NCBI GenBank assembly: GCA_047638715.1
Contig: JBLIMK010000006.1
Coordinates: 2,617-66,616 of the forward strand
Length of the DNA stretch: 64,000 nt
Reading direction: 5' to 3'
DNA from: Verrucomicrobiales bacterium
GTDB lineage: Bacteria > Actinomycetota > Acidimicrobiia > Acidimicrobiales > SHLQ01
Every line of letters starts with the position of its first letter. Positions within the stretch are counted from its first letter, which is position 1. Positions 1 through 64,000 of this stretch are shown one piece after another. The notes beneath the pieces were generated by a model, which was not told the origin of the DNA, ran no database searches, and saw only the letters and a program-made list of their open reading frames with translations. Both the position numbers and the translations under genes were made by a program.

Positions 1-1571
1 TGCAGCGATATGCCGGCAACACGATGATGCTCGAGACGATCTGGCCGAACTTCACGGTCATGGACTACCTCGACGTCTCCGACGGACGGCCCACGTTGCT
101 CGCTGGCCGAAGCGATCTGATTCGCCACCTGAATGGGTCTGGGACCGCGATCATCGAATTCGCACCCCGACTCGATTTCGGCAGATTCCCAACCCAAATC
201 GAGGTCCGAACAGACGGGCTCGAAGTCAGCGGCGCGCGCGATCTCATCGTGCTGCGATCACCTGGGGTCGAGTGGAAGATCGAAACCGCTGGCCAACACC
301 AAACCGCCGTCGCCCGCGTCGACCTCTCGGAAGGTCCGCTCACGCTCGAGCTTCGCGTCGGCACCGCGAGCCTGCGGGCTGAGGCGACCGAGATCCGCAG
401 GCGAGACCACACGCGCCGTTTCTGGGCGGACTGGGCGGACAAGCTAGAGATCCCCAGCGCGGCGAACGAGGCCGTCCGTCGCTCGGCGCTCGTTCTAAAG
501 GCCTTGGTGTACGGACCGAGTGGTGGCATCGCCGCCGCCCCAACGACCAGCCTGCCCGAACACATCGGCGGGATCCGCAACTGGGACTATCGGTACTGCT
601 GGCTGCGCGACGCTGCTCTGAGCGCTGCAGCCTTGGTTCGCCTCGGTAGCCACGAGGAGGCAATGGACTACCTCGACTGGGTACTCGGCGTTCTCGATGC
701 CGGCGACGGGCAACCCGAGCGGTTGAACCCGTTGTACTCCCTCGACGGCGGCAAACTCCCTCCTGAAGCGGACATCACCGAACTCTCCGGTTACGGCGGC
801 TCGAGGCCGGTGCGCGTTGGAAACGCAGCCGACAACCAGGTGCAACTCGACGTCTTTGGACCCATCGTCGATCTGGTGCATCTGCTCGGCGAGCGCGGCG
901 CTCCCCTTTCGGCCCGACACTGGCGTCTCGTCGAAGCCATGGTCGCAGCGGTCGAACTTCGATGGACCGAGCCAGATCACGGCATCTGGGAAATTCGCTC
1001 TGCGCCCCGACATCACGTGTACTCCAAGGTGATGTGCTGGGTGACCGTCGATAGAGCAATCCGCATCGCCTCGGACGTTTTTGAGCGAGAGCGACCCGAA
1101 TGGCACAACTTGCGAGAGACCATCGCCAGCGACATCTTCGAGAATGGATGGAACGACACCGTCCAATCCTTCACCGCCGCCTATGACGGCACCGACCTCG
1201 ATGCTTCAGTTCTCATGGTCGGCCTCTCCGGGCTCGTCGCACCCGACGATCCTCGATTTGCCAGCACGGTGCGAGCCGTCGAGGCACAGCTTCGCGAGGG
1301 GCCGACGGTCTACCGGTATCACCACGACGATGGCCTACCGGGGGCGGAGGGCGGTTTCCATCTGATGACGTCATGGATGATCGACGCGTACGCGATGCTC
1401 GGCGAGGTGGACGAGGCGCAGAGTCTGTTTCGCAAACTGCTCGCGACCGCGGGCGAGACAGGGTTATTCGCCGAAGAGTACGACCCGGTCTCGTGCCGCT
1501 CGCTCGGAAACCATCCTCAGGCCTACAGCCACCTCGGCGTGATCAATAACGCGCTGCGCCTGAACAACTGA
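1..1571 (+). CDS. Glycoside hydrolase family 15 protein (glucoamylase/trehalase-like), 5' end outside window
   Basis: The frame stays open from base 3 up to the listed M at 24, so the gene is 5'-truncated. GH15 catalytic-domain signature IRNWDYRYCWLRDAA and C-terminal GNHPQAYSHLG are present. Confidence 0.85.
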   Translation, partial: QRYAGNTMMLETIWPNFTVMDYLDVSDGRPTLLAGRSDLIRHLNGSGTAIIEFAPRLDFGRFPTQIEVRTDGLEVSGARDLIVLRSPGVEWKIETAGQHQTAVARVDLSEGPLTLELRVGTASLRAEATEIRRRDHTRRFWADWADKLEIPSAANEAVRRSALVLKALVYGPSGGIAAAPTTSLPEHIGGIRNWDYRYCWLRDAALSAAALVRLGSHEEAMDYLDWVLGVLDAGDGQPERLNPLYSLDGGKLPPEADITELSGYGGSRPVRVGNAADNQVQLDVFGPIVDLVHLLGERGAPLSARHWRLVEAMVAAVELRWTEPDHGIWEIRSAPRHHVYSKVMCWVTVDRAIRIASDVFERERPEWHNLRETIASDIFENGWNDTVQSFTAAYDGTDLDASVLMVGLSGLVAPDDPRFASTVRAVEAQLREGPTVYRYHHDDGLPGAEGGFHLMTSWMIDAYAMLGEVDEAQSLFRKLLATAGETGLFAEEYDPVSCRSLGNHPQAYSHLGVINNALRLNN

Positions 1572-1578
1572 TTCCGAG

Positions 1579-2319
1579 TTAGCCGCGGCCGACGAAGGGC
1601 ATGTCGTTGGCCATCACGGTCATGAACAACACGTTCGCATCGTGGGGCAATGACGCCATATGGACGACCGCATTCGCTGCGTGATCCAGCGACATCGTGG
1701 GCTCGACAGCAACATCTCCGTTGGGCTGGAGGATCCCGGATTTCATCTTTTCGACCAACCGTGAAGCTGCGTTGCCGATGTCGATCTGGCCAACGGCGAT
1801 GCCAAACTCACGACCGTCGAGTGAGAGCGACTTCGTGAGACCGGTAATCGCGTGTTTGCTCGCTGTGTACGGGGCGCTGAAGGGTCGAGGCGTCGTCGCC
1901 GAGATCGACCCGTTGTTAATAATCCGGCCACCGTGGGGATCCTGTCGGCGCATCAGCGAAAAGGCTGCCCGCGCACAGAGGAACGAACCGGTCAGGTTGA
2001 TCGAGATCACCCGTTCCCACTCGTCGACCTCAAGCTCGTCGATCGGTACTCCACGCGCTGCAACACCTGCATTGTTGAAGAGCAGGTCGACCCCACCGAA
2101 TCGCTCCTCGGTCGAAGCGAACAGTCGCTCGACGTCATCGGGTTTCGATACATCGCAGGCGACCGCTAACCCATCGTTGACGAGATCGGTGAGCGTTTGA
2201 TCGAGGGCCTCCTGGCCACGGCCGGCGATCACGACGTTCCATCCCGCTGCGTCGAGCGCGTGCGCTGCCGCTCGGCCGATTCCGCTGCCGCCACCTGTGA
2301 CGATCGCGATCTTGTTCAT
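1579..2319 (-). CDS. Short-chain dehydrogenase/reductase (SDR) family oxidoreductase
   Basis: [12 protein letters not shown] Rossmann motif, NNAG, and catalytic YTASK (YxxxK). Start moved to [10 protein letters not shown] (ATG 2317-2319), which overlaps the upstream TGA as ATGA. Confidence 0.85.
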
Positions 2320-3104
2320 GTAAGTCCTTCCCATCGGTGCCACGCATCGAGCCACGCGAGCCCTGCCTCTACCGTCTCGAGCGGGTTGTATTCCGCACCG
2401 TAGACGCCGTTATATCCACCCGTTTCGGCGATGGCCTTGAGCAGTTCGGCGTAGTCGAGGTCGCCGTGATCGGGTTCAGCGCGGTCGGGCACGGACGAAA
2501 TCTGGATGTGGCCAACGTGCTCAAGGTGCGGTTCGATCGCAGAGAACACGTCTCCTTCCATGATCGAGGTGTGAAAACAATCCACCATCAAGCTCACGTT
2601 TTCGGCGCCGACATTCTCGATCACCTCGAGTCCGTGGTCGAGGCGCGACAAGTAGTAGCCGGGAAAAGATGTTGTGTTGATCGGTTCGATCAAAATCCCG
2701 ACGGCCTCGCGACGAGCTTGTTTTGACGCATAGCCGATGTTCGAAACGTAGGTCGTGTCCGACTCGGTCGAACGAGGCGCGCATCCGGCGAGCACGCTCA
2801 CGTTCCGAGCACCGATCGCAGCGGCGTACTGCACGGCCTCGTCGATTCTGGCTCGGGCATCAGCTTCGCGGCCGGGGACTGCGGCAAGCCCGTAGTCGCC
2901 GGTGGAGGCCGAGAAGCGAGTGTTCAACGAGATGACGGGCAAGCCGGTCTCGGAAATGGCCTCGGATAGCTCGTCGACGTCGGTCGAGAACGGCGCATGG
3001 AATTCGACCGCATCGAACCCGGCGCTCGCCGCAGCTCGAACGGCATCGGGAAGGGCCAGGTCCTGCCACAAGTGGCCGAGATTGGCCGAGATCTGAAGTG
3101 CCAT
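2316..3104 (-). CDS. Hydroxypyruvate isomerase-like / xylose-isomerase-fold TIM-barrel protein
   Basis: N-terminus [16 protein letters not shown]...[12 protein letters not shown] and overall length are typical of Hyi/sugar-phosphate isomerase-epimerase family proteins. Translationally coupled to the SDR gene. Confidence 0.7.
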
Positions 3105-3117
3105 TGGTGAGAGCCCG

Positions 3118-4869
3118 TTACCAATACTCTTCGAAATGGATGTTTCCGGGGTGGTTACGCCGATCGATCGTGAAACCGCGCTCCACCAGTAACTCGATCA
3201 CGCCGGTGGTCTCAGGAAATACCACGGCACCGTCTTCCTCTTCGGGTAGCCCGATCATTGCGGGGTTGCCGCACAGGAACGCATGCGTCTTCGCCGGGTC
3301 GATCGAGCCGCCGAGCACCAGCTCGATATCGCCGTCACGAATGAGGTCTTGCAAGTATCTCTTTGGCACCTCAGCTTCGCGTGTCGGCATTGGGAGGTAG
3401 TGATAGTTCTGGAATCGCTCCTCCAACCGTCGGTGAGCCTCGAGATAACCGAGGTCTTGCCAATTGCGCACCGTCACGGTCGAGATGATCGGTCCGGTGT
3501 GTCCTTTCCGAAGCAATTCGGTAACCATCGAGTTGTGCGGAGCTTCACCGGTGCCCGTCGCAAAGAACACGATTGCATCTTCGGGGTTCTCGACGGCGTT
3601 TAGCGTGTAGCGCCCAGCAACCTTTGGTCCGAGGTAGATGCGATCACCGACCTGCTTTTGGGCCAGCCTCGGCGTCAACGCAGAAACGTGAACCTCGTCG
3701 GCGGGTACGAGCACGATGTAGAACTCGAGTTCTTCAGTGTCGGGAGGAGCGAGATATCCAGACCCCTCAAACATCGAGTGCGAGATCGAATACGACCGAC
3801 GGATGAGCTTGATCCATTTCGCGTCGATATCGGGATCGGCGAGGTTGTCGACCCGATCTTCCCAGTAGCCCAACCCGAGCGAGGCGTATTGGCCGGGAAG
3901 ATGCGATGTGTCGCCGTGGTCGGGTCGGACGCGCAGCACCCACAGGTCGGAATGTCGTTGTTCGAATGCGGTGATCGTGGCGTTGTAGTTCTCTTCTCGA
4001 AGCTCGCTGATCGCGGACTCGTGACGAACGCGACGATGTACGACCGATGGCGGCTCGACCACCTCGAGTTCCGGGAAACATGCTGCGGCCAGCAACGTGC
4101 CGACCTCCCACGAATGCCCGTTCGGGACGTCGACGCCGTCTTCGGGGGCCCCGTCGAACCACAGCTTCCCGCTATCGATGGCGGCTTGGGTCACGTTGAG
4201 TTCAGCGACCGTTGGTCGGGTACGCGTCGACGCAAACACGATGTGGTCGAACTCGAGATCGGGCGTACGACGGTCGTTGAAGAAGGCGATCGGAAACTCG
4301 CCGGAGTGTCCAATCTCATCGGGAATGGAGCGGTAGAGCACCGTGACTCGCCGTTCACGCTCCAATCGACGAAGCACCGCATCGGCGGCAGGAGCGAGGA
4401 GGCCGGGGTCCATTCCGCCAGCAGCGAACACGACACCTGCGCCCGCTGCGGCGACCTCTGCCACAAGTTCGGCCGCGTGATTCGTGTGTCCGACCACGAG
4501 GATGTCCCGGTCGTTCAGCCACCCCGGTAGCGCATCGACCGTCACATTCTCCGAAAGCGTCGCTGCCATCGGCGGAGTCCACTCAGGATCTCGATGGCGC
4601 AAGGCGACAAGGCAGCCCCTTGTTCGGTAGGTCCGCTGGTCGGTGACCACGATGACGAAAGCCTCGTCTGCATCGATGCTGACCAGCTGTTCGCCATACC
4701 CAACTTCGACCTGATTCTCCGGAACGAGTTCGGGAAACGCCACGGAGGCCCGGGGCTCGATCACTCGCACTTTGGTCAATCCCGACCGGAGTGATGAGAT
4801 GGCGACGGAGAGTCCGCCGGCGGTCCCTCCGATCACAATGAGGTCGTAATCGGAGCCCTGGTCAGCCAT
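3118..4869 (-). CDS. Two-domain flavoprotein: FAD/NAD(P)-binding oxidoreductase domain fused to a ferredoxin-NADP+ reductase module
   Basis: N-terminal dinucleotide-binding motif DLIVIGGTAGGLSVA. The C-terminal half has FNR motifs RSYSISHS (RxYS FAD site), FFATGTGEAPHNSM (NADP site) and a bacterial-FPR-like terminal EEYW. Confidence 0.75.
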   Translation of the reverse strand: MADQGSDYDLIVIGGTAGGLSVAISSLRSGLTKVRVIEPRASVAFPELVPENQVEVGYGEQLVSIDADEAFVIVVTDQRTYRTRGCLVALRHRDPEWTPPMAATLSENVTVDALPGWLNDRDILVVGHTNHAAELVAEVAAAGAGVVFAAGGMDPGLLAPAADAVLRRLERERRVTVLYRSIPDEIGHSGEFPIAFFNDRRTPDLEFDHIVFASTRTRPTVAELNVTQAAIDSGKLWFDGAPEDGVDVPNGHSWEVGTLLAAACFPELEVVEPPSVVHRRVRHESAISELREENYNATITAFEQRHSDLWVLRVRPDHGDTSHLPGQYASLGLGYWEDRVDNLADPDIDAKWIKLIRRSYSISHSMFEGSGYLAPPDTEELEFYIVLVPADEVHVSALTPRLAQKQVGDRIYLGPKVAGRYTLNAVENPEDAIVFFATGTGEAPHNSMVTELLRKGHTGPIISTVTVRNWQDLGYLEAHRRLEERFQNYHYLPMPTREAEVPKRYLQDLIRDGDIELVLGGSIDPAKTHAFLCGNPAMIGLPEEEDGAVVFPETTGVIELLVERGFTIDRRNHPGNIHFEEYW

Positions 4870-5016
4870 CTGTTATCCCTGCTGTCGTGGGCGAATGTGC
4901 TCCACAACTTTTCTCACAGCCACCACAATCTCAGATTCGCGACAACGATGCTTTGTCCGCGGTCTTTCATTGGCAGGAATCTTCGAACGGTCTTCATTGT
5001 TCGTACACTTGTCACG

Positions 5017-5352
5017 ATGAAGGAATCGCCCGTCGCCGCTGCTGCAACCGCCTCGTTGGGCGTAGATATCATCGCCGCGCCCGGTTCGATGGAGGCCGAG
5101 GTGGCCAAGGTAATTGCTGCGGTGCGCCCAGCTGTGCAGGCCGATAGGGGCGACATCGTGCTCATCTCCGTCGACGACGACACCGGTGTCGTCGAGGTCG
5201 AACTCCAGGGAGCATGCACGAGTTGCCCAGCTTCATCACAGACGCTGAAGGCCGGTGTCGAGCGGATTATGAAAGACCGCGTGCCCGGCATCACCGAGGT
5301 CGTGAACGTCGGCCAGGTGTTCTACGCCGATGGCACCGCCGTCACGCTCTAG
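5017..5352 (+). CDS. NifU/Nfu-type Fe-S cluster assembly domain protein
   Basis: LQGACTSCPASSQTLKAGVERIMKDRVPGITEV matches the NifU C-terminal CxxC domain. Start placed at the internal MKESPV (ATG 5017); the upstream part of the track ORF looks non-coding. Confidence 0.75.
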   Translation: MKESPVAAAATASLGVDIIAAPGSMEAEVAKVIAAVRPAVQADRGDIVLISVDDDTGVVEVELQGACTSCPASSQTLKAGVERIMKDRVPGITEVVNVGQVFYADGTAVTL

Positions 5353-5367
5353 CCATATGCTCGGGCT

Positions 5368-5502
5368 ATGCAGTTCATCGTCGCACATCAAGGTAGCTGG
5401 GACGAGATCTTGCTCGTCGCAGGCCCGATCGTCGTGCTCGGTGGTCTTTTGTGGTTCGCGAATCGTCGCGCCGACAAGCTTTCCGGTGACGAGGCCGAAT
5501 AG
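5368..5502 (+). CDS. Possible small membrane protein (44 aa)
   Basis: ATG-initiated ORF MQFIVAHQGSWDEILLVAGPIVVLGGLLWFANRRADKLSGDEAE with one hydrophobic helix. It fills the gap between the NifU-like gene and murA and is below the ORF-track size cutoff. Confidence 0.3.
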   Translation: MQFIVAHQGSWDEILLVAGPIVVLGGLLWFANRRADKLSGDEAE

Positions 5503-5505
5503 CCG

Positions 5506-6771
5506 CTAGCGAGACCGCGAGACAATGTTTGCCCCGAGGGAACGAAGATCTCCGGCGAGATCAGGATACCCACGAGACACGTGGCCCAGATCGCTTACGA
5601 TCGTTTCGCCCGACGCGCCCAAGGCCGCCACGATAAGCGCAGCCCCAGCGCGAATATCGTGGCTCACCACGTTCGCTCCAACGAGACGCTCAACGCCGCG
5701 AATTACCGCATGGTTCCCGTCGGTGCGAATCTGGGCTTGCATCTTTGCGAGTTCGTCCACGTATCGGAACCGCCCAGCAAACAAGTTTTCGGTCACGATG
5801 CTCGTCCCGTCGGCCACCGACAACATCGCGACGAGGAACGGCTTGTAGTCGGTCGCAACACCCGGATAGGGAAGGGTCGAGAGGTCGACAGCATCGAGGC
5901 GCTTGTTGGCCATTGCCCAGATTCCCTCGCGGTCCGGCGACGTGCGGAGCCCCATTTCGCCCATCTTCTGACAAACCATGTCCATATGGTCATAACGAGC
6001 GTCCTTGAGCAGGATCTCTCCGCCAGCTACACCGAGCGCCGCAAGAAACGTAGCGGCCTGTATCCGATCCGGAATGACGCGATGGCTCACGGCCTCGAGT
6101 TCGTCTACGCCAACGATTCGAATCGTCGACGACCCAGCTCCGGTGATTCGAGCTCCCATCTTGTTAAGCATCGACGCGAGATCAGCGATCTCGGGCTCCC
6201 GGGCCGCGTTTTCGATATGTGTTGTTCCGTCGGCGAGAACCGCACCCATCATGATGTTCTCGGTCGCCCCGACGCTTGGAAATCCAAGCTGGACCTCGCC
6301 GCCGACCAAGTTCGCTGCCGTACCCACGACGCCGGTCGCCGACGTTTCAAACGTGGCACCAAGCGTTTCGAGGCCGGTGAGATGCATATCGATTGGGCGA
6401 TGCCCGAAGTCGTCGCCTCCGGGAATCCCGAGTTCCACTCTGCCGAACCGACCTAGGAGCGGCCCGAGCATCGCTGTTGATGCGCGCATTTGCTCGACCA
6501 ACTCGAACGGCGCGACCGGCGTGATTTCACCGATCGTGATCTCGACGACACCGGGGCGCCGAGATGTCGTTGCACCCATCGATTCGAGGAGCCTGCACAT
6601 GACACCTACATCGAAGATGTCGGGCACGTTGTAGATCGTGTGGGTGCCCGTGGCCATAACGGTTGCGGCCATCAGCTTGAGAACCGAGTTCTTGGCGCCG
6701 GCGATGGTGACAGACCCCGAAAGGGGTGGGCCGGGTTCGATCACGAATTCGGTGGTGGACTGGCCGGACAT
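5506..6771 (-). CDS. murA: UDP-N-acetylglucosamine 1-carboxyvinyltransferase
   Basis: Full-length MurA-like sequence (GSVTIAGAKNSVLKLMAA..., GIPGGDDFGHRPIDMHL, VSRGYPDL). Start set at MSGQSTTEF (6771); the longer track ORF overlaps the divergent MFS gene. Confidence 0.95.
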   Translation of the reverse strand: MSGQSTTEFVIEPGPPLSGSVTIAGAKNSVLKLMAATVMATGTHTIYNVPDIFDVGVMCRLLESMGATTSRRPGVVEITIGEITPVAPFELVEQMRASTAMLGPLLGRFGRVELGIPGGDDFGHRPIDMHLTGLETLGATFETSATGVVGTAANLVGGEVQLGFPSVGATENIMMGAVLADGTTHIENAAREPEIADLASMLNKMGARITGAGSSTIRIVGVDELEAVSHRVIPDRIQAATFLAALGVAGGEILLKDARYDHMDMVCQKMGEMGLRTSPDREGIWAMANKRLDAVDLSTLPYPGVATDYKPFLVAMLSVADGTSIVTENLFAGRFRYVDELAKMQAQIRTDGNHAVIRGVERLVGANVVSHDIRAGAALIVAALGASGETIVSDLGHVSRGYPDLAGDLRSLGANIVSRSR

Positions 6772-6817
6772 CGCTGCCAGTATTACCCGAGTGACAACGC
6801 AGCGCAGGACACTCATC

Positions 6818-8377
6818 GTGAACGATGAAGAGCTCACCCTTCTGCGAGAGCCATACGACGGCATTCTGCTCGAAATCGAAGCTGGGTCCGACGCGTTCGA
6901 ACTCGGCGAAGGACCCTTCTCCGACTACACCAGAAGCCTCCACGTAGCAGCGAGGACGGACGACAGCGGCCTGCATGATTGTGTTGAGGAAACCACATGG
7001 AGACTTGGCGTACCCGTGTTCTGGTTTGTGTTCTGGTTGCCGTTTTGGCTGCATGTAAGAAAGGGCAGAACCCCTCGAACACCATGGTGGGCTCCGGCTG
7101 GGCGTCTCGATGCTCGCGCAGCTCGGGTCATTGGATTGTTGGGTGTCCTTGCGATTATCAACGGCTACCTAGGCACGGTGATCGGCCAAACCCTCACGTT
7201 CGCTGCGGATGAATTTTGTGGCGAGTTCGAGTTCAGCGGCGAAGGTCTTCGAACGTGCATCGACCCTTCTCATGACAAGTCAGCTCGGGCGAACATCTTC
7301 TCGATCGTTCGAGTCTCGATCGTGCTCTCGCTGTTTCTCACGGCCGCAGCCGATCGATTCGGGCGGAAGCAGGCGCTCACCTTTGCCGTCATGGTCTCGT
7401 GCATAGCCACGGCGGCGGGGGCACTGGCGCCGAACATCGCTGTCGTCACCGGCTCACAGGTCGTGGCGAGAGGTTTGGCTACAGGCCTTGCGATTCTCCT
7501 CGGCGTCTTCGCGGCCGAAGAATTGCCTCCGCGCAGCCGCGCCTACGGCGTGTCGATGCTGATCTTGCTCGCGGGTCTCGGCGCCGGAATGGTCGTATGG
7601 ATCCTGCCCGCCGCAGACATCGCCGACTGGGGTTGGCGAATCGTTTATGGGGTGGCCATCGTCTTTCTCCCGGTCGCGTGGTGGGTGGGCCGACAGCTAC
7701 CGACGACCCGACGCTTCAAGGCCATGGAGCACCAGCGCATGCGCGAATCGGTCCGCCAGCTCCGCACGAACCCGAAACTTCGCCGCCGCTTGCTCCTGCT
7801 CGGATTCGGAGCGCTTCTCGGCGCCGCGTTCGCTACACCCGCATCACAATTCGACAATCAGTTCCTCCGAGACGAGCTGAACTTCTCGGCGAGCCGAATA
7901 AGCGTCTTCACCCTCATCACATCCACGCCGATCGGTCTTGGTGTCATGGCGGGAGGCATGCTGGCAGACCGCATCGGGCGCAAACCGATCGGAGCGATAG
8001 GGACTGCGGTTGGCGTGTCCATGACGCTGTTGTCGTTCTTTTCGGGAGGGCTCACGATTTTCTTCTTTCGAACGGTCGGCGTGATCTTGGGTGCAGGATT
8101 CGCCGTGGCTGGCCTCGCTGTGTACGGCCCCGAACTCTTCCCCACCAGGCTGCGCAGCACCGCGAACGGGGTTATTTCGACGTTCGGCGTGATCGGGAGT
8201 GTCGTCGGTCTACAGCTCGTTGGCCGTCTTGCAGAACGATTCGGCTCCTTCGGTCCAGCGCTCGCCATCGTTGCGATCGGGCCCGTGATTCTCGTAGTCT
8301 TGATCGTGACGATGTATCCCGAGACGGCGAACAAGACACTCGAAGAGATCAACGACGAACCCGAATTGGCCGATTGA
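6818..8377 (+). CDS. MFS transporter with ~90-aa N-terminal extension
   Basis: About 12 predicted hydrophobic segments and an MFS loop motif (AADRFGRK, LADRIGRKP). Start tentatively at GTG 6818, because the track start at 6638 would overlap murA. Confidence 0.8.
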   Translation: MNDEELTLLREPYDGILLEIEAGSDAFELGEGPFSDYTRSLHVAARTDDSGLHDCVEETTWRLGVPVFWFVFWLPFWLHVRKGRTPRTPWWAPAGRLDARAARVIGLLGVLAIINGYLGTVIGQTLTFAADEFCGEFEFSGEGLRTCIDPSHDKSARANIFSIVRVSIVLSLFLTAAADRFGRKQALTFAVMVSCIATAAGALAPNIAVVTGSQVVARGLATGLAILLGVFAAEELPPRSRAYGVSMLILLAGLGAGMVVWILPAADIADWGWRIVYGVAIVFLPVAWWVGRQLPTTRRFKAMEHQRMRESVRQLRTNPKLRRRLLLLGFGALLGAAFATPASQFDNQFLRDELNFSASRISVFTLITSTPIGLGVMAGGMLADRIGRKPIGAIGTAVGVSMTLLSFFSGGLTIFFFRTVGVILGAGFAVAGLAVYGPELFPTRLRSTANGVISTFGVIGSVVGLQLVGRLAERFGSFGPALAIVAIGPVILVVLIVTMYPETANKTLEEINDEPELAD

Positions 8378-8382
8378 ACCGT

Positions 8383-9237
8383 GTGACGATTCCAGATGCT
8401 GGCACGACCCCGGTACTCTCGACCGTCGTGGACTCATTGTCTCGTCGCCGTCTCCTCGTCAGCCTCGGCGCTGCCGGTGCACTCGGAATCGCCGGATGTG
8501 GCGCGCCAGAGAACGGCCGGCCCAGGCTCGTCGAGGGTCCAGAGACGACAACGACGTTTCCTGAGTTCGGACAAACGCTGCGCAGCCCCGTGGAATCCGA
8601 ACCGATCACGCCCTCTGCAGTTGGAACCGCGGATGCCTCCATCGACCGGTCGATCGTCGCTACCGCCCAAGTATCCGAGATTGAGGTGTACGACGCCCCC
8701 GACGGCCAGATTACACATCGCATGGCGAATCCGACTCCCGCCGACGGGCCCCTCGTCTTCCTCACGACATCTAACGAAGCTGACTGGCATGAAGTTCTTC
8801 TACCCGTTCGGCCAAATGGCAGTATTGGCTGGGTGCGTGATCAGGACGTATCGCTCGCAGCACACAACTACCGAATTCGCGTCGATCTCGCGGACTTCCG
8901 TCTCCGGGTCACGGAAGGGGGCGTTCCGATCTTTGACACCGTCGCTGGCGTGGCATCGGACAACTCCCCTACGCCAGGTGGCCGGTACTACCTCACCGAG
9001 TTGCGCGCACCGACAACTCCGGACACTGTCTATGGCTCGTTCGCCTACGGGTTGTCGGGGTTTTCTGAGACGTTCGAGACCTTCAACGGCGGCCCCGGCC
9101 AACTTGGAATTCATGGGACGAACAGCCCCGAGTCCCTAGGCACAGCGGTGAGCGCCGGATGTATTCGTCTTCACAACGATGACGTGGCCCGGTTGGTGAC
9201 GTTCCTCCCGCTCGGTGTCCCTGTCGTCGTTGTTTAG
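8383..9237 (+). CDS. L,D-transpeptidase (YkuD domain) lipoprotein
   Basis: Catalytic motif GIHGTNSPESLGTAVSAGCIRLHNDDV. N-terminus SRRRLLVSLGAAGALGIAGC looks like a twin-Arg-like signal plus lipobox. The first ~328 codons of track ORF 7399..9237 are a shadow frame over the MFS gene. Confidence 0.85.
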   Translation: MTIPDAGTTPVLSTVVDSLSRRRLLVSLGAAGALGIAGCGAPENGRPRLVEGPETTTTFPEFGQTLRSPVESEPITPSAVGTADASIDRSIVATAQVSEIEVYDAPDGQITHRMANPTPADGPLVFLTTSNEADWHEVLLPVRPNGSIGWVRDQDVSLAAHNYRIRVDLADFRLRVTEGGVPIFDTVAGVASDNSPTPGGRYYLTELRAPTTPDTVYGSFAYGLSGFSETFETFNGGPGQLGIHGTNSPESLGTAVSAGCIRLHNDDVARLVTFLPLGVPVVVV

Positions 9238-9782
9238 TCGACAAGGGCAGTGCGCGCGAGCTCCACGACTTCGGTTTCTTGGGCACCTTTCGGCGAATGA
9301 TTGCCGCCGACCCATTGCAGCTGGGTACCGCCCACGATCGTCGATGTCCGATCATTGAATTCTGCCGGTGAGCCGAACGGGTCTCTCTCGCCCGAGATGA
9401 AGAGGGTCGGAATCTGAATCCGCGGGAAATGTTCAATTCGCAGCTTCTCGGGCTTCCCGGGCGGGTGAAGCGGATAGCTCAGAAGCAACAGTCCGCCGAC
9501 CCCGAGGCCCTCGGCTGCGGCGACAGAACACGCTCGGCCACCGAAACTGCGTCCCCCGATCACCAGTCGAGCAACGTCGACGCCGAGCTCCTCGGCGAAG
9601 TTCGTCGTGGCCTCGACAATCCGGCTGACGGCTCTTGGCACGCTGGTCGTGGCGAGTGTGAGTCGACGGATCGGCAATTCGGGCAGGGCGGTCTCGATAG
9701 CGACGAGGGTGGAGTGGTCGCGGTCGGCGCTCGCTCCCGGCGTGAGCAGCAGGCCTGCTGGTGCTGGGTCAAAAAATCTCAT
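9234..9782 (-). CDS. Alpha/beta-hydrolase fold protein (dienelactone hydrolase/KANL3-like)
   Basis: Nucleophile-elbow-like GGRSFGGRA, about 180 aa, with beta-strand/helix alternation typical of small alpha/beta hydrolases. 4-nt overlap with the upstream J-domain gene. Confidence 0.65.
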   Translation of the reverse strand: MRFFDPAPAGLLLTPGASADRDHSTLVAIETALPELPIRRLTLATTSVPRAVSRIVEATTNFAEELGVDVARLVIGGRSFGGRACSVAAAEGLGVGGLLLLSYPLHPPGKPEKLRIEHFPRIQIPTLFISGERDPFGSPAEFNDRTSTIVGGTQLQWVGGNHSPKGAQETEVVELARTALVD

Positions 9783-10519
9783 GGGAGCAATATCTCTCTT
9801 GCGCGGGAGAGTTCGGCGATCCGATCAGCAGCATCGTCTCTCCCGGCGCCGTGATCGGGATGTGCGTCGCGTACAAGACGTCGATAGCTGCGCTGGATGT
9901 CGCGCGGGGCAAAGTCGTCGCCGCCGCCATCGAGTTCGAGGACGCCCATCGCCCAGATCAAGGGATCTGATGCGATCGAGTAAGCGCCGGATCGCATGCG
10001 CATCGCCACGTCAGCACCCACGAGGTGTTCGATGAGGCCAGAACCGACGGGGCCAACCCAATCCAGGCCACGTCGGAGTACCGCCATGATCTCGGTTCGT
10101 CGATCGATCGGTACGCCGCCGACGGCGTAGACCGCCGCGAGCGCTGACTGTGCGGGCAGTCCCTTCGCTGTTTCCAACTCGAACCGAAGGCCATCAGGGC
10201 CCGCTACGAGCCGGTGACGGCTTCGACCCAGCCCGACGCGATCTGCCTGGAGTCGATGACGCAGCCGTGGCTGACCAATCCGTTGCCCCCGCTCGACCTC
10301 GTTCATGAGTGCGAGCATCTCCGCGCGCATTTCTGCATCGAGCTGCGATGCGAAGCGAGCAAGGACCGCACCGAGCAACAACCCACCTGCGCCCGGCGCT
10401 GGATCGGTGGGCAGGTCCGAATCGCCGAGAGCGACACGTCGCGTCGGCGCGATTGGACGCGAATGCCATACCTCGAGGGACGCCAGGATCATCGCGGTCA
10501 AGGGTAGTGAGCCGGCCAA
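9779..10519 (-). CDS. J-domain-containing protein (J domain at C-terminus)
   Basis: C-terminal RSYRRLVRDAHPDHGAGRDDAADRIAELSRAREIL carries the HPD tripeptide of DnaJ-type J domains. The N-terminal ~190 aa have no motif I recognise. Confidence 0.7.
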   Translation of the reverse strand: MAGSLPLTAMILASLEVWHSRPIAPTRRVALGDSDLPTDPAPGAGGLLLGAVLARFASQLDAEMRAEMLALMNEVERGQRIGQPRLRHRLQADRVGLGRSRHRLVAGPDGLRFELETAKGLPAQSALAAVYAVGGVPIDRRTEIMAVLRRGLDWVGPVGSGLIEHLVGADVAMRMRSGAYSIASDPLIWAMGVLELDGGGDDFAPRDIQRSYRRLVRDAHPDHGAGRDDAADRIAELSRAREILLP

Positions 10520-10547
10520 CGGCTGATGCAGCGGGACAAGCCGACGA

Positions 10548-11396
10548 TCACACGACGTCGCGGAGCTCCTCCGACAATGCGGTCGCCCCCTCTAAAACAT
10601 CGTCTTCTCCGCGGTGCTCGTCGGACAGGATCGCGATCATCTGTGTTGCCCGAAGCCGGATCTTCGACCAGCGTCGGCTGTCGAAGCCGAACGGTGTTCG
10701 CACGTCGGACAACACCTCTGCCTTCCTAACCATCGAGATCGTCGCCTTGGCATCCCCGCCGTTTTTGACGAGTTTGTTCGCCAGAACGCGCACGTCGCCT
10801 AACAGATCGTTTAACGCGAGTCCTTCGATTACCTGTGAAGCCTCGCCGAGCTCATCGTCGATGGCGATGCGTTCGGTCACCTGTTCGATGATCTCGTCGG
10901 CCTGTTCCTCGTCCTCTTCGGCAATGACCAGCTCTCCTTCAGCGGAGAACTCGTGGGCGATTCCTGCCAGCCCTAACGCGTCGACGAGCGCCGACTGTGC
11001 CTCGGCGGTCCAATCGTCCATGCCGTAGCCAATCTTGTCGACGTCGGGATCGAGGATTGGTCCATCGGCCGTTTCGGCTTGCTCGACCAAACCATCGACT
11101 CGGTCTTCATCGACTTCTAGGACGATGAGGACTGCGCCTTGCCAACCGTGGCTGATTCCTTCACCGGTCAGCAACCCTTCGAGCATTCGCCGAGCTTCAA
11201 ACGACCATTCGTAGAGCTCGTAGGCGACTTGTGCTTCGTCCTGGCCGCCGACTTCCTCTGGCGGTGTTGGCTTGTCTTCGACCAGCCCGACCCCACACTC
11301 CAAACACTCGGTGACATCTTCGATGTATTCGCGGGAGCATTGGAAGCAATACATGGTTGACATGGCACCGAAAGCTACTCTCTCCATTGCGGTCAC
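10548..11396 (-). CDS. Hypothetical acidic protein with N-terminal zinc-ribbon
   Basis: CFQCSREYIEDVTECLECG (CxxC...CxxC) near the N-terminus, followed by a very acidic D/E-rich body. Good coding bias. The start may be the internal MSTMYC. Confidence 0.6.
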   Translation of the reverse strand: MTAMERVAFGAMSTMYCFQCSREYIEDVTECLECGVGLVEDKPTPPEEVGGQDEAQVAYELYEWSFEARRMLEGLLTGEGISHGWQGAVLIVLEVDEDRVDGLVEQAETADGPILDPDVDKIGYGMDDWTAEAQSALVDALGLAGIAHEFSAEGELVIAEEDEEQADEIIEQVTERIAIDDELGEASQVIEGLALNDLLGDVRVLANKLVKNGGDAKATISMVRKAEVLSDVRTPFGFDSRRWSKIRLRATQMIAILSDEHRGEDDVLEGATALSEELRDVV

Positions 11397-11461
11397 GTCG
11401 GAGCGGGAGCTGCCGATAAAAATAGTGCCGTTTCGAATCTCGCGGTATCACAGGAGACGAT

Positions 11462-12436
11462 ATGTCTGAGCGAACAAATCCCGACCGGAACCTGGCCCTC
11501 GAACTCGTGCGGGTGACCGAGGTTGCGGCGCTCGCCGCGTCACGCTTCATGGGCCGAGGCGACAAAGAAGCTGCCGATGGTGCAGCGGTCGATGCTATGC
11601 GGACCCAGCTATCGGTCGTCGCAATGAACGGCACCGTGATCATCGGCGAGGGCGAGAAGGACGAGGCGCCGATGCTCTTCAACGGCGAACGCATCGGAAA
11701 TGGAGAGCCACCCGAAGTCGATATTGCGGTCGACCCGATCGACGGTACGACGCTCACTGCGCTCGGCCGCGCAAATGCGCTCGCCGTCATAGCGGCATCG
11801 GAGGGTGGCTCGATGTTCGATCCTGGCCCGCTTGTTTACATGGAAAAGATCGCGGTCGGACCCGACGCCGCCGGCGCCATCGACATCACGCGCTCCCCCA
11901 CCGAAAACCTGCAATCGATCGCTGAAGCGAAGAACCAGCCAATCTCCAACCTGACGGCCGTCATCCTCGACCGAGATCGTCATGGAGAGCTGATCAAGGA
12001 AGTCCGCTTGGCGGGGGCAAGAATTCGGTTGATCCCCGATGGAGACGTCGCCGGAGCAATCTCGACCGCCTGGCCCGACTCCGGAGCTGACGTGCTGTTC
12101 GGTATCGGCGGCACGCCCGAGGGTGTCATCTCCGCTGCTGCACTGCGTTGCATGGGTGGAGAACAGCAAGGACTTCTGTGGCCCCGGAACGAAGCGGAAC
12201 GGAGCGAGGCAATCAACGCGGGCTACGACCTCAAGAGGGTCCTGCACATCGAGGACATGGTCAGTTCCGACAACTGCTTTTTCGCCGCCACGGGAATCAC
12301 CGATGGGGATCTCCTCAAAGGTGTGCATTTCGAAGAGGGCGTCGCCAAGACGCAATCACTCGTCATGCGGTCCAAGTCCGGCACCGTCCGTCTAATCGAG
12401 GGACATCACCAGCTCGAGAAGCTCTCAAGGCTTTAA
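11462..12436 (+). CDS. glpX: Class II fructose-1,6-bisphosphatase
   Basis: Full-length GlpX-like sequence: [60 protein letters not shown]. Confidence 0.92.
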
Positions 12437-12506
12437 CACTGGGCCTCGACTCCTTCGAGCCGCTTCTGCAGCGGGCCCACACCGCCGGCGGAAGTAGGGT
12501 GACCTC

Positions 12507-13130
12507 ATGATCGATCTCACGACCACGTTGCATCACGCAGATACCGGCTTCGAGATTCACAAGGTTGTTGTCGGGCCGGTCGACAACAATGTTTTTGTTC
12601 TGCGATGCACCGAAACCGGTGAGAGTCTGCTGATCGACGCCGCGAATGAGCACGAAAAGCTCCTCGAGCTCGCGAGTGCTCTCAACGTTCGCCGCATCGT
12701 CGAAACACACGGTCATTGGGACCACATCGCCGCTATCCCGGCCATGCGAGACGCCGGCTACTCGGTCGGTGTCACCGAACAAGATTCCTCGATGCTCGAC
12801 AGCTACGACGAGATCCTCGAAGACGACACGATGATCGACGTTGGCCGACTTCGGCTCCAGACGATCCACGCTCCCGGACACACGACGGGTTCGATGTCGT
12901 TCAAACTCGAAGGCTCGCCAATCCTGTTCAGCGGCGACACGCTTTTCCCAGGCGGCGCAGGAGCAACGAAGTTCCCCGGCGGCGATTTCGCCACCATCAT
13001 GCATTCGATCGAAGATCGCTTCTACCGCGTCCTCGATGACGACTGCCTCGTCCTGCCCGGCCACGGCGACGACACGACGATCGGTACCGAGAAACCACAC
13101 TTCGACGAATGGGTCGCCCGAGGCTGGTAG
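12507..13130 (+). CDS. MBL-fold metallo-hydrolase (glyoxalase II-like)
   Basis: Metal-binding motif ETHGHWDHIAA (HxHxDH), later PGHTTGS and GDTLFPGG. Confidence 0.85.
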   Translation: MIDLTTTLHHADTGFEIHKVVVGPVDNNVFVLRCTETGESLLIDAANEHEKLLELASALNVRRIVETHGHWDHIAAIPAMRDAGYSVGVTEQDSSMLDSYDEILEDDTMIDVGRLRLQTIHAPGHTTGSMSFKLEGSPILFSGDTLFPGGAGATKFPGGDFATIMHSIEDRFYRVLDDDCLVLPGHGDDTTIGTEKPHFDEWVARGW

Positions 13131-13131
13131 T

Positions 13132-14000
13132 TCAGGCAGGATTCCGGCCTCGCGGTGCGACTTCTTCGACTGTGGCCGGTCTGGTATGCCAGGTCCCGGC
13201 GGGTTTTCGATAGAGGGTGAGTTTGTTGTCGTGAAGCCAATGGTGGATCGCGACCGACACCATTGCGAGTTCGGTGATGTTCGTTTTGCCTTTGATCGGC
13301 GCTTCGAACGGAAGGACGTGATGCGCTTCGCACTTCGCCGGATCAGCTCCGGTGAGCACACACCCGCCATCGCGGATCAGGAGTGCTCGCCATTGGGCGT
13401 CGGTGCAGCGGCGGACCTTGCGACCATGGAACAACGGATGTTGACCGGTCGGGTCGAAGAGGATTCGGTCGGCGCTTTACGGCCGGGGCAATCACATGAG
13501 TTCGACGCCGACGGATCAGCTGAGCGTGACGTTTCGGGAGTTGGTTGTGGCATTTCACGATCGGGCTGGTTGTCGACATCGGCGCACCTCGTTTGCTTCG
13601 CCCGATCTTCGTCTTGAGATTCGACCCGTCCGAGCAAGGTTGCGTCGCCGTTGACGTCGGCAGCGGAGGTCTTCTTCGCCGCTGGAAGGTCCTTGAGCGC
13701 AGCGGCGGTGTCAGCGTTCTTGTTGGACGCCGAATGCGACGCTCTGCCGTGCTTCTTCTGGGCATCGACCGGGTCGCCACCAAGAGATTCGATAGCGGCG
13801 AGCACATTCGACCGGCGCACAGCGACCTGAGCGTCGACGGCAGCCAGCATCGCAACCACTTCATGCAGCCGGGAGCCTTCGAGATGCGAAACGTCCAAGC
13901 CAGCTACCCATGCTCCAAAGCCGGACATACGCACACGAACGTCGTCGAACGAAGTAACACCTACCCCTTCACTTGTCGAGCCCTCGGTCCACTTAGCCAT
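13132..14000 (-). pseudogene. Disrupted DUF222 / HNH endonuclease gene (REP13E12-like family)
   Basis: The 3' part encodes an intact-looking HNH region (QWRALLIRDGGCVLTGADPAKCEAHHVLPF). Extending the same frame upstream gives ADRILFDPTGQHP but hits in-frame TAA and TGA near 13478-13495. The DUF222-like N-terminal part (MAKWTEG...LAAVDAQVAVRRSNVLAAIESLGG) lies in another frame. Confidence 0.7.
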
Positions 14001-14070
14001 CACCACTTGAACTCGCCCCCGAAACTGCACGCGTACCGAGCGAGCTACCACCGATGGCTGAACGGCGAGG

Positions 14071-14158
14071 GCTAGGCCCGAAGCAATACACAGAGCGGTT
14101 TTGGAGCGCCAGCGACGAAAGCGTGGTTTGCGAGGGCCGCTAGGCCCGAAGCAATACA
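14071..14158. repeat. Perfect 20-nt direct repeat GCTAGGCCCGAAGCAATACA (14071-14090 and 14139-14158)
   Basis: Read directly from the sequence. Both copies are preceded by CGAGGG, and they lie in the divergent intergenic region between the HNH pseudogene and sufC'. Confidence 0.8.
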
Positions 14159-14164
14159 TAGACT
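14159..14164 (+). promoter_or_regulatory. Candidate -10 hexamer TAGACT for a leaderless sufC' transcript
   Basis: Fits the actinobacterial TANNNT consensus. It ends 6 nt before ATG 14171, and there is no Shine-Dalgarno between them. Confidence 0.3.
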
Positions 14165-14170
14165 TGATGT

Positions 14171-14925
14171 ATGGCCGCTCCGTTGTTCGAACTCACCAAC
14201 GTGCACATCTCCACGCCTGACGGAATCGAGATCGTCAAAGGAGTCGATCTCACGGTCGACGCTGGCGAAGTGCATGCACTCATGGGACCGAACGGTTGCG
14301 GCAAATCAACGCTCGCCGCAGCGCTTGCCGGTAGCCCCGAATACGAGATCACCGCCGGCACGGTCAAGCTGCATGGCGACGATATTGTCGACTGGGACCC
14401 CGACGTGCGAGCTCGCGCCGGGATCTTCCTCGCCTTTCAATATCCGCAGGCGATACCTGGCGTGTCGGTTAGAAACTTCTTGCAGCAAGCAGTGCAGGCA
14501 CGGACGGGGAAAGACGTCTCGACGATCGAGATCTACATGTCCCTGACGGAGTGGATGGAAACACTCGGCATGGACACGGCGTTCATGGATCGATTCCTCA
14601 ACGAGGGATTCAGCGGTGGCGAGAAGAAACGAAACGAAATCTTGCAGCTGGCACTCCTCGAGCCGGAGATCGCGATCCTTGACGAAACCGACTCAGGGCT
14701 CGATATCGACGCACTTCGCATCGTCGCCGAAGGTGTCCAGGCAGTCCGAGCAAAGAAGACGGATATCGGCATCCTGACCATCACCCACTACCAGCGGCTT
14801 CTCGACCACCTGCGTCCAGACCACGTGCACATCATGCGCGACGGAAAGATCGTGCAATCCGGGGGCATGGAACTCGTCGAGACCATCGAGGCGGACGGCT
14901 TTGATTCGTTCGCCGGAGCCGACTG

Positions 14926-14926
<1 letters not shown>
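14171..14926 (+). CDS. sufC: Fe-S cluster assembly ATPase SufC (paralogue 1)
   Basis: Walker A GPNGCGKST, ABC signature FSGGEKKRNEILQ, Walker B ILDETDSGLD, and H-loop ITHY. Followed by sufS with a 1-nt overlap. Confidence 0.85.
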
Positions 14927-16164
<1,238 letters not shown>

Positions 16165-16179
16165 AAAGAACAGACCCTC

Positions 16180-16704
16180 ATGGCTGGCCTCGACGACCTC
16201 TACAAAGACATCATTCTCGATCACTATCGAAATCCACGGAATCGCGGCGAACTCCCACCTCCAGCGTGCAAAGCGGAAGGTTTCAACCCGTTGTGCGGAG
16301 ACGAGATCGTGCTCTACGTCAGCATCGACGACGACGGTGTGATCACCGACATTGCGACCGGTGGTCAGGGATGCTCAATCAGTCAATCGTCGGCTTCGAT
16401 GATGTCGGCAGCCGTGAAGGGCAAGACGGTCGAAGAAGCCCGTGAAATAACCGAGAAGTTCAAGGCCATGATGTCGATCCCTGGAAAGTCTTCCGAGGAC
16501 TCACCAAGCGCCGAAGCTATTGCAGCAGCGAAGGCATCTGCCGGTTCAACAGACGTTAGTAGCGTCTCGACGGCTCCCGGAAAGCTGGATCTCTCCATGG
16601 GCGACCTCTCGGCGTTGCGAGGCGTGGTCAGGTTCCCGGTTCGCATCAAATGCGCAGTTCTTTCATGGAACACACTGCTCGAAGCGTTCGAGCAGGCCTC
16701 CTAG
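16180..16704 (+). CDS. sufU: SufU/IscU-like sulfur-transfer/scaffold protein
   Basis: HYRNPRNRG, NPLCGDEI, GCSISQSSASMM and RIKCAVLSW motifs. Contains a longer-than-usual Ser/Ala-rich insert before the last Cys. Confidence 0.85.
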   Translation: MAGLDDLYKDIILDHYRNPRNRGELPPPACKAEGFNPLCGDEIVLYVSIDDDGVITDIATGGQGCSISQSSASMMSAAVKGKTVEEAREITEKFKAMMSIPGKSSEDSPSAEAIAAAKASAGSTDVSSVSTAPGKLDLSMGDLSALRGVVRFPVRIKCAVLSWNTLLEAFEQAS

Positions 16705-16713
16705 GAGCACCCG

Positions 16714-19230
<2,517 letters not shown>

Positions 19231-19251
19231 GCTGATCGGCAACCACGGGGT

Positions 19252-20070
19252 TTAGCCCTCGTGAAGGTGGAGGTCCTCAGCGAACGTCGTGTCACCAAAG
19301 GGATTGTGGAATGCAGCGAACCCCGTGTCTTGTTCGACGGTGTGCGCCCACTCGCCATAGCCGGTCTTTTCGAGTTCCTCGGCAAGTTCTGGGCCACCCG
19401 AGGTTTGGATGATTCCAGCGGCAAAAACGTGGACCCGATCTGGTTTTAGCTCTTCGAAGAGTCGCTTGTAGTGGGTGATCGCCAAAACACCGAGCGGCTC
19501 ATCGGCATTCGTTGCCTCTTCGACACGCCTGGTAACCGCACGCATCGCGTCCACATCAAGCCCCGAGTCGATCTCGTCAAGGATGGCAAACTTCGGAGCG
19601 AGGACGCCGAGCTGGACCGTTTCATTGCGCTTCTTCTCGCCTCCGGAAAGGTCGACGTTGAGCGGCCGCGTGATGAGTGCAGGATCGAAGCCGATCCGTT
19701 CTGCCTCCGAAGCAATGTTTGCTCGCACGGCAAGTTCATCGCGGCCGGCGGCAACCGCAGAGGCTGACAACATTGCTTCGAGCGAGACACCAGGGACCGG
19801 GGTCGGATATTGCATTGCCAGAAAGAGTCCGGCGCGTGCTCGCTCCCATGCGGCAAGTTCGAGGAGTTGCACACCATCGAGGGTGACCGAGCCGCTGGTG
19901 ACCGTGTAGCCAGGTTTGCCGGTGATGACGTGACTGAGTGTCGACTTTCCGGAGCCATTTGGGCCCATGACGGCATGAACTTCGCCGCTTCGGATCGTCA
20001 GCGATACCCCGTTGATAATTTTCTTCTTGCCCACCGAGGCGTGCAGATCGGAAATCACGAGCTCGCTCAT
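19252..20070 (-). CDS. sufC: Fe-S cluster assembly ATPase SufC (paralogue 2, with C-terminal extension)
   Basis: Walker A GPNGSGKST, LSGGEKKRNETVQ, ILDEIDSGLD and ITHY. Has a ~30-aa tail (WAHTVEQDTGFAAFHNPFGDTTFAEDLHLHEG) that is absent from paralogue 1. Confidence 0.9.
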   Translation of the reverse strand: MSELVISDLHASVGKKKIINGVSLTIRSGEVHAVMGPNGSGKSTLSHVITGKPGYTVTSGSVTLDGVQLLELAAWERARAGLFLAMQYPTPVPGVSLEAMLSASAVAAGRDELAVRANIASEAERIGFDPALITRPLNVDLSGGEKKRNETVQLGVLAPKFAILDEIDSGLDVDAMRAVTRRVEEATNADEPLGVLAITHYKRLFEELKPDRVHVFAAGIIQTSGGPELAEELEKTGYGEWAHTVEQDTGFAAFHNPFGDTTFAEDLHLHEG

Positions 20071-20405
20071 TTTTCGTCTCCGTGGATCGTTACGAAGACT
20101 TCGGTGCCGCGAACTTCGACCTCATGGCCAGCAACAGGCTTCGTCGCTGGAAACGTGAGCGCTGCTCCAGTTTCGAGAGAAAAAAGCGCACCGTGGCGAG
20201 GACACTCGATCGTTCGATCGTCGGGCTCGAGATAGCCGCCAGCGAGCGACACTTGTGCATGGCTACACGTGTCGTCGATCGCGAACCATTCGTCGTCAAT
20301 CCGGGCATACGCGATCGCACGTCCATCGATTTCGGCTACTCGGACATCGCCACTCGTTAACGAATCGACGTCGCACAACTTGACCGTGCTGGGATCGGTG
20401 CTCAT
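20067..20405 (-). CDS. Rieske [2Fe-2S] ferredoxin-like protein
   Basis: CSHAQVSL...CPRHGALF (CxH...CxxH Rieske ligands). 4-nt overlaps with both sufD and sufC. Confidence 0.85.
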   Translation of the reverse strand: MSTDPSTVKLCDVDSLTSGDVRVAEIDGRAIAYARIDDEWFAIDDTCSHAQVSLAGGYLEPDDRTIECPRHGALFSLETGAALTFPATKPVAGHEVEVRGTEVFVTIHGDEK

Positions 20406-21652
20406 GAGGCGACCTCCGATGCGGCTCGATCTGCGGCGAGGGCGTCGTCGATGATGGATTGCATCTCGCTCCTGACAGCCTCGACCGGCAGCAGCGCAAT
20501 TACTTCGGCGAAGAAACCCGAGACGAGCAGCTGTTCGGCAACAACCGTGGGCACGCCTCTGCTCTCGAGGTAGAAGCGCTGATCTTCATCGATCTCGCCG
20601 ACCGTCGAGGCATGACTGCACGACACTTGGTTCTGCTCGATCTCAAGGTTCGGCACCGAGTAGGCCCAGGCACCTTTGGAGAGTTTGAGGTTTCGGTTGG
20701 TCTGGAAGGCATTTGTTCCCGGGGCGCTCTCGGCGACCTTGATCAGCCCGGTGTACACGGACTGGGCGTCACCGGTCACGGCTCCCTTGAAGAGAAGATT
20801 CGAGGTTGTGTCCGGTGCAGCGTGTTCTTGGAAAGTACGAAAGTCGAGCATCTGTGACCCGTCGCCGAAGTAGGCCGACAGCAGATCGCCGCTCGCTCCC
20901 TGGCCAATGAGACGACAGTCGGCACGGGTTCGAGCGTAGGAACCACCAAAAGCCGCAACCGAGGACATGACGTGGGCCTGCTTATCGGCCTGAGCAATGT
21001 GGTGTTCGAGGCATGCAGTATTGGGTCCGAGTTGTTGAATTGTAAGGTATGCGACACGAGCATCCGGCGAAGCAGCGAGCTCGACCGTCGGTACCACGAG
21101 CTGTGATGCATCTGCTGAACGCCGACGTTCCAAGACGGTCACGGCCGCACCGTTGCCGGCGCGAATGATCGTGTGCGGACAGGTCAGCCCGCCCTCGAGA
21201 TCGGAGTACACGTCGATGACGATCGGCGAATCGATATGGGCTCCACGTGGCACGTCGATGACAACCGCATCGGAGATATTCGCATCGTGCAAATGTGCAA
21301 CTGCGTCGATAGGTAGACCACGCACGCTGTTGAGTAGCGCTTCCCCATCGGCGTGCTCGCTGATGGTTTGTACGGTCGCATTGCCCAATGAATCGGCTCG
21401 GTCGATCGAGACGACACGGCCGTCGCGAACGACGACGGTTGCCGCAGCACCGCTTATCTCGAGCGGGTCGATCATCGAACTTGCGAACTCGGGAGCGACG
21501 AACGCGGAGAGGTCGATTTCGGAAATGCGGCTGTAGCGCCAGACTTCGTCGGCATCGGAAGGGGCCTCGGCATCCGCGAAACGCGTGGCGGCCAAGGCTC
21601 GCAACGCGTCGAGCCACGGGGCGAGGGTCAAGGCAGTAGACATGGCCCCCAA
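20402..21652 (-). CDS. sufD: Fe-S cluster assembly protein SufD
   Basis: Length, position and C-terminal beta-helix region (NLLFKGAVTGDAQSVYTGLIKV...AFQTNRNL...IEQNQVSCSHASTVG) are typical of SufD. Confidence 0.85.
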   Translation of the reverse strand: MGAMSTALTLAPWLDALRALAATRFADAEAPSDADEVWRYSRISEIDLSAFVAPEFASSMIDPLEISGAAATVVVRDGRVVSIDRADSLGNATVQTISEHADGEALLNSVRGLPIDAVAHLHDANISDAVVIDVPRGAHIDSPIVIDVYSDLEGGLTCPHTIIRAGNGAAVTVLERRRSADASQLVVPTVELAASPDARVAYLTIQQLGPNTACLEHHIAQADKQAHVMSSVAAFGGSYARTRADCRLIGQGASGDLLSAYFGDGSQMLDFRTFQEHAAPDTTSNLLFKGAVTGDAQSVYTGLIKVAESAPGTNAFQTNRNLKLSKGAWAYSVPNLEIEQNQVSCSHASTVGEIDEDQRFYLESRGVPTVVAEQLLVSGFFAEVIALLPVEAVRSEMQSIIDDALAADRAASEVAS

Positions 21653-21693
21653 GACTATCGGCGGGATTACTCAGAAAGCCTTGCGCCAAGAGG

Positions 21694-22068
21694 TCACTCG
21701 CGCTTCTTACGACGGTCGAAGAATTTGGAGATACGACCCCTTTGGGATCGCTCTTGTTCAGCGAGGCGCTTGGCATCGACCTCAGCGCGAATCTCTGGGC
21801 CAGCGTTGTTCACAATGTCCTCAGCAGCGTCGAGGAGCGCGGCGATACTGGCGTCCTCGCCGAGGCCCTCGGGCTCGGGCGGTGTCGCAGGGGTGACGAG
21901 TGTTCCGTGACTCCAGGCAACGTCGGCAAGGCGGCGGTCGTATTTCGGACAATCGTCGGGACAGCGCCAGGGTGCTTCCGGCGCGAGATCGAGGTCGCAC
22001 TTGCGAACGGTGTCCCCGCTCGGGTATGAACGGCTCTCGAAATACTTGCAGTCCTGTCTCATCGGCAT
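21694..22068 (-). CDS. Hypothetical Cys-rich small protein
   Basis: MPMRQDCKYFESRSYPSGDTVRKCDLDLAPEAPWRCPDDCPKY has 4 Cys in the first 40 aa, followed by a charged helical tail. Good coding bias. Sits between the sugar transferase gene and sufD. Confidence 0.55.
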   Translation of the reverse strand: MPMRQDCKYFESRSYPSGDTVRKCDLDLAPEAPWRCPDDCPKYDRRLADVAWSHGTLVTPATPPEPEGLGEDASIAALLDAAEDIVNNAGPEIRAEVDAKRLAEQERSQRGRISKFFDRRKKRE

Positions 22069-22141
22069 ACACCCATGATGCCGTACGAGAGCGGTCAGCC
22101 GACAGCGCTGAGCGCGAACTTCCCGGGATCTTTCAGAATAT

Positions 22142-22852
22142 TCAGGATCCTGAAGACGCGCCGAGCATCACGATTATGGTCCTCGCGAGAAAACGAAGGT
22201 CGCTTCCGAACGTCAACGAGTTCACATATTCGACGTCGAGTTCGAGGCCGTCGCGAAGGTCACCGTTATATCGAAGATCCGACACCTGATAGGGCCCCGT
22301 CATACCGGGCCGTACTTCGTGTCGTACGTGGCGAAGGTAACCCCGCTGTTTCGCTACCCCCACGAGCTCAGGGCGTGGGCCCACAAGGCTCATCTCGCCG
22401 CGCAGCACGTTGATGAGCTGTGGCAACTCGTCAAGGCTGAGCTTTCGGAGAAGGCGACCAAAGCCCGTATGTCGAGGGTCGTTGTCGTCTTTGTGGGTGT
22501 TGCGCCGGTCTGTATCGTCTGGCAATTCGACTTCGGACTGACGGCGATCGGGTCGCATTGTTCTGAACTTGTAGATCGTAAACGGCGCACCACCAACGCC
22601 GATCCTCTGTTGGGAGTACAAGACGCTCTTTCCGAGTCCGAAGCGCACCGCGACCGCAACTCCAAGAAACGCGGGCGATGACAGGAGCAGAAAGAATGAG
22701 CCAAGCACGATGTCGAATGGTCGTTTAAGGCGTCGTTCATACAACGACTGCGCGCGGACGACTCGAAGGTCCTCGGACGGCACAAATATGAGGCCGTCCG
22801 ATGCGCTATCTATCCTGTTTACGTTGTCCAACATCTTCTTCTCACCCGTCAC
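22142..22852 (-). CDS. Small monotopic phosphoglycosyl transferase (bacterial sugar transferase, WbaP/PglC-like)
   Basis: KRPFDIVLGSFFLLLSSPAFL re-entrant helix, FTIYKFRTM, and DELPQLINVLRGEMSLVGPRP. Confidence 0.88.
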   Translation of the reverse strand: MTGEKKMLDNVNRIDSASDGLIFVPSEDLRVVRAQSLYERRLKRPFDIVLGSFFLLLSSPAFLGVAVAVRFGLGKSVLYSQQRIGVGGAPFTIYKFRTMRPDRRQSEVELPDDTDRRNTHKDDNDPRHTGFGRLLRKLSLDELPQLINVLRGEMSLVGPRPELVGVAKQRGYLRHVRHEVRPGMTGPYQVSDLRYNGDLRDGLELDVEYVNSLTFGSDLRFLARTIIVMLGASSGS

Positions 22853-23099
22853 TCAGTGAGGTGACAAATTCACTGTACGTCACAAGCCATAACCCTTGCC
22901 TGGGGGAAAAGGCCTAACCGGTCCCACCAAGAGTGGACTTTCGGCCACTTTCGACAGCGTGGCGTACCCGCGGCATCATAGGGCCGCGGTAGCTTCGACG
23001 CTTCATCCGACGCTTGGAAGCTGGCGAACAAGGCGCGCAAACGGGCGGGTATTCCGAACACTCGCTGCATCTAGCCGACAGATCTCGCCGACAGGTCTC

Positions 23100-24503
23100 T
23101 TAACCGACGGAGCCTTCCATCTGTAGCTCGATCAGGCGGCTCCACTCGACGGCGTATTCCATTGGCAGCGTGCGGGTGATTGGCTCGATGAAGCCGTTCA
23201 CGATCATGCCCATGGCTTGCTCCTCGGAGAGGCCTCGGCTCATCAGGTAAAAGAGCTGTTCGTCGGCAACCTTCGAGACGGTGGCCTCGTGGCCAACGAC
23301 CGCGTCTTGGGAACCAATCTCCATGTAGGGGTAGGTGTCACTGATCGAGTCCTCGTCAAGAATGAGGGCGTCGCATTGCACGTGGCTCTTGCAGCCGTAC
23401 GCGTCTTCATCGATATGGACGAGGCCTCGATAACTTGTGCGACCTCCGTCGGAGCTGATCGACTTGCTGACGATCTTCGATGTGGTTTCGGGTGCAGCGT
23501 GCACCATCTTGGCGCCTGCGTCCTGATGCTGGCCGTTGCCTGCGTAGGCGACAGAAAGGACCTCACCTGATGCCTTTGGCCCGACCATGACAACGGATGG
23601 GTACTTCATGGTGAGGCGGCTGCCGATATTGCCATCGATCCATTCCATGTGACCTTCGGCGTAGACCTTTGCCCGCTTGGTCACCAGGTTGAAGACGTTG
23701 TTCGACCAGTTCTGGATCGTGGTGTAGGTGACGCGTGCACTGTCCTTGACGATGATCTCGACCACAGCCGAGTGCAAGGAGTCGCTCGTGTACACCGGTG
23801 CCGAGCAGCCCTCGATGTAATGCAGTGACGAACCTTCGTCGGCAATGATGAGCGTGCGCTCGAACTGGCCCATGTTCTCCGCGTTGATACGGAAGTACGC
23901 CTGCAGCGGTTGGTCGACATGTACGCCGGGCGGAACATAAATAAAGCTGCCGCCGGACCATACGGCCGAGTTGAGTGAGCTGAACTTATTGTCGTTCGGC
24001 GGGATGATCGTGCCGAAGTATTCCTTGACGAGCTCGGGATGCTCGCGGAGTGCAGTATCCATGTCGCAGAAGATCACACCGAGTTCTTCGAGGTCTTCAC
24101 GGTTGCGGTGGTACACAACTTCGGACTCGTATTGGGCGGTGACACCGGCGAGGTACTTGCGCTCGGCCTCGGGGATACCCAACTTCTCGTAGGTGTCTTT
24201 GATCGCCTGCGGGATGTCGTCCCAGTCGTTGGAGACATTCTCGGTCGGTTTGATGTAATAGAAGATCTCGTCGAAGAAGATCTCGGAGGTGTCGCCGCCC
24301 CAATGTGGCATTGGACGGTTCTCGAAACGGCTAAACGACTTCAGGCGGAAGTCGCGCATCCACGCTGGCTCGCCCTTCATCCACGACATCTCGTTGATGA
24401 TGTCGGTGTTGAGGCCACGCTTCGGCTTATAGATGTAGTCCTCTTCGTCGGACCACCCAAGCTCGTACTTACTGAGATCGACACCGATGTCTGCTGTGCT
24501 CAT
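23100..24503 (-). CDS. sufB: Fe-S cluster assembly protein SufB
   Basis: Highly conserved SufB sequence ([55 protein letters not shown]). Start set at MSTADIG (ATG 24503). Confidence 0.95.
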
Positions 24504-24613
24504 CACGGAGCCTTTCGAGAATTGGATCCTTGTCTCAGAGGCTACCGCCCCTGGTTGTACCCGGGGTGGTCGAGGCTTCGCCACAACACTATTTGTCTAC
24601 TGCTCTTGGTGAG

Positions 24614-25955
24614 ATGTACGGCGGTACACCTCACATTCAGGAGTCGGCGACGCGGCGGATTTCTTGCGTTGCAAAACGCCTCGCCCTATTCGTTGCAGCC
24701 GCCCTTGTCGCGGTCGACCCAACCAATGACACCAGTGCGGTCACACCTACTCCGGTCTGGGCGATCGTCGAAGGCAACGGCCGCTACTACATAGGCGGCA
24801 CATTTCAGACCGTCGGTGGACAACCTCAAGTGGACATGGCGATTGGATCTTCATCGAGCCCAAGTTTCACGATCGACGGGTATGTGGAGGATGCAACAAA
24901 TATGAACGCGGTGCGACGAGAAAAGTTCTTCGCGGTAGACGCTGCCTCGGGAGCTCTGCTTCCCTGGGACCCAGACGGCGACTCGGTCAACGGGGTTTGG
25001 GAGCTCGAGACGGGCCGAGTGGCCTACCGCCGGCGGCGATTTCCACAACATCGCGAACCCCACAGGCGCGGCGGGTGGGGATCGGTCGATCTTCATTCCG
25101 CACGTGGCGATCTTCCCCGGAATAGGGTTCTAGAACGCGGCGCCCGAGTCCCTCTTCTCTGTCGACTGTGCGAGTACATCGTGCAACGTCGATGCGGCCG
25201 CATCGTTCGACGACGAGACGGTGCGAAACCTCAGAACATTCGTGTGGTACAAGGTCTTCTGCTCGGCAGATCCGGGAACAAATGCACTCTTCACACCTTC
25301 AGCAGGCGTGAACGCAGATCTCACCATCTCAACCTTCCATGGTGTGGATTCGGTGGCGCCGATCGACAACTTTGCTGTGGCGTTAGAGACGGTGCAACGT
25401 TTTGGGCATCCAGCTCCGGGCATGGCGATCGGTAGCAACGTGACGATCGTCCATCATTGGACCGACCGATCGTCTGCGACGACGGAGTACTTCGCCCCTC
25501 GAGATCAAATCACTCTTGCGACCTCGATCGGCGCTGGACCGGCACACATAAGCTCGGTAACAACGGTGCGGTCAGCTCCTGAATCGGGCTCGACGACAAA
25601 ATCCGTCGCAATTGCAGAACATGTCGGGCGCGCCGGGACCGGCTGGACAATCGCTTTGAAGCGATCGGCGCCGATGTGCGATGGCCTCGCTGCCACGGTC
25701 GATATCGCCGCTGGACAGGTTCCGACGGCGGGCGACGACGTCATCGACGGGGGCGACGACGCCGACACGATCAGCAGTGGCACAGGGGACGACCATCTGT
25801 TCGGCGGACCGGGTGATGACTTCGTTACTGGATCCACCGGGAACGACACGATCAATTCCACGAATGGTGTGGCCGACATCGTCAACGGTGGCCAGGGCAT
25901 CGATGCCTGCATCGTCGACCTAGGGATCGATACCGCGGTATTTAACTGCGCCTAA
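24614..25955 (+). pseudogene. Disrupted secreted propeller/RTX protein (sixth member of the Cys-capped RTX family)
   Basis: Signal-like N-terminus (RRISCVAKRLALFVAAALVAV). Reading shifts frame near 25028-25036 (…GRVAY | GGDFHNIANP…), then hits an in-frame TAG at 25131-25133. The same frame continues to an RTX tail ending GGQGIDACIVDLGIDTAVFNCA. Confidence 0.6.
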
Positions 25956-25993
25956 CAGAGCCACTGGGACCGTGTGCTCCAGAAGTGGCAAAG

Positions 25994-26851
25994 CTACGCG
26001 AGCGTCTCGGCGATACCTCGTGCGAGCGCCTCGGTAACGTCGATGTCTCCATCGACCGTGCTGCTCCCGGGAACGAGGTTTGCGACGGTGACCAGCAGTC
26101 CCCCTGCGATGATCTGCGCAGTCGACTCGTCGGTTACAAAACCCTTGACGCTGCCATTCTCGAACTGGCGAGCGCTCGGGTCATCGTCGAAACGACCGCT
26201 GATCGTATCGATATAGGTCGGGTCGGCGACATCCCAGCTCACGCCAACGAACCATACGTGGAGATCGCTGAACCACTCGCACGAGTTTGGGCTTCTGGAG
26301 ACCTCATTGAACTCGACCGACGTATCTGAGCCAAGCCCCGAAGGTAGCTGCGCGAACACTCCTGCATCCGCGGACCAACCGCTGATCAATCCACCGAGTT
26401 CGTTCGCTGAGTACAACTCACATGGACTGTCGAGATTGATCGCGGCAAGCTCCTCGTCGAAGTCTGGGGTGCCCGACCCAGGTTCGGGCTGATCACCCTC
26501 GGCGTCAGGGTCGACGTTGGCAGCCTCGACCAGCTGATCTGTAGCGGGTGGTGACCGCGTAACCGCCACAGTTGTTGATGTTGTCCCGATGGTGGTCGTG
26601 GTCGTGGTGTCGCCCTCTTGAACGTTGGACGGTTCGGTCAGCACATCGTCGGACTCGTTCGTCTGGGAGTCGCTCGGGTCAGCGCTCGAATTAGTTTGCC
26701 CGGCGTCATCGACTACCGACCTGGAGTTCGAACCGTCAGCCGCGACCTGTGCGTCGTCGGGTCCATTGTCGCTGCTGCAAGCCGAGGCGAGCAAAGCCCC
26801 TGCGAGCAAGATGGAGGGGGCCAGGTGGCGCCGCCGCTGTCGTTCGGTCAT
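25994..26851 (-). CDS. Hypothetical lipoprotein with T/D/S-rich linker
   Basis: MTERQRRRHLAPSILLAGALLASAC (lipobox), a low-complexity acidic/Thr linker, then a Cys-containing globular domain. Start set at ATG 26851 so that it does not overlap the next gene. Confidence 0.65.
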   Translation of the reverse strand: MTERQRRRHLAPSILLAGALLASACSSDNGPDDAQVAADGSNSRSVVDDAGQTNSSADPSDSQTNESDDVLTEPSNVQEGDTTTTTTIGTTSTTVAVTRSPPATDQLVEAANVDPDAEGDQPEPGSGTPDFDEELAAINLDSPCELYSANELGGLISGWSADAGVFAQLPSGLGSDTSVEFNEVSRSPNSCEWFSDLHVWFVGVSWDVADPTYIDTISGRFDDDPSARQFENGSVKGFVTDESTAQIIAGGLLVTVANLVPGSSTVDGDIDVTEALARGIAETLA

Positions 26852-26931
26852 CAGAATTCTCCGCGCTCGGTGTACACCAATTCTAGACGCTGCGTGCCGG
26901 CCGTTTCTATCGGTCGATCGGACCACATCGC

Positions 26932-27633
26932 CTAACGTGACGCGAGAAAGATGAAGTTGTTCACGTACTTTGCGGGCGAGGTCAACTTGGATGGATCTTG
27001 CATCTCCGAGCGGAACTCCGACAGGGGGTGCAGGCGACCGTCGAGCATGAAGTAGGCCGAGTACCCGATGTCGCATATTTCGCGAATCTTGCCGTCGATC
27101 TCGCCATCGTGATGGCGAAGTTCTATCTCGACAAGCAACGCAGGCCGGTCTCGTTCGAGCGTGGCTCTAGCTCCTCGCAGCACATCGAGTTCGTGGCCTT
27201 CAACGTCGATCTTGATGTAGCCAATGGGACCGACGTCGAGGTCATCGATACGCTCCAGATCGACCAAGACCGTCCGCTGATTATCAAAGTTATTCGACAG
27301 CGACGCCGCAGCTGCTCGTTCCCCGTCAGGTCCAATCGGTATTGCCAGCTCAGCCTGGCCAACAGCATCGGAGGCAGCGGCCGCTTTCACGACGACGTCG
27401 CCCCCGGGAAATGCACGATTTAATCGAGATGCGAGCGCCGCGTTTGGCTCGAAGGCAACCACACCCTTGGCGTATCGACGCATCCACCACGTGAACTGGC
27501 CGATGTTCGCACCAACGTCGATCGACATGCGCTCAGGATCCGAGAGCAGTTTGGTGAGCCGGATTTCCGGTGTCCCGTCGATCCAATATTTAATGGCGCG
27601 CAACGGCGTGTCCAACGTGGCCGGAAGCTTCAT
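26932..27633 (-). CDS. FkbM-family methyltransferase
   Basis: DVGANIGQFTWWM SAM-binding motif and IKIDVEGHELDVLRGA, characteristic of FkbM-type methyltransferases. Confidence 0.8.
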   Translation of the reverse strand: MKLPATLDTPLRAIKYWIDGTPEIRLTKLLSDPERMSIDVGANIGQFTWWMRRYAKGVVAFEPNAALASRLNRAFPGGDVVVKAAAASDAVGQAELAIPIGPDGERAAAASLSNNFDNQRTVLVDLERIDDLDVGPIGYIKIDVEGHELDVLRGARATLERDRPALLVEIELRHHDGEIDGKIREICDIGYSAYFMLDGRLHPLSEFRSEMQDPSKLTSPAKYVNNFIFLASR

Positions 27634-29120
27634 CGAACCGCTCTTTCGACCGACTGGCCAGCATCATCGGGTTGGCCTGAAACAGCGGCGAACGCCGGCC
27701 GCGTTCGAAGTCCGAGAAGCGCAAACAGCGCGCCCGTAATGACACCGGAGTTCGAGTTGATGATGACCGGGTCGACGAGGCTCATCACACCGAACGCGAG
27801 GAGAATCGGCACCGCTGCTTCCGCGACCGGATCATCGATTGGGCCGGGTCGTCGAGCGCGCCGGAGTGCGACGATAAACGGCACTACCGTTACCAGAGCG
27901 ACTGCCAGCAGCCCTAGGCCCCCGCCTTTCGTGCCATACCAGAGATACACGTTGTGCACCCATCGGCGGAAGAAGGTTGGGTCGCCAAAGGCTTCGATCT
28001 CTAATTCGGGTCGGTACGGGCGACCGAGTCCGGTTCCGAGCGGCTGGGAAACTATAACGTCGATTGCATAGGTATTCTCGCGTTGCCGCCACGACGACCC
28101 AGCGTCCTGCTGGAGTGACTCTGAGGTGAACCCATTAAGTACGCGCTCGGAAAATCCGTCAATCTGTTTTCCTACGACCGAGCTCGAGCCGATTCCTTGG
28201 CCAGCTATGGAGAGCAACGCCAAACCAACGATCGCGGCAAGGATGAACGGAAGCGCTACGGCGACCATATGGGCCGACTGCTTGAAACCTCCGCGTACGA
28301 GCATCCAAGCAATCAATCCGACCGCGAGCCCGACCAACAGCTGACGCGAGAGTGAAAGAACCATAATCGACACGCTCGAGGCTGCGACGAGCCAAAGCAG
28401 AATTCGAGAGGGCTGCAGGTATTTGTTCTTCGTCAGCCACCAGAAGACGACGAGCAACGAGGCAACGGCAAGATCCTCCGAGCTCACAATAAACCTGGTC
28501 GCATCGATCGCTGCCCCAGCGCGGCCGACACCGCCGAAGCCGACAGCATCGCTGACTCGTCCTCCCAGAATCTCAAGGCCCGTTGTTGCCTGAAAGCCGA
28601 TCAGAGCTACCGATACGCCAAGGGTGATCGGTACAAGGTTGAGCACCGAGCGCAGCCCCCCTTGTTGGTAGAGCGCCAAGGCGCACACCACGCCACCAAA
28701 GAACGACAGCGGACCTCGCACGTCCTGGAGCACGGCGGTAAGCGCTCCACCATTCGCCAACCCCCAGATGGCCATCCAGCCCACAATTCCCACATACCCG
28801 GCTAGCAGGCGACGAAAACCTCGAGTGAACGCCGACCAATCAACGACCGGAAGCACGGCAAATATCAAAAGGTGTGGAATGTACACAGACGTGCCCACCA
28901 GTGGGACCACGGGACGAGCTACCGAGAGCTCCGGGATCAACACGAGCAAAAAGAACGCTGATGAAACAACGATCCGTAGGTCGGTACGGCGATGAAGGAG
29001 CACAGCAAATGCGACACAGAGAATCGTGGCTCCGAGCGCGATCTTCGGCTCGAATACGAGGAGCGCGCCAATCGCGATGGCTACGAGCGTCAACGGGATC
29101 ATCGTTCGAATCCTGCTCAC
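27630..29120 (-). CDS. Wzy/O-antigen-ligase-like polytopic membrane protein (putative polymerase)
   Basis: At least 10 hydrophobic segments, a large loop, and HNVYLWYGTKGGGLG resembling the HxxxL...G..G motif of the Wzy_C family. 4-nt overlaps on both sides. Confidence 0.7.
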   Translation of the reverse strand: MSRIRTMIPLTLVAIAIGALLVFEPKIALGATILCVAFAVLLHRRTDLRIVVSSAFFLLVLIPELSVARPVVPLVGTSVYIPHLLIFAVLPVVDWSAFTRGFRRLLAGYVGIVGWMAIWGLANGGALTAVLQDVRGPLSFFGGVVCALALYQQGGLRSVLNLVPITLGVSVALIGFQATTGLEILGGRVSDAVGFGGVGRAGAAIDATRFIVSSEDLAVASLLVVFWWLTKNKYLQPSRILLWLVAASSVSIMVLSLSRQLLVGLAVGLIAWMLVRGGFKQSAHMVAVALPFILAAIVGLALLSIAGQGIGSSSVVGKQIDGFSERVLNGFTSESLQQDAGSSWRQRENTYAIDVIVSQPLGTGLGRPYRPELEIEAFGDPTFFRRWVHNVYLWYGTKGGGLGLLAVALVTVVPFIVALRRARRPGPIDDPVAEAAVPILLAFGVMSLVDPVIINSNSGVITGALFALLGLRTRPAFAAVSGQPDDAGQSVERAVR

Positions 29121-30415
29121 CGGGCAAACACCAACGCTCGGGCGTTCTTCGCATCAGCGCGACGTGGAATGAGTAGGTGGAGCCGCGCCTCGGGACGCGA
29201 GCCGCGATATTTAGACACGACAAGTGCTGCGCTCGTTGTATAGGCGAGCAAAGTCGCAACGCTGGCTCCGATCGCCCCGAACTGCCACCCGAGCAGCAGG
29301 ACCGCAGCTACCGCTACGGCCAATGTCACGATCTGCAGAGACGATTCGGTTCGCGCAAAATCCCCGGTCACAAGAAAGACGCCGAGCACGTCTCGAATGT
29401 AATTTGCCAAGCCGGCGAGCAGCAGTATCTCCGCTGGCCAGAGCGCATCGCCGAAGCTCGGCGGAAAGAGAAGCGACAACGCCAAAGGGATGGTCAAGGC
29501 CAGCAAAACAATCGAAGGAACGAGCAGGACAACACCCAGTCGAAAGTAGTGCTCAACATCGGGTCCATCTGGATCGTTAGACGAGCGAATAGCGAGCTGG
29601 CGGATCGTTCGGGTGAAGAGATCCGCGACCTCGGCGAGAGCAACAGCGACGGCGTAAAGGCCGAGTTCTCCGCTGCCGGCCACCGAGCCGAGGAGAAGCT
29701 GATCAAGGCGACGGTTTCCAAGTCGGGCGGCTTGGCCTGGAGCGAGATCCCACGCGAATCGACGGAAACGTCGTTCAACCGATCGCTCGATCGTCACCCC
29801 ACGAGAAAGCGGCACCGAGGCCGCGACCACCGCCGTGAACCCGACGATCGATCCTGCAACCGAAATCCACGCACCGGTCGCAACCGAGTCGATCGCGAAA
29901 GTCACCATGGCAATAGCGCCGACGAGTCGAACCACGTGCGGTGCAAGAATGTGAGCCACTACCGGGCGCGATCGTTGATCCGCCGTGAGAGCGAACCTCA
30001 AACCATCGGAGATCGCCGCCAGAGGGATGACGAGCAGTAGACCTCGGAAGATCGTGATTGCGTCGCTGTCGAGTCGAAACATCAACGGAGCAGCGATCCA
30101 AGCAACCGCGCTAAACGCCACGCTGCTCGGCCCAATCCAACGTGTCACCGCACGGGTGGTGCCACCAACTCCCATGTCGGTCCAGTGAACAGCGGCCAGC
30201 GCCGCCTCTTGCCCTCCGAGGGTCGACAGGTACCGAAATATGAGGAACGCCGACATCACGGCCGCCAGCGTGCCCCGACCATCTCGACCTAACGCTTCAG
30301 CGAGTAGAGGAGCGGCAGCGAAGGACAGCACGGGCCCCGCCACCGTTGCCATCAGCAACGAGCGCTCGAACTTCTGCGCCCTCACAGCGGGCCGCGTCGG
30401 TGACAAGGAACTCAC
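29117..30415 (-). CDS. Polysaccharide flippase (Wzx, MOP superfamily)
   Basis: About 12 TM segments across 432 aa, with operon position between the acetyltransferase and polymerase genes. Confidence 0.75.
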   Translation of the reverse strand: MSSLSPTRPAVRAQKFERSLLMATVAGPVLSFAAAPLLAEALGRDGRGTLAAVMSAFLIFRYLSTLGGQEAALAAVHWTDMGVGGTTRAVTRWIGPSSVAFSAVAWIAAPLMFRLDSDAITIFRGLLLVIPLAAISDGLRFALTADQRSRPVVAHILAPHVVRLVGAIAMVTFAIDSVATGAWISVAGSIVGFTAVVAASVPLSRGVTIERSVERRFRRFAWDLAPGQAARLGNRRLDQLLLGSVAGSGELGLYAVAVALAEVADLFTRTIRQLAIRSSNDPDGPDVEHYFRLGVVLLVPSIVLLALTIPLALSLLFPPSFGDALWPAEILLLAGLANYIRDVLGVFLVTGDFARTESSLQIVTLAVAVAAVLLLGWQFGAIGASVATLLAYTTSAALVVSKYRGSRPEARLHLLIPRRADAKNARALVFAR

Positions 30416-30987
30416 GTCTCGAGCGAGGCGCGCTCGCGGAAATGGACCCAGTTGTCAGCCGGGTCGAGCTCCTTCACGACTTTCGCAGGTACGCCCGCGA
30501 CGATCGAGTTGCTCGGCACGTCGGCGACAACAACCGCTCCCGCCGCCACGATCACGTTGTCGCCAATCGTCAATCTTCGGAGTCCACGCGCGTTGCTGAT
30601 GATCTTCGCTCCAGCGTTGATCTCGACATAGTCACCGATCGTCACGTTCGGACCGCCGATTCCAACTTGCTGCATCATCGAACAGTGCGACCCGATTCGG
30701 GTACTCGGGTTCACGACGAGACCTCGTGGATGTCCAGCGAAGACACCGGGGCCGACCTCGACCTTCGGTCCAATCCACACGCCGTGAAGAAAATCGTTGA
30801 GGGCGGTTATGCCATACGCGATCGGACGCGTCATGCGATGGCGGAAACAAGCCTGTGACAATCGGAAGAGCACGATCACTTTGAAGTCGGCGTGGTAGAA
30901 GTACTTCGCAATCCCGCGCTCGGAGTGCACGAGCTGGAACATTTCCAGATCGGCGCGGACGTCGTTTGTAAAGCGACTCATCACCAC
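30412..30987 (-). CDS. Serine-acetyltransferase-like hexapeptide-repeat O-acetyltransferase
   Basis: CysE-like N-terminal helical region (ADFKVIVLFRLSQACF) plus left-handed beta-helix repeats (IGPKVEVGPGVFAGHPRGLVVNPSTRIGSHC...IGDYVEINAGAKI). Confidence 0.8.
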   Translation of the reverse strand: MVMSRFTNDVRADLEMFQLVHSERGIAKYFYHADFKVIVLFRLSQACFRHRMTRPIAYGITALNDFLHGVWIGPKVEVGPGVFAGHPRGLVVNPSTRIGSHCSMMQQVGIGGPNVTIGDYVEINAGAKIISNARGLRRLTIGDNVIVAAGAVVVADVPSNSIVAGVPAKVVKELDPADNWVHFRERASLET

Positions 30988-31931
30988 TCCCCATAGAACT
31001 GGTGAAGGTCTGGGCCGATCAGCGCCATGAGCCTGGCCTCGTCGTCGGCGTCGATGGAGGTGCGCCAGTGTTCTGCGACCGCGTGGGAATCTCGCACGAA
31101 CGAGTGAACCTTTAGACGCTCTGGCGCGATCACAGAACCCGATGATGTGTACTCGATATAGTCAGCCATTTCTTGGGTCATACTCAACCCAAAATGCGAA
31201 GAGACCTCATCGATCGTTGCATGGATGTCCGCGGCAAGATCTTCGAAGCGAACCACCATCACAGAGTCAGTCGATGTTCGAGCCACCATCTGCGACATCA
31301 TTCGCCAAAGAACGGCACAGTAGGCAAGTTTGTCCGTCTCGGCAGTGCGCCACGTTTCGTCCTCGATGTCGATTCCGAAATCTCGACGCATAGCCGAGGC
31401 ATTGATGAATCGACCAATCCCGAAGTCCCACGGTTGCATAACGAAGCTCTGGTAATAGGCCGCTGGGTGACGCACGATGCAGATGGATCGAACACCATGG
31501 CGCCGAGCGAGATGTTCGAGCGCGAACGTGGCAAAGGGATCCTTGAAACATTGGACAGGAGCGCGGGGTCGCCCGACGCGCTCGAAGAGCGCGTCGCTTC
31601 GCCAGTCGCGGCTTGTGCGACTACCCACGAGCACCTTTCCGGTTTTCTGTGCCCATGTACGGTTTTGGCCGCGAGACATGGCGAATCGGCGCCAGCCACC
31701 TCGTAGCTCCACCATCTGCGATAGGACCTTCGCCGACTCGATGCTCGCGGGATCGCCGCCCGAAACGTAGGGGAACTGCCCCGATACGGCTCGAAGACCA
31801 AATTCTTCGTTCAGAGGCTCGAGGACCATTCGTACGTCAGGGTGGTGCGCGAGGATATTTCCGACGTAGGTGGTTCCGCTGCGTGGAAGACCCGCGACAA
31901 CGATCCGATCGGTTCGTAGCGCCGAGTCCAT
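30981..31931 (-). CDS. Sulfotransferase family protein (1)
   Basis: 5'-PSB loop VVAGLPRSGTTYVGN and 3'-PB-like CIVRHPAAYYQS. Start set at MDSALRT (31931), which leaves 8 nt to the upstream stop. Confidence 0.75.
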   Translation of the reverse strand: MDSALRTDRIVVAGLPRSGTTYVGNILAHHPDVRMVLEPLNEEFGLRAVSGQFPYVSGGDPASIESAKVLSQMVELRGGWRRFAMSRGQNRTWAQKTGKVLVGSRTSRDWRSDALFERVGRPRAPVQCFKDPFATFALEHLARRHGVRSICIVRHPAAYYQSFVMQPWDFGIGRFINASAMRRDFGIDIEDETWRTAETDKLAYCAVLWRMMSQMVARTSTDSVMVVRFEDLAADIHATIDEVSSHFGLSMTQEMADYIEYTSSGSVIAPERLKVHSFVRDSHAVAEHWRTSIDADDEARLMALIGPDLHQFYGEW

Positions 31932-31939
31932 CTCCGTTC

Positions 31940-32941
31940 TCACTTGTGGGCCACCTGATAACCGAGATCCGCGAGCAGTCCAGAAAATTCGCCGCGCTGG
32001 ACCGACGAGTCGGTTTCGGTTTTCGGTGAGCCGACGATCTTGCACCCGTATTCGACAATCGGGTCAGGGTCGAGCTCGCAAACCTCACACAACGTTTCCA
32101 ACGTTTCGCGCGGCGTGGACAGAAGTTCCTCGAATCGAATAATCAGATCGATCTGTTCTTGTGAGCGAAGAAGATGGGTAGCGCCGAGCACCCATTCCGC
32201 ACGTGCGCGAGCTGCCGGTTCACCGGTACCGGGCCCGACGTCATCGGCAAGGCTCAAGATGTCCGAATCGGAAATCAGTTGCTCAGCCATCTGCACCCAC
32301 TTTCGATCATCGACACCCCACCAGTTGCCTCGACCGTCGGCCATTGCCTCCGAGTAGTTAACAATTGACGAAACCACCGCTACTGGATCGCGAACTATCG
32401 CAATGATCTTCGCATCCGGATAGAGGGCGCGGAGGAAGGGAACGCGGTAGGTCATTTCCGGGTACTTATCGACGATCCGACTCGAACGGGTGAGGGTCGC
32501 GAACCAGTTGTACATCGTGCTAACACGATCACGTACAGCATCTGTCACGTCGGTGGCGTCGAGGACAAATCGGCCTTCGTCGGCATAGAAACCCGAGATG
32601 TCCTCATCGGGAACTCCAACGTGCCACAACGCTTTCGGTTCTTTGAGATATCCAACGCCCTTGCCAGACGCGATGATCCGACCCAGCAGAGTGGTGCCGC
32701 TTCGCCCTATGCCGACGATGAAGATCGGGCGATCCACGTCCTGGCGCGGCCATCGCGACGCAACGAGTCGAAGATGCGATCGGGTCACGGCGTCGAGTTT
32801 GGCGCCCCTCGTCATCGGTGGACGACCCTCGAAGAGTGCTTGGGCGATAAGGCGCGACGGGACCCTCAGGGGAGCGGCTCGAAGGAACTCCCGGTCGATC
32901 TCGGCCAGGAGCATTTCGTTTCGCTTTCCAGAACGTTTCAC
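31940..32941 (-). CDS. Sulfotransferase family protein (2)
   Basis: 5'-PSB loop FIVGIGRSGTTLLGR and 3'-PB motif IAIVRDPVAVVSS. Confidence 0.8.
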   Translation of the reverse strand: MKRSGKRNEMLLAEIDREFLRAAPLRVPSRLIAQALFEGRPPMTRGAKLDAVTRSHLRLVASRWPRQDVDRPIFIVGIGRSGTTLLGRIIASGKGVGYLKEPKALWHVGVPDEDISGFYADEGRFVLDATDVTDAVRDRVSTMYNWFATLTRSSRIVDKYPEMTYRVPFLRALYPDAKIIAIVRDPVAVVSSIVNYSEAMADGRGNWWGVDDRKWVQMAEQLISDSDILSLADDVGPGTGEPAARARAEWVLGATHLLRSQEQIDLIIRFEELLSTPRETLETLCEVCELDPDPIVEYGCKIVGSPKTETDSSVQRGEFSGLLADLGYQVAHK

Positions 32942-34119
32942 CGGCCGTTCGCAGTGTCGATCAGTAGTTGTTCATATTGATCGACGATCGCCTTCAAAGA
33001 GAAGTTGTCGTGCACCCGTTGGATTCCACCAGATCGACGATCTTCGCTGTCCTCCTCGAGTAGGGACAGGCTCTGTTGGACCGCCTTCGAAGGGTCGCTG
33101 AAATAGTGTCCGATATCGCCAGCGGCCTCGCGGTTGAATGGCGTGTCGTACGCCGAGATGACCGCTCCAACGCCCATTGCCTCAATGATGCTCGGGTTGA
33201 TTCCACCCACAGAATGACCGTGGAGATACATCGCTGCGTCGCGAAGGAGTACGCCAAACCCGCGGCGATCGTCAACATGTCCGAGTAGACGCACCCGCGA
33301 GTCCTGTTTGGCCAGCGCTGGCAGTTCACGTTGCACGGGCGAGTCGTAGTTGGCTGCACCGAGCACCACGATCGGCATGTCGAGGTCGGAGGCGATGTGT
33401 GATCGCGTCATCTCGGCGATGTGATTCTCGGGGATCAGGCGTCCGCCCGTAATGATGTACTTGCGATTCTCGAGTCCGAGCGCCTTGAGGTAGGCATCAT
33501 CTTGAGGTATGCGATGGTCCTCGTCGATGAGTTCGGTCCAGCAATAGGGAATCACGACGGAGTCTGCGGAGAACTCGCTTTGATAAATGTCGGCCATTGC
33601 ATTGCAATCCGTTACCAACGTGGTCGCCGCGTGTTTAGAAAACTTGGCGCACTGGTAGAAGATCCGTTTGGCGGTCGAGCCCCACTTGCCCCGAATCCAT
33701 TCTTGACCGTCGACGTTGAGAACCGTTGGTGTGCCTGTCTTCGTGACGACGGAGAGTGCAGGTGAATTTGCGACATTGAAGCTGAGGACGGCGTCGTGTC
33801 GCTTGAACCGCGCGACGATTGCGGCACCGACGCTGTGGGAGAGCGTGTCGAGCTGTTTTGTCGGAATCGAAGGAAGTCCGATTCTCTTAACGCCTTTGAA
33901 CGGTTCGGCACGGCCCAACGAACCTCGCGTATACAGCGTGACTCGATGCCCTCGTTCCACGAGTTCGGGCAACATGACCGTGCAGAAGGTCTCGTATCCG
34001 CTGTAGGTGGACGGGATCGTTCGAATACCGAAGACGCCAATATCTAGTCCTTCTGCCAACGACTCCACCACACCCCTCCGTTCAAGCCGACCGCAACAGT
34101 GCGTGAGCGGATAAGTCAA
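32938..34119 (-). CDS. Glycosyltransferase family 4 (DUF1972-type N-terminus)
   Basis: IGVFGIRTIPSTYSGYETF N-terminal motif and GT1/GT4 C-terminal region HGHSVGGINPSIIEAMGVGAVISAYDTPFNRE. Confidence 0.85.
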   Translation of the reverse strand: MTYPLTHCCGRLERRGVVESLAEGLDIGVFGIRTIPSTYSGYETFCTVMLPELVERGHRVTLYTRGSLGRAEPFKGVKRIGLPSIPTKQLDTLSHSVGAAIVARFKRHDAVLSFNVANSPALSVVTKTGTPTVLNVDGQEWIRGKWGSTAKRIFYQCAKFSKHAATTLVTDCNAMADIYQSEFSADSVVIPYCWTELIDEDHRIPQDDAYLKALGLENRKYIITGGRLIPENHIAEMTRSHIASDLDMPIVVLGAANYDSPVQRELPALAKQDSRVRLLGHVDDRRGFGVLLRDAAMYLHGHSVGGINPSIIEAMGVGAVISAYDTPFNREAAGDIGHYFSDPSKAVQQSLSLLEEDSEDRRSGGIQRVHDNFSLKAIVDQYEQLLIDTANGR

Positions 34120-34209
34120 TTGTACGACTTCGACTCGGCACTTCGAAATAGGTAGCGATGCCTAGAGATCGTTCCGCTGTTGGCCGAGAAGTTGAACCCT
34201 CCGCCCATA

Positions 34210-35256
34210 TCACCCACGCAGTACGATTTTAGGCGACATCAGCGCCAACTTCCACTCCTCGGCTACCTGCGTCCGAGCCGTGGTTGCAGCCTGCTGCACA
34301 GGTATCCCCTGCGTATCGATCACCGCGTCGATTGCCGCTACCCATTCCTCGGTCGACTCGTGCCCGACCTCGATCAAACCGGGCCAGTCGCTGCCGAGGT
34401 ATTCCTCGACGAACTGGGTCCGGATCCCCACGACCGGGGTTCCCACTTCCATTGCTCGTAGAGCCACGCCGCTCTGGTAGTACTTCCGATACGGAATCAA
34501 AACCACGCGGGCATCACCGAGCAGTTTCGTGACATCGGCCTCGTCTACGAATCGGTCGTCGATGTCCCACCCGCCGATCGCCGGCCACCCACGCCCAACA
34601 ATTCGTGTCGTTCGCCCACACGCCCGTAGCTGAGGGCCGAGCTTCGCGAGGAGGTCGAGGTCTCGAGCTGGTTTGAATTGGCCGAAGACAAGTACATCGA
34701 GAGATCGCTCGGTCGGACAGTCCTTCTCTGGGAGTATTGGATGAGGAAGAACATCGAGTTTCCCGAGACCTAAGAGTTCCGCCTCATCCCGAGCAGCATC
34801 GGTGTGGACGAGCCAACTATGCCGGTCGGAAGTTCCGAGATCGAGCGTCCCAATTGCGCGTTTGGAATAGCCGAACTGACGGCGCAGCGGTCGGACGTCA
34901 TGGAGGATCGTCTGCACAGGAGCTCTGGGGCGCAGGAGGCGCCAGAGAAGAGCATCAAAATAGCCAAAGGTTGGCCACACGCTGATTATGCAATCCACAT
35001 CGGTTCGCCGGGCCGCCGAACGAGCACTCCGAATGAATTTCAGCGCCTGGCGAACCCGATCCACATTTCCGGATCCGGCGGGCATTTCAGTCGAGCCCGT
35101 GGCGATATCAACAACGGTGATGCCACCGTTCAGCTGAAGATTGTCGGTCAGTGCTCTCTGGAAGTGAGCGAGCGCGTTCGGGAGCGGATTGACGATTCCT
35201 ACTCGCACGACGTCTCCGCATTCACGGGTGCGGCACGTCGGAGACTTCGCGACCAT
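34210..35256 (-). CDS. Glycosyltransferase (GT-B fold, GT4-like)
   Basis: C-terminal VVLIPYRKYYQSGVALRAMEVGTPVVG resembles the GT1/GT4 nucleotide-sugar binding region. It is the first gene of the minus-strand polysaccharide operon. Confidence 0.7.
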   Translation of the reverse strand: MVAKSPTCRTRECGDVVRVGIVNPLPNALAHFQRALTDNLQLNGGITVVDIATGSTEMPAGSGNVDRVRQALKFIRSARSAARRTDVDCIISVWPTFGYFDALLWRLLRPRAPVQTILHDVRPLRRQFGYSKRAIGTLDLGTSDRHSWLVHTDAARDEAELLGLGKLDVLPHPILPEKDCPTERSLDVLVFGQFKPARDLDLLAKLGPQLRACGRTTRIVGRGWPAIGGWDIDDRFVDEADVTKLLGDARVVLIPYRKYYQSGVALRAMEVGTPVVGIRTQFVEEYLGSDWPGLIEVGHESTEEWVAAIDAVIDTQGIPVQQAATTARTQVAEEWKLALMSPKIVLRG

Positions 35257-35790
35257 TTGGTGGCGAACGTCCAGTTGTCATGCAACAGAGAATTTTCACG
35301 CATACAGAAAAACTTCGATCCGATCCGAGAAGTGGTTCGAACAAAATGGTACGCAGAGTAGTGCCGCCGAAGATATAAGCCCTCTGACTCACCAACAGTA
35401 GGCGCCGTTAGATCAGTCGTCTATTTTTGTGGGATTTGGACCCTAAATCGCCGATTTGACGGCTGCACCCAACGCCGAATTTGATGTCGTTATGGAGAAG
35501 CGACGACCAGAACATTCCGCTGCATGTAGAAGATCTGGTTCGTCGTGCGTTTGTGAGTTCAGCGACGTCTTCACCGATGCCCCCTCACAGGCGTCGATCC
35601 GCTCGTGGGTTCGATCCATCTTTCGACGACGCACCGATCACCCGCTTCCTCGTCTGCCAAGGTTCGAGGACGTCGTGGCCTCGCCGAACGACAGCACGCC
35701 GCTGCCAGTGGACATCGACCTGACGAAGACGCCCGAAGAGCAGTCCCAGGATCTATCTCGTCCCCTCGAAGCCGGCTAAAACGCGGCAAA

Positions 35791-35826
35791 GCCGCCAGTC
35801 AAAGCGTGTAACGCTTGACGAGCGGC
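35791..35826 (-). terminator. Candidate intrinsic terminator downstream of the peroxidase gene
   Basis: Imperfect hairpin GCCGCCAGTCAAAGCG-TGTAA-CGCTTGACGAGCGGC. On the minus strand it is followed by the U-rich TTTGCCGCGTTTTA. Confidence 0.45.
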
Positions 35827-35847
35827 TCTACCTAGAGGGCGGCTTTT

Positions 35848-35871
35848 GCGGGAGGCCCGAGGGCCTCCCGC
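35848..35871. terminator. Perfect GC-rich hairpin (10-bp stem)
   Basis: GCGGGAGGCC-CGAG-GGCCTCCCGC, 32 nt beyond the peroxidase stop codon. There is a T4 run on the plus-strand 5' side only, so directionality is unclear. Confidence 0.4.
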
Positions 35872-35902
35872 AGGAGTCGCAATTACTGCTTCAACTAGCG
35901 GG

Positions 35903-36862
35903 TTATGGCAACTCGCAGTTGAAGACCGTGTCGACACCTGCATCGGTGATGCAGGTGTCATTCGCTTGAGGGCCACCGTTTACGGTGTCTGCGACACCGT
36001 CGTTGGCAATGATGGTGTCATCGCCACCGAAGCCGATCAAGAGATCGGCTCCGAGACCTCCGTCGATGGTGTCGTTACCAAGCTGGAGCACGTTGCCGTC
36101 TCCGAAGATCTGGTCAGCGTCGACGCCACCGGTGATGTTGTCATCGCCAGAACCAGCATTGATGATGTTGAGTCCAGACGGATCGACAATCGTGTCTTGG
36201 TCCTCGTTGCCCCAAATCCGGTCATCTCCGGCGCCGCCATCGATGCTGTCGTTGCCGAATTGTCCGAAGAGGAGGTCATTGCCACCGTTTCCGAAGATGA
36301 TGTCGGCTCCCGTGATGCCGTAGATGATGTCGCCATCAGCACCGCCACTCAGGAAGTCGTCTCCAGGGCCACCATTGATGATGTCCGCACCAGCGTCACC
36401 GTTGATGGTGTCGATGCCGTCGAGGCCGATGATGAGGTCCATACCTGGACCACCAGTGATCGTGTCGTTGCCGCCCTGACCAAAGATGTCGTCATCGCCA
36501 GCACCGCCGTCGATGACGTCACTGTCGGGACCACCGTTGAGGATGTCAGCGCCATCGCCACCGGTGATGTTGTCGGCGCCAGTGCCAGCAACGATCGTGT
36601 CGAGGCCAGGGCCTCCGTGAAGCTCATCGTCGCCCGCAAGGCCGAAGATGGAGTCATCACCAAGACCACCGAAGGCAACGTCGTTGCCTGGGCCTGTGTT
36701 GATGGTGTCGTTGCCACCTTCGCCACAGATGGTGTCGTTGCCCCCGAGGGACACGATCACTTCACCAGCAGAAGTACCGAGGATGACATCGTCACCACCG
36801 GTTGCCTCGTTACCTGGACCAACCGGCAGCGACATATCGAATGTCACGAGCAGGCCATTACA
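35903..36862 (-). repeat. Cys-bracketed RTX module, copy A (inverted with respect to 43033-43980)
   Basis: A 319-codon module from RCNGLLVTF to NCELP. The last ~212 codons align without gaps to the protease tail, at roughly four-fifths identity by manual alignment, and nucleotide similarity is visible. Confidence 0.85.
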
Positions 36863-39800
36863 TCGCACTCCCGTGATGAAATCACCATCGGTGAAGCGCA
36901 GGATCTCGATGTTGCGGAGCGTGTCCATACCATCATCGAGGTTTCCGTCTTGGTTTGCACCGTCTCCACGGGCGTGCTCGACGATAATTCGGTCACCCAC
37001 GAAGGTGACGTCGTAGTCGGTCTGCGGTCCCTGGAAGATGGCGACATCGACGTCGCCGCCTGGGCCTGGATCGACGATTTCACGCACGATCTGGATTTCT
37101 CCGGGATCGAGAGTTCCAGCGAAGATCGCAGCCTGCATATCGAGTGCCGCATCCCAACGAGTACCACCGTTGCTCGGGGTACCACCGGTGATCGCTGGTG
37201 ATGGGTGCCACAGGTAGACATCGAGGAAGACGTCGCCGTCGATGATGTCGTTCTGGCCTCGACCCTCGATGAGGTCGCTGCCTGCTCCGCCGAGGATGAT
37301 GTTGCCGTCCTCGAACAGCGTGGTACCGGCTGGCAGCACATCGACAAGACCATCGAACAGTGCGATAGCAGTGGTGTCGAGCGACTGAAGTCCAAGCGCA
37401 GGAACACCCTGTGAATCATCACCCTTCAACTGATCAGCGCCAGGAGTACCCGAGATACCCTCGACCGCTGCGAAACGATCGTCCTGGAATGGTGGTGGGA
37501 GAAGCAGCGTCTGGTTCAAGTCAGCGCCCTCGGCAAGAATCACCCAGTCGAAGCCCTTCAGGCCTTCGAACCGGTCGATACCAGGGCTTTCCTTGAACAC
37601 ATCGTGTCCACCCTCACCATGCATGCGGTCGTCGCCGCCTTGTCCATCCATAACATCGTTGCCGCCGAAGGCACTGAGTTCGAGTGGGTCGAAGTCGTCA
37701 GCCTGAATATCGGCTGCACCTCCACCACCCTCGATCCAGTCGTCGCCTTCGCCACCGATCAGCACTGCTGCATTGAAGCCGCCGTGCAGGATGTCGTTGC
37801 CAGGTCCTGCGAGGGTCTCGTTGAGATCCGCACCGGAAAGGATGTAGTCAGCGCCGGGTCCACCCTGGAGCAGGTTCTCACCTGGGCCACCAGAGATGGC
37901 ATCGTCGCCAGGACCACCCTTGATGTCATCATCGCCGGACGAGTCCGTAATGATGTCATCGCCGAGGCCGCCGACGATGTTATCGCCACCGCCGCCGCCT
38001 TCGATACGGTCGTCGCCGTCGTTGCCACGAATCGTGTCATCGCCGTCGCCAGACTCGAGGACGTCGTTCGCAGGCGAACCGATCCAGTTGGTGTGCTCGT
38101 CTCCGGCCACACCATCTGCAATGGCTTGTGCGCTGAGAGTGCCTGGACCAAACTTGACGTTTCCGTTTGCCTCGCGGGCAAGAAGGTCCGTCTCGTCGTA
38201 GGTCGTCGCAGGATCATCCACGATCCCCGTGGGGTTCGTCTGTGCGTTCATGTCGAACGTGAAATCTGGACGACTGAACACGTTTGCCGGCAAACCTTCA
38301 GCCGTGGTGTTGCGCTGAGCCAACTCGGACAACGAGTTGCCTTCCATCTGCGCAAGCAAGTTCGTTCCGGCTAGACGCCAGAGGTAGTAGAACCTGTCGC
38401 CGTCCTGAAGGTTCTCCATCTGCGTCTTGAAGATGAAGTCGAACGTGGTACCGAGCATTGCGCCGGTATCAAATTCGAGCTTCTCCGCAAGGCCACCCAT
38501 CCAGAGATCCACGTTGTCGAGGCCACCCTTGTCGCCATCGTATGGCGCAGCAGCGCTGAGGAAGTCGGCGGTGTCTGCAGGAGCGGCAAGGCCGCCATTG
38601 ATCATCGCGTCAGCGAGTGACCGACGTGAGGACATCGTTCCAACACCCGAACCATCATCGAATGTCGCGAGGTCTGCATGCGTGCCATAGGCAGCAATGA
38701 AGTTCACGATCGAGTCAGGGTTCTTGAGCTCGAACCGGAAGTCGGCCCAGTTGTCATACGGAGCAAGGTCCGGACGAAGTCCGTTTGCCCAGAATGTCTC
38801 ACGGACCGTGTTCAAACGCGCAACGCCGTTGTCACGACCACGTGCGATGTTGATCGCAGGAAGGTCGAGCGGAAGACCAAGAAGGTTATTCCGCAGCGCT
38901 TCGGTGATGAACTCGTCAATTTCCTGTCCAACCTGTGTCACGCCACCACGCCAAAGCTGACCAGCAGCTTCTTCGGGAAGGATCGAGGCGCCGAGTGAAT
39001 CCTTGCGGAATTCGATCGGGTTCACGAATGCGTCGATCAGCGTAAGGCTGTTGTCGGTGCCATCAGCCTCGAATCGAACGACGTTCTCGTTGAGCATCGA
39101 ATGACCAAAGCGGTACACGGCGTGTGCAAACTCAGCGGAGATCACTGAATTGATCGTCGTGTCGTAGTTGACAAACGCGTGAACCTGCGGGCTGATCGTT
39201 CGAGCGAATTCCTCGAACGCCAAGTGCTGATATTCCATTTCGGTGACAAACTTCGCCGCCTGGAACAGACGTTCACCATTTCCAAATTCGCCAGCAAGTC
39301 GTGCACCGGTGAATTCAGAATCGAGTCCCGCTGCTGTAGCGACGGCAAGGATGTCGTCCACCAAACGGTTGTGCTCAGCATGGAACACGTGGTGAATCGA
39401 AGTCAGGACGAGGTTCTCGTTTGCACGGCCGTCACCAGCAATGAAGTGAGCGCCAAGCATCTCATCGTCGTAGGTGCAGGGATCGCCATCGTCTCCGAAG
39501 AGGCCTTCCGCACCAAGATCGAGGTCAGCGGTCTGTGCGACCTCTGGTGTGCCTGGGTTCATGTCAGCATCGCAAGTACCTGGGTTTGCGTGATGCGCAA
39601 TGTCAAGCACGAAGCCATGACCTGTACGCATTGCATCAACAGGAATAGCGATACCTCCGCCAGCGGTGTTGCCCTCGACGAGACCGCCGGGGGTAACAAT
39701 CTGTGGAAGACCACGAAGCGGTCCAGGAATGAAGTTGCCGTACACGTCGGTCGCGAGGAGCGGCACGTCGTGCAGGTCATGATCTTCAAGCGTGATGCCA

Positions 39801-40873
39801 AGAACGGTGCTGGATTGTGCTTGCACGTTGTCCCAGTTCGACATACCGCCGTCAGCGTGCTCGAGCAAGAAGCCCGTCGACACTGGCAATGGACCAGCGG
39901 TGTAGTCGCGCACGAACACCTGATGTGAAGGATGCGACGTGTAGGTCTGGTTCTGGTCGACGTAAGGAGTCGTCTTGTTCAGCGGATCAGTTCCGTCTTG
40001 TCCACGGCTCAGAACCATGAAGTTGGTTTGACCACCCGGGACGAACAGAGGATCGTCCGCATTTAGCGGCATGTAGATCGGAGCACCGTTCTTCGTCGTG
40101 AGGTCGAGACCGTGATCGAAGAACTGACCGAAGTACGTCAACATGTCGTTGAACGGAGCCGAAAGTCCGCCATCGGGTGCGGAGTTTTCGATGTTGATGA
40201 GGCCACCTGGATGCACGGTGATGCCATCTGGCAGCAGTGCGGGGACTCCACCGGGATGACCAGCGACAACCGGGTTGCCCGTCGTCTGATCGGAGATCAA
40301 GTTACTGATCGTTCGAGGCGTGCTGTCCTGCACCCATAGACCAGCGCCGGGGTTGGCGTATGTGGTCAGCGCACCATTTACATTCGGTGGCGGTGGAGGG
40401 AATGGAAGAGCGAGCACTTCGGCATCCACAAAGGACGGCGCTATGAGCTCTTCAAATGGTTGATCGGCTGCGCCCCAAGTCTCGTTGCCAACAAACAAGT
40501 TGTTGCAGGTACCGTCGAGTACACGAAGGCCAAGGGGTTGGGTCAAGTCGCCTTGCGGGACCTGGTTTGGACCGTTGCCGATAAGAGTTGCGCATGGATT
40601 TGCGGGCGTCGACGTCTGCACATGCGCTTCTGAAACCCGGATCTGCTGGAGAATAAACTCCACGTCTTGCCCGGTGATGGTGAAGTCCGCACCGATAGGA
40701 GCGGCTGCATCGCCGTTCCCGACGAAGTCGAACCCTTCCCATGGTTGGCGCTCGGTTTGCGCCGATGCCCCCGTCGCGAGCACTGGCACAAATAGTGCCA
40801 ATGCTGCGAGGAGCCCGATGCTTCGCAGCCAATGACGACGAAGCCCTCCACTTGTTGAATTCATAATGTCCAC
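35903..40873 (-). CDS. Secreted animal-type haem peroxidase fused to RTX calcium-binding repeats (peroxicin-like)
   Basis: Signal peptide (LRSIGLLAALALFVPVLATGASA). Peroxidase-cyclooxygenase motifs YFGQFFDHGLD (distal His), GDGRANENLVLTSIHHVFHAEHNRL and AVYRFGHSMLN (proximal His). Two blocks of GGxGxDxxx nonapeptides, ending NDTCITDAGVDTVFNCELP. The ATG at 40864 has the better SD (GGTGGA) than GTG 40873. Confidence 0.92.
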   Translation of the reverse strand: MDIMNSTSGGLRRHWLRSIGLLAALALFVPVLATGASAQTERQPWEGFDFVGNGDAAAPIGADFTITGQDVEFILQQIRVSEAHVQTSTPANPCATLIGNGPNQVPQGDLTQPLGLRVLDGTCNNLFVGNETWGAADQPFEELIAPSFVDAEVLALPFPPPPPNVNGALTTYANPGAGLWVQDSTPRTISNLISDQTTGNPVVAGHPGGVPALLPDGITVHPGGLINIENSAPDGGLSAPFNDMLTYFGQFFDHGLDLTTKNGAPIYMPLNADDPLFVPGGQTNFMVLSRGQDGTDPLNKTTPYVDQNQTYTSHPSHQVFVRDYTAGPLPVSTGFLLEHADGGMSNWDNVQAQSSTVLGITLEDHDLHDVPLLATDVYGNFIPGPLRGLPQIVTPGGLVEGNTAGGGIAIPVDAMRTGHGFVLDIAHHANPGTCDADMNPGTPEVAQTADLDLGAEGLFGDDGDPCTYDDEMLGAHFIAGDGRANENLVLTSIHHVFHAEHNRLVDDILAVATAAGLDSEFTGARLAGEFGNGERLFQAAKFVTEMEYQHLAFEEFARTISPQVHAFVNYDTTINSVISAEFAHAVYRFGHSMLNENVVRFEADGTDNSLTLIDAFVNPIEFRKDSLGASILPEEAAGQLWRGGVTQVGQEIDEFITEALRNNLLGLPLDLPAINIARGRDNGVARLNTVRETFWANGLRPDLAPYDNWADFRFELKNPDSIVNFIAAYGTHADLATFDDGSGVGTMSSRRSLADAMINGGLAAPADTADFLSAAAPYDGDKGGLDNVDLWMGGLAEKLEFDTGAMLGTTFDFIFKTQMENLQDGDRFYYLWRLAGTNLLAQMEGNSLSELAQRNTTAEGLPANVFSRPDFTFDMNAQTNPTGIVDDPATTYDETDLLAREANGNVKFGPGTLSAQAIADGVAGDEHTNWIGSPANDVLESGDGDDTIRGNDGDDRIEGGGGGDNIVGGLGDDIITDSSGDDDIKGGPGDDAISGGPGENLLQGGPGADYILSGADLNETLAGPGNDILHGGFNAAVLIGGEGDDWIEGGGGAADIQADDFDPLELSAFGGNDVMDGQGGDDRMHGEGGHDVFKESPGIDRFEGLKGFDWVILAEGADLNQTLLLPPPFQDDRFAAVEGISGTPGADQLKGDDSQGVPALGLQSLDTTAIALFDGLVDVLPAGTTLFEDGNIILGGAGSDLIEGRGQNDIIDGDVFLDVYLWHPSPAITGGTPSNGGTRWDAALDMQAAIFAGTLDPGEIQIVREIVDPGPGGDVDVAIFQGPQTDYDVTFVGDRIIVEHARGDGANQDGNLDDGMDTLRNIEILRFTDGDFITGVRCNGLLVTFDMSLPVGPGNEATGGDDVILGTSAGEVIVSLGGNDTICGEGGNDTINTGPGNDVAFGGLGDDSIFGLAGDDELHGGPGLDTIVAGTGADNITGGDGADILNGGPDSDVIDGGAGDDDIFGQGGNDTITGGPGMDLIIGLDGIDTINGDAGADIINGGPGDDFLSGGADGDIIYGITGADIIFGNGGNDLLFGQFGNDSIDGGAGDDRIWGNEDQDTIVDPSGLNIINAGSGDDNITGGVDADQIFGDGNVLQLGNDTIDGGLGADLLIGFGGDDTIIANDGVADTVNGGPQANDTCITDAGVDTVFNCELP

Positions 40874-40994
40874 CCGCTTGCTTGGATTGCCCTCGATGAT
40901 TTACCAAGAGTCCGAAGCGCAGAAGAATCCCGCTGGCGTACACAAAGACAGGTGTGCTGTCCATTGCGTTCGCCCGCGGATGCCCTCAGCACCT

Positions 40995-41092
40995 ACTAAA
41001 ACAAGAATGTAGAACGTATTCCCACCATACGTCAATTTAAAATAACTAAAGGCCACCGTGCGCGCTACCGATACTAAATCTTCACTAAATCT
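40995..41092. promoter_or_regulatory. AT-rich divergent control region with four ACTAAA hexamers
   Basis: ACTAAA occurs at 40995, 41045, 41073 and 41084. The last two are ACTAAATCT direct repeats offset by 11 bp. This is the lowest-GC stretch of the peroxidase/protease intergenic region. Confidence 0.4.
41008..41016. promoter_or_regulatory. TGTAGAACG box (copy 1 of 3)
   Basis: The same GTAGAACG octamer recurs at 48199 and 50713, each time upstream of an RTX-enzyme transcription unit. Confidence 0.35.
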
Positions 41093-41107
41093 GCGCTCTC
41101 TGTGAGA

Positions 41108-41115
41108 TCACGTGA
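41108..41115. promoter_or_regulatory. Perfect palindrome TCACGTGA
   Basis: 8-bp palindrome about 80 nt upstream of the protease start codon. Confidence 0.25.
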
Positions 41116-41196
41116 CAATCGGGTCATTCGAACCCCTTTCGCCACTGATCGTTGCACGTCTACCCTTAAAGCACACGAAGGGTGAGGTGTTGGGAT

Positions 41197-43980
41197 ATGA
41201 CGGTGTTGTGGTGGTCTAAGCGTGTGAGTTTCGCGTTGTTGCTCGCGCTCGCAGTAATGCTGGTCGCGCACGGACCGGCATCCTCGGAAGAAGCCGACGC
41301 AGCACTCCTCATCGATGGCACCGTGGTTCTTCCCGACGCGTCGCAAGCCAACGTCGATGGAGTGCAATTGTCTGCCGCTCTCAGCGAGCAACTCGCCGTG
41401 AGTGACCATGTTCGATTCGTCGATGTCGATGTCGACGTCGTGCGACGCGAGCTCGAATTTGGCGTCCTCGCCATCCAAGTTGCGCCAGATGCTGCAATTC
41501 AGGTCAAGACCGTATTCGGTGAAGACCTCGTGCAGGGCGCGACAACATGGACAGCCGAAGGCGCTGATGGTTCGGCGCTTGCGCTGGTCACTCGGGGTCG
41601 AGCGCTCACCGGTGAACTACGGCTCGGTGAACGCCAGTGGGGAATCGCACAAGTCGATGGATCGCTGCACGTGGTCTTTGAACACTCGCCAACAGGACAA
41701 GACCCGGCAGCCGAGCGCTTGCAAGAGGACGGACAGCCCACCCTCGTCCTGGCACCGCTCCCCGACGGTGTTGCACGGTTCACAGAGGACATCACCCACG
41801 CAGAGGACATCTTGGCTATTGGAGCGCGGGAACCCGATGCACCCACTGCAGAAGCACTGCCCGGCCAAACTCAGGCAGATGCACCAGCCGTCGCTGCGAT
41901 GGTCGCAACGTCCGTGATCGATGTGATGGTCGTCTACGACAACACGGCGCTCGCCTTACATGGATCGAATGCCGCCATCGAAAACCTGATCATCGCGAAT
42001 ATCGCCTCGTCCAACGCCACGCTCGCCACATCGGGTGTTGCGACCTCAGTCAACCTGGTCCACATAGGACACATCGCCTACACAGGGTCGGGAAGCTCGT
42101 CCAACGATCTCACTCGACTTCGGAACAAATACGACGGCCACATGGACAGCATTCACGTAACCCGCGACGCGGTGGACGCAGACCTTGTGACCCTCGTGAG
42201 CGAACTCATCGACGGGTTCTGCGGTCGGGCAAATCTGCTTCAGGAACTCCCAAACCAAAATACCGACGATGAAGCCTTCGGTGTAGTTGGAGCTGGGTGT
42301 CTCACAAGCAGCACATACATCCACGAGATCGGCCACAACATGGGGGCCGCTCACGACGATGCGAACCTCGGCGGTTTCACCGGGGTGCAACCGCACTCGC
42401 GAGGATGGGTAGACGTAGCCAACAACTTCGTAACCGTGATGTCGTACGCGAACGGCGCAAACGGCTGCTCGGGTTGCACGACCATCAGCCAGTTCTCGAG
42501 CGATACCGAATTGTTCGCTGGGTTCGCCACGGGTGATGCCGACCATGCGAATGCATCGACGCTCAATGCAACGAGCAGTGGTATTGCTGCCTACCGACCG
42601 GACCCCTGTCCGAACCCGATAAACGACGACTACCCAGTTCGCATCGACCTCGGATCCTCGAGTCTCGTGTCCACTCCCGGAACCAACGTGTGCGCCTCGA
42701 TCGAAGACCTCGAGACCTACTTCATCGGTGATGAGCCCGTGGAGTCGGTTTGGTACGAGTGGACTGCACCATTCGCCGGGACGGCCCGATTCAGTACGTG
42801 CGACGCGTCCACCACCTTCGACACCACCATCACAATATTCGACGACCACGAGTTCTTCTCTGCGCTGTCCGTCGTTGCCCACAACGACGATGCTGGAGCG
42901 GCGTGCACCATAGACCCCACCCACAGCGAGGCACTGACGACGGTCACCAATGGCCAGGTCCTTCGCTTCAAAATCGATGGCGATGCGGCGGCGACGGGAA
43001 CGTTCGCGTTGACGGTTACTGTCGACACGACGTGCAACGGCCAAGCGGCGACCGTCTACGTCGACCGTGGAGACGTCGCGACATCGGGCGACGATGTGAT
43101 CATCGGGACTGTGAACGCCGACGCCATTAACGCCCTAGACGGGAACGACATCGTCTGTGGAATGGCAGGCGACGACGTCATCAACTCGGGCCCGGGCGAC
43201 GACCAAGTGTTCGGCGGCGATGGCAACGACACCATCTTCGGTGTAGCCGGCAACGACACCCTCAACGGCGACGCTGGCCAGGACACGTTGTTGGGTTTCG
43301 CCGGCAACGACACCCTCAATGGTGGCGATGACAACGATCTCATCAATGGTGGTCCTGACAATGACGTGCTCGACGGCGGCGCAGGCGACGACAGCATCTT
43401 TGGTCAGGGCGGTAACGACACGATCAGCGGTGGTCCGGGTATGGACCTCATGATTGGTCTCGACGGCATCGACACCATGAACGGTGATGCTGGTGCGGAC
43501 ATCATCAACGGTGGTTCCGGAGACGACTTCTTGAGTGGCGGTGCCGATGGCGACACCATCTTTGGCATCACTGGCAATGACATGATCACTGGCGACGGAG
43601 GTGCTGACTTCCTGTTCGGACAAGTTGGAAACGACACCATCGATGGTGGTGCCGGAGCAGACAACATCTGGGGCAACGAAAACGACGACATCATCACCGA
43701 TCCGTCAGGTGCCAACATCATCAATGGTGGTGCCGGCAATGACAACATCACCGGTGGCGTCGATAACGATCAGATCTTCGGTGACGGCAATGTCGGCCAG
43801 CTCGGTGATGACATCATCGACGGAGGTCTTGGACCCGACCTGTTGCTCGGCTTCGGTGGCGATGACACCATCACTGCCAATGACGGTTTCGCAGACACCG
43901 TGAACGGTGGCCCGACCTTGAACGACACCTGCCTGGTGGATGCGGTCGTCGACACCGTCTTCAACTGCGAGTTGCCCTAA
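41197..43980 (+). CDS. Secreted reprolysin/ADAM-type zinc metalloprotease fused to RTX calcium-binding repeats
   Basis: Signal peptide (MTVLWWSKRVSFALLLALAVMLVAHG). Metzincin motif HEIGHNMGAAHD. A pre-peptidase-C-terminal-like beta domain, then a 315-codon RTX module ending NDTCLVDAVVDTVFNCELP. SD AAGGGTGAGG lies upstream. Confidence 0.9.
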   Translation: MTVLWWSKRVSFALLLALAVMLVAHGPASSEEADAALLIDGTVVLPDASQANVDGVQLSAALSEQLAVSDHVRFVDVDVDVVRRELEFGVLAIQVAPDAAIQVKTVFGEDLVQGATTWTAEGADGSALALVTRGRALTGELRLGERQWGIAQVDGSLHVVFEHSPTGQDPAAERLQEDGQPTLVLAPLPDGVARFTEDITHAEDILAIGAREPDAPTAEALPGQTQADAPAVAAMVATSVIDVMVVYDNTALALHGSNAAIENLIIANIASSNATLATSGVATSVNLVHIGHIAYTGSGSSSNDLTRLRNKYDGHMDSIHVTRDAVDADLVTLVSELIDGFCGRANLLQELPNQNTDDEAFGVVGAGCLTSSTYIHEIGHNMGAAHDDANLGGFTGVQPHSRGWVDVANNFVTVMSYANGANGCSGCTTISQFSSDTELFAGFATGDADHANASTLNATSSGIAAYRPDPCPNPINDDYPVRIDLGSSSLVSTPGTNVCASIEDLETYFIGDEPVESVWYEWTAPFAGTARFSTCDASTTFDTTITIFDDHEFFSALSVVAHNDDAGAACTIDPTHSEALTTVTNGQVLRFKIDGDAAATGTFALTVTVDTTCNGQAATVYVDRGDVATSGDDVIIGTVNADAINALDGNDIVCGMAGDDVINSGPGDDQVFGGDGNDTIFGVAGNDTLNGDAGQDTLLGFAGNDTLNGGDDNDLINGGPDNDVLDGGAGDDSIFGQGGNDTISGGPGMDLMIGLDGIDTMNGDAGADIINGGSGDDFLSGGADGDTIFGITGNDMITGDGGADFLFGQVGNDTIDGGAGADNIWGNENDDIITDPSGANIINGGAGNDNITGGVDNDQIFGDGNVGQLGDDIIDGGLGPDLLLGFGGDDTITANDGFADTVNGGPTLNDTCLVDAVVDTVFNCELP
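43033..43980 (+). repeat. Cys-bracketed RTX module, copy B (inverted with respect to 35903-36862)
   Basis: Runs from TCNGQAATVYV to NCELP. See copy A. Confidence 0.85.
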
Positions 43981-43988
43981 CGCGCTCG

Positions 43989-46034
43989 CTAGCCCTCACA
44001 GGCAATACGGGCTACGACCGACGTACACCTATCGCTTCCAGGTCCGCCCCAGGCAAAGTTGGTGCCCGCGCCGCCGCGCAAGTTGTCGTCACCCTGCCCG
44101 CCGTACAGTTCATCGTTTCCGCCATAGCCGAACAAGCGGTCGCGACGGTCGCCTCCGTAGAGCGTGTCGTTTCCGCCATTCCCGACGAGGCGATCTCCCC
44201 CACGGCCACCACGAAGAAGGTCGTTGCCTCCGCCTCCCTCGACATCGTCGAGACCAGGGCCAGCGAGTACGAGGTCGTCCCCGTCACCGGCGCGCACAAC
44301 ATCGGAACCCCAGCCGGCATTGATGATGTCGGCCCCGGACCCACCATTGATTCGATCTGCGCCGCCACGCCCACAGATGATGTCGTTGCCGCCCAATCCG
44401 TCGATGATGTCCGGACCGCCCGTGCCGACGATGACATCGTCACCGTTCGTACCGATGAGGCCGGTCGTCGTTGCGAGCCGACCCTGGCAGGATTCGGTCG
44501 GCGGCAGTGAGTTCGTTACGAGATAGATGAAGCCGTTGCGTTTGCTCGAAATGTAGAGCTCGCCGTCCGGCCCCTGCCCAAACCGTGCATCGGCTCGCCC
44601 CGACCCGTCGTAGGTCGCTGCATCGTTGAACACATCCTGCAGACTCGTGCGAGGCAACGCAGCGGTAGTGGGATCACCATCGTGGTCGAAGGTGATCGCG
44701 ACTCGACCGGTAGGCGCCTGTGTGAGGTCTCCGGGAGCATCGCGAGCCGGATCGTCTGGATCGAGCAGTGTCACCGCGGCGGCCATCTCCTCGAGCGTCG
44801 AGTGAAAGAGCTTTCCCGTCTTCGGGAAGTCGCTGTAGAAGTACTGCCCGGACAACGCCGAACCATTGTCTACGACGTACCCGCCAGCGATTGCTTGCCC
44901 CGAGAGCCCCGAACCTCGCGTTCCCTCGTGACCGTACTGTGCTGCCGGGTACGTGTAGCCGTTCGCGGCCTCGTCGGCCGGGAGCGGTGCAATCCCGTTG
45001 AGCAGGTCGCCGGTCGGGAGGTGAACAAAGGTTCCTTCACGCTCCGACCAGCCGTAGTTGGCCCCGCCCACGATGACGTTTACTTCTTCGACGTTGTCCC
45101 GTCCCGCCTCCGCAGCGATCAGATGGACCGCACCGCCGTCATCTCGAGCGAACGCCAGGTGATGTGGATTCCGATGGCCGAGCGACCACACCTCATCCAG
45201 CATCACCGGGTCACCGATGAACGGGTTGTCCTCGGGCACCAGATAGGGATCGAGGCCCGACCGCCGCGGATCGATGCGCAGGATCTTGCCGAGCGCGTCG
45301 TTCTTCTGACCACCGCCAGCCGTTGCTGACTGCACGCTTCCATCGCCGTGAGCAACGTACAGGTTCCCGAAGTCATCATCGCCTGGCTCGGCAAATGGAT
45401 TGAAGGCGATCTGCTTGATCGGATGGTCGTATACCGGCATGCCAACGCGAAAAACCTGGCGATAACTCGAAGGATCGATTTGGCCCGTGTTCAGATCCAT
45501 CGTCCACTCGATGAGCACACCGTCGGCGACGATCGGGTTGGCTGCATCGCTCAGATAGTCATCGGGATCCGGGGACGTGGGTCGCCGTTCCATCACCGAT
45601 GTGTACAGCAGGCCGTTCGCCGCGAACCGCGGATGAAACGCGACCGATCGAAGGCCCCCATGGAAGATGCTCGTGTTGTCCAGACGACGTCCGGTTGCAG
45701 CCAACATCGCGATCTTCACATCGAAGAAAACCGATGCGGTTGCGGTGCGCCCAGATTTCGATATCTCGTAGATCTTGCCGTCATAGTCCTCGACGACGAA
45801 GAACCGATCACCAGATGTAGCGAACTGGTTGAGGCGAGGACGACCGAGCGCCGAATTCGGGATCTGTACGTACGGAGATAACTCGACGACGACCCCTCGA
45901 TCGACGATCGGTAGTAAGACCGGGTTGTCCGCCGACGCATGCGTCACCGTCGCGCCGACGAGCGCTACTGACAGACACGCAGCCCCCGCAGCGGAGGCCC
46001 ATCGTTTCGTACGAGGTCTCTTGCTGAGGTCCAT
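43989..46034 (-). CDS. Secreted PQQ-dependent sugar (glucose/sorbosone) dehydrogenase beta-propeller fused to RTX repeats
   Basis: Signal peptide (…LVGATVTHASA). SGDH motifs HGGLRSVAFHP, LGKILRIDP, SLGHRNPHHLAF and GANYGWSEREG. RTX tail entered via CQGRLATTTG…GDDVIVGT…GNDIICG and ending GSDRCTSVVARIACEG. Confidence 0.88.
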   Translation of the reverse strand: MDLSKRPRTKRWASAAGAACLSVALVGATVTHASADNPVLLPIVDRGVVVELSPYVQIPNSALGRPRLNQFATSGDRFFVVEDYDGKIYEISKSGRTATASVFFDVKIAMLAATGRRLDNTSIFHGGLRSVAFHPRFAANGLLYTSVMERRPTSPDPDDYLSDAANPIVADGVLIEWTMDLNTGQIDPSSYRQVFRVGMPVYDHPIKQIAFNPFAEPGDDDFGNLYVAHGDGSVQSATAGGGQKNDALGKILRIDPRRSGLDPYLVPEDNPFIGDPVMLDEVWSLGHRNPHHLAFARDDGGAVHLIAAEAGRDNVEEVNVIVGGANYGWSEREGTFVHLPTGDLLNGIAPLPADEAANGYTYPAAQYGHEGTRGSGLSGQAIAGGYVVDNGSALSGQYFYSDFPKTGKLFHSTLEEMAAAVTLLDPDDPARDAPGDLTQAPTGRVAITFDHDGDPTTAALPRTSLQDVFNDAATYDGSGRADARFGQGPDGELYISSKRNGFIYLVTNSLPPTESCQGRLATTTGLIGTNGDDVIVGTGGPDIIDGLGGNDIICGRGGADRINGGSGADIINAGWGSDVVRAGDGDDLVLAGPGLDDVEGGGGNDLLRGGRGGDRLVGNGGNDTLYGGDRRDRLFGYGGNDELYGGQGDDNLRGGAGTNFAWGGPGSDRCTSVVARIACEG

Positions 46035-46053
46035 CCACTACGACCGTAGCGTG

Positions 46054-48126
46054 TCAAAAACGTCGCTCGCAGCTCACTTTTTGCCCGCCAGCACAGAAAT
46101 CCTTCATCGGCCCGCCATCGAGGCGGTCGATGCCGAGTCCACCACGAATGTGATCGACACCATTGCCGCCGCCGATCTGATCTCGGCCGCTATTCCCGAA
46201 CAACCAATCCCAACCCTCGCCGCCGGTGATGACATCGTTTCCGGCGCCACCGCGGATCCGGTCGGCATCTGGGCCGCCACGAATCTCATCGTTTCCGGCG
46301 CCTGCATAGATCTGGTCGCGACCAGCGCCACCGAGGATGATGTCGTTTCCTTGGAGTCCACAGATGAGGTCGTCGCCAGCGAGGGCGTCGATGAAGTTTG
46401 CCGTCGACGTGCCAATGATGACGTCGTCACCGTTGGTCGGCAGCTGCCCTTTCGCGAAGTCGACCGTCACGGGGATACCAGCGCACGTGCGAGAACCAGG
46501 GCTTGTGTTCGGCGCTGCTGCGAGTGCTGCGAGCAGGCCAGCCTTCGTCTGCTCCTTACACGCCGCGCTTCCCTTCACAATCTGAACACGGCGATCGATG
46601 CCAGGAACAGTGCACGTTGAATACGAACCATCGGGCCACCGGATCTCGACCGGCGCAACTTCTGTGCTTGGACCCAGGCCAACGTGCAACGTACGGCCAT
46701 CTTGAGATCGGTGATATCGGTGTCCGGTCTCGCGGACTTGCCAATCGCTGGCACCGACGAAGAGCTGTGCGCCCATGGCGTCAGGGTTCGAGCCGACGAG
46801 GTCGATCTCGAGCCAGTGATTTCCAGAGCCCTTCTTATTCGTCAAGACGTGATCGACCGCTCGATCGAAGTCGTAGCCGTTGCCGATGATCGCATCCATC
46901 CAGCCATCGGCATTGATGTCGGCAACCACGATGGCGCCAGCGGTTTGCGCTGGCGCTGTTGCTGTTGTAGCCGGCAACACTCCGGTGCCGCCGTCGGAGA
47001 AGTTGCCTTCGCCGTCGTTCAGCAGCAAGACATTTCGGAGCTGACCCTCTTGTCTCTGGGTGCAGCCAGCGAGAATGTCGAGGTCGCCATCGTTGTCGAA
47101 GTCGGCCGCCGCACCTGAGCGGCAATTGTCGAGATCCGCGCTCATGGGAAGCGATACGGTGCGCCCGTTCCCCGCCGCGGTTACTTCATGTGCCGTGACA
47201 GGCCAGTTCCCGGCACTGTTGGACTCGCTTCCATTGAAGACGATGAACTCGGGGTGAAGGTCGCCGTCGAAGTCACCGACGAGCACCTCGCGAATGGGCA
47301 AGGTTTCGTCTCTGCGCTGAATAGCTGGATTCGAGGGTTCGGCCATGGAACCGCCACCGACCGCCATCGAGTCCTTTGCGAGGGTGAACACGTCGTGCGT
47401 CACGATGATGTTGGAAGTGGCTGGCCCGGTCGAGGTCAGCTGGGCGATTCGGACGTGGGCATCGGTAATGATCTGTCCGGGGTCGGGAACCTTGGACCAT
47501 GTGGTTCCGTCGCCGTTGTTGAGGTAGACCTCACTCGGCTTGAGCTGTCGTTCACCTTGTGGCACGGGGTCCGAACGCAGGTCGAGGTTCGTGATGAGCA
47601 CGTCCATGTCGCCATCGTTGTCGTAATCGAAGAACAGCGGCTGCCGGCCGCGGCCGAAGATGTCCTTGAGTGCGCCGGCGTCGACGAACTGAAGCGTGCC
47701 ACCGTCGTTGCGAAACAAACGATTGTTGTTGTTGCGACCCGAGACCTCCAAGAGGTCTTCATCGCCGTCGCCGTCGATGTCGGAGAATGCAACGCCATGG
47801 GTGTCGGGGCCCTGGTCTTCTGGATCGCCAGATTGAAACGCAGTTCTCGTGCTGGTCCCCGAGGAGAGGTCGATGATGGCTTCGGACATGCTGCCGTGGT
47901 TGTTGTTCCACACGTCGACACCCGGACCGCCGAGATCCTCGGTAATGCCCAGACCCCAGGCCGGCGAATCGTTGAACCCGATACCGGACGGAAGGTCGCT
48001 CACCGCGAAACCCTGCCAACCCGCGGCGTCGGCCGAGTCTCCGCTGGTGACGGGGACGGCAATAGCTGCGGCAAACACCGCGATAACCACCCATACCCGA
48101 CCGGCTTTGGTCGTCCTAGTCAACAT
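46054..48126 (-). CDS. Secreted CRTAC1-like protein A (FG-GAP/VCBS repeats + ASPIC/UnbV domain + short RTX tail)
   Basis: Signal peptide. Repeated DxDxDGDxD FG-GAP calcium sites (DIDGDGDEDL, DYDNDGDMDV, DFDNDGDLDI). UnbV_ASPIC-like NHWLEIDLVGSNPDAMGAQLFV…RETGHRYHRSQDGRTLHVGLG. RTX tail ending DGGPMKDFCAGGQKVSCERRF. Confidence 0.85.
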   Translation of the reverse strand: MLTRTTKAGRVWVVIAVFAAAIAVPVTSGDSADAAGWQGFAVSDLPSGIGFNDSPAWGLGITEDLGGPGVDVWNNNHGSMSEAIIDLSSGTSTRTAFQSGDPEDQGPDTHGVAFSDIDGDGDEDLLEVSGRNNNNRLFRNDGGTLQFVDAGALKDIFGRGRQPLFFDYDNDGDMDVLITNLDLRSDPVPQGERQLKPSEVYLNNGDGTTWSKVPDPGQIITDAHVRIAQLTSTGPATSNIIVTHDVFTLAKDSMAVGGGSMAEPSNPAIQRRDETLPIREVLVGDFDGDLHPEFIVFNGSESNSAGNWPVTAHEVTAAGNGRTVSLPMSADLDNCRSGAAADFDNDGDLDILAGCTQRQEGQLRNVLLLNDGEGNFSDGGTGVLPATTATAPAQTAGAIVVADINADGWMDAIIGNGYDFDRAVDHVLTNKKGSGNHWLEIDLVGSNPDAMGAQLFVGASDWQVRETGHRYHRSQDGRTLHVGLGPSTEVAPVEIRWPDGSYSTCTVPGIDRRVQIVKGSAACKEQTKAGLLAALAAAPNTSPGSRTCAGIPVTVDFAKGQLPTNGDDVIIGTSTANFIDALAGDDLICGLQGNDIILGGAGRDQIYAGAGNDEIRGGPDADRIRGGAGNDVITGGEGWDWLFGNSGRDQIGGGNGVDHIRGGLGIDRLDGGPMKDFCAGGQKVSCERRF

Positions 48127-48198
48127 TACAATTCCTCGCCATTCGCGTCAGCGAAGTTCGGGTACGCCTCGAGCTTCGAAACACGCACTGAGCCGAGA

Positions 48199-48206
48199 GT
48201 AGAACG
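48199..48206. promoter_or_regulatory. GTAGAACG box (copy 2 of 3)
   Basis: Located 73 nt upstream of start codon 48126, downstream of the terminator hairpin. Confidence 0.35.
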
Positions 48207-48260
48207 AAACATCACATTTTGTCACTGCCAAATGGCCCAAGTCACCCAAGAAAACAGCAA

Positions 48261-48289
48261 AGCGCCGGCCACAAGACGTGACCGGCGCT
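48261..48289 (-). terminator. Intrinsic terminator of CRTAC1-like gene B
   Basis: 12-bp stem with 1 mismatch, AGCGCCGGCCAC-AAGAC-GTGACCGGCGCT. Followed on the minus strand by TTGCTGTTTTCTT. A second small hairpin CGCCCC-CGCC-GGGGCG lies at 48304-48319. Confidence 0.65.
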
Positions 48290-48335
48290 GCTCACTCACT
48301 TCACGCCCCCGCCGGGGCGAACTACACAAAGTTGG

Positions 48336-50699
48336 TTAGAGGCCAAAGACCCCGGTTTCGCAGTTCACACGAGTCTCGATCACTCCACCCGGATCGGTCA
48401 ACGTGCAACCGTCGAACTGGGGCCCACCGTCCATTGTGTCGATCCAGGCACCGCCGCGAAGAACGTCGTCGCCCTCCTCGCCGAACAACTGATCACGACC
48501 CAAGTTGCCAAACAGTTCATCGGCAAACTTCCCGCCACGCAGGACGTCATTGCCGTTACCACCAGCAATTCGATCCTTGCCATTGCCGCCGCTCATGGTG
48601 TCGACACCATCGCCACCCTGGATACGGTCGTTGCCGTTATCACCGTTGATGGTGTCGTTGCCTGAGCCACCCACGAGTCGGTCATTTCCAGTTCCACCGT
48701 TGATGATGTCATTACCGAGGCCCGCAAAGATCTTGTCGAACCCGTCACCACCATTGATGGTGTCGTCACCCTGCAACGAACAGATCGTGTCGTTGCCAGC
48801 AAGGCCGTTGATGACATCGTTGCCCGAAGTGCCACGAATGATGTCGTCGCCCGCGGTAGGCGCCTCACCCTTGGACAGATCGACCGTGACCTCGAGATTG
48901 TTGCAAATCAGTGGTGGAACGAGTGGCGAGGTGTCAGGTATTCCGTCCACCGCAGCCATCAGCCCAGACTTGGTCTGGGAAACACAATCGTTGCTTCCCT
49001 GGGTGACCGTGATCGTCTGGTTGATGCCCGCCACAGCGCAACGCTCGAATGTGCCGTCTGGCCACATGATCTCAAGCGGAGCGATAGCGGTCTGGTCGGC
49101 GAGGCCGAAGTGCAGCGACTTCATGTCCTGTCCACGATGCACCCGGTGACCAGTCTCTCGGACCTGCCACTTGTCGGTACCAGCGAACACCTGAGCGCCC
49201 ATGACGTCAGGGTTCGAACCAACGAGGTCGACCTTGAGCCAGTTGTTGACGCCACCGTCGTTCAAGAAGATGAAATCTTCGCCGGCTTGGCTGTCATAAC
49301 CGCCACCCACGTAGGTGTCGATCCAACCGTCGTCATTGAAGTCGGCGGTAATCGCAACGGTGGCGGTCCCGAGTGCTGCAGTGGCAGGCACGAGTGACGC
49401 AGTACCGATGGTGAAGTTGCCCGCTCCGTCGTTGAGCAAGATGACGTTCTGGGTCTGGCCGCTCTCTACCATCGTGCAGCCGCCGAAGATGTCGATGTCG
49501 GCGTCGTTGTCGTAGTCGGCGAGCGCCACGGTGCGGCAGTTGTCGACACGATCATCATTGGGAAGGATGTCGACTACGGCTTCCGAGACCAACGAACTTG
49601 TCGAGACCTGACCAATACCGAGGGGAAGTTCACCCTCGAGATCGGGGACACCATCACCAATGGGGTCGCCAGGTTGCGGTTCTCCCTCAGCGGGTGGATC
49701 CTCTCCCTCTCCGGGCTCCGGCACAGTTGCGCCGACATCGTCGGTCGCTAGGAAGTCGTCCTGACGGGCCACAATCCATTCCGGCATGAGGTCGCCGTCG
49801 AGGTCGCCGAGTGCGATGTCACGCATGTTGCTTGCGTTGTCGTCAACACCCAACGTCTGATTCACGGGGTTCGCCGAAGCGATCAGCGTTGCTGAACCGG
49901 TCTGCACCGTGTCGATCGCGAAAGAGAAAGAGTTTGACGTAACGATGACCGGGGTTTCACCAGGACCGGTGGTGGTGAGGTGCGCGTAACGCACACTTTC
50001 GTCGGTGATGACCGTGGTCGGGTCAGCGACCTTCGTCCATGACGTTCCATCGCCGTCATTGAGGAAGAGCTCGGAAGGACGAAGGATCGTAGGATCGTTT
50101 TCATCCATGCCGTCAGGGGTCAAGAACTGGCGATCGAGGTTGACGATGAGCGCGTCCATGTCGCCGTCGTCGTCGATATCGACCATCAAGACCGTGCGAC
50201 CCCGGCCGAGGTTGTCCTCGAGCCCGTGGCCTGTGATGGCTCCGAGGTCTCCGATATTTGCGGGATCGTTGATAAAGACGCGGGTGTCGTGCGCGCGACC
50301 GGACGTCTCGACGAGGTCGTCGTCGCCATCGCCGTCGATGTCGGAGAATGCAGCGCCATGGCTGTCGAAGCCACCAGCAGCCTGGATGGCATCAGCGAAC
50401 ACGCCGGCCGTTGGTTCCCAGTCGACCAGCCATTCCGACTTCTCGGCGTGGTTGCTGACAAAAAGATCGGTGCCGGGGCCGCCGAGATCGTTTGTCGTGG
50501 CTGCGGTGAACGCAGGGCTGTTGTTCGTCCCGTCTGGGTTTGCCGAGGCGAGACCAGATGGGACCGAGGTTGCCGAGAACCCGTTCCATATTCCGACCGC
50601 ACCGGCCTGTGTCGTAGATATGGGTGCAGCGACAGTCGCTGCCACCAGAGCCATACCCAAAAAAGCATGTTTCAACTTGCGTCGCATAAATAACCCCAA
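48336..50699 (-). CDS. Secreted CRTAC1-like protein B (FG-GAP/VCBS + ASPIC/UnbV + RTX tail)
   Basis: Paralogue of 46054..48126, with the same architecture (DIDGDGDDDL, DIDDDGDMDA, DYDNDADIDI; NNWLKVDLVGSNPDVMGAQVFA…RETGHRVHRGQDMKSLHFGLA). Has an extra Pro/Glu-rich insert. The tail ends DGGPQFDGCTLTDPGGVIETRVNCETGVFGL. Confidence 0.85.
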   Translation of the reverse strand: MGLFMRRKLKHAFLGMALVAATVAAPISTTQAGAVGIWNGFSATSVPSGLASANPDGTNNSPAFTAATTNDLGGPGTDLFVSNHAEKSEWLVDWEPTAGVFADAIQAAGGFDSHGAAFSDIDGDGDDDLVETSGRAHDTRVFINDPANIGDLGAITGHGLEDNLGRGRTVLMVDIDDDGDMDALIVNLDRQFLTPDGMDENDPTILRPSELFLNDGDGTSWTKVADPTTVITDESVRYAHLTTTGPGETPVIVTSNSFSFAIDTVQTGSATLIASANPVNQTLGVDDNASNMRDIALGDLDGDLMPEWIVARQDDFLATDDVGATVPEPGEGEDPPAEGEPQPGDPIGDGVPDLEGELPLGIGQVSTSSLVSEAVVDILPNDDRVDNCRTVALADYDNDADIDIFGGCTMVESGQTQNVILLNDGAGNFTIGTASLVPATAALGTATVAITADFNDDGWIDTYVGGGYDSQAGEDFIFLNDGGVNNWLKVDLVGSNPDVMGAQVFAGTDKWQVRETGHRVHRGQDMKSLHFGLADQTAIAPLEIMWPDGTFERCAVAGINQTITVTQGSNDCVSQTKSGLMAAVDGIPDTSPLVPPLICNNLEVTVDLSKGEAPTAGDDIIRGTSGNDVINGLAGNDTICSLQGDDTINGGDGFDKIFAGLGNDIINGGTGNDRLVGGSGNDTINGDNGNDRIQGGDGVDTMSGGNGKDRIAGGNGNDVLRGGKFADELFGNLGRDQLFGEEGDDVLRGGAWIDTMDGGPQFDGCTLTDPGGVIETRVNCETGVFGL

Positions 50700-50711
50700 T
50701 CAATTACGTCG

Positions 50712-50720
50712 TGTAGAACG
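50712..50720. promoter_or_regulatory. TGTAGAACG box (copy 3 of 3) with adjacent CGTAGAA half-copy
   Basis: Lies in the divergent region between CRTAC1-like B (start 50699) and the locus-II flippase (start 50952). GTAGAA is repeated at 50713 and 50725. Confidence 0.35.
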
Positions 50721-50951
50721 AATCGTAGAATTCCTATGACCGGCCCGCCTGGGCAGTGTGGCTCATCCTCACCTCGAATGTTGGTCACATCGATTCGACG
50801 GGCACTGCTTCGTTCCCCTTCATGTTGGTTCGGAAAACGTCCGTGGTGTGGGACCATTTGACTTCACTACTCAGATGCCGATGATGAACCCACGCGCGCC
50901 ACGGGTCGCCCAAGACGCGAGCCGCTGTGCCCCAGGAGAACTCCCGATCGA

Positions 50952-52259
50952 ATGAAAAGCCTGCTCACCAAGCTTCGAGCGATGGACCGCCAACAATTCG
51001 AGACGCTGTTCACGAGTTCGGCGTTTCTCGTCACGAACGGTCTGCTCTTCGTCAATATGTTCTTGTTGGCCACGGCCCTTGGCGACGATGGCCGTGGCGC
51101 GGTTGCCGCGGCGTACGGAAATACCGTGGTAATCGGTTGGGCTTTTCAAATCGGCGTTCCCGCAGCCGCCGGCTATTTCGCTAAGGACGTCGACAACCGA
51201 CGGGTGGCGATGTCGGCGTGGACAATGATGGTGATGGGAGCTATTCCGGTTGCGCTCCTGATGATTCCTTTCTATCTCTGGCAGCTCGGCGGCAAATCGT
51301 TCACCGAGGGCGGCGAATCGCTGCAGCGCTGGTACTTGGCCTTCATCGTCCTGCAGCTCTTCAACGGACCGTTCCTCTCCGCGATCTTCTGGCTCCGAGG
51401 AATCGGCAATACCGTTCGATTCAATGCCCTGCTCGCGTTGCCACAGGTGCTCATCACGTTTGGCTACCTGGTGCTGTTCATCAGCGGCAAGATGACCGTG
51501 AACTCAGCGCTGACGTCGACCTTCATCATGTTGAGCATCGGCTGGATCGTGGGACTGACCGCCACAAAGTCGTGGCCTGGCCGCGGTTTCTCGAAAGGCA
51601 CCTTCACCGAGATTCGCCAATACGGCCTGCGGGCCTGGGTCGGCAACCTCTCGTTCTTCGTCAGCCTCCGAATTGACCAACTTCTTCTCGTGAATTTTGT
51701 CGACCTGTCCGAGCTCGGCGTGTACGCGGTTGCGGCCGCCATCTCGACGCTGTCTGGCCCGATCGCGCGCGGCGCAGCTCAAGCCGTGCTTCCCTTCGTT
51801 CGAAACGCCAAGAGCGACGACGAACGGATCTCGCGTATCACCGCATCGCTTCGTCACGTAAGCATGCTGTCGTTCTCGATCCTCGGAGCCATGGCGCTGA
51901 CGGCATGGTGGATCATTCCCTTCGTGCTCGGCGACAACTTCGGTGCATCCGTGCGACCACTCATGATCCTTCTCCCAGGTGCGTGGGCGACCGATGTCAA
52001 CCAGGTGCTCACGACAGCGCTCTCGTCCTTCAACCGACCCGAGGAAGCGTCGAAGGCCCAGGTCGCGTCGGCCATCGCTACCGCGATTGGCCTCATCACC
52101 CTCCTTTCCCCTTACGGAATCGTCGGTGCCGCCATCACGACGACCGTGTCTTATTGGGTCGGTCTCATCGTTAGCTACTATTACTGGCGGCGACTTCTTG
52201 GTCAGGTCCACCGCGGTGAAGCGACCGGCCATACCCAGCAGATCGAAGAACCTGCCTGA
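50952..52259 (+). CDS. Polysaccharide flippase (Wzx, MOP superfamily), second copy
   Basis: About 12 TM segments across 435 aa. It is the first gene of the plus-strand polysaccharide operon. Confidence 0.75.
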   Translation: MKSLLTKLRAMDRQQFETLFTSSAFLVTNGLLFVNMFLLATALGDDGRGAVAAAYGNTVVIGWAFQIGVPAAAGYFAKDVDNRRVAMSAWTMMVMGAIPVALLMIPFYLWQLGGKSFTEGGESLQRWYLAFIVLQLFNGPFLSAIFWLRGIGNTVRFNALLALPQVLITFGYLVLFISGKMTVNSALTSTFIMLSIGWIVGLTATKSWPGRGFSKGTFTEIRQYGLRAWVGNLSFFVSLRIDQLLLVNFVDLSELGVYAVAAAISTLSGPIARGAAQAVLPFVRNAKSDDERISRITASLRHVSMLSFSILGAMALTAWWIIPFVLGDNFGASVRPLMILLPGAWATDVNQVLTTALSSFNRPEEASKAQVASAIATAIGLITLLSPYGIVGAAITTTVSYWVGLIVSYYYWRRLLGQVHRGEATGHTQQIEEPA

Positions 52260-53176
52260 TGCACATACATCGCGACGTTCTGAAGATGACGCTCCGCCCG
52301 GTCTGGGTGTCGCTGATCGCGTTGTCGATCCTGAGTGCCGCAGGCGCGGCATTGTGGGTCGGGCTGCAACAAGATGCCGGCGAGACCTCGACCACATATG
52401 TCTTCGCCCGGCGTGTCGGTTATCTCAACCGTCCACTGCCGATCCTCGACGACCATCTCAACGAAATTGTCAACTCGGTCGAGTTCCCCGAAGTCTTCGC
52501 TCGAATCGAAGAACGGCTCCTGCTGCGCGCCGAGGGCGACTATGACCTCGCAATCGGCGTCGTCGATGACGCCGACTCCGTCGTAGAGATCGTGGTTCGA
52601 ACGAAGGGCTCCGGCGACGCAGATCGAATTTCGCGAATCGTCGCTGAAGAGATGGTCGACTTCGTGCTCAGCACACAAGACCAGACGATCGTGGCTGAGA
52701 TCGATGATCTCGAACGCGAGATCATTCGCTTGGAAGACGACCAGGCGCGGCTCATCGCTCTCGCCAGTGGCATTCCGCCGACGACCGCTCGAACTGCTCT
52801 CGAACAGCAACTCATCGGTATTCGAGCCGCCACAGATGACGCTCCGGTCGGGACCCTCGAAGGCCAGGTACAACAGCGGCTGGCGAGCATCGAACCGCTC
52901 GCCAATGACTATCGACGCAACACTGCTTCGCTCGGCGCCCTAAAAAGGCGCCGCGCTCAATCGGTTGTGGAACGATCCGATATTTCGGCATCTCAAGCCT
53001 CCGTCAACCAAGAGTGGTATCGCTCAATCACGCCGGTCGAGTCAACGTCGAATGTGCCCGTTGCAATCGCTATGGCCTTTACGGCAGCCATTCCTGCGGC
53101 TGTTGCATCGAGCGGTCTGGTGGGAATCAACCTCAACCGGCGCCTGACCAGACGCGAACGATTCGCTGGGGCTTAA
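52259..53176 (+). CDS. PCP/Wzz-like bitopic membrane protein (putative chain-length/co-polymerase), kinase-less
   Basis: One TM near each end (VWVSLIALSILSAAGAALWV; VPVAIAMAFTAAIPAAVASSGLVGI) flanks a ~230-aa helical, coiled-coil-like ectodomain. The call rests on topology and context only. Confidence 0.5.
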   Translation: MHIHRDVLKMTLRPVWVSLIALSILSAAGAALWVGLQQDAGETSTTYVFARRVGYLNRPLPILDDHLNEIVNSVEFPEVFARIEERLLLRAEGDYDLAIGVVDDADSVVEIVVRTKGSGDADRISRIVAEEMVDFVLSTQDQTIVAEIDDLEREIIRLEDDQARLIALASGIPPTTARTALEQQLIGIRAATDDAPVGTLEGQVQQRLASIEPLANDYRRNTASLGALKRRRAQSVVERSDISASQASVNQEWYRSITPVESTSNVPVAIAMAFTAAIPAAVASSGLVGINLNRRLTRRERFAGA

Positions 53177-53229
53177 CCCGCGCTCGTCCGGCCGGACGAG
53201 ACTGCGCTGGCCGAGTATCCTCCCACAAC

Positions 53230-55545
53230 ATGTCGACCCCCCTCTTGACGTCTCGCGACCACACCAATGGTCTGCCTCGACTGACCTTCATTGCTCTTTT
53301 CACGCTCATCGCGACCGCCTGTGGAACCAGTTCACCTCAGGTTTCGCCCACAACAACGTCGCTCGATGCCGTCACGACCGGCGACGTTGCGACCACAGAC
53401 GAAGAACGCACGCTCGGCACCCCAGCTCCACCGGTCGAACCGCTTCGCCTCTCCTCTTCGTTCACGAAGCTGACCGAACCAGGGGTTGGCGGTCGCATCA
53501 CCTCACTGGCATTCGACCCCGTCGACCCCGACCGGCTGTACGTCGGCGGCGACATGCTGGGAATCGCGGTCACCGATGATTTCGGGGAAACCTGGCAATC
53601 GACGACCGGGCTTGCCTCATGGGAGATCGGCGACATCACGACAACACCCTCGGCCGATGGGCGCGTCTGGACAGGCAGCCTCTCGGGACCACAAGCGTCG
53701 GCCGATGGCATCGAATGGGCACTGAGCCGCAACGGAATGCCGGCGCTCTCCGACTCGACCTACACGATGGCCACCGAGTCCGTTCTGATCGATCCGAACA
53801 ATGATGGTCGACTGCTCGCGTTCAATGGCAACCAACGAAACTGGGTTGCGCCGGGCGCATATAGGGACGGCACGTGGACCGGCGACGGATCGGTCTGGGC
53901 CTCCGAGGACAGCGGCGCAAACTGGTCGCGGCTTGCCACCGTGGCGCCCGGTGGAAACATCCGGGCAGCCTCGTTCAACGCCGACGGCACGGAACTTTTT
54001 GCGGCGGTCGCGAACCGAGGCTTCTTCCTATCGAACGATGACGGCGCCACTTGGACCCAAACCGGCGATGGCCTCCCCCACGCAAACGCCTACGACGTCA
54101 CCGCCCACCCCACCGACCCCGCAATTGCATGGATTGCGATGGGCGAAGGCCCCGAGGTCGACGGCAATTTCATCGCTGGCGGCATCTGGAAGACCGTCGA
54201 CGGAGGCACAACCTGGAACGCGGCCAACGACGGACTGAGCATCGTTTCCAACGCGACCGCTCGCGACACGGGCACCTTCCACCAGATCGTTGTGGCACCT
54301 ACGGACCCCGACCGGTTGTACACTTCGAACGTGGCTCCGGGACAAGCTGCCGTATATCGAAGCGACGATGGCGGGACGACGTGGGCGATCATCGCCGACG
54401 GATCGACGAGCCGACCAAATCCCTATCAAGGCGCGCTTCGTGCGTTCGACATCGCCGTTCATCCAATCGATCCGGACAGGATCGCGATCGGGAGCGACGA
54501 CACGCTGCTCGGATCCACGAACGGTGGCGCCGACTGGGCAGACCTCACGACACGAGAGGACACGGCGGGGCTCTTCAGCGGCCACGGATACACCGGTCTC
54601 GTCAGCACCGACATCGTCTTCAACCCCACCGACCCCGACGAGACGATCCTGCTCGGCTTCGATGGCGGCAACTTCATCCAGACGACCAATGGGGGAACGA
54701 CGTGGCGGCGAACAGTGCAGGACATCTCCGCATGGGGAGGCGGCGTCGAGGCTGCGTACTCGCCAACAAACGGCGATCGGATCTACGTGCTCCTGGGCCA
54801 GTTCTCGAACTTCCGTGGCCTGGGCGTCTCCGATGACGGCGGCACATCTTTCTCGCTCGTCGCGGGGAGCGCTGCAGGATTGCCGGAGGTGGGCAACGTT
54901 GACAGCCCTGGCGCGACAGGCCTCGCGGTCTTGGATGGCGGCGGCACCGACATCGTTTTCGTGACGGTTGGATCGACGTTGTTCCGCAGCGACGATGGCG
55001 CCGAAACCTTCAGCGCCGTTCCTGGCGTGCTCGGCGCGATCGACGTCGCTGTCGCGGCTGGCGGAAACGTGTTCGTCGCAACCAGTGGCGGCACGCTCGT
55101 GTCGGTCGACGCAGGACTCGGATTCAACGACGCTGGTTCGCCTCCATCGGGGATTACTACGATCTACCCCTCGGCGTCTGAGCCGGACGCGATCTACGGA
55201 ATAGTTTTCAGAGACAACGGCAGCGGCGGTTTGCATCGCTTTGATGGAAACACCTGGACGCAGCTGTTCGACGATGCCTATGCCCACGGAGTGACCGTCG
55301 ATCCCAGCAACCCGAGCAACATCGCCGTGGTGACGACCGAGCCAGCGTTCCATGATGTCAGCTCAGCGACCGGGGTGTACCTGTCCAATGACGGTGGGGC
55401 GAGCTGGACCGCCGTCGTCGATGGTCTGCCAATGACGCGGCTTCGCACCGCCGAATTCGACCCAGCCGACCCTGACCGACTCGTCGTCGGTACGACCGGA
55501 CGCGGGTTCTATGAGATCTCCTTCGGACAAGCGCTAGCTGAATAG
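53230..55545 (+). CDS. BNR/Sortilin-VPS10-type (GH74-like) tandem beta-propeller lipoprotein
   Basis: Signal plus lipobox (FIALFTLIATAC). At least 9 BNR/Asp-box motifs (SEDSGANWSRL, SNDDGATWTQT, TVDGGTTWNAA, SDDGGTTWAII, STNGGADWADL, TTNGGTTWRRT, VSDDGGTSFSL, RSDDGAETFSA, SNDGGASWTAV). Start at ATG 53230. Confidence 0.8.
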   Translation: MSTPLLTSRDHTNGLPRLTFIALFTLIATACGTSSPQVSPTTTSLDAVTTGDVATTDEERTLGTPAPPVEPLRLSSSFTKLTEPGVGGRITSLAFDPVDPDRLYVGGDMLGIAVTDDFGETWQSTTGLASWEIGDITTTPSADGRVWTGSLSGPQASADGIEWALSRNGMPALSDSTYTMATESVLIDPNNDGRLLAFNGNQRNWVAPGAYRDGTWTGDGSVWASEDSGANWSRLATVAPGGNIRAASFNADGTELFAAVANRGFFLSNDDGATWTQTGDGLPHANAYDVTAHPTDPAIAWIAMGEGPEVDGNFIAGGIWKTVDGGTTWNAANDGLSIVSNATARDTGTFHQIVVAPTDPDRLYTSNVAPGQAAVYRSDDGGTTWAIIADGSTSRPNPYQGALRAFDIAVHPIDPDRIAIGSDDTLLGSTNGGADWADLTTREDTAGLFSGHGYTGLVSTDIVFNPTDPDETILLGFDGGNFIQTTNGGTTWRRTVQDISAWGGGVEAAYSPTNGDRIYVLLGQFSNFRGLGVSDDGGTSFSLVAGSAAGLPEVGNVDSPGATGLAVLDGGGTDIVFVTVGSTLFRSDDGAETFSAVPGVLGAIDVAVAAGGNVFVATSGGTLVSVDAGLGFNDAGSPPSGITTIYPSASEPDAIYGIVFRDNGSGGLHRFDGNTWTQLFDDAYAHGVTVDPSNPSNIAVVTTEPAFHDVSSATGVYLSNDGGASWTAVVDGLPMTRLRTAEFDPADPDRLVVGTTGRGFYEISFGQALAE

Positions 55546-55601
55546 CGGGTAGTTTGGGGAGGCCCCCTCAGGGGTCGAGCCAAAAGGTCGATAAGGCAAA
55601 C

Positions 55602-56843
55602 GTGCCCACGCAGATCTCTGTCACCAGCTACTACTACCGTCGCGGCGGAGCCGAAGCCGTCATGCTCGACCAGAACGAGCTCCTCGAATCCCGCGGTTGG
55701 GACATCGTCCCGTTCGCAATGGAGTACGAGCAGAACTTCGAGACCGAGTACGACGACTACTTCGTAGAAGAGATCGATTTCGCGAGCGACTACAAACCGG
55801 TCGAAAAGGTTCGCAAGGTCGTTAAGTCGATCTACTCGCTGGAGGCTCGCAGGGAGATTGGTCGTCTCATCGACGACGTTCGCCCCGACGTCGTCCATGC
55901 GCACAACGTGTACCACCACCTGACACCCGCCATCTTCGGCGCCATTCAAAAGAGGGGCGTGCCGTCGGTAATGACCGTGCACGACCTGAAGATCGGATGC
56001 CCATCAAAGTTGATGCTCGCCCCCGATGGGGTCTGCGAGCGATGCAAGGGCGGCAAGACGTGGAACGCTGTAGGGCAACGATGCCTCAAGGGCTCGCTGC
56101 CGTTGTCGGCGATCGCCGCATTCGAGACGACGCTGCACAACTTCCTGGGCAGCTATCGCAAGAACGTCGATCTGTTCGTCCTACCCAGTCATTTCCATAT
56201 GAACAAGCTGATCGATTGGGGTTTGCCCGTCGAGAAGGCGCGTTACCTACCCAACGCTGTCGATGTCTCTCAGCTAGTGCCCGACTTCTCGCCGGGAAAA
56301 CGCTTCGTGTTCGTCGGGCGTCTATCGGAGGAGAAGGGCCTGCTCACCTTTGTGAAGGCTGTGGCGCACGCGGGAGTCGCAGCGACGATCGTTGGCACCG
56401 GCCCCCAAGAAGGAGAGCTCAGGGCGCTCGTCGATTCCACCGGAGCAGACGTCGAATTTGCCGGCTATCAAACCGGCGACGACTTGTTCGACATCGTGCG
56501 AGCTGCACGAGCACTGGTTCTTCCCTCGGAGTGCTACGAAAACGCCCCCGTCGTCTTGCTCGAGGCCTATGGGGTCGGCACGCCCGTGCTCGGCTCGAAT
56601 CTGGGAGGAATTCCCGAGCTCATCGTCGCCGGTGAAACCGGACTGCTCGCTACCGCTGGTGACGTCGAGTCGTTCGCGGAGGAACTCTCGAAACTGTCGA
56701 CGATGTCCGACGCGGATCTTGAGGCCATGGCTCGAGCGGGACGTTCATTCGTCGAGGCGGGATTCGGCCGCGAACAGTATCTCGAGGGGTTGCTCGGCAT
56801 CTACGACGAGCTCGGCGTTTCGCGCTCCGCCACCCAGCGCTAA
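55602..56843 (+). CDS. Glycosyltransferase family 4
   Basis: N-terminal YYYRRGGAE and HAHNVYHHLTP. C-terminal GRLSEEKG and LVLPSECYENAPVVLLEAYGVGTPVLGSNLGGIPELI (ExxxxxxE region). Start tentatively GTG 55602. Confidence 0.85.
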   Translation: MPTQISVTSYYYRRGGAEAVMLDQNELLESRGWDIVPFAMEYEQNFETEYDDYFVEEIDFASDYKPVEKVRKVVKSIYSLEARREIGRLIDDVRPDVVHAHNVYHHLTPAIFGAIQKRGVPSVMTVHDLKIGCPSKLMLAPDGVCERCKGGKTWNAVGQRCLKGSLPLSAIAAFETTLHNFLGSYRKNVDLFVLPSHFHMNKLIDWGLPVEKARYLPNAVDVSQLVPDFSPGKRFVFVGRLSEEKGLLTFVKAVAHAGVAATIVGTGPQEGELRALVDSTGADVEFAGYQTGDDLFDIVRAARALVLPSECYENAPVVLLEAYGVGTPVLGSNLGGIPELIVAGETGLLATAGDVESFAEELSKLSTMSDADLEAMARAGRSFVEAGFGREQYLEGLLGIYDELGVSRSATQR

Positions 56844-56939
56844 CGAAATATCGCTTGCAACACACGCAGCGTGACTGGTAAAGATGGCTGTGAGGTCCTC
56901 AGAGGGGCGACCAACAATATCTATGCCGGGCGGGCGCGG

Positions 56940-58482
56940 ATGTACAAAGTAGAGAGCTTCGACGTTTTCGACACGGTACTGACTCGAAGGGTAGCGAATC
57001 CGCGCGCCGCGTTCCTTGTCTTAGGCCAACGGCTGCGCGAAAAGCGCTTGATCTATTGCTCTGCGGAATCCTTTGCTCGCCAACGCACAGCAGCAGAAGT
57101 TCGGTCGTTCAAAAACGCCGGGGGACTTGATTCTGCGGTCGATCTGGCGTGGATCTATCGGGAACTAACGAGCGCTCTCGGCACGAATCCGACCGACCTC
57201 GACAAGTTGCTCGAAGAAGAGCTCGACCTCGAAGCCGGTACCGGCGGACGACCACGAACGCGAGATTCGCGACGTCAGCGCCGGAATCGTGGCTCCGTTC
57301 CTGATCGGCAATGTGCTTTGGATTCTGCGCGAGGCAGCGCGGCGAGACCTCAAGAAGCTCTTCTTCATAGCGCGCGACGGTCAGGTCCTCCTCGACATTG
57401 CGCTGGAGCTTGCGAACAAGGTTGGTTACCACGGTGAGCTGAAATATTTGTATGGAAGTCGCCAGGCGTGGGTCCCTCCGAGTCTGAAAACTCTCGACGC
57501 CGCAGCCTTCGACGCGATCTGCCCTATCGACGGTGACGTAGACGAGCGGACGCTACGGCTGGTGCTGTCCCGATTTGATGTCCCGGCAGAATCGATCGAG
57601 TCTCATCTCACCGAATCTGGGTTCACCTCCCGCTCGCTCGATTCACACCTCGATGACGAGGCGCGCCTCCGATTGCGCGCTCTACTCGTCGAAAACGCCG
57701 ACGTTCGTGGTGAGGTCTTCCGGATCGCGGCCGAGAACCGAGCGTTGGTGCTGGACTACTTGCAACAAGAGGGAGTCATAACGGATGACTCGATCGGCAT
57801 CATTCATCAGGGGACTGGTTCGACTCTGTACAACGCGCTCGGTGCCTTGCTCGCAACGGTCGACCAAGCTCCACCGCACGGGTTCTACTTCGGGTTGCGC
57901 GCAGACGCTCCAGATCGCGGATTCGGCGAACCGCAGACCTACATACGTAACGAACGACGGCCGACCGGATTCCTGAGCACCCCTGGTCTGCTCACGCTCA
58001 CGGAAATGGCGTGTAGCGCTGACCATGGATCGGTCGTCGGCTATCGCCGAGAAGGCGAAGAGGTACTGGTCAACCTCGCACAGGAGAATTTCGCTGCCGT
58101 CGATTGGGGTTTCCTGGTCGTTCGCCGAGTCGTTCGAAGTGTGGCCGCTCATCTCGCAGTAGTGCCATTTGTGATTCCCGAACACATCGATCTTCGGCCG
58201 GCCACGATCGACGGATTTGAGAACTTCTGGAAACACCCAACGGCGAGCGAAGCGCGAGTTTGGGGAAGTTATCCCTTCGAAGACGGGTGGGGCGAGGATT
58301 CGGTCACCGTTCCCCTAGCAACGAAGCAGCATCTCATCTCTGTGATTCGGCCAGCCCCGCACCGCCATTGGTGGGGCGGAGGTGCCCAGGCGCTGAGCCG
58401 CCCCTTGCCACGAACGATCATGCGTTCTCGCGCAGACGCCATTCGCATCGCGAGACGGGCAAAACGAAAGTTCGTCCACTAG
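56940..58482 (+). pseudogene. HAD-superfamily (COG5610-like) protein gene interrupted by a frameshift
   Basis: The N-terminal ORF carries HAD motif I SFDVFDTVLTR and runs to …EELDLEA. The reading continues without a stop in the +1 frame (PVPADDHEREIRDVSAGIVAPFLIG…LFFIARDGQVLLD) from about 57232-57240. Confidence 0.6.
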
Positions 58483-58743
58483 CGGATCTCGATGACCGTG
58501 GGGCCACGACCCAGGCCGATGGAATCACGAAAAGGTGCCATCGGTCTCAATCGGGCAAAAACCTGGCAATTCAAGGCGATGATGCACAGCAATCACCTTC
58601 CAAATTGGCTTATGGTTGCACCATCAGCGACCGACGGTAGTCACACAAGGATGCATCTGCTGAACTATTTGCATTCGTAGTTAACGCAGCTTGTGGCTGT
58701 GTGAATAACCTGATTCGACGGCGTGTGAGGAAAGAACCCCGGA

Positions 58744-59985
58744 ATGACCGAAGGCGATAGGGATAACTCGGGAGAACTTTCTTCCTTTTTGCACCTGACA
58801 GGGTGGCGACCGTTGGTGCTCGCGCTCGTGGCAGGGCTTGCAGGAGCGGTTGGTCTGTTTGGCGCCTTGAATGCGCCAGCAGAATTCCAAGCCCGCTACA
58901 TCGTTAACGCGGAACGCGTGGCTGACGACGACCTCACTCCCCAAGAGAAGGACATCTTCGTCGACGAGATCGTGCAGACGGCCAAACTCCCCCAGGTCGA
59001 GTTCTCGGTCCAGGAGCTCACTGGCCTCATCGTCGAGGACGACTACGACATCACGATCAATCAGTCCGGTTCGAGCATCACGATCATCGACATCAACGTT
59101 GTTAGCGGACGGGCCGAAGATGCCCAGATCGTGGCCCGCGATACCGGGATCGTCGCACTCGACATCACGCTCGAGATGATCCTCGGCGGCTTCGAAGCGA
59201 GCGCGGCAAGTCTCGAAACGCGGATTGGAGCCGACGAGGCTCGGATCCGAGACCTGACCGTCGCCGCAGGCGGAATCAACCCTTCGGTCGCGTATGGCAT
59301 CGCGGTTCAAGATGTGATCGACAGGAGGGTGTTCCTCGAGAACCCTCCATCAGAGCCGTGCGCGCTCGCCGACGGGACACCCGGCACATGCCTGGTCCCC
59401 GAACCATCACCATCGCTCGACGTTCTCGAAGAAAGGGCAGCCGAGTTCGCCCCCCTTGAACGCGAGTACACGACCCTCATCGCCGCCGTCGACTCCGCCA
59501 ATCTGCAGCTCGCCGACCGACGTGACTCGATACGAGATGCGAACGTTGCCCTCGAATTGATCGCTGGCGAGCGCGATCAGTCGGTCATCATTAACGAGGT
59601 CGTGACCGAAGAAACATCACGGATCGCCGGTCTCCTCACCGGACTGCTGTTGTTCGCCATTCCCGCAGCGCTTCTCGTCATCCTGCTGTTCACGATTTAC
59701 GATGCGCTCCGCAAAAAGCCAGACCAGCCGCTCCGCCGTGCTGAAGATTTCTCTCCGACAGGCATCCTTGAGGCGCAGGGCCAACGAGCCCTTCCCGAAG
59801 CGAGTATCACCTCACTCGTCGTCGTAGATGAAGGCGAGACCTCGATAATCGAGACCGACGCACGGCACGAGAACATGGCCCAAGGCGCGCAAGATCATGA
59901 CGACGGCAGCGACCCAGATGCCGGAGAGAAGAAGCGCTCCAAGGACGGCCGTTGGGGTCGAGACGCCAGTAGCAAAGCAGGCTGA
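58744..59985 (+). CDS. PCP/Wzz-like bitopic membrane protein, second copy, with acidic C-terminal tail
   Basis: TM1 WRPLVLALVAGLAGAVGLFGAL, a ~270-aa helical ectodomain, TM2 IAGLLTGLLLFAIPAALLVILLFTIY, then a ~100-aa charged cytoplasmic tail with no Walker motifs. Confidence 0.5.
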   Translation: MTEGDRDNSGELSSFLHLTGWRPLVLALVAGLAGAVGLFGALNAPAEFQARYIVNAERVADDDLTPQEKDIFVDEIVQTAKLPQVEFSVQELTGLIVEDDYDITINQSGSSITIIDINVVSGRAEDAQIVARDTGIVALDITLEMILGGFEASAASLETRIGADEARIRDLTVAAGGINPSVAYGIAVQDVIDRRVFLENPPSEPCALADGTPGTCLVPEPSPSLDVLEERAAEFAPLEREYTTLIAAVDSANLQLADRRDSIRDANVALELIAGERDQSVIINEVVTEETSRIAGLLTGLLLFAIPAALLVILLFTIYDALRKKPDQPLRRAEDFSPTGILEAQGQRALPEASITSLVVVDEGETSIIETDARHENMAQGAQDHDDGSDPDAGEKKRSKDGRWGRDASSKAG

Positions 59986-59987
59986 CC

Positions 59988-60899
59988 ATGGCGACCAACC
60001 CTCCGATCTTCATCGTCGGAGCCGGACGCAGCGGCTCGACGGCGTTTCACCATGCCTTTGCACGCCACCCACACGTCTCCTGGGTATCGAAGATCCTCGA
60101 CGTCATCCCAAAGGGTGAGAAGCTCAACGCCGCACTGCTGAGGGGCCTCGATGCACCGCTGCTCGGCGCTGCACTGTCACGAGGACTCATCGAGCCCGGC
60201 CACCTCAAGCCGAGCGAGGCATACGCCTACTGGGAGCGGATCGCCCCTGGGTTCAGTGAGCCGTTCCGTGATCTCCTCGAGACCGATCTGACCGAGCGCA
60301 CAAAGTCCAACCTGCAGGCGGCGGTCGAGCGCCTGACCATCGATGGCCGCCCAACTCCGCTCATCAAGATCACTGGCTGGCCGAGGATGGGTTACCTCCA
60401 GGCGGCCTTTCCAGATGCGAAGTTCATTCATGTTGTTCGCGACGGACGGGCTGTCGTCAACTCGATCATGCAGATCGACTTCTGGGAAGGTTGGCGCGGC
60501 ACAAAGGGCTGGCGAGGGCTCGACATGACTCCGGATCAACAAGCTCGATGGGATGCGAGCGGCCGGTCGTTCGTGACCCTCGGCGCTATGGAGCTGGCGG
60601 ATATGTTCGACGCACTGGTCGCTGCCACTCCCCTCGTCGCGCCCAATCGGTTCATGGAGATCCGATACGAGGATCTCTGCGACGATCCAACGGGCGTGTT
60701 CTCAACAGTCACAGACTTCTGCGAGCTCGAATACACCGATGGGTTCGACCAATCGGTCATCGGCTTTGGCTTTCGCAACACCAACGACAAGTGGCGCCGC
60801 GATCTGACCGAGCTCCAGCAGCGTCAGCTCGAGACCGAGCTCTCTCCCCACCTCTTGCGGTGGGGTTACGAGCTCGCATTCGGCGCGTCGACGAAATGA
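59988..60899 (+). CDS. Sulfotransferase family protein (3)
   Basis: 5'-PSB loop FIVGAGRSGSTAFHH and 3'-PB motif IHVVRDGRAVVNS. Confidence 0.8.
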   Translation: MATNPPIFIVGAGRSGSTAFHHAFARHPHVSWVSKILDVIPKGEKLNAALLRGLDAPLLGAALSRGLIEPGHLKPSEAYAYWERIAPGFSEPFRDLLETDLTERTKSNLQAAVERLTIDGRPTPLIKITGWPRMGYLQAAFPDAKFIHVVRDGRAVVNSIMQIDFWEGWRGTKGWRGLDMTPDQQARWDASGRSFVTLGAMELADMFDALVAATPLVAPNRFMEIRYEDLCDDPTGVFSTVTDFCELEYTDGFDQSVIGFGFRNTNDKWRRDLTELQQRQLETELSPHLLRWGYELAFGASTK

Positions 60900-62410
60900 C
60901 CACCATTCCGACCTCGGACACCGGCGATCGGGTATCGATCAGAGCCGACGACGAGGTGTCGGAGCCAGTCGAGAGCTCAACGCCACGGCCTGGACCTGGC
61001 TCGATCTTTGTCGTTCTCGGAGCGATCGCTATCGGCCTTGCTGCGGCGTTCGCATTTCAGTCGTTGTCCCCCGACACGCCGTTCGTAATTCTCGGTGGCA
61101 CGGTCATGTCGGCAGTTGTACTGGCGATCATCGGCCTCTACCGGTACGAGTGGTTTCTGCTGATCACCTTGGCGGTTCGACCGGCCCTCGACGACCTCAT
61201 CGCCGACGAACTTGGCACGTTCCAGCCATCGGCGATTCTCGGCATCCTCGCCATCTTGATCACGTTGCTGCACCTCATCAGTCGTCGCTTGACGGGCAGC
61301 TGGAATCGTTTGACCCCGCTCGGACTCGCCTTCATTGGCTTCTTTGTCTTGTTCGTGCCGAGTTTCATCACATCGGTAGATCGCGGCGTTTCCCAGGCCG
61401 CTATGTTCGGCCTCGCCTCCGTGGTCCTGCTGTATCTCGCAATTGAGCAGCACATGCTCGACGACGGAAACTTTCTGTTCAAACTTCTCGCCGCATCCGG
61501 GATCGGCATGATCATCCCGATCATCACCGGCTTGGTCCAGTTTTTCTTTACTGGAACCCTCGACCCCGGAGGTTCCGGGCTGGTTCGAATCGATGGATCG
61601 TTCGCTCACCCGAACACCTTTGCCACCTATCTGACTTTCATGGTCCTCATCGCGATCAGTCTGATCTCGGTCGTCGATGTGAAACAGAAGCTCATCGTGA
61701 TCAGCGCCGCAAGTATCGGTGGATTCCTCCTGATCGCAACATTCGCGCGCGGCGCATGGGCGAGCTTTCTTATCGGAGCCCTCATCATGGCGGTCAGGGT
61801 CAACCGAAAGCTTGTCCTCGTCATCATCTTCGGTGCTTTTGCGGTAAGCGCGGCAGTCCCGGGAGTTGGCGACCGAATCTCAAATCTCACCGCGACGACC
61901 GGTGCAAACGGTGGCGTGAAGACCGATGACTCCCTCGGGTGGCGAATTGGCTACTGGGAGAAGATCTGGCCATTCATGTCCCGAAGCCCCGTGACCGGCC
62001 TCGGCATCGATGCGACGAAGACGCAAACTATTGAGGCCAAGGATCCACACAACAGCTTCCTCCAGGCCTTTCTCGAGGGCGGCCTCCTCGGAGGTACGGG
62101 CTTCATCGTCCTCCTGGGTGTCGCAACGTACGCAGGTGTCAAGACGTGGAAGAAGGCTCGCAGAAACCAGCTCGAGCGCCGCACGAGGCTCATCAGCGTC
62201 GGCGCAATCGCCGGGCTCCTGTCGGTCGCTGCGCAGCTCATCACTGAGAACGTGTTGCTCAACACCATCGTGTGGTGGTATCTAAATATCGCTTTTGCCC
62301 ACCTTGCGGTTCTCACGTGGGGGGCGCGCACTAACTCGTCGACCAAACCCGATCTCGATCAGGCGATTCCCAATAGCGATCGACGCCAACCCTCGCGAGG
62401 CTCAACATGA
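60896..62410 (+). CDS. O-antigen ligase/Wzy_C-family polytopic membrane protein
   Basis: At least 10 TM segments, with family motifs GSFAHPNTFATYL and DPHNSFLQAFLEGGLLG. Start at ATG 60896 (ATGA overlap with the sulfotransferase stop). The upstream 135 codons of the track ORF are a shadow frame. Confidence 0.75.
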   Translation: MTTIPTSDTGDRVSIRADDEVSEPVESSTPRPGPGSIFVVLGAIAIGLAAAFAFQSLSPDTPFVILGGTVMSAVVLAIIGLYRYEWFLLITLAVRPALDDLIADELGTFQPSAILGILAILITLLHLISRRLTGSWNRLTPLGLAFIGFFVLFVPSFITSVDRGVSQAAMFGLASVVLLYLAIEQHMLDDGNFLFKLLAASGIGMIIPIITGLVQFFFTGTLDPGGSGLVRIDGSFAHPNTFATYLTFMVLIAISLISVVDVKQKLIVISAASIGGFLLIATFARGAWASFLIGALIMAVRVNRKLVLVIIFGAFAVSAAVPGVGDRISNLTATTGANGGVKTDDSLGWRIGYWEKIWPFMSRSPVTGLGIDATKTQTIEAKDPHNSFLQAFLEGGLLGGTGFIVLLGVATYAGVKTWKKARRNQLERRTRLISVGAIAGLLSVAAQLITENVLLNTIVWWYLNIAFAHLAVLTWGARTNSSTKPDLDQAIPNSDRRQPSRGST

Positions 62411-63303
62411 CAACCACTCCACGGCTCTCGATCGGCGTACCGGTATACAACGGCGAGGACTACATCGCCGAAGCGCTAACCAGCCACCTCGAACAAGACT
62501 TCACCGACTTCGAAATCGTCGTATCGGACAACTGCTCCGATGATGCGACGCCCCAGATCGTGAAGGAATTCGTCGAAGCCGATCCTCGGGTGAGCTACAC
62601 GCGCAACGAAGACAACATCGGTGGTCCTGCGAACTTCAATCGCCTGTTCCGACTGACGAGCGGTGAGCTGTTCCGCTGGGCTGCGGCCGACGACCGAATC
62701 GAGCCCGGTTACCTGTCGAAGGTCATTGCGATGATGGACGACAATCCAGAGATCGTGATCGGTCACGCCGACAGTCTCCTCATCGATCCCAAGAGCGAAC
62801 CAATGCTCGAGATGGACCAAGGATTTCTGGGCGGCGATGGTTACCTCGAGGCAATCAAATTGCACCCCCCGGAGGGAGACGATCGATTCCAGTCGCCTCA
62901 CCCGCACAAACGAGTCGATGCGGTCATCAACAACAACCACCGAAACTTCTACATCTTCGGGATCATGCGTCGGGCCACCATGATGCAAACGCGTTTGCAC
63001 GGAGCGTTCTATGGCGGTGACCGAACGTTCCTCGTAGAGATGGCGATGCGAGGAACCCTCGAGAAGATTCCCGAAGCCCTCTTTGGCTCGCGGAGCCACG
63101 CCAAAAACTCAGGACGCAACGGGCTGAACTTCGAAGAGCTCAAACAACACGGAGCCCAAGATCTGTCGTTCGCCAGTCAGGTCATGAAGGGATACGTCAG
63201 CGGAGTTCGAGCAGCTGGGGTCTCCAAGAGCGACGAGATCAAGTCTCTCGGCGTAATCGCGAAGAAATTCAAGCAGCCGACCAGACTTCTGCGGGGCTGG
63301 TAA
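62407..63303 (+). CDS. Glycosyltransferase family 2
   Basis: LSIGVPVYNGEDYIAEALTSHLEQDFTDFEIVVSDNCSDD (GT-A fold with DxD-type motif). Confidence 0.88.
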   Translation: MTTTPRLSIGVPVYNGEDYIAEALTSHLEQDFTDFEIVVSDNCSDDATPQIVKEFVEADPRVSYTRNEDNIGGPANFNRLFRLTSGELFRWAAADDRIEPGYLSKVIAMMDDNPEIVIGHADSLLIDPKSEPMLEMDQGFLGGDGYLEAIKLHPPEGDDRFQSPHPHKRVDAVINNNHRNFYIFGIMRRATMMQTRLHGAFYGGDRTFLVEMAMRGTLEKIPEALFGSRSHAKNSGRNGLNFEELKQHGAQDLSFASQVMKGYVSGVRAAGVSKSDEIKSLGVIAKKFKQPTRLLRGW

Positions 63304-63305
63304 GT

Positions 63306-63827
63306 ATGCCGATCTACGCACTCGAAGATGGTTGGGAGCCAGAGATTCATCCCGAAGCGTTCGTACATCCCGAAGCGGTACTGATCGGCAAAGTCGTGCT
63401 CGGTGCACAATCCTCGGTATGGCCCGGAACGGTCATTCGAGCCGACGACAACGTCATCACAATCGGCGCACGATCGTCGATTCAGGATGGCGCGGTTCTG
63501 CATTGCACCCACGACTTCCCAACCATCGTTGGCGACGACTGCACCATTGGACACAACGCTCACCTTGAGGGATGCACGCTCGAAGATGCCTCGCTCGCTG
63601 GTTCGGGCTCAGTAATTCTGCATGGCGCGATCGTGTCGACCGGAGCACTCGTTGGAGCAAACGCCCTCGTGCCCGGCGGCAAGGTAATTCCACCGAATGC
63701 GATGGGACTTGGCGTGCCCGTCAAGATTCGTGAGGACGCAAATTCAGTCGAGATCAACCTGCTCTACGCCGCCAGCTACATCGAGCGCTCTGCGAGGTAT
63801 CGACGAGAGATGCGTCGGATCGGATGA
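63306..63827 (+). CDS. Gamma-carbonic-anhydrase-family hexapeptide-repeat protein (YrdA/PaaY-like)
   Basis: MPIYALEDGWEPEIHPEAFVHPEAVLIGKVVLG…IQDGAVLHC…IGHNAHLEGC, a typical gamma-CA-like left-handed beta-helix. Confidence 0.85.
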   Translation: MPIYALEDGWEPEIHPEAFVHPEAVLIGKVVLGAQSSVWPGTVIRADDNVITIGARSSIQDGAVLHCTHDFPTIVGDDCTIGHNAHLEGCTLEDASLAGSGSVILHGAIVSTGALVGANALVPGGKVIPPNAMGLGVPVKIREDANSVEINLLYAASYIERSARYRREMRRIG

Positions 63828-64000
63828 CCACCAGAAGGCGAAACCCACACGTGACAAAGGACCATACGACGAACAGCTTGCGGATCGCCATGGTCGGCAC
63901 GCGCGGAATGCCAGCGAATTACGGGGGCGTCGAAACGGTTGTGGATGTCCTCGCACGCCAGCTCGTTGCACGTGGCCACCAAGTGACCGTCTTTTGTCGG
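63824..64000 (+). CDS. Glycosyltransferase family 4 (DUF1972-type), 3' end outside window
   Basis: ATG 63824 overlaps the preceding TGA. My translation is MTTRRRNPHVTKDHTTNSLRIAMVGTRGMPANYGGVETVVDVLARQLVARGHQVTVFC. The motif GxPxxYGGxET matches the N-terminus of 32938..34119. Confidence 0.7.
   Translation, partial: MTTRRRNPHVTKDHTTNSLRIAMVGTRGMPANYGGVETVVDVLARQLVARGHQVTVFCR

What the first reader, a model, noticed from the sequence alone, without database searches (positions are those of the whole stretch)
25677..50699. A portable Cys-bracketed RTX module shared by six otherwise unrelated proteins
All six tails open with the same entry motif, C-x-G-x(2-3)-(A/V)T(V)-x(5-8)-(T/S)-x-GDDVI-x-GT-x(3)-(D/N)-x-I-x(2)-L-x-G(N/D)D-x-IC(G/S). 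Examples are RCNGLLVTF…GGDDVILGT…GGNDTICG, TCNGQAATV…SGDDVIIGT…DGNDIVCG, CQGRLATT…NGDDVIVGT…GGNDIICG, CAGIPVTV…NGDDVIIGT…AGDDLICG, ICNNLEVTV…AGDDIIRGT…AGNDTICS and MCDGLAATV…AGDDVIDGG. All six close with GG-P/x-x-x-D-x-C…(N/S/A)-C-(E/A) within 0-8 residues of the C-terminus (…NDTCITDAGVDTVFNCELP, …NDTCLVDAVVDTVFNCELP, …SDRCTSVVARIACEG, …KDFCAGGQKVSCERRF, …FDGCTLTDPGGVIETRVNCETGVFGL, …IDACIVDLGIDTAVFNCA). The number of nonapeptide turns between entry and exit varies from about 8 to about 30. This looks like a defined, shufflable domain with two probable disulfides capping a beta-roll. It may act as a common anchoring or sorting tag, by analogy with PEP-CTERM proteins that co-occur with EPS loci.
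Basis: seen in the sequence. Interest (0 to 1): 0.65.

Follow-up and report, generated by a model that had tools for sequence, protein, structure and literature searches.

The report
Disulfide-capped RTX beta-roll domain
Six secreted proteins in this polysaccharide-synthesis locus end in the same self-contained calcium-binding "beta-roll" domain, whose two ends each carry a conserved cysteine pair; it is a Sec-exported, cysteine-capped variant of the RTX repeat domain, not a sorting tag.

Summary
Five complete ORFs (B–F) and one probably decayed ORF (A) end in an RTX tail with four conserved Cys: C1 and C2 38–45 residues apart at the entry, C3 and C4 8–15 apart at the exit, which lies 1–7 residues from the C-terminus. 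A has lost C2. AlphaFold models of two tail subtypes give one continuous beta-roll (pLDDT 93 and 95). All four Cys are kept in 79/79 CRTAC-like homologues. In 48/49 unrelated proteins found with an entry-only profile, an exit pair closes the RTX run. Ordinary RTX proteins retrieved by the same profile are almost Cys-free. The module is fused to many kinds of secreted enzyme. It can also sit at the N-terminus, and it occurs outside EPS loci. B–F have Sec-type signal peptides, and the window holds no T1SS, sortase or exosortase. No TM or basic tail follows the last Cys. It is best read as a portable, Sec-exported beta-roll domain with Cys-containing end caps, apparently not curated in Pfam, NCBIfam or PDB. 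The PEP-CTERM-like sorting idea is not supported. Disulfide geometry could not be measured, because model coordinates were not returned. Calcium-mediated retention in the probably sulfated EPS remains a speculative role.

The parts
25677..25952 (+). Tail of ORF A (ORF 25221-25955): truncated module of 92 aa with C1, C3 and C4 only (Cys codons 25677, 25908, 25947). C2 is replaced by Phe. Exit of the VFNC type. Probably a decayed gene.
35906..36862 (-). Tail of ORF B (ORF 35903-40873, 1656 aa, animal haem peroxidase): 319-aa capped module. Cys codons at 36860, 36725, 35951 and 35915. Exit ...NDTCITDAGVDTVFNCELP.
37574..38101 (-). Internal RTX block of ORF B (aa ~925-1100) with no Cys. It serves as an in-protein contrast: not every RTX run in this organism is Cys-bracketed.
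43033..43977 (+). Tail of ORF C (ORF 41182-43980, 932 aa, reprolysin/Mep72-like metalloprotease): 315-aa capped module, 70% aa and 78% nt identical to the B tail. Cys codons at 43033, 43156, 43930 and 43966. AF2 gives one beta-roll of ~32 strands, pLDDT 94.9.
43992..44489 (-). Tail of ORF D (ORF 43989-46034, 681 aa, glucose/sorbosone-dehydrogenase-like): 166-aa capped module with the short 'ATT..GT' entry (C1-C2 = 38). Cys codons at 44487, 44373, 44025 and 43998.
46057..46485 (-). Tail of ORF E (ORF 46054-48126, 690 aa, CRTAC-like FG-GAP + UnbV_ASPIC): 143-aa capped module. Cys codons at 46483, 46360, 46093 and 46069. AF2 pLDDT 93.1, with 13 strands at 9-residue spacing.
48339..48905 (-). Tail of ORF F (ORF 48336-50699, 787 aa, CRTAC-like paralogue of E): 189-aa capped module with exit ...DGCTLTDPGGVIETRVNCETGVFGL. 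Cys codons at 48903, 48780, 48405 and 48360.
22142..35256 (-). Left part of the surrounding EPS locus: priming sugar transferase, FkbM methyltransferase, Wzy, Wzx, hexapeptide acyltransferase, two sulfotransferases (30981-32941) and GT4 transferases. Context only, not part of the module.
50952..63827 (+). Right part of the EPS locus: Wzx, Wzz-like proteins, Sortilin/BNR glycosidase-like lipoprotein, GT1, Wzy, GT2 and an acyltransferase. Context only. The block Wzx / Wzz-like / BNR / GT next to the CRTAC pair is syntenic in two other MAGs.

Best explanation
The six tails are copies of a self-contained extracellular domain. It is an RTX-type, Ca2+-binding parallel beta-roll whose two open ends are closed by conserved cap motifs, each holding one Cys pair.

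Anatomy (shown):
- The N-cap is C-x-G-x3-(A/V)T(V)-x3-8-(P)T-x-GDDVI-x-GT ... G(N/D)D-x-I-C-G. C1 lies in a short strand-turn-strand-helix element ahead of the first nonapeptide. C2 is position 9 of the third nonapeptide.
- At the exit, C3 takes the core-facing position 8 of the last nonapeptide (GGxxxDxC). C4 follows 8-15 residues later in a closing loop, and the domain ends there.

Proposed mechanism (inferred):
1. The proteins are exported unfolded through Sec; B-F have N-terminal signal peptides.
2. The roll folds outside the cell on binding Ca2+.
3. The C1-C2 and C3-C4 disulfides staple the first and last turns.
4. The caps thereby replace the bulky Cys-free C-terminal cap and secretion signal that T1SS-type RTX domains need for folding.
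5. Because the chain emerges N-terminus first, the elaborate N-cap may act as the folding nucleus. This would mirror the C-to-N folding of T1SS substrates.

The domain moves as a unit between genes. It comes in subtypes of discrete length and is appended to many secreted enzymes and matrix proteins, mostly at the C-terminus and sometimes at the N-terminus. The producers appear to be mainly Actinomycetota.

In this locus it decorates a peroxidase, a metalloprotease, a PQQ-type dehydrogenase and two CRTAC-like propeller proteins, all encoded inside a probably sulfated EPS pathway. Its likeliest role is a rigid, Ca2+-loaded stabilising and spacer domain. A speculative extra role (about 0.3) is Ca2+-bridged retention in the anionic polysaccharide, as RTX R-modules of AlgE epimerases bind alginate.
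For: Fold:
- AF2 of the E tail gives pLDDT 93.1 and pTM 0.88. AF2 of the C tail gives pLDDT 94.9 and pTM 0.89.
- Strands recur every 9 residues, and both models show the same N-cap DSSP pattern, EE--EE--EEHHH.
- Foldseek hits only RTX beta-rolls: CyaA block V, family I.3 lipase, AlgE R-modules, serralysins.
- Pfam finds only HemolysinCabind on the tails.

Cys conservation:
- 79/79 RTX-tailed CRTAC homologues keep all four Cys. C2-C3 length differences are mostly multiples of 18 residues, i.e. whole turns.

Entry-exit linkage:
- The profile contained only the entry (A3). Even so, 48/49 full-entry hits have a Cys pair 8-15 apart exactly where the RTX run ends; the remaining one is truncated.

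Not generic:
- The other 101 RTX hits have 0.9 Cys per 1000 aa against 12.6 in the capped set.
- Of the 120 best matches to tail C, 83 have at most one Cys, and 57 of those have T1SS-like C-termini. 22 carry the entry cap, of which 19 (21 after hand inspection) also have an exit pair.

Pairing:
- C2-C3 ranges from 89 to 332 residues along a rigid rod, so only C1-C2 and C3-C4 can be local partners.
- P0449 keeps an N-cap pair and lacks both exit Cys.
- 43/49 capped proteins have an even Cys count, p = 6e-8.
- Exported proteins of aerobic Actinobacteria show an even-Cys bias indicative of disulfide formation (PMC2823432).

Sec export, not T1SS:
- Signal-peptide-like N-termini in B-F and in 33/49 representatives by a crude test.
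- No HlyB, HlyD or TolC in the window.
- Actinobacterial genomes with RTX genes lack T1SS components (PMC3034196).

Portability:
- B and C tails are 78% nt identical while their N-terminal parts are unrelated.
- Fusion partners include GDSL lipase, M23, M12, S8, trypsin, PPC, polysaccharide deacetylase, Kelch and Spondin_N.
- Five modules are N-terminal.
- A Pro-rich linker precedes C1 in the CRTAC family.

Caps matter for beta-rolls and solenoids:
- PMC6891781 describes the need for N- and C-caps, and states that classical RTX proteins have no or one Cys.
- PMC13288671 shows that disulfide caps stabilise beta-solenoids.
Against: - The Sγ-Sγ distances were never measured, because the tools return no coordinates. 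The disulfides are inferred, not shown.
- From periodicity alone, C1 and C2 would not be neighbours. The pairing depends on the non-periodic N-cap fold predicted by AF2.
- ORF A keeps C1 without C2, though it looks like a pseudogene.
- Taxonomy rests on few named hits: Acidimicrobiales, Acidimicrobiia, Actinomycetota, Nocardioides and one 'Verrucomicrobiales' MAG fragment. It also rests on actinobacterial-looking neighbourhoods. Restriction to monoderms is therefore not established.
- Signal peptides were judged by eye and a crude hydrophobicity rule, not by a trained predictor.
- Nothing tested here bears directly on Ca2+ binding, N-to-C folding or EPS binding.
Confidence: 0.7

Rival explanations
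1. Ordinary T1SS-type RTX exoproteins. On this reading the tails are the usual repeat block plus a C-terminal secretion signal, and the Cys are incidental.
For: PF00353 matches throughout the tails. There are weak NCBIfam hits to RTX toxins and serralysins. Foldseek and PDB matches are all T1SS substrates.
Against: B-F have N-terminal signal peptides. Only 1-7 residues follow C4, so there is no room for a T1SS signal. No ABC, MFP or OMF genes are in the 64 kb. The NCBIfam scores are far below the curated cut-offs. Classical RTX proteins have 0-1 Cys (PMC6891781). The module can be N-terminal.
Confidence: 0.03
2. A C-terminal sorting or anchoring signal recognised by dedicated machinery, like PEP-CTERM/exosortase or LPXTG/sortase.
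For: The tails are C-terminal in all six window proteins, which cluster in an EPS locus. The endings are conserved (NCELP, CE...). The CRTAC/GSDH/EPS synteny is conserved in two other MAGs.
Against: No TM helix or basic tail follows the motif. No exosortase or sortase is found. Exit sequences differ between subtypes apart from the two Cys. In 5/49 proteins the whole module is N-terminal, with 251-408 residues after C4. Module genes also occur in housekeeping neighbourhoods.
Confidence: 0.05
3. The module is chiefly a Ca2+-dependent polysaccharide or cell-surface binding domain that holds the enzymes in the (sulfated) EPS matrix. On this reading the Cys caps are secondary.
For: Six module-bearing genes lie inside a Wzx/Wzy locus with two sulfotransferases. 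A relative's locus carries a Pel9A-like beta-helix enzyme with the same module. AlgE R-modules, which are RTX beta-rolls, bind alginate and tune processivity (PMC4444821). Foldseek matches AlgE6 R-modules.
Against: The same module is fused to lipases and proteases and lies in non-EPS contexts. No binding surface or conserved outward-facing basic or aromatic stripe was examined. No experiment bears on this.
Confidence: 0.25
4. The conserved Cys are not intradomain disulfides. They would instead form intermolecular bonds (oligomers or a covalent matrix), bind metal, or be redox-active, for example in concert with the peroxidase B.
For: The disulfide geometry is unmeasured. ORF A has an odd number of tail Cys. 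A haem peroxidase is among the carriers.
Against: The even Cys count bias. P0449 keeps an entry pair and lacks both exit Cys. C3 sits at a buried core position.
Confidence: 0.07

Closest known systems
RTX / haemolysin-type Ca2+-binding beta-roll of T1SS substrates (Pfam PF00353; serralysin C-domain, CyaA block V)
   Same: The GGxGxDxUx nonapeptides and the predicted parallel beta-roll. Both also need end caps for folding (PMC6891781).
   Different: Here the proteins have Sec signal peptides and no T1SS. Four conserved Cys contrast with Cys-free classical domains. The domain ends 1-7 residues after the last Cys instead of carrying a C-cap plus secretion signal. The N-cap is elaborate and conserved. 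The domain may be N-terminal.
AlgE-type mannuronan C5-epimerase R-modules
   Same: An RTX beta-roll module appended to extracellular enzymes that act on the producer's own anionic polysaccharide, and shuffled as a module (PMC4444821; Foldseek hits 2ml1, 2ml3).
   Different: R-modules are T1SS-secreted, Cys-free and carry a non-repeat C-terminal half. Polymer binding by the present module is untested.
PEP-CTERM / exosortase sorting signals
   Same: A C-terminal position in several proteins encoded near EPS genes.
   Different: No PEP motif, TM helix, basic tail or exosortase. The element is a 90-320-aa folded domain, not a ~25-aa signal, and it also occurs N-terminally.
Cys-capped extracellular solenoids (LRRNT/LRRCT caps of LRR ectodomains, from my own knowledge; disulfide-capped fungal ice-nucleation beta-solenoids, PMC13288671)
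   Same: The logic is the same: a repeat solenoid of variable length, with open ends shielded by short conserved cap motifs that each contain a disulfide.
   Different: The fold and sequences are unrelated. Here the repeats are Ca2+-binding nonapeptides and the hosts are bacteria.
Vertebrate CRTAC1 (FG-GAP/ASPIC propeller + C-terminal Cys-rich Ca2+-binding EGF-like domain; from my own knowledge)
   Same: E and F share the FG-GAP + UnbV_ASPIC body (one homologue is named 'CRTAC homolog'). They also carry a C-terminal, Cys-containing, Ca2+-binding domain.
   Different: The C-terminal domain is an RTX beta-roll rather than an EGF-like domain.

Membership tests
RTX / HemolysinCabind beta-roll (PF00353) | Tandem GGxGxDxUx nonapeptides | tested here: met
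   PF00353 E = 6e-09 to 9e-61 on all six proteins. The tails print in clean 9-residue register.
RTX / HemolysinCabind beta-roll (PF00353) | Parallel beta-roll fold | tested here: met
   By prediction only. AF2 pLDDT 93.1 and 94.9 with strands every 9 residues. Foldseek top hits are RTX domains.
T1SS-secreted RTX exoproteins | No N-terminal signal peptide; uncleaved C-terminal secretion signal after the repeats | tested here: not met
   B-F start with n/h/c-type signal peptides. Only 1-7 residues follow the last Cys.
T1SS-secreted RTX exoproteins | Cognate ABC transporter / MFP (/TolC) genes | tested here: not met
   None among the ORFs of the 64-kb window; the only ABC ATPases are SufC-like. 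The rest of the genome was not available.
T1SS-secreted RTX exoproteins | Cysteine-poor (none or one Cys) | tested here: not met
   Four conserved Cys per module, against 0.9 Cys per 1000 aa in generic RTX hits. PMC6891781 states the rule.
PEP-CTERM/exosortase or LPXTG/sortase sorting signals | Short motif + TM helix + basic residues at the extreme C-terminus | tested here: not met
   The C-termini read ...NCELP...ACEG...SCERRF...NCETGVFGL and ...FNCA, with no hydrophobic segment.
PEP-CTERM/exosortase or LPXTG/sortase sorting signals | Dedicated transpeptidase (exosortase/sortase) encoded with the substrates | tested here: not met
   No such Pfam or NCBIfam hit in the window. Genome-wide absence could not be tested.
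PEP-CTERM/exosortase or LPXTG/sortase sorting signals | Strictly C-terminal location | tested here: not met
   5 of 49 representative proteins carry the complete module right after the signal peptide, with 251-408 residues downstream.
AlgE-type R-modules | RTX module that binds the anionic polysaccharide substrate | not testable with these tools
   Only fold resemblance and the EPS-locus context. Binding needs experiment.
Disulfide-capped solenoid domain (proposed class) | Conserved Cys pair in each terminal cap, co-occurring across unrelated carriers | tested here: met
   79/79 CRTAC homologues. 48/49 entry-profile hits. 19 of 22 in an independent search, 21 after hand inspection.
Disulfide-capped solenoid domain (proposed class) | Cys pairs within disulfide-bonding distance | not testable with these tools
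   Structure prediction returns no coordinates. The support is indirect: a rod of variable length excludes cross-end pairing, P0449 keeps an entry pair without either exit Cys, and there is an even-Cys bias.

The most novel reading that the evidence does not exclude
These tails define a previously uncurated, widespread class of RTX domain: the Sec-exported, disulfide-capped beta-roll. On this reading it would explain how Actinobacteria possess RTX proteins without any type I secretion system, a puzzle noted in 2010 (PMC3034196). The domain would fold N-to-C from a disulfide-stapled N-cap, the mirror image of the C-cap-nucleated, C-to-N folding of T1SS substrates. It would serve as a portable Ca2+-dependent rod that tethers exoenzymes and matrix proteins to anionic, here probably sulfated, exopolysaccharide.
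Probability: 0.4. Interest if true: 0.6.

Novelty: new variant of a known kind. Interest (0 to 1): 0.45.

Why it matters
RTX repeats are treated in textbooks as the hallmark of type I secretion substrates, which are Cys-free and fold from a C-terminal cap. A second, Sec-dependent and Cys-capped class would have four consequences.

- It would give a structural and secretory rationale for the many 'calcium-binding protein' annotations in Actinomycetota and in metagenomes.
- It would justify separate N-cap and C-cap models in Pfam/NCBIfam, so that such proteins are not mis-called 'type I secretion' substrates.
- It would offer protein engineers a compact capped beta-roll (143 aa in ORF E), whose length varies in whole turns.
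- In this locus it flags a set of secreted enzymes (peroxidase, metalloprotease, PQQ dehydrogenase, CRTAC-like propellers) as likely partners of a sulfated EPS matrix.

It does not overturn any principle. It is a domain-level refinement.

Tried and rejected
1. The word-indexed homologue search with the 63-column entry profile returned only proteins under 120 aa. The tool appears length-limited, so the result was useful only as anecdote.
3. The look-up of the window's own protein E found no record. The cluster look-ups gave almost no taxon names.
4. In the all-library HMM search, whole-protein scores were dominated by giant RTX adhesins that matched the generic half of the profile many times. 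I re-scored the 150 returned proteins per domain to isolate the 49-51 full-entry matches.
5. PDB sequence and fold searches found no solved structure covering either cap.
6. I looked for model coordinates to measure Cys-Cys distances, and none are exposed. Reasoning from DSSP and periodicity alone could not settle the N-cap geometry.
7. I considered and rejected three readings: T1SS substrates, PEP-CTERM-like signals, and a motif generic to RTX repeats. See the rival explanations.
8. Pfam and NCBIfam gave nothing for the frame-2 ORF upstream of A. The pseudogene reading of A therefore rests on frame statistics only.

Full report
**1. What is in the sequence**

ORF listing and six-frame motif scans confirm six ORFs with RTX tails.
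- A, 25221-25955(+), 244 aa.
- B, 35903-40873(-), 1656 aa.
- C, 41182-43980(+), 932 aa.
- D, 43989-46034(-), 681 aa.
- E, 46054-48126(-), 690 aa.
- F, 48336-50699(-), 787 aa.

Pfam assigns the N-terminal bodies as follows.
- B is an animal haem peroxidase.
- C is a reprolysin-like M12 metalloprotease. NCBIfam adds a weak Mep72-like hit.
- D is a glucose/sorbosone dehydrogenase.
- E and F combine FG-GAP with UnbV_ASPIC. One homologue is named 'CRTAC homolog [Acidimicrobiales bacterium]'.
- A has no assignable body.

Only PF00353 covers the tails. No NCBIfam model reaches its cut-off.

**2. The Cys bracket**

Each tail of B-F has exactly four Cys.
- C1-C2 spacing is 45, 41, 38, 41 and 41 residues.
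- C3-C4 spacing is 12, 12, 9, 8 and 15 residues.
- C4 lies 2-7 residues from the end.

Written in nonapeptide register, the entry reads: cap (C-x-G-x3-TV-x-loop), then unit 1 (PTxGDDVIx), unit 2 (GTxxxxxIx) and unit 3 (xLxGNDxIC). C2 is therefore position 9 of unit 3. C3 is position 8, the inward-facing 'U', of the last unit (GGPxxDxC). C4 follows in a short closing segment.

A has C1, C3 and C4 but Phe at the C2 position. It also has no signal peptide. Frame-0 GC3 stays at 0.76-0.80 across an in-frame stop at 25131, and an upstream frame-2 ORF starts with a signal-peptide-like segment. A is probably a decayed copy.

B also contains an internal RTX block (aa ~925-1100) with no Cys at all. The bracket is thus a property of the terminal module, not of every RTX run in this organism.

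**3. How independent the six copies are**

The N-terminal bodies of A, B, C and D, and of the E/F pair, show no detectable similarity to one another. E and F are paralogues, 41% identical over 593 aa.

The B and C tails are 70% identical in protein over their whole length and 78% identical in DNA over 844 nt. That is direct evidence that the module was copied between two unrelated, divergently transcribed genes.

**4. Fold**

AF2 was run on the E tail with a 20-sequence alignment. It gives pLDDT 93.1 and pTM 0.88, with 13 strands at exact 9-residue spacing.

AF2 on the C tail gives pLDDT 94.9 and pTM 0.89, a single roll of ~32 strands.

The two subtypes share the same N-cap secondary-structure pattern, EE--EE--EEHHH. 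The exit caps are confident (pLDDT 84-92).

Foldseek against the PDB returns only RTX beta-rolls. A profile search of PDB sequences matches only the generic repeats. Profile positions 1-16 are never covered, so C1 and its strand are unmatched, and in the alignments shown non-Cys residues align at the C2 and C3 positions.

Coordinates are not exposed, so the Cys-Cys distances could not be measured.

**5. Are the Cys conserved in wider homologues?**

Homologues of ORF E were selected through the CRTAC-like body, which is an unbiased test for the tail.
- All 79 that carry an RTX tail (39-73% identity) keep four Cys.
- C1-C2 spacing is 41 residues in 68 of them, 38 in 6 and 43 in 5.
- C3-C4 spacing is 8-16, and C4 lies 1-11 residues from the end.
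- C2-C3 ranges from 89 to 257 residues and equals 17 mod 18 in 58/79. Length therefore changes by whole beta-roll turns.
- A Pro-rich linker precedes C1.

**6. Are entry and exit linked, and is the pattern generic?**

A profile of the entry alone (A3, 47 positions) was run against 1.84 billion representative proteins.
- It gave 22,797 hits at E<=1e-3.
- The best-scoring hits are giant RTX proteins that match only the generic half of the profile many times over.

I re-scored the best 150 per domain.
- 49 proteins match the full entry cap.
- 48 of them have a Cys pair 8-15 apart exactly where the RTX run ends, with 10-31 RTX motifs before it and 0-2 after. The remaining protein is truncated after C3.
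- The exit was not in the profile, so the linkage is real.

Exit subtypes have discrete lengths.
- ...D.C..D...D.VFNC(E)(LP), the type of A, B and C: C2-C3 = 257-258.
- ...GD.CNGQSG.D.A..SCE...G.P: C2-C3 = 230.
- ...NDGCTLTDP.G..E.R..CE.GVFGR, the type of F: C2-C3 = 125-126.
- ...D.C.GG....CE, the type of E: C2-C3 = 89.

The control set was the other 101 proteins, median length 2708 aa.
- They hold 0.9 Cys per 1000 residues, against 12.6 in the capped set.
- 60 of them have at most one Cys.
- Cys fills nonapeptide position 9 in 0.2% of units.

An independent search with the whole C tail gave a similar split.
- 83 of the 120 best hits have at most one Cys. Of these, 57 have typical T1SS-like C-termini, and the named ones are Alphaproteobacteria and Cyanobacteria.
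- 22 have the entry cap. 19 of these also have an exit pair by script, or 21 after inspection.
- A few carry a short N-cap variant with C1-C2 = 21 residues.
- P0449 has that N-cap pair and no exit Cys at all, which fits two separate pairs, C1-C2 and C3-C4.

The rod length between C2 and C3 varies from 89 to 332 residues, which excludes cross-end pairing.

43 of the 49 capped proteins have an even Cys count (p = 6e-8). Sec-exported proteins of aerobic Actinobacteria show the even-Cys bias typical of disulfide formation (PMC2823432).

**7. Portability and position**

The 50 capped representatives scanned carry many different partner domains:
- GDSL lipase, M23, M12 and S8 peptidases, and trypsin;
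- PPC, polysaccharide deacetylase, FG-GAP, Kelch, Spondin_N, G8, DUF11 and others.

In 43 proteins the module is C-terminal. In 5 it follows the signal peptide directly and is itself followed by 251-408 residues of other domains.

**8. Secretion route and gene context**

B-F begin with n/h/c-type signal peptides, for example ...LATGASA|QT and ...THASA|DN. 33 of the 49 representatives pass a crude signal-peptide test, and many of the rest are probably fragments.

The window holds no T1SS, sortase or exosortase genes. The RTX genes are embedded in a Wzx/Wzy-type EPS locus with two sulfotransferases, flanked by suf genes.

Two MAG contigs, from GCA_020629375.1 and GCA_020629635.1, show a syntenic block:
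- GT, BNR protein, Wzz-like protein and Wzx;
- then an F-like and an E-like CRTAC gene;
- in the first MAG also a GSDH+RTX gene and a Pel9A-like beta-helix+RTX gene.

All four RTX proteins in the first MAG carry the four-Cys bracket.

Capped-module genes elsewhere sit in housekeeping neighbourhoods that look actinobacterial: PAC2, EgtB/EgtD-like, FhaA/FhaB-PP2C and LytR. These have no EPS genes. The EPS association therefore belongs to this gene cluster, not to the module.

Named carriers are few: Acidimicrobiales, Acidimicrobiia, Actinomycetota, Nocardioides and one 'Verrucomicrobiales' MAG fragment. The taxonomic range is only indicative.

**9. Comparison with what is known**

Reviews state that RTX proteins are T1SS substrates with no or one Cys, and that they need N- and C-caps for Ca2+-induced folding (PMC6891781).

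Linhartova et al. recorded, as a surprise, RTX genes in six Actinobacteria genomes that lack T1SS components (PMC3034196).

Disulfide caps stabilise other beta-solenoids (PMC13288671). RTX R-modules of AlgE epimerases bind alginate (PMC4444821).

I found no curated family, solved structure or paper describing a Cys-capped, Sec-exported RTX domain. The search was limited to the libraries available here.

**10. Verdict**

The sorting-tag analogy fails its defining tests.

The best mechanistic reading has these steps:
- Sec export of the unfolded protein;
- Ca2+-driven folding outside the cell;
- disulfide-stapled caps that replace the T1SS-type C-cap.

Possible N-to-C nucleation and Ca2+-mediated matrix retention are inferences.

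I class it as a new variant of a known kind, of moderate interest.

Noticed in passing
window 24530-25955 (+): ORF A looks like a decayed gene. Coding-like GC3 (0.76-0.80) in its frame continues upstream across an in-frame stop at 25131-25133. A frame-2 ORF from 24530 starts with a signal-peptide-like 'KRLALFVAAALVAV' followed by 'GGTFQTVGG'-type repeats. The tail has lost C2. No Pfam or NCBIfam hit for the upstream part.
   Followed up: partly
window 30981-32941 (-) and the whole 22142-63827 locus: Two sulfotransferase genes sit inside a Wzx/Wzy EPS locus of a probable Acidimicrobiia-type actinobacterium, which implies a sulfated exopolysaccharide. A sulfotransferase also lies next to the CRTAC pair in L083.
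   Followed up: partly
window 46054-50699 (-); L081 7666-12151; L083 7506-12199: A tandem pair of CRTAC-like (FG-GAP + UnbV_ASPIC) genes is conserved next to Wzx/BNR/GT genes in three genomes. Vertebrate CRTAC1 is a protein of the sulfated-GAG cartilage matrix, so a matrix-protein role next to a sulfated EPS is an intriguing parallel.
   Followed up: no
window 35906-36862 (-) vs 43033-43977 (+): The B and C tails form an inverted duplicate about 6 kb apart, with 78% nt identity over 844 nt. The rest of the two genes is unrelated, which points to a module duplication or gene-conversion event.
   Followed up: yes
window 37574-38101 (-): The peroxidase B has a second, internal RTX block without any Cys, upstream of the capped terminal module.
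   Followed up: partly
P0496, P0510, P0449, P0472: A shorter N-cap variant exists, C-x-(V/I)-x-GT...GDD-x-IC-G, with C1-C2 = 21 residues. P0449 has it without any exit Cys pair.
   Followed up: partly
L086 8672-10324: In an Actinomycetota MAG, a glyoxal-oxidase gene and a 107-aa mini capped module (P0003) appear to be one gene split by frameshifts.
   Followed up: partly
window 25994-27076 (-) and 53014-55545 (+): Both ORFs have lipobox-like N-termini (…LLASAC SSD; …LIATAC GTS). The second is a BNR/Sortilin-type, F510_1955-like glycosidase candidate conserved in the syntenic loci. The start of 53014 is probably mis-set, because the first ~90 aa are Cys/Arg-rich.
   Followed up: no
L081 14279-16315 (-): In the syntenic locus of GCA_020629375.1, the slot held by the metalloprotease C in the window is occupied by a Pel9A-like beta-helix (pectate-lyase/epimerase-like) protein. 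It carries the capped module with an 'ATIVGT' entry (C1-C2 = 44).
   Followed up: partly

Follow-up and report, generated by a model that had tools for sequence, protein, structure and literature searches.

Eight co-directional genes on the minus strand of an uncultured Acidimicrobiales bacterium, at positions 26932-35256 of the 64,000-nt stretch that was analysed (the window), probably form a functional Wzx/Wzy-type cassette for a surface polymer bearing sulfate, acetyl and methyl substituents, a reading to which we give a probability of about 0.72. The locus is an intact operon, and its arrangement is not a matter of chance, since gene order is kept on independent metagenome contigs and purifying selection acts on the genes. 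Clusters of this kind are already known from cyanobacteria, from marine proteobacteria and from Actinoplanes; the Acidimicrobiales locus is a new example.

Organisation of the operon and its partners

Along the operon the order is GT1, GT4, ST2, ST1, AT, Wzx, Wzy_C and FkbM (Table 1), the genes for the most part overlapping. All eight were found where the first-pass annotation had placed them, and the identities proposed there (two glycosyltransferases, two sulfotransferases, a CysE-like acetyltransferase, Wzx, a Wzy-like protein and an FkbM methyltransferase) agree with Pfam and NCBIfam, every gene having Pfam matches that exceed the curated cut-off. Overlaps of 4 nt occur at four of the seven junctions (GT4/ST2, AT/Wzx, Wzx/Wzy and Wzy/FkbM), ST1 and AT overlap by 7 nt, and a gap of 90 nt separates GT1 from GT4. 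The start of ST1 was moved: in the ORF list ST2 and ST1 overlap by 106 nt because the longest ORF was chosen there, and translation of ST1 most likely begins at the ATG at 31931, which has GGAG ahead of it and the ST2 stop 8 nt before. Read from this ATG, ST1 has 316 aa, the same as in the public gene call, which begins ST2 at M10 to give 324 aa.

Table 1. Features of the operon and of its surroundings in the window
Feature	Position	Strand	Description and evidence
GT1	34210..35256	-	First gene of operon; GT-B glycosyltransferase; Glyco_trans_1_4 (Pfam 2.4e-07, exceeds curated cut-off)
GT4	32938..34119	-	GT4-family glycosyltransferase, DUF1972-like N-terminus; Pfam Glyco_trans_4_4, Glyco_transf_4, DUF1972
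ST2	31940..32941	-	PAPS-type sulfotransferase; Sulfotransfer_3 (1.6e-22), Sulfotransfer_1
ST1	30981..31931	-	Second PAPS-type sulfotransferase; Sulfotransfer_3 (6.5e-16), Sulfotransfer_1; listed ORF 30981-32045
AT	30412..30987	-	CysE/EpsC-like left-handed beta-helix O-acetyltransferase; Hexapep (1.4e-09)
Wzx	29117..30415	-	Wzx-type flippase (MOP/Polysacc_synt); Pfam Polysacc_synt (3.7e-08), Polysacc_synt_3
Wzy_C	27630..29120	-	Wzy_C-family polytopic membrane protein; Pfam Wzy_C (4.4e-09)
FkbM	26932..27633	-	FkbM-family SAM-dependent methyltransferase; Methyltransf_21 (9.4e-18); TIGR01444 (6.9e-26, exceeds cut-off)
Trailing gene of cassette	25994..26851	-	Lipoprotein-like secreted protein; LLAGALLASAC lipobox; Thr/Ser/Asp-rich linker; conserved C-terminal domain
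Upstream non-coding region	35257..35902	-	Presumed promoter; sequence inspection
Phosphoglycosyl transferase (PGT)	22142..22852	-	Monotopic, Bac_transf; Pfam 4.3e-57; TIGR03025 (1.9e-65); between sufB and sufD
Gmd	16714..17688	-	GDP-mannose 4,6-dehydratase; TIGR01472 (3.6e-134, exceeds cut-off); Pfam GDP_Man_Dehyd

By hydrophobicity analysis the sulfotransferases, glycosyltransferases and methyltransferase have no TM segments, and the one hydrophobic window of AT, inside its beta-helix repeats, was not counted as such. Wzx and the Wzy_C protein are polytopic, with about 10 and about 11 hydrophobic segments respectively, the latter having a hydrophilic loop of ~100 aa between residues 303 and 401. 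GT4 matches the NCBIfam model Cps2T (7e-36, under cut-off) as a family-level relative of the Cps2T/WchF rhamnosyltransferase, the best models for AT are EpsC (8.4e-26) and CysE (9.7e-22), both under cut-off, and the sole NCBIfam match of ST2 is to the carbohydrate sulfotransferase model NoeE (2.4e-07), which is weak (30 bits against a cut-off of 500). Because these matches all lie far under the curated cut-offs, any sugar or acceptor specificities read from them are guesses. The upstream peroxidase-RTX gene terminates in a strong GC hairpin (at about 35845-35875); the non-coding region matches no Rfam family, its RNA fold is not unusual (z -0.12), and a sigma-70 consensus scan of it returned nothing exceeding background.

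The PAPS pathway was sought in the genome and is present, with cysD, cysN and cysC exceeding the NCBIfam cut-offs (474, 612 and 235 bits) and adjoined by a cysQ-like gene, on another contig than the locus. The operon itself encodes no priming transferase, PCP/Wzz or attachment enzyme; with these outside it the locus looks incomplete, an observation that counts against the full pathway set out below.

The Wzy_C protein, for which a PDB search gave no sequence relative, is presumed to be the repeat-unit polymerase. Its family (PF04932) is the O-antigen ligase family, which also covers WaaL and O-oligosaccharyltransferases of the PglL/PilO/WsaB type, and the protein may instead serve as a ligase or O-oligosaccharyltransferase. 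A sulfated oligosaccharide would then be made without polymerisation and attached to a protein or cell-wall acceptor, which we consider unlikely. Candidate acceptors would be the neighbouring RTX exoproteins and the secreted lipoprotein with a Thr/Ser-rich linker that is encoded by the conserved last gene of the cassette. The lipoprotein has no match in Pfam or NCBIfam; orthologues follow FkbM in the related locus L090 (55%) and Wzy in L004 (30%), and on contig C30 its C-terminal domain is again present, in fusion with RTX-like repeats. In this genome and in L004, L088 and L090 the locus is flanked by RTX proteins, and the window holds no PCP/Wzz gene, the Wzz-domain genes being on other contigs. 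Against this, four to five Wzz-domain proteins are encoded genome-wide and could act in trans, neither a glycosylation sequon nor acceptor evidence was found, and the pairing of Wzx with a Wzy_C-type membrane protein in a single operon is how polymerase systems are normally arranged. Two related loci that bear an ST2 homologue, L006 and L007, have Wzz/BY-kinase co-polymerases, which are meaningful only with polymerisation.

The two sulfotransferases

Assignment of ST1 and ST2 to the sulfotransferases, as opposed to another P-loop family, survived HMM classification, in which both reach the Sulfotransfer_3 and Sulfotransfer_1 cut-offs; HMM matches, conserved residues and fold together support their identity as PAPS-type enzymes. 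The motifs first reported, GLPRSGTT...VRHP in ST1 and GIGRSGTT...VRDP in ST2, were verified. Both subfamilies conserve xRSGTT as the 5'-PSB loop, a Glu-Pro that follows the loop Arg at a distance of exactly 21 residues and a 3'-PB Arg with Ser at +8; the Glu of Glu-Pro occupies in both what we take to be the position of the catalytic E99 in TPST2. The K-D/Y-P motif is invariant in the ST2 subfamily, whereas the ST1 subfamily keeps only D-P, nearly invariant. Across 38 homologues of ST2, GxGRSGTT, E-P, D-K-Y-P-E, R175 and S183 are invariant, and the subfamily also has an N-terminal helical extension of ~60 aa in which an F-E-G-R-P motif is invariant; the 17 homologues of ST1 have PRSGT, E38-P39, R154, P156 and S162 invariant. 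ST1 and ST2 are very divergent Sulfotransfer_3 enzymes, similar to each other at motif level only, and the 'tandem' of the first-pass annotation holds for adjacent genes but not as a duplication. The ST1 clade is rare and very divergent, only 19 of 1.84e9 representatives being found at E<=1e-30.

The AF2 models are confident (pLDDT 89 for ST2 and 84 for ST1), and in fold searches of the PDB every match among the top 50 for each model is a PAPS sulfotransferase. Among solved proteins, ST1 is nearest in both structure and sequence to TPST1/2 (PDB 5wri, 3ap1), with which it has in common the PSB loop, the placement of the catalytic Glu, the K-D-P motif and, at the 3'-PB, the Arg and Ser. TPST1/2 are protein tyrosine, not carbohydrate, sulfotransferases, which counts against a glycan reading, and with the TPST-type catalytic Glu of both enzymes and the secreted RTX proteins encoded next to the locus it would fit sulfation by one or both of a non-glycan target (tyrosines of secreted proteins in the manner of RaxST/TPST, a lipid or a small molecule), the position in the operon being incidental. 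We regard this as improbable. Identity to TPST1/2 is only 17-20% and TM about 0.5-0.6, a resemblance explained for the most part by how very few bacterial polysaccharide sulfotransferases of the family have been solved, and TPSTs are Golgi membrane enzymes acting on peptides, whereas the context of ST1 and ST2 is glycan biosynthesis throughout. On four independent contigs their genes are placed between GT4 and Wzx, and the junctions overlap or almost abut; ST2 homologues as far as Myceligenerans are always in polysaccharide loci; and the pairing of sulfotransferase and AT is found again in polysaccharide loci of other phyla, AT homologues in Proteobacteria (57-66% identical) being located beside sulfotransferases there. 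Translational coupling of the sulfotransferase genes to those of the glycosyltransferase and the flippase, within a syntenic arrangement that is conserved, supports a glycan as the probable target.

Conservation and modularity

The core GT1-GT4-ST2-Wzx-Wzy is found again on four independent metagenome contig sets, and ST1, FkbM and the trailing lipoprotein are present on most of them. GT1 orthologues (46-76% identical) hold the same position in L004, L088, L090 and L091; those of GT4 are 72-90% identical, and those of Wzx are 52-91% identical and syntenic. GT4-ST2-ST1-Wzx is kept in L088, L090 and L091 with junctions that overlap or nearly abut, and FkbM is represented by orthologues in L088 and L090 and, at another place within the L006 locus, by a homologue. 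AT is a clean, strain-specific single-gene insertion of ~573 bp relative to L091, and the closest relative lacks the gene. ST2 homologues at greater distance (44-57% identical) occur in loci with Wzz/BY-kinase and glycosyltransferase genes; L006 also carries a Wzy_C gene, and L007, from a cultured Myceligenerans, a Wzx. The cassette is modular, with ST1, AT, FkbM and further sulfotransferases or methyltransferases varying among relatives around the core, and in this it resembles serotype-variable capsule and O-antigen loci.

It is very unlikely that the organism gains no product from the locus, as it would if this were an accessory island that is silent or in decay, or a fragment binned wrongly: the genome is a 169-contig MAG with 3.4% contamination, the ST1 clade is patchy (2/19 same-genus genomes) and dS varies from 0.28 to 1.04 in a mosaic along the locus, but every reading frame is intact with coupled junctions, dN/dS against the closest relative is 0.11-0.20 (GT1 0.20, GT4 0.11), and the GC and GC3 of each gene match the 69-kb contig, which also bears suf, aroA and glpX, housekeeping genes that type as Acidimicrobiales.

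Proposed pathway and published counterparts

We infer the sulfated product, its sugars, a lipid-linked glycan as acceptor, the order of steps and polymerisation as follows. A short repeat unit would be built on a polyprenyl-phosphate carrier at the cytoplasmic membrane face and decorated before flipping. A phosphoglycosyl transferase encoded outside the operon would prime the carrier; the one in Table 1 is the nearest candidate, tentatively so because the genome has four other PGT genes (five in all). GT4, Cps2T/WchF-like and possibly adding a 6-deoxyhexose whose precursor Gmd might supply, and GT1 would extend the unit to roughly a trisaccharide. The soluble, unrelated ST2 and then ST1 would each sulfate a different hydroxyl, with PAPS from CysD-CysN-CysC and the by-product PAP removed by the CysQ-like enzyme, and the CysE-like acetyltransferase and the FkbM methyltransferase would add O-acetyl and O-methyl groups. 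The decorated unit would be flipped by Wzx and polymerised outside the membrane by the Wzy_C protein, chain length being controlled by a Wzz/BY-kinase protein encoded elsewhere in the genome, to give a sulfated polysaccharide of strongly anionic character, either on the cell surface or extracellular. All three kinds of decoration are also placed on a 6-deoxyhexose, the Nod-factor fucose of Sinorhizobium fredii NGR234, by the sulfotransferase NoeE, the methyltransferase NoeI (an FkbM-family enzyme) and the acetyltransferase NolL; there the molecule decorated is a lipo-chitooligosaccharide signal instead of a polymer, and NolL belongs to the membrane acyltransferases and not to the hexapeptide enzymes.

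The first-pass annotation had held sulfated surface polysaccharides to be uncommon in bacteria and the decorated repeat unit to be chemically unusual, which was overstated. Sulfotransfer_3 genes occur in 99/151 sampled genomes of the same order, the source genome has about seven of them over at least three polysaccharide loci, and a Methylococcus locus unites a sulfotransferase, acetyltransferases, methyltransferases, Wzx and Wzy_C. Sulfotransferase-bearing polysaccharide clusters have also been published (PMC8205485, PMC11641403, PMC11766843, PMC13390465), two of them with extra decorations, methyl in Actinoplanes wps-1 (PMC13390465) and O-acyl in the Vibrio CPS (PMC11641403). The logic of the proposed pathway is that of synechan xss (PMC8205485), the CPS of Vibrio sp. 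KMM 8419 (PMC11641403) and wps-1 (PMC13390465).

In gene content, the xss cluster of Synechocystis sp. PCC 6803 is likewise of Wzx/Wzy type with two sulfotransferases of distinct subfamilies; synechan was chemically shown to be sulfated, its sulfate and glycosyltransferase counts match the gene counts, and cytoplasmic modification of its repeat unit precedes flipping (PMC8205485). The xss cluster is cyanobacterial (diderm) and so needs an OPX exporter, has eight glycosyltransferases against two here, holds its own PCP and XssQRS regulators, none of which was seen in the Acidimicrobiales locus, and lists no acetyl- or methyltransferase (PMC8205485). For the Gram-negative Vibrio sp. KMM 8419 (PMC11641403) and Cobetia marina KMM 1449 (PMC11766843), sulfated capsular polysaccharides were chemically determined. 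As in the Acidimicrobiales genome, these marine Gammaproteobacteria have sulfotransferases within the biosynthetic locus and PAPS via cysDNC, and the sulfated and O-acylated L-rhamnose of the Vibrio CPS parallels the decorated 6-deoxyhexose suspected here; the Vibrio CPS, however, is exported by an ABC (Kps) transporter instead of Wzx/Wzy, and its PAPS genes are inside the locus instead of on another contig.

Within the same phylum, Actinomycetota, the wps-1 cluster of Actinoplanes missouriensis likewise combines, by gene content, two sulfotransferases of different families, a SAM methyltransferase and Wzx/Wzy; its product is a predicted, unproven sulfated EPS, and the host is a filamentous soil actinomycete in which the cluster has a role in sporangium formation (PMC13390465). 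It additionally has Wzz, a GH26 hydrolase and a kinase-like protein, extras that bring it nearer to a locus on contig C17 of the source genome than to the locus described here.

Gene content and setting of locus I

Locus I is a real, selected and modular cassette, probably for a sulfated glycan, which in this strain would also be acetylated and methylated. Its eight co-directional minus-strand ORFs, spanning 26932-35256, are present as first annotated, and the products of all eight score above a curated Pfam cut-off (see the table). Two of them are the sulfotransferases ST1 and ST2, and a third is a CysE/EpsC-like hexapeptide acetyltransferase (AT). The motifs quoted in the first-pass annotation were found in place, namely GLPRSGTT and VRHP in ST1, and GIGRSGTT and VRDP in ST2, and its statement that most of the junctions are 4-nt overlaps holds for four of the seven. 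A 106-nt overlap between ST2 and ST1 is most likely an artefact of taking the longest ORF. If ST1 starts instead from the ATG at 31931, which follows a GGAG and stands 8 nt past the ST2 stop, the overlap disappears and the protein has 316 aa, in agreement with the public gene call.

Features of locus I, of its downstream flank and of the sulfate-activation unit
Feature	Position	Strand	Match or remark
Glycosyltransferase GT1	34210-35256	-	Pfam Glyco_trans_1_4
Glycosyltransferase GT4	32938-34119	-	Pfam Glyco_trans_4_4, Glyco_transf_4, DUF1972
Sulfotransferase ST2	31940-32941	-	Sulfotransfer_3, 1.6e-22
Sulfotransferase ST1	30981-32045 as listed	-	Sulfotransfer_3, 6.5e-16
AT, hexapeptide transferase	30412-30987	-	Pfam
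Wzx	29117-30415	-	Pfam Polysacc_synt
Wzy_C protein	27630-29120	-	Pfam Wzy_C
FkbM methyltransferase	26932-27633	-	Pfam; also TIGR01444
Conserved lipoprotein gene	25994-26851		Downstream of locus I
Monotopic phosphoglycosyl transferase (PGT; Bac_transf)	22142-22852		4 kb downstream of the operon, between sufB (23100-24584) and sufD (20402-21652)
gmd	16714-17688		Downstream of locus I
Compact cysQ-like / cysD-cysN-cysC unit	C2:31617-35308		On another contig of the source genome

By hydrophobicity, the glycosyltransferases, the sulfotransferases and the methyltransferase have no transmembrane segments, and the single hydrophobic window of AT sits within its beta-helix repeats and was not counted as one. 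Wzx, with about 10 hydrophobic segments (Polysacc_synt 33.6 bits vs. a cut-off of 28.2), and the Wzy_C protein, with a hydrophilic loop of about 100 aa (Wzy_C 36.7 bits vs. a cut-off of 31.7, in a family that includes ligases too), are both polytopic. The operon has its own upstream region of about 640 bp, beyond the strong hairpin in which the peroxidase-RTX gene ends. A regulatory RNA or riboswitch in this region was rejected, as no Rfam element was matched and the leader, whose folding is on a par with that of its shuffles, has no unusual RNA structure; scans for sigma-70 promoters and terminators returned counts at background level. The GC and GC3 of all cassette genes, the inserted AT included, are those of the contig, and a foreign origin judged by composition was likewise rejected.

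The source genome is a MAG of 3.64 Mb in 169 contigs, 93% complete. The window's SufB shares 94% identity with the protein from an uncultured Acidimicrobiales MAG, and its best relatives all belong to Acidimicrobiales or Acidimicrobiia. Upstream, locus I is flanked by an island that encodes exoproteins with RTX tails (peroxidase, reprolysin, GSDH, FG-GAP/ASPIC), past which there is a second polysaccharide locus (locus II) with a third sulfotransferase, ST3 (59988-60899), another Wzx, a Wzy_C protein, glycosyltransferases and a hexapeptide protein. The suf system downstream of locus I is split, and a PGT gene near sufB was found in just one of 80 related SufB loci, that of the closest relative (L008), where the PGT is 57% identical. 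Two overlapping plus-strand ORFs at 24530-25955 run convergently towards the cassette's end. The one at 24530-25435 has no Pfam match and the other, at 25221-25955, carries RTX nonapeptide repeats; the pair may be a single gene for a small RTX protein, either frameshifted or with a mis-called start. The product of the adjacent lipoprotein gene has a C-terminal domain of about 180 aa, with the motifs EPGSGTPD...C...CEWFSD...WFVGVS, that has no match in Pfam or NCBIfam. A paralogue on another contig (C30:29782-31065) has the same domain joined to RTX-like GGxGxD repeats. The domain is an uncharacterised extracellular one, common to the cassette and to RTX proteins.

The two sulfotransferases and their sulfate donor

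Both sulfotransferases score above the cut-offs of Sulfotransfer_3 and Sulfotransfer_1 (27 and 22 bits), with 59.7 and 40.2 bits for ST1 and 81.3 and 34.8 bits for ST2. Conserved residues were read from two alignments, one with 38 homologues of ST2 and one with 17 of ST1. The 5'-phosphosulfate binding (PSB) loop, PRSGTT in ST1 and GRSGTT in ST2, has an R-S-G-T core that is invariant in all 17 and all 38 homologues; the second Thr never varies among the ST2 homologues and is likewise fixed in the nine relatives closest to ST1. An invariant Glu-Pro pair, whose Glu is E38 in ST1 and E92 in the 324-aa ST2, falls exactly 21 residues past the PSB-loop Arg. This Arg to Glu spacing is that from R78 to the catalytic E99 of human TPST2, and the Glu is the candidate catalytic base near the acceptor. 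A K-D/Y-P motif fitting the TPST N-K-D-P segment occurs without exception among the ST2 homologues; of this motif, only the D-P is nearly invariant in the ST1 set. The 3'-phosphate binding (PB) Arg and a Ser eight residues on are invariant (R154/S162 in ST1 and R175/S183 in ST2, 324-aa numbering) and line up with the 3'-PB segment of TPST. From these alignments AlphaFold2 gave confident models, with a pLDDT of 89.4 for ST2 and 83.6 for ST1. When the models were searched against the PDB with Foldseek, the top 50 matches of each model were all PAPS sulfotransferases (probability >=0.99, TM up to 0.59-0.61), the nearest folds being 3rnl, the CurM sulfotransferase and Stf1 for ST2, and TPST1/2 for ST1. 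The HMM and fold searches rule out a P-loop fold other than that of a sulfotransferase and, together with the catalytic residues and the models, they identify ST1 and ST2 as predicted PAPS-type sulfotransferases.

The two genes were first described as tandem, which is right as to adjacency but not as to duplication. ST1 and ST2 can be aligned only around the PSB loop (BLASTP E of 0.07). ST3, for its part, shares 27% identity with ST2 and has essentially no relationship to ST1. Members of the ST2 subfamily carry an N-terminal three-helix extension of about 60 residues ahead of the PSB loop, in which an F-E-G-R-P motif is invariant (38/38 aligned homologues); acceptor binding and membrane association are possibilities for its role. 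As far as sequence searches indicate, the ST1 clade is very small, with 17 matches in 5.8e9 proteins (word-seeded search), 19 of 1.84e9 representatives at E<=1e-30, and presence in two of 19 same-genus genomes. Among species-representative genomes ST1 has one relative, at 47%, which appears to be the same as the same-genus match on a 4.2-kb contig. A single-sequence scan of species-representative genomes returned no close named relatives of ST2.

As for the sulfate donor PAPS, cysD, cysN and cysC are all encoded in the genome above NCBIfam cut-offs (474, 612 and 235 bits), which rules out absence of the pathway. On both counts, protein family and PAPS pathway, the outcome favours the first-pass reading. 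The three genes are contiguous on contig C2, outside locus I, and beside them lies a divergently oriented cysQ-like gene whose best match is CysQ, the PAP phosphatase, below its cut-off. No Sat-type ATP sulfurylase was found in the genome; CysDN replaces it. Nor was a CysH-type APS/PAPS reductase detected in the MAG, the other PF01507 match being GuaA. This PAPS route may be used mostly for sulfation; an exclusive role for CysDNC is neither supported nor contradicted, given an NIR_SIR protein encoded on contig C31 and a MAG completeness of 93%.

Conservation and modularity of the cassette

The closest relative of the cassette, on a JGI contig (L091) that ends inside Wzx, has the order GT1-GT4-ST2-ST1-Wzx with the same coupled junctions and proteins 76-91% identical. 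Other loci show variations on this theme. L090 reads GT1-GT4-ST2-ST1-Wzx-Wzy-FkbM-lipoprotein; L088 and L089 have a core of the GT1-GT4-ST2-ST1-Wzx type plus a third sulfotransferase and a second methyltransferase; and L004 and L005 read GT1-GT4-ST2-Wzx-Wzy-lipoprotein, without ST1 and without FkbM. More distant ST2 homologues occur in loci with Wzz/BY-kinase co-polymerases and glycosyltransferases. For instance, L006 has a 57% homologue with a Wzy_C gene alongside, and L007, from the cultured Myceligenerans pegani, has a 44% homologue with Wzx and a second sulfotransferase. This genomic context points strongly to a glycan as the acceptor of the sulfotransferases. PAPS is cytoplasmic, and therefore sulfate decoration must come before flipping. 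Relative to L091, dN/dS is 0.11-0.20 for GT1, GT4, ST2 and ST1, values that indicate purifying selection on all four. Over 30981-35256, dS is 0.28 for ST2, 0.50 for GT4, 0.77 for GT1 and 1.04 for ST1, an unevenness that suggests mosaic recombination with breakpoints within the cassette.

Compared with L091, the window carries about 573 bp more, a clean insertion that corresponds exactly to the AT gene. It separates the stop of ST1 from the start of Wzx, with overlapping junctions re-formed on each side. AT has no paralogue in its own genome; homologues 57-66% identical occur in Proteobacteria (Gamma- and Betaproteobacteria), namely in Methylococcus geothermalis, Noviherbaspirillum and Shewanella. 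The Methylococcus locus (L094, homologue at 7001-7582) also has an APS kinase, Wzx, Wzy_C, methyltransferases, other hexapeptide acetyltransferases, a sulfotransferase and a DUF1972 glycosyltransferase, and in another locus (L095, 1117-1686) a 69% homologue overlaps the stop of a sulfotransferase gene. AT scores below the equivalog cut-offs of both EpsC (90.7 bits vs. 150) and CysE (77.7 vs. 210.65), and its context and homologues speak against a serine O-acetyltransferase of cysteine synthesis. AT is best read as a putative CysE-like polysaccharide O-acetyltransferase that travels with sulfotransferases, and the sulfotransferase-AT pair looks like a horizontally mobile decoration module. More generally, decorations (an extra sulfotransferase, acetyl, methyl) would seem to be exchanged as single-gene modules.

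Predicted product, alternatives and precedents

Two glycosyltransferases and a primer would build roughly a trisaccharide repeat. A 6-deoxyhexose is plausible as the decorated residue, because GT4 is related at family level to the Cps2T/WchF rhamnosyltransferase (7e-36, below the cut-off) and because the genome encodes the synthesis of dTDP-rhamnose precursors (RmlB and RmlD both pass their cut-offs), of GDP-4-keto-6-deoxymannose (through Gmd, encoded in the window) and of CDP-4-keto-6-deoxyglucose. Such a residue would resemble the sulfated O-acyl-rhamnose of Vibrio CPS (PMC11641403). There is no priming PGT within the operon; the genome has five PGT genes, that between sufB and sufD and four elsewhere. 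No Wzz or BY-kinase co-polymerase is found within the window, and Wzz-domain frames, four to five in all, are found on contigs C57, C5, C74 and C17. The operon has no attachment enzyme.

The Wzy_C protein is a candidate polymerase; its family also covers ligases and O-oligosaccharyltransferases, and a sequence search of the PDB, meant to tell polymerase from ligase, gave no relatives. The protein could thus be a ligase that puts a sulfated oligosaccharide onto the co-conserved Thr/Ser-rich lipoprotein. The breadth of the family and the fusion of the lipoprotein C-terminal domain to RTX-like repeats on C30 are consistent with this, which we nonetheless consider unlikely. Somewhat more doubtful still is that the product of the cassette is not a free polymer but a short oligosaccharide, carrying two sulfates as well as acetyl and methyl groups, which the Wzy_C protein would attach as an O-oligosaccharyltransferase to co-encoded secreted proteins, these being either the lipoprotein or the Ca-binding RTX exoenzymes. 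If true, a monoderm bacterium would have a protein glycan that is sulfated and that forms, with the RTX island, an anionic matrix bridged by Ca2+. That ST1 is a TPST/RaxST-like protein-sulfation enzyme, to which its nearest solved structures are the sole pointer, is highly improbable in view of the operon context.

Read as a cassette for a sulfated glycan, locus I has several precedents. The xss cluster for synechan has two sulfotransferases with Wzx/Wzy, and its product was shown chemically to be sulfated (PMC8205485). Sulfated CPS loci are described in Vibrio and Cobetia (PMC11641403, PMC11766843), and wps-1 of Actinoplanes missouriensis, for which sulfation is predicted only, combines two sulfotransferases, a methyltransferase and Wzx/Wzy/Wzz (PMC13390465). 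The claim in two of these papers that sulfated bacterial polysaccharides are exclusive to cyanobacteria is contradicted by the Vibrio and Cobetia structures. The hallmark of such clusters is sulfotransferase genes in the locus together with PAPS supply (PMC11641403). In locus I the sulfotransferases are embedded among glycosyltransferase and export genes, and the PAPS genes are on C2 and not in the locus. Locus I is a further example of a known cluster type and alters no concept. No sulfated polysaccharide has been chemically demonstrated in Actinomycetota to date (PMC13390465).

The first-pass interpretation is supported in part; its view that sulfated surface polysaccharides are uncommon, and a product of this kind unusual, is overstated. 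In the order to which the source genome belongs, 99 of 151 sampled genomes have Sulfotransfer_3 genes, often between 5 and 18 matches each. Sulfated glycans have a central place in the turnover of carbon and sulfur in the sea and are of value to biotechnology, and their bacterial producers are poorly mapped. Locus I, and the presence of Sulfotransfer_3 in two-thirds of the sampled genomes, suggest that the Acidimicrobiales, widespread and mostly uncultured, are a neglected and broad reservoir of sulfated polymers. Enzymology gains two divergent candidate polysaccharide sulfotransferases, and cultured Myceligenerans strains offer a tractable test bed, with ST2 homologues of 44-47% identity in M. 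indicum, M. pegani and M. crystallogenes. The source genome itself has about seven sulfotransferase genes (eight Sulfotransfer_3 matches, two in one frame), spread over at least three polysaccharide loci. One of these, on C17 (~9713-16663), encodes a sulfotransferase, an APH-like kinase, a GT2, a Glyco_tran_28_C-sulfotransferase fusion (527 aa) and a Wzz/BY-kinase, followed by two secreted proteins without a Pfam match. Its content resembles that of the Actinoplanes wps-1 cluster, and the fusion protein is unusual.

Follow-up and report, generated by a model that had tools for sequence, protein, structure and literature searches.

The window analysed, a 64,000-nucleotide stretch of DNA, contains five neighbouring genes (g1 to g5, 35903-50699), whose products each start with a signal peptide, carry a different passenger and end in an RTX tail. 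The haem peroxidase, metzincin, GSDH and two CRTAC1-like domains assigned to them in an earlier sequence-only reading were all recovered as Pfam matches. That reading had also described the genes as consecutive; they are adjacent, but g2 lies on the opposite strand and forms a divergent pair with g1.

35903-40873, minus strand: g1, haem peroxidase of the long-peroxicin type with Sec signal (1656 aa; An_peroxidase 5.9e-60, HemolysinCabind 8.9e-61)
about 35903-36862, minus strand: g1 tail, four-Cys RTX, 319 aa; g1 has internal RTX blocks besides
35897-36750, unstranded: inverted repeat, left arm, in g1 tail DNA (854 nt, 78% complementary, ungapped)
41182-43980, plus strand: g2, Mep72/reprolysin-like metzincin with Sec signal (932 aa; Reprolysin_3/4/5 1e-11, RTX 2.9e-43)
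about 43033-43980, plus strand: g2 tail, four-Cys RTX, 315 aa
43133-43986, unstranded: inverted repeat, right arm, in g2 tail DNA (pairs with 35897-36750)
43989-46034, minus strand: g3, soluble PQQ sugar dehydrogenase-like protein with Sec signal (681 aa; GSDH 1.9e-23, plus RTX)
about 43989-44489, minus strand: g3 tail, four-Cys RTX, 166 aa
46054-48126, minus strand: g4, CRTAC1-family propeller with Sec signal (690 aa; FG-GAP_3, FG-GAP and UnbV_ASPIC by Pfam, plus RTX)
about 46054-46485, minus strand: g4 tail, four-Cys RTX, 143 aa
48261-48289, minus strand: terminator-like hairpin between g5 and g4, 13-bp stem followed by a T-run (consensus match only)
48336-50699, minus strand: g5, second CRTAC1-family paralogue with signal peptide (787 aa; FG-GAP_3 and UnbV_ASPIC by Pfam, plus RTX)
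about 48336-48905, minus strand: g5 tail, four-Cys RTX, 189 aa

In long peroxicins, a very long ORF joins Ca2+-binding repeats to a haem peroxidase domain whose motifs are a distal Gln/Asp/His, Arg..Glu and a proximal His (PMC4420034). The catalytic motifs of g1 (GQFFDH, GDGRANE, HNR and RFGH) are intact and are combined with Ca2+-binding repeats in its 1656-aa ORF; like long bacterial peroxicins it exceeds 1600 aa, and it aligns with them over about 1350-1500 residues. It differs from them in its Sec signal and in a four-Cys tail that is 71% identical to that of the neighbouring metzincin, and some of its relatives lie beside type I secretion genes. An orthologue of 67% identity was found in the related locus L123 (related loci carry L numbers), and the Cys cap is absent in distant g1 homologues. 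Translation of g2 likely starts at the ATG at 41197. Its zinc motif HExxHxxGxxHD is present as HEIGHNMGAAHD at residue 381, and its orthologue P0247 is 64% identical. The best named relative of g2 is the bacterial NCBIfam family Mep72 at 3.5e-25, a below-cut-off match (88.6 vs 645 bits), and g2 gave no Pfam match to the disintegrin or cysteine-rich domains of the ADAM architecture.

Soluble PQQ glucose/sorbosone dehydrogenases are six-bladed propellers in which His-Arg-Asn binds PQQ and a further His is catalytic. Comparison of g3 with the PDB matched sGDH 1c9u at 1e-10, with GHRNP conserved and aligned, and HHIP only at 8e-4. The catalytic His is probably that of a YDH motif, where the HMMER alignment is gapped. 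Orthologues of g3 (58-74% identity) were found in L083, L085, L086, L088 and L123. A gap of 19 bp separates g4 from g3 downstream of it, so co-transcription of the pair is probable. Both g4 and g5 have an FG-GAP beta-propeller followed by UnbV_ASPIC, the architecture of the CRTAC1 family, which for g4 is common to more than 85 database clusters; their passengers are 46% identical. The AlphaFold model of g4 (pLDDT 87.4) gave murine CRTAC1 (9etn) as top Foldseek match, with an E value of 7.6e-21 and a target TM-score of 0.63, by far the best structural match. Sequence identity to the mammalian protein is 17%, and the C-terminal part of the bacterial protein is an RTX beta-roll with no EGF-like domain by Pfam. 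The proposed parallel with metazoan matrix proteins is thus real homology for CRTAC1 and holds at superfamily level only for the other proteins.

A sixth, small ORF with an RTX tail lies at 25221-25955 on the plus strand (HemolysinCabind 6e-9) and ends in a short tail, ...DACIVDLGIDTAVFNCA. Its passenger matches a sequence in L001 at 36% identity, and the ORF may be a degenerate gene.

The same kind of RTX tail had been ascribed to all five proteins. The tails do share one architecture, with four Cys, C1 and C2 spaced by 38-45 residues, and a terminal C3-x8-15-C4-Glu, but only those of g1 and g2 are close in sequence (71% protein identity, on unrelated passengers). A C-x6-25-C-[DE] ending occurs in 28 of the 32 RTX ORFs of the window and related loci vs 0 of 16 in unrelated loci, and the tail module is fused to at least 10 passenger types. 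Across 35 homologues, the passenger has four invariant Cys and the tail three that are nearly invariant, a pattern that fits extracellular disulfides. Paralogues in L088 have passengers 42% identical and tails 100% identical; the corresponding values are 50 vs 83% in L001 and 50 vs 75% in L083. This lineage-enriched module, a beta-roll framed by two Cys pairs, is shuffled among the exoprotein genes of a genome and homogenised there.

Signal peptides were called with a crude sequence rule (Lys/Arg, then a hydrophobic run), a simple heuristic and not a trained predictor. By this rule the Sec-type signals previously suggested for all five proteins stand: 2-5 Lys/Arg precede a 15-21-residue uncharged, mostly hydrophobic run starting at residues 11-18. 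The same rule selected 0 of 19 cytoplasmic-type proteins of the window. Residues 1-33 are disordered in the g4 AlphaFold model. From these features, export of all five is very probable. The host is most likely an uncultured member of the Acidimicrobiia, a monoderm actinobacterium (Gram-positive, water), so export would be by Sec and not by type I secretion. GlpX of the window has its best matches among named proteins in Acidimicrobiales/Actinomycetota (86% and 76% identity), and one g4 homologue carries the label Acidimicrobiales; the NCBI label of the g4 protein itself is Verrucomicrobiales, a diderm group.

RTX proteins of type I systems carry Gly/Asp-rich nonapeptide Ca2+-binding repeats, have an uncleaved C-terminal secretion signal and no N-terminal signal peptide, and need an ABC exporter and HlyD-type adaptor of their own, usually encoded alongside, in a Gram-negative host (PMC3034196). 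RTX genes without type I secretion genes were already noted in Actinobacteria in that 2010 review (PMC3034196). The nonapeptide repeats are present in g1-g5 (HemolysinCabind E 2e-21 to 9e-61), and a beta-roll is predicted at g4 residues 569-684. The type I class was rejected for g1-g5 on their N-terminal signals, on C-termini ending in a Cys-x8-15-Cys-Glu cap, on the absence of type I secretion genes (ABC exporter, HlyD adaptor) within the 64-kb window and on the most likely acidimicrobial host. It is highly improbable that they are nevertheless RTX toxins or adhesins of the classical kind, using a type I system whose genes lie elsewhere in the genome. The strong HemolysinCabind matches, the Verrucomicrobiales label and two distant peroxidase homologues that adjoin ABC and HlyD genes would suit such proteins, but signal peptides occur in 5/5, the type I-linked homologue in L102 begins right at the mature sequence without a signal, no ABC or HlyD gene is in the window, and the housekeeping protein GlpX puts the contig in Acidimicrobiia. 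A Cys-capped C-terminus is also unlike known type I secretion signals.

The island had been placed between two Wzx/Wzy loci that together carry three sulfotransferases as well as a BNR/sortilin-type propeller, and Pfam bore this out.

22142-22852, minus strand: Bac_transf initiating sugar transferase between SufD and SufB (Pfam)
25994-35256, minus strand: left, strain-variable locus (Pfam)
50952-52259, plus strand: Wzx flippase of the right locus, conserved core (Polysacc_synt, Polysacc_synt_3)
52259-53176, plus strand: 305-aa protein, conserved core; transmembrane helices at both ends, with a long helical region between them (read by eye)
53224-55545, plus strand: BNR/Sortilin-Vps10 propeller, GH74-like, conserved core (Sortilin-Vps10 1.9e-23; lipoprotein-like signal LIATAC)
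55554-56843, plus strand: GT4 glycosyltransferase of the right locus, conserved core (Pfam)
58744-62410, plus strand: 413-aa protein, sulfotransferase (59988-60899) and Wzy (Pfam)

The left locus encodes a lipoprotein-like 360-aa protein, an FkbM methyltransferase, Wzy, Wzx, a hexapeptide acyltransferase, two sulfotransferases, GT4 and GT1. The right locus, on the plus strand, encodes Wzx, the 305-aa protein, the Sortilin-Vps10/BNR protein, GT4, three unknowns, a sulfotransferase, Wzy and GT2; its Wzx is divergent from g5 across a 252-bp gap. The PAPS loop (P/G)RSG(T/S)T is intact in 3/3 sulfotransferases. Orthologues of the right-hand Wzx were found in six loci (53-78% identity), and those of the 305-aa protein and GT4 are 45-60% and 69-82% identical, respectively. 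The 305-aa protein is probably a Wzz-like polysaccharide co-polymerase, judging from a low-confidence single-sequence model for which the best Foldseek matches, all weak (E of at least 1e-3), were Wzc, KpsE and WzzE. The BNR protein matched the NCBIfam F510_1955 glycosylhydrolase at 6e-35 (below cut-off) and GH74-type PDB entries 6p2k/6p2l at 1e-9. The trio of 413-aa protein, sulfotransferase and Wzy occurs also in L088, L124 and L125, and the L088 sulfotransferase is 81% identical. Bac_transf has a 59% identical orthologue in L085 with the same placement. The Wzx/Wzy pathway gene set is complete, with Wzx, Wzy, the putative co-polymerase, glycosyltransferases and Bac_transf. From the three sulfotransferase genes, the polymer of the flanking loci is probably sulfated; the Wzx/Wzy pathways with sulfated product used for comparison were synechan xss (PMC8205485) and wps-1.

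In nine of ten distinct related loci, CRTAC1-type genes are divergent from and beside orthologues of the right-hand Wzx, 305-aa, BNR and GT4 genes (45-82% identity), and g5 orthologues are present in all linked loci. The GSDH-RTX gene follows the CRTAC1 genes in 6/9 linked loci, the window counted. The right-hand locus continues to a sulfotransferase and a Wzy gene in the window, L088, L124 and L125. Genes beyond the conserved core, which consists of the CRTAC1 genes and the Wzx / PCP-like / BNR lipoprotein / GT4 operon, differ among linked loci. The divergent Wzx-CRTAC1 promoter regions share no motif beyond shuffled-sequence level. CRTAC1 genes do not show this linkage in general: near distant homologues of other phyla (148 neighbours, 38 loci), the 25 commonest Pfam families included no polysaccharide-synthesis family. 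The linkage is also broken in L086 and L087. In L086, CRTAC1-RTX and GSDH-RTX lie inside a large RTX-exoprotein island of seven tail-bearing genes, with tail-bearing LTD, CotH and GDSL-lipase proteins plus PhoD, and no polysaccharide gene was found within 10 kb of it.

Neighbourhood conservation, proposed earlier as a check, was found for the CRTAC1 genes and GSDH-RTX and not for the peroxidase, the metzincin or the left locus. These three are absent from the compared stretches of other related loci, and the five genes do not stand as a single conserved unit. In one further genome, with the genes in another order, the peroxidase-metzincin pair again adjoins orthologues of the left sulfotransferase locus; left-locus orthologues were found only there, in L123 (37-72% identity), and in none of the other loci compared. 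The pair and the left locus are a strain-variable insert between SufB and g3, an interval of 4.3 kb in L085 vs about 19 kb in the window. Relatives carry a Pel9A-like beta-helix protein, an SBP and an FG-GAP_2 protein in place of the left locus and accessory RTX genes. Near the nearest other peroxidase homologues (40-51% identity), no gene like the window's polysaccharide genes was found by BLAST against the window proteins only; two of these homologues adjoin type I secretion genes.

The suggestion that no such unit had been described was too strong, as conceptual precedents exist in Vibrio vps-rbm, Rhizobium Rap/Ply, AlgE R-modules and Actinoplanes wps-1. The Vibrio rbm genes sit between two polysaccharide clusters, and the window likewise has genes for secreted matrix or processing proteins between two clusters of Wzx/Wzy type. 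Bap1/RbmC are of a Ca2+-binding FG-GAP-type propeller family, and a beta-helix lyase-like protein of L083 is comparable to RbmB. However, there is no orthology (Bap1 was only rank 40 in the fold search), the Vibrio host is diderm, its system has neither RTX tails nor sulfotransferases, and that system, unlike the one in the window, is experimentally proven. Azotobacter AlgE mannuronan C-5 epimerases also carry RTX beta-rolls on extracellular enzymes acting on an anionic polysaccharide, and their R-modules bind alginate or contribute to polymer binding. Tail matches in the PDB include the AlgE R-modules 2ml1, 2ml2 and 2agm (E about 1e-4 to 1e-3, repeats only), but AlgE is type I secreted and has no Cys caps or signal peptide. 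The Rap lectins and Ply glycanases of Rhizobium leguminosarum are secreted, Ca2+-dependent proteins that bind and trim the acidic exopolysaccharide of their own host, in a secretome that also has RTX proteins and an RTX Zn-metalloprotease (PMC9298526). They differ in PrsDE type I export from a diderm and in binding modules that are cadherin-like domains, not beta-rolls (PMC9298526). Actinoplanes missouriensis wps-1 is an actinobacterial Wzx/Wzy/Wzz locus that also encodes two sulfotransferases, a methyltransferase and a glycoside hydrolase; its proposed product is a sulfated matrix polysaccharide (PMC13390465). Adjacent RTX-tailed exoproteins are not mentioned in the passages compared (PMC13390465), and the host class is Actinomycetes, not Acidimicrobiia.

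The arrangement partly recurs in relatives, and the tailed proteins and polysaccharide genes therefore probably work together. Our preferred explanation, to which we give about an even chance, is a cell-envelope neighbourhood in which Sec-exported tailed proteins bind or modify the glycan layer from adjacent genes. The Wzx-dependent operon (Wzx, Wzz-like co-polymerase, GH74-like BNR lipoprotein and GT4) would make a surface glycan. It is divergent from two CRTAC1 propellers, which the PQQ-sugar-dehydrogenase-like protein follows in most linked loci. The tailed proteins would be exported by Sec via cleavable signal peptides. Outside the cell the tail would bind Ca2+ and fold, and terminal disulfides of two Cys pairs would lock the folded beta-roll, giving stable extracellular proteins that would bind or modify the glycan of the neighbouring genes. 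The peroxidase-metzincin cassette and second sulfotransferase locus would be a strain-variable addition at the same site. Against a coupled function, we know of no biochemical activity for the CRTAC1 family. Inherited synteny is not fully separable from selection, because the linked loci may all derive from a single family-level clade (SufB is 92% identical between the window and L085).

A less probable account is co-location without functional coupling, with the Suf-core site a flexible surface island that collects variable glycosylation and exoprotein genes. The RTX proteins would then be the lineage's general exoenzymes, serving in scavenging or defence, and the only role of the tail would be in Ca2+-dependent folding and stability. 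The variation of the left locus and accessory RTX genes among relatives, the unequal SufB-g3 intervals, the mixed content of the L086 island and the peroxidase homologues unlinked to genes like the window's polysaccharide genes all point this way. Yet the CRTAC1 pair and its operon stay adjacent in 9/10 loci despite rearranged surroundings, and the g1/g2 cassette is still beside the left locus in a second genome, where gene order has changed. It is more doubtful still that the five proteins together with both loci make up a single matrix system, in which the Ca2+-loaded tail docks the proteins on an anionic sulfated polysaccharide and would function like SLH or CWB2 wall-binding modules. One tail architecture on so many unrelated passengers, homogenised within genomes, fits a shared binding partner, but gene conversion among repeats could homogenise tails without a common ligand. 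In the window, L001, L083 and L123, tail genes lie in among polysaccharide genes; the seven tail genes of L086 have no polysaccharide gene within 10 kb. The short g3-g5 tails, with 12-13 Lys/Arg, would on a rough estimate be net positive if Ca2+-loaded, while the long g1/g2 tails would not be cationic even then, given a single basic residue and a net charge of about -60. Ca2+-dependent binding of exopolysaccharide by secreted proteins is documented in Rhizobium (PMC9298526).

A bolder proposal, which we regard as unlikely, is that the four-Cys beta-roll is an address module peculiar to this group of monoderm Acidimicrobiia. It would dock exchangeable Sec-exported enzymes and propeller proteins, in a Ca2+-dependent manner, on a sulfated wall or capsule polymer from the neighbouring Wzx/Wzy loci, with gene conversion matching the tails to each genome's polymer. 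The analogy is with SLH and csaB, and CWB2 and PSII, wall-polymer anchoring modules encoded beside ligand-synthesis genes; the indirect evidence for it is the shared, homogenised tail together with gene proximity. If true, the tail would be the beta-roll equivalent of SLH and CWB2 in function, and a first role would be found for the CRTAC1 family, widespread in bacteria.

Five adjacent genes encoding an exoenzyme or propeller domain with a C-terminal RTX beta-roll tail were confirmed by ORF mapping and a Pfam scan, as a sequence-only reading had proposed:

35903-40873, minus strand: g1, animal haem peroxidase and RTX
41182-43980, plus strand: g2, reprolysin-like metzincin and RTX
43989-46034, minus strand: g3, GSDH and RTX
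46054-48126, minus strand: g4, FG-GAP, UnbV_ASPIC and RTX
48336-50699, minus strand: g5, FG-GAP_3, UnbV_ASPIC and RTX

The five-gene island of that reading stood, with the correction that g2 lies on the opposite strand and forms a divergent pair (the cassette) with g1. Its description of the polysaccharide loci on both flanks was accurate:

25994-35256, minus strand: left locus, FkbM, Wzy, Wzx, acyltransferase, two sulfotransferases, GT4, GT1
from 50952, plus strand: right locus, Wzx, 305-aa protein, Sortilin/BNR, GT4, three unknowns, sulfotransferase, Wzy, GT2

The passengers, that is the proteins less their tails, were examined individually. All g1 motifs were intact (GQFFDH, GDGRANE, HNR, RFGH) and the protein is a long peroxicin as defined in PMC4420034. 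The catalytic motif of g2, HEIGHNMGAAHD, was also intact; this protein is similar to the biofilm-associated metzincin Mep72 but is not its equivalog. GHRNP of g3 aligned with the PQQ-binding HRN of soluble glucose dehydrogenase, and bacterial sugar dehydrogenases were closer to g3 than HHIP (1e-10 versus 8e-4). The g4 model (pLDDT 87.4) was confident outside disordered residues 1-33, and its top structural match, by a wide margin, was murine CRTAC1 (9etn, E 7.6e-21), followed by integrin alpha propellers, PL11 rhamnogalacturonan lyases and a fungal lectin, with Vibrio Bap1 at rank 40. The fold is one that propellers binding glycans or proteins in a Ca2+-dependent manner typically have. For g3 and g4, look-ups by exact sequence returned no record and the cluster look-up returned no names. 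Probable transcription units are g1, g2 and g5, each alone, and g4-g3, which are separated by 19 bp; a terminator-like hairpin at 48261-48289 bounds the g5 unit. Matches in a consensus promoter scan were no higher than background, and Rfam gave no match in the window.

The g4 family comprises more than 85 database clusters of identical architecture, often two per contig. Loci from relatives were compared at eleven distinct places, the window counted, ten of which were able to test linkage to the right-hand operon; L122/L123 was kept apart from this count because the fetched part stops inside a g4-like gene. One or more CRTAC1 genes lay divergently beside Wzx in 9 of the 10 (window, L001, L082, L083/84, L085, L088, L090, L124 and L125), with two other genes intervening in L090. 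Orthologues of the 305-aa protein, the BNR protein and GT4 followed Wzx in the linked loci except L085, where the fetched stretch stops just past Wzx. Right-operon orthologues were 45-82% identical in the loci compared by BLAST. A GSDH-RTX gene came next in L083, L085, L088, L124 and the window, and was also present in L123; the 413-aa protein, sulfotransferase and Wzy recurred in L088, L124 and L125. Genes beyond this core varied by locus (Metallophos, HTH_67, peptidase M3, other polysaccharide genes) while the core genes remained adjoining, which argues for selection on adjacency. SufB was 92% identical between the window and L085, and all linked loci may belong to one family-level clade. 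The expected conservation of neighbourhood thus held for the CRTAC1 genes and the right operon, but not for the left locus, whose orthologues were found only on L122/L123.

A profile scan with the CRTAC1 alignment returned, among the matches listed, only distant homologues (25-33% identical, other phyla); these were unfit for close synteny and were reused as a negative control. Among 148 neighbours of CRTAC1-family genes at 38 such loci, the most frequent were TPR proteins, response regulators and ABC transporters, and polysaccharide-synthesis families were absent from the top 25 Pfam families. The divergent intergenic regions between Wzx and CRTAC1 were also searched at 8 loci for an operator in common, and the matches did not exceed those in shuffled sequences.

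The exception to linkage was L086/L087, where a CRTAC1-RTX and a GSDH-RTX gene belong to a large island of RTX exoproteins that also includes PhoD and a GDSL lipase, and no polysaccharide genes were present within 10 kb. This 19-kb island (L086 3901-22508, and L087) lies downstream of a GGDEF/EAL gene and holds at least seven RTX-tailed genes (LTD, LTD-CotH, CRTAC1, two FG-GAP_2, GSDH and the GDSL lipase, whose tail is off the L086 end), plus PhoD. Its complete tails are of a single long type, 59-84% identical.

Several products of the flanking loci were characterised further. The BNR protein has a lipoprotein-like signal and weak similarity to GH74-type hydrolases; GH74-type glycanases are frequent in exopolysaccharide operons. 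In topology the 305-aa protein is like a Wzz-type co-polymerase, but no PDB sequence matched it; its best, though weak, fold matches (Wzc, KpsE, WzzE) come from a low-confidence model. Before the right-hand sulfotransferase, 58744-59985 (+) encodes a 413-aa protein without a Pfam match, with orthologues in L088 and L090; in L124 and L125, proteins of similar size (416 aa) take the equivalent place. It weakly resembles (27-29%) the co-polymerase-like protein of other loci and could therefore be a second co-polymerase. The left locus ends with 25994-27076 (-), which encodes a 360-aa protein with no Pfam match; its signal (LLASAC) looks like that of a lipoprotein, it has a linker rich in Ser, Thr and Asp, and it is conserved at the left-locus end in L123 (37% identity). 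The Fe-S cluster assembly operon contains a Bac_transf initiating sugar transferase, flanked by SufD and SufB (20402-24584), a placement conserved in L085 (18762-22322). The composition profile showed an AT-skew spike of 0.29 at 28001-30000, over the left Wzy/Wzx, which we think arises from T-rich codons of minus-strand membrane proteins.

The five tails share one frame. C1 is followed after 38-45 residues by C2, within an NDxICG motif; next come nonapeptides in variable number (C2-C3 = 89 to 259 residues in the window and related loci); and C3, 8-15 residues and C4-Glu lie near the C-terminus. The C3/C4-Glu ending was present on 28/32 RTX-bearing ORFs from the window and eight related loci, and on none of 16 complete RTX ORFs from the unrelated loci compared here. 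Passengers carrying this tail include peroxidase, metzincin, GSDH, CRTAC1, FG-GAP_2, LTD, CotH and a Pel9A-like beta-helix. A GDSL lipase and a solute-binding protein likewise have RTX repeats, but neither showed the Cys cap: the lipase gene is cut at the L086 end, and the solute-binding ORF has a different ending. The repeat core is generic: when the g4 tail was used as query in exhaustive HMMER searching, 191,649 representative proteins matched, the best 150 of which were all giant multi-repeat RTX proteins; this search was uninformative on passenger diversity and the Cys cap. What is distinctive in the tail is the Cys frame and its pairing with a signal peptide.

Within one genome, tails were more alike than passengers:

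Identity between paired genes of the same genome
L088 g4/g5 pair: passengers 42%, tails 100%
L001 g4/g5 pair: passengers 50%, tails 83%
L083 g4/g5 pair: passengers 50%, tails 75%
Window g1/g2 pair: passengers unrelated, tails 71%

The g1 and g2 tail DNA forms an 854-nt ungapped inverted repeat, 78% complementary (35897-36750 and 43133-43986). Together with the within-genome identities, this repeat shows the tail to be a shuffled, homogenised module. The repeat brackets the entire divergent cassette and might promote its inversion or movement. Beyond the left locus there is a further small ORF with an RTX tail, the sixth (25221-25955, +); it ends ...DACIVDLGIDTAVFNCA, lacks the C2 cysteine, and has a passenger that matches L001 21200-21646 with 36% identity. 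An upstream ORF, 24530-25435 (+), overlaps it and carries a signal-peptide-like segment in another frame, so 25221-25955 may be a frameshifted or decaying exoprotein gene.

No left-locus orthologues were found in L001, L082, L083, L085, L086, L088 or L090. A metzincin orthologue (database protein P0247, 64% identical) lies on the contig of L122/L123, divergent from a g1 orthologue (67%). Next on the same contig come left-locus orthologues (Wzy 53%, Wzx 52%, sulfotransferase 65%, GT4 72%, GT1 46%), followed by g3 (74%) and then the g4-like gene. Relative to the window, the cassette and left locus of L123 have exchanged positions and are still together; the intergenic gaps around g1 and g2 were not similar to L123 at DNA level. 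The next-best peroxidase homologues, from JGI metagenomes, were only 40-51% identical and without the Cys cap, and their neighbours had no BLAST match to the polysaccharide proteins of the window. SufB and g3 are 4.3 kb apart in L085 and about 19 kb apart in the window, so the left locus and cassette form a replaceable segment at a fixed site.

The best named matches of the class II fructose-bisphosphatase in the window were from Acidimicrobiales (86% identity) and Actinomycetota (76%), and one g4 homologue was labelled Acidimicrobiales. The database entry with the same sequence as g4, P0001, bears the label 'MAG: Verrucomicrobiales bacterium'; as housekeeping and family homologues point to Acidimicrobiales, this label is doubtful and the bin is probably mislabelled or contaminated. 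Acidimicrobiia are monoderms, abundant in aquatic systems and mostly uncultured, and to our knowledge their cell surface is essentially uncharacterised.

The N-termini of g1-g5 have 2-5 basic residues followed by a 15-21-residue uncharged, mostly hydrophobic run. This pattern, used as a crude signal-peptide rule, was found in none of 19 cytoplasmic-type window proteins. RTX repeats are the mark of classical type I substrates, but with a monoderm host and no ABC/HlyD/TolC genes within the 64-kb window the proteins are very probably Sec-exported, and type I secretion of them is effectively excluded. Tat export of g1 and g5, each with an RR pair near the N-terminus, was rejected because the pair is not conserved among orthologues, and the lack of a hydrophobic helix after the Cys cap led us to dismiss a C-terminal sorting signal of sortase or exosortase type. 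ABC-exporter and HlyD genes directly adjoin distant long-peroxicin homologues (L101 6126-9011; L102 5414-8472). The L102 homologue begins at the mature sequence, without a signal peptide, while g1 and several other peroxidase homologues have one; the peroxicin family thus has both type I-secreted and Sec-exported versions.

The association of CRTAC1 genes with the polysaccharide operon is solid and testable; all functional steps past export and linkage are inferred. On balance we give an even chance to joint action at the cell surface of the products of the conserved polysaccharide operon and the divergently transcribed, Sec-exported, Ca2+-stabilised propeller and dehydrogenase proteins. The tail would then be a Ca2+-folding, disulfide-capped stability module, and the peroxidase-metzincin cassette and second locus would be strain-specific additions. 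Co-location in a flexible surface island could instead be coincidental and the tailed proteins general exoenzymes, as the island without polysaccharide genes might suggest; given the adjacency of the core across relatives, we consider this rather unlikely. More doubtful still is the stronger model of the sequence-only reading, in which the tail itself would be what holds the proteins on the sulfated polymer. Tail homogenisation is in its favour, but it is opposed by the L086 island and by the charge of the long tails: those of g1 and g2 are very strongly acidic (net charge near -60 and a single basic residue), those of g3-g5 milder (net -9 to -21, 12-13 basic residues).

The Vibrio rbm genes sit between the two vps clusters. 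Other comparable units exist, so the view that no such unit had been described was not sustained. In Rhizobium, secreted lectins and glycanases that depend on Ca2+ bind the cell's own acidic exopolysaccharide and trim it (PMC9298526); AlgE epimerases, found among the PDB matches, carry RTX R-modules; and in an actinobacterium a Wzx/Wzy/Wzz cluster that includes two sulfotransferases, one methyltransferase and one hydrolase has recently been linked to a sporangium matrix (PMC13390465). New here is the combination of Sec export from a monoderm, beta-roll tails that are Cys-capped and homogenised within the genome, and a conserved partnership of the CRTAC1 family with a probable sulfated-polysaccharide operon.

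The bacterial CRTAC1 family thereby gains a conserved genomic partner, and the locus connects a probable sulfated polysaccharide with a defined group of exported proteins in a concrete way that can be tested. A 2010 review noted with surprise six actinobacterial genomes with RTX genes and without type I secretion genes (PMC3034196), for which Sec signals such as those found here are a possible explanation. RTX beta-rolls are in use here as a shuffled, genome-homogenised C-terminal module. If the tail does anchor proteins to the polymer, this would be a new surface-display principle; if it does not, the locus would still be a well-defined example of a monoderm with exoproteins stabilised by Ca2+.

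Follow-up and report, generated by a model that had tools for sequence, protein, structure and literature searches.

The long inverted repeat that encloses a head-to-head peroxidase/protease gene pair in this Acidimicrobiales genome is, in our judgement, probably the product of past exchange between two copies of a shared C-terminal module, left behind as a passive by-product rather than kept as a working switch. The pair lies in a stretch of 64,000 nucleotides, which we call the window, and it comprises the following features.

35848..35871, minus strand: GC-rich hairpin with an 11-bp stem, about 32 nt 3' of the peroxidase stop, terminator-like, without a U tract.
35903..40873, minus strand: gene for a secreted haem peroxidase (An_peroxidase plus RTX), an ORF of 1656 aa with internal RTX blocks and the C-terminal tail module.
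35903..36862, minus strand: tail module of the peroxidase, the left arm, 315 codons from the junction Cys (..RCNGLLVTF..) to ..DTVFNCELP and the stop; a predicted beta-roll, from the AF2 model of the sister tail.
40874..41181, no strand: divergent control region, with partly conserved blocks (e.g., AATGTAGAACGTA..CCAC..ACGTCAA.TT) common to the 64% relative and the same-genus genome described below.
41182..43980, plus strand: gene for a secreted reprolysin-like (M12B/metzincin) protease with the C-terminal tail module, an ORF of 932 aa with an alternative ATG at 41197.
43033..43980, plus strand: tail module of the protease, the right arm, 315 codons from the junction Cys (..TCNGQAATV..) to ..DTVFNCELP and the stop.
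43989..46034, minus strand: convergent gene for a GSDH-type dehydrogenase, which has a short RTX tail of its own, different from the module; 8 bp separate its stop from that of the protease.

The gene identities and strands of the original prediction (peroxidase on minus, metzincin on plus, GSDH convergent) agree with both the open reading frames and Pfam. The peroxidase matches PF03098 at 5.9e-60 and PF00353 at 8.9e-61 (15 stretches), and its database version, the identical protein P0015, has 1653 aa and starts with an ATG at 40864; the protease matches Reprolysin_4/3/5 at 1e-11 to 2e-9 and PF00353 at 2.9e-43 (10 stretches), its match to the NCBIfam Mep72-like model, at 3.5e-25, being under the model cut-off. 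The control region, put at 320 bp in the prediction, is indeed a divergent spacer, and its length is 308 bp between the GTG starts or ~330 bp between the ATG starts; 320 bp is the length found in the same-genus genome. The 8-bp gap between the protease and GSDH stops, said to leave no room for a terminator, is confirmed and holds neither a terminator-like site nor a significant hairpin. At the peroxidase 3' end, the hairpin region (35800-35935, minus strand) folds at -60.1 kcal/mol (z = -5.1; 0 of 200 shuffles as good). The neighbours mapped, within ~9 kb, encode glycosyltransferases, a sulfotransferase, Wzy, the GSDH and an FG-GAP protein, with no recombinase gene among them.

A repeat search returned one long inverted pair, 35897-36750 and 43133-43986, with 854 nt aligned without gaps at 78% identity and the arms spaced by 6382 nt. 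The inverted repeat at the gene 3' ends is thus real, and the two nucleotide strings quoted earlier in its support occur exactly twice, once per arm. The arms are colinear and in frame with each other, their longest perfect run is 27 nt, and both extend 6 nt past the stop codons, where five of the six nucleotides are common. The repeat length of ~0.95 kb given at first is right for the limits of the module, from junction Cys to stop, and too long for the DNA-level likeness, which covers ~870 nt (~35897-36775 in the peroxidase arm and ~43108-43986 in the protease arm). Similarly, the last ~212 codons do align without gaps at the ~80% amino-acid identity claimed (80.7% measured), but to call the tails near-identical overstates the case: identity falls to 72% over the last ~290 codons, and the first ~25 codons of the module have no likeness at the DNA level (pS 0.78, with 30% codon identity at identical residues, the chance level).

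Protein constraint alone does not account for this likeness, and the two tails are short of saturation at synonymous sites. NG86 gives a pS of 0.42 and a pN of 0.16 over the last 285 codons, and where the residues are identical, 72% of the codons are identical too, against 47% expected from codon usage. In comparison across the genome, the pS of the window pair is 0.44 and that of the other tail pairs 0.59-0.88, most of which are saturated at synonymous sites with protein identities of 55-72%; the control pair C33/C56 has the same amino-acid identity as the window pair (72%), yet a pS of 0.66 and a nucleotide identity of 68%. A saturation check of this kind was the outcome on which the claim of DNA-level similarity could have fallen, and the claim stands. 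The likeness is not, however, peculiar to a pair of genes that bracket a unit, as had been proposed: the genome holds at least eight such tails, of which the arms are two, and the tails C152 and C53, on separate contigs, are as alike as the window pair. Along the window pair we found no mosaic or conversion tracts (permutation test on windowed pS, p ~0.5), and the contrast in pS between segments is not significant (p 0.19).

The genome carries at least eight colinear tails on otherwise unrelated proteins: the peroxidase and metzincin, an M10 protein, CotH, a GSDH-PKD protein, an arylsulfotransferase, an ice-binding-like protein and one cut ORF. The 5' junction of the tail is sharp and conserved, reading C-[NA]-G-x-x-[VIA]-T in each of the eight genes as well as in another Acidimicrobiia MAG (L069); invariant cysteines bracket the module, which ends in ..C..D...DTVFNC(E/N)(L)P, and may form disulfide caps. 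In the alignment of tails, the G and D columns are invariant with a 9-residue spacing, and the tail belongs to PF00353. The AF2 model of the protease tail (pLDDT 93.3, pTM 0.87) has 32 short strands with a 9-residue period, and Foldseek ranks the CyaA RTX domain and MpAFP highest, at the low TM-scores expected for long rods; the tail is thus a predicted parallel RTX beta-roll and, from its conserved Asp/Gly pattern, probably binds calcium. Both window proteins start with a basic and then hydrophobic N-terminus that, judged by eye, resembles a Sec signal. OEP/TolC (PF02321) and HlyD_3 (PF13437) have no match in this genome, which is 93% complete, while control genomes do match. Judged on the N-termini and this search, the window proteins do not fit the type I secretion substrates, which have no N-terminal signal peptide but an uncleaved C-terminal signal and a cognate ABC/MFP/OMF exporter. 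A scan of genome contigs with the tail, in a set without near relatives, gave generic RTX matches of at most 47% from cyanobacteria and proteobacteria.

We compared this genome (G000) with a genome of the same genus (G008), with a 64%-identical metagenomic relative represented by two Logan contigs (L066/L067) and with an 87.5%-identical relative (L068); the source data for the 87.5% and 64% relatives are JGI 3300059824 and SRR23272297 and SRR23272288. The head-to-head pair, with a partly conserved spacer, is present in three lineages (G000, G008 and L066/L067), which supports the idea that it arose or is maintained as a unit. Its orientation is identical in all three and in L068 as far as one junction tells, the protease-GSDH junction being present there too; no orientation difference was found in the relatives examined. 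A polysaccharide block flanks the pair on one side in G000 and on the other in the 64% relative, with the orientation of the pair unchanged. The pairs of G000 and G008 would be orthologous, judging from their arrangement and 47-56% identity, but as the peroxidase is patchily distributed, transfer of the unit or out-paralogy may explain them instead. For the two closest relatives, no peroxidase tail was recovered: their contigs break off exactly where it starts, and this holds for each of the two Logan contigs from the 64% relative. A scan of metagenome contigs with the last 500 aa of the peroxidase gave matches of at most 41% identity, and a word-index search with the tail alone mostly brought up giant RTX proteins of a generic kind, at 46% or less; no terminal k-mer was shared between the broken contig of the 64% relative and its own protease gene.

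In G000 and G008, the tails group by genome and not by gene. Identities are 52-76% within G000, 55-83% within G008 and 38-48% between them (gapped protein identities for G008, where the 'up25' tail has an indel), and G008 has its own tail type, with at least eight tails, scattered along the chromosome, at 80-86%. Between G000 and the 64% relative, the catalytic parts are 70% identical in amino acids with a pS of 0.6-0.71, the protease tails only 52%; the GSDH tail, used as a control, is 78-83% identical between the same two, like the GSDH catalytic part, and tails are thus not intrinsically fast evolving. In the tail tree, the clade (G0_perox,(G0_prot,rel89)) has support of 98/99, and the tail of the 64% relative falls outside it, in a polytomy of G000-type tails. 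Orthology of the protease tails is rejected by the AU test, with p = 3.5e-23 when G008 is included and p = 0.016 without it, the latter only moderately strong; the clade was named after a first tree had been inspected. The likeness within genomes thus exceeds that between genomes and extends to synonymous and noncoding sites, as in concerted evolution, whereas mosaic tracts and ongoing exchange, a further mark of that process, were not found.

The pair predates splits that are saturated at synonymous sites, yet its tails are unsaturated and mutually closest, which supports a past exchange between them, by gene conversion or homologous replacement. Against the 87.5% relative, the three-way site patterns number 44, 42 and 143, and the symmetry of the first two indicates no exchange since that split (with the relative's peroxidase tail not recovered); the protease tail is a uniform 84-94% identical to the relative's tail along its whole length, without a chimeric break. 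Of the gene conversion between tails put forward originally, past exchange thus holds up, and conversion tracts and exchange since the 87.5% split do not. As we reconstruct it, the repeat would be two copies of one C-terminal RTX beta-roll module of ~315 residues, inverted only because the carrier genes are divergently transcribed; the module would be a lineage-specific cassette on at least eight unrelated exoproteins with Sec-type signal peptides. An old, non-reciprocal homologous exchange, by gene conversion or whole-tail replacement, would have made the two tails alike after the split from the 64% relative and before that from the 87.5% one, with uniform divergence of both under purifying selection from then on (dS ~0.6, dN/dS ~0.3). 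Exchange or homogenisation of the tails was episodic, presumably through RecA-type conversion, and the same process would have recurred in relatives, giving the tail type of G008 and the shared tail of L069 (GCA_050246915.1), where a peroxidase and an M36 protease have a perfect common tail of 1,270 nt, although this perfect repeat could be an assembly artefact.

The same likeness could come from a shared donor, if each tail had been shuffled in independently from a third paralog or if it was the 64% relative that had its protease tail replaced. In favour of this are the sharp junction common to all eight genes and L069, the quite different C-termini that peroxidase cores carry elsewhere (Ig-like, FN3 and Big_5), and the position of the 64% relative's tail in the polytomy. 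We nevertheless regard a shared donor as unlikely: the window tails are each other's nearest at synonymous sites by a wide margin (pS 0.44 vs. 0.59-0.81 to all others), a third donor is not visible in the genome, and a homologous tail sits on both genes in every lineage seen, such that any replacement would formally be homologous conversion. To dispense with DNA exchange altogether, one would need an old duplication whose likeness is upheld by RTX amino-acid constraint and codon bias. RTX repeats are of low complexity, a GC-rich codon bias lifts chance identity, and most other tail pairs are saturated despite their similar proteins; against this, the excess of identical codons goes well beyond expectation, the C33/C56 control gives the level reached by constraint alone, the likeness runs 6 nt beyond both stops, the tails group by genome with the AU test rejecting orthology, and the GSDH tail evolves at an ordinary pace. 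Of all the explanations, this is the one to which we give least credence.

Hardly better placed, and very improbable, is the idea that the repeat actively supports programmed or frequent inversion of the 6.4-kb segment, re-sorting the tails or regulating the pair. A crossover between arms that are colinear and in frame would leave both genes intact, and between G000 and the 64% relative the 8-kb unit has indeed changed its place with respect to the polysaccharide block. The arms are a poor substrate for inversion, however, with their 78% identity and short perfect runs; such divergence lowers the frequency of RecA-dependent recombination by orders of magnitude. Since the promoter region is part of the segment itself, a flip would leave expression and protein type unchanged. 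G000, L066/L067 and G008 share one orientation, with the protease-GSDH junction kept in L068, the protease tail shows no chimeric break against the 87.5% relative, and the mapped neighbours hold no recombinase gene. We infer that tail exchange left the present repeat as a passive by-product, not as an inversion switch.

Read as the footprint of modular tail exchange, the 0.9-kb inverted repeat spares effort on the inversion hypothesis and draws attention to a little-described feature of Acidimicrobiia, in which sets of unrelated Sec-secreted enzymes appear to share a single tail, a cysteine-capped calcium beta-roll specific to the species and rehomogenised periodically. Should the tail serve in retention or docking, this would account for how common RTX repeats are in monoderm Actinomycetota without type I secretion, and it would provide a portable calcium-dependent tag. 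More speculatively, and with doubts of our own, the tail might be a lineage-specific 'address' that docks some eight Sec-exported enzymes through calcium bridges to a species-specific component of the envelope or matrix, e.g., a sulfated polysaccharide encoded on both sides of the island, with selection for compatibility with the partner, and not neutral conversion alone, driving homogenisation. If true, this would explain the single tail type per species of the genus and the repeated homogenisation across dispersed loci.

The module resembles type I RTX proteins (serralysin/AprA, HlyA and CyaA) in its GGxGxD nonapeptides (PF00353), its C-terminal position and its predicted parallel beta-roll, with CyaA RTX blocks and RTX lipases as structural matches; it differs from them in the N-terminal signal peptides of its carriers, the lack of a TolC/OEP or HlyD match in the genome and the bracketing cysteines. 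RTX proteins in Actinobacteria without T1SS components have been noted earlier (Linhartova et al. 2010, PMC3034196). Like invertible segments and shufflons, the locus has inverted repeats around a multi-kb segment with the arms in coding 3' ends, and a flip would therefore swap the C-termini; unlike in shufflons, the arms are long and diverged instead of short specific sites, no recombinase is found among the mapped neighbours, the relatives seen have one orientation, and the tails swapped would be functionally equivalent. A further parallel is with babA/babB of Helicobacter pylori, whose paralogous 3' segments reportedly evolve in concert by intragenomic gene conversion, a process in bacteria said to be reviewed by Santoyo and Romero (2005). 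Here, unlike there, the catalytic domains are unrelated, the shared part is an RTX beta-roll and at least eight loci are involved; the last exchange is also old (dS ~0.6), which argues against ongoing switching of the antigenic-variation kind. Common to both systems are 3' coding segments that are more alike between paralogs of one genome than between orthologs of different genomes, 5' functional parts that remain distinct, and an exchange that is non-reciprocal and in frame.

The peroxidase and protease genes of the window start 308 bp apart and diverge, and the protease runs towards a GSDH-type dehydrogenase:

35903-40873, - strand: secreted haem peroxidase, 1656 aa (Pfam An_peroxidase 5.9e-60, RTX 8.9e-61)
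41182-43980, + strand: reprolysin-like metzincin protease, 932 aa, divergent from the peroxidase
43989-46034, - strand: GSDH-type dehydrogenase, convergent to the protease
35848-35871, - strand: strong GC-rich hairpin with an 11-bp stem, ~32 nt past the peroxidase stop (z = -5.1)

The hairpin has no U tract, and an A run comes next on the transcript strand. The original prediction held that the protease and GSDH stops leave no room for a terminator; they are indeed 8 bp apart, and we found neither a terminator-like site nor a significant fold at this junction.

A repeat search gave one long inverted pair (35897-36750 / 43133-43986), 854 nt in length, ungapped and 78% complementary. Anchored at the stops, the ungapped comparison of the tails shows 63-92% identity per 60-nt block over ~870 nt, after which identity drops abruptly to the 25-35% background. 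The module limits originally given begin precisely at a conserved junction cysteine (RCNGLLVTF / TCNGQAATV) and close with the stop, and each module has 315 codons; the shared strings quoted there were found just twice, one copy per arm. Protein identity of the two tails is 80.7% in the last 212 codons, in agreement with the claimed ~80%; the repeat itself is thus confirmed, with the small corrections that the amino acid identity is 72% over the last 288 codons and that the DNA likeness spans ~870 nt.

The likeness at the nucleotide level exceeds what protein constraint gives. By the Nei-Gojobori method, the last 285 codons have pS of 0.42 and pN of 0.16 (dS ~0.62, dN ~0.18), and where the two tails share a residue, 72% of the codons are identical, where codon usage in both genes predicts 47%; saturation of synonymous sites, the outcome named beforehand as speaking against the proposal, is not what these values show. 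A control pair from the same tail family, C33/C56, likewise has 72% amino acid identity, yet its pS is 0.66 and its nucleotide identity only 68%. The likeness even runs 6 nt beyond both stops, TAAC(C/G)CGCT. The tails have nevertheless diverged substantially, and evenly along their length: perfect runs between the arms reach 27 nt at most, and the search for conversion tracts found windowed pS heterogeneity no greater than in codon-shuffled data (p ~0.5). Module codons 26-95 and 96-315 do not differ significantly (p 0.19), and DNA-level similarity is absent in codons 1-25 (pS 0.78).

The tail is a genome-wide module, not a peculiarity of the peroxidase/protease locus. Across the full assembly (3.64 Mb, 169 contigs, 60.6% GC), tblastn with either tail found eight colinear full-length copies, the two of the window and one on each of contigs C33, C64, C152, C8, C56 and C53, the latter six being 55-62% identical to the window tails. 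All eight open with the junction motif C-[NA]-G-x-x-[VIA]-T-[VI], share the nonrepeat landmarks IFGQGGNDT, WGNE..D..TDPSG and FGDGN..Q.GND, and finish in ..D.C..D...DT.F.C followed by a few residues (e.g., NCELP, NCNP or FCEVLLP); four cysteines are invariant in the alignment. The N-terminal parts are mutually unrelated, and those that are complete have, by inspection, a signal-peptide-like start. The cargoes are:

1: peroxidase (window)
2: reprolysin-like protease (window)
3: M10 matrixin
4: CotH + LTD
5: GSDH + PKD + LTD
6: arylsulfotransferase + FN3
7: ice-binding-like domain + LTD
8: ORF cut by the contig end

Two tails on different contigs, C152:777-1664 and C53:9069-9911, are as alike as the window pair (77% nucleotide identity, pS 0.50, 76% amino acid identity), and adjacency and an inverted arrangement are therefore unnecessary for tail likeness.

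Comparison with relatives indicates that the head-to-head gene pair predates the likeness of its tails. In G008, a complete genome of the same genus, a peroxidase (56% identical) and a protease (47%) lie head to head across a 320-bp spacer, and their tails form a 909-nt inverted repeat of 78%. Tail identity is 55-83% within G008 and 52-76% within G000, the genome carrying the window, but only 38-48% between the two. G008 has at least eight copies of its own tail type with 80-86% identity, spread over three chromosomal regions, and the G000 type, sought in 25 other species genomes of the genus, was absent save for one 52% match. The G008 peroxidase consists of two overlapping ORFs (701 + 1002 aa; L025:7790-7860 in its locus), which points either to a frameshift, making the gene a pseudogene, or to a false indel in the assembly, a single contig presumably built from long reads. 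Peroxidase orthologues from other Acidimicrobiia families (L026, L027 of G047 and L028 of G033; 53-54% identity) lack the cysteine-capped RTX tail and have Ig-like (SbsA_Ig/Big_5-type) domains at their C-terminal ends, and their genes adjoin multicopper-oxidase-like genes.

The timing comes from two closer relatives. The 64% relative, known from metagenomic contigs L066/L067, has the pair with both catalytic parts 70% identical to G000 and synonymous sites saturated (pS 0.60-0.71); in the tail of its protease, identity is no more than 52% when set against the protease tail of G000, and 56% against the peroxidase tail of G000. As a control, the RTX tail of the neighbouring GSDH is 78-83% identical, conserved as much as the catalytic part, and RTX tails are therefore not intrinsically fast-evolving. 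In the maximum-likelihood tree, the tails group as (G0_perox,(G0_prot, 87.5%-relative prot)) with support 98/99, leaving the protease tail of the 64% relative outside; a constraint that unites the three protease tails lowers lnL by 18.7 (AU p 0.016), and one that also includes the G008 protease tail lowers it by 242 (p 3.5e-23). Contig L068, from the 87.5% relative, covers the 3' part of the protease and the same 8-bp GSDH junction, and its 87.5% DNA identity to G000 is ungapped and even over the catalytic part and the tail. Private tail sites number 44 in this relative, 42 in the G000 protease tail and 143 in the peroxidase tail, a symmetric three-taxon pattern indicating no tail exchange since that split; the last homogenisation in this lineage therefore falls between the 64% and 87.5% splits. 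Two independent Logan assemblies (SRR23272297, SRR23272288) of the 64% relative stop exactly at the peroxidase tail start (L066:1-60 and L067:1-60), which suggests a repeat-induced break; no k-mer common to this end and the protease gene of the same contig was found.

That the pair is maintained as a unit, as originally proposed, is supported by its spacer and its position. Across the spacers compared (window 40990-41100; L066:4044-4414; L025:9927-10246), several blocks are conserved in G000, the 64% relative and G008, those kept in all three lineages reading AATGTAGAACGTA..CCAC..ACGTCAA.TT; shortly before the start of the protease gene, G000 and the 64% relative have a longer block in common, CTTTC..CACT..CGTTGCA.G.CTAC.CTT...ACG.AGGGTGAGG. 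Comparing gene order between window 26000-46034 and L066/L067:1-17183, G000 has the polysaccharide block(-), peroxidase(-), protease(+) and GSDH(-), and the 64% relative peroxidase(-), protease(+), the six-gene polysaccharide block(-) and GSDH(-). The 8-kb unit thus lies to the right of the six-gene block in G000 and to the left in the 64% relative, and the breakpoints of its move coincide with the outer ends of both tails; to the left of the peroxidase tail, the spacer in G000 still weakly resembles the one that separates the block from GSDH in the relative. Inversion as a reading of this displacement is unsupported, the orientation being the same in both. In G008, the palindrome reaches past the tails (L025, G008:C1:138000-157000, 3344-3876 versus 13615-14147): one gene follows the peroxidase (422 aa, -) and another the protease (285 aa, +), and both encode the same C-terminal domain, 70-73% identical in nucleotides and inverted. 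A distant homologue of the domain lies beside the protease of the 64% relative, and in G000 at window 26006-26518.

The repeat had also been proposed as a substrate for inversion, and of this we see no sign. A crossover between the arms would preserve both reading frames and swap equivalent tails only, and as the promoter region lies inside the segment, inversion would switch nothing. RecA-dependent recombination needs a minimal perfect match of ~20-30 nt and falls steeply, log-linearly, with divergence; with 22% divergence and a longest perfect run of 27 nt, homologous inversion should be rare. No recombinase gene was found among the mapped neighbours of the pair, and all relatives examined have the same orientation.

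A possible recent case of tail exchange comes from L069, a locus in an Acidimicrobiia MAG (GCA_050246915.1, JBFWVD010000006.1) where peroxidase and metalloprotease genes are neighbours in a second type of arrangement. Here the M36 (fungalysin-type) metalloprotease gene lies downstream of the peroxidase gene in tandem, and a perfect 1,270-nt direct repeat (6925-8194 and 11020-12289) is common to both. It comprises a 417-codon RTX tail and 17 nt past the stop, with a sharp 5' edge at the ..LCAGLAVTVDL junction. If not an assembly artefact, it is the same process caught recently.

The AlphaFold2 model of the protease tail, built with confidence from a nine-sequence alignment (pLDDT 93.3, pTM 0.87), is a single continuous rod of 32 short strands with a 9-residue period; the structures closest to it are those of the CyaA RTX domain and of MpAFP, a Ca-dependent antifreeze beta-helix. 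By its RpoC, which has 81% identity to Iamia and to MAGs of Acidimicrobiales, the organism belongs to that order. A genome-wide search for TolC/OEP and HlyD_3 gave no match, control genomes being positive; this makes the tail an RTX-type beta-roll employed independently of type I secretion, whose hallmarks it does not show. RTX proteins outside type I secretion in Actinobacteria were remarked on earlier by Linhartova et al. (PMC3034196).

Overall, DNA exchange between the window tails did occur, and the inverted repeat is a local instance of a tail family that is spread through the genome and undergoes episodic concerted evolution. Of the original interpretation, tail exchange and the conserved unit stand; conversion tracts, recent exchange and inversion left no sign. 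Of greater interest is why every species has a tail type of its own on ~8 unrelated exoenzymes: neutral conversion could account for this, or the tails could have co-evolved with a docking partner particular to the species, for example the sulfated polysaccharide whose genes lie nearby. Among known phenomena, the nearest is concerted evolution of the 3' segments of paralogous genes for surface or secreted proteins.
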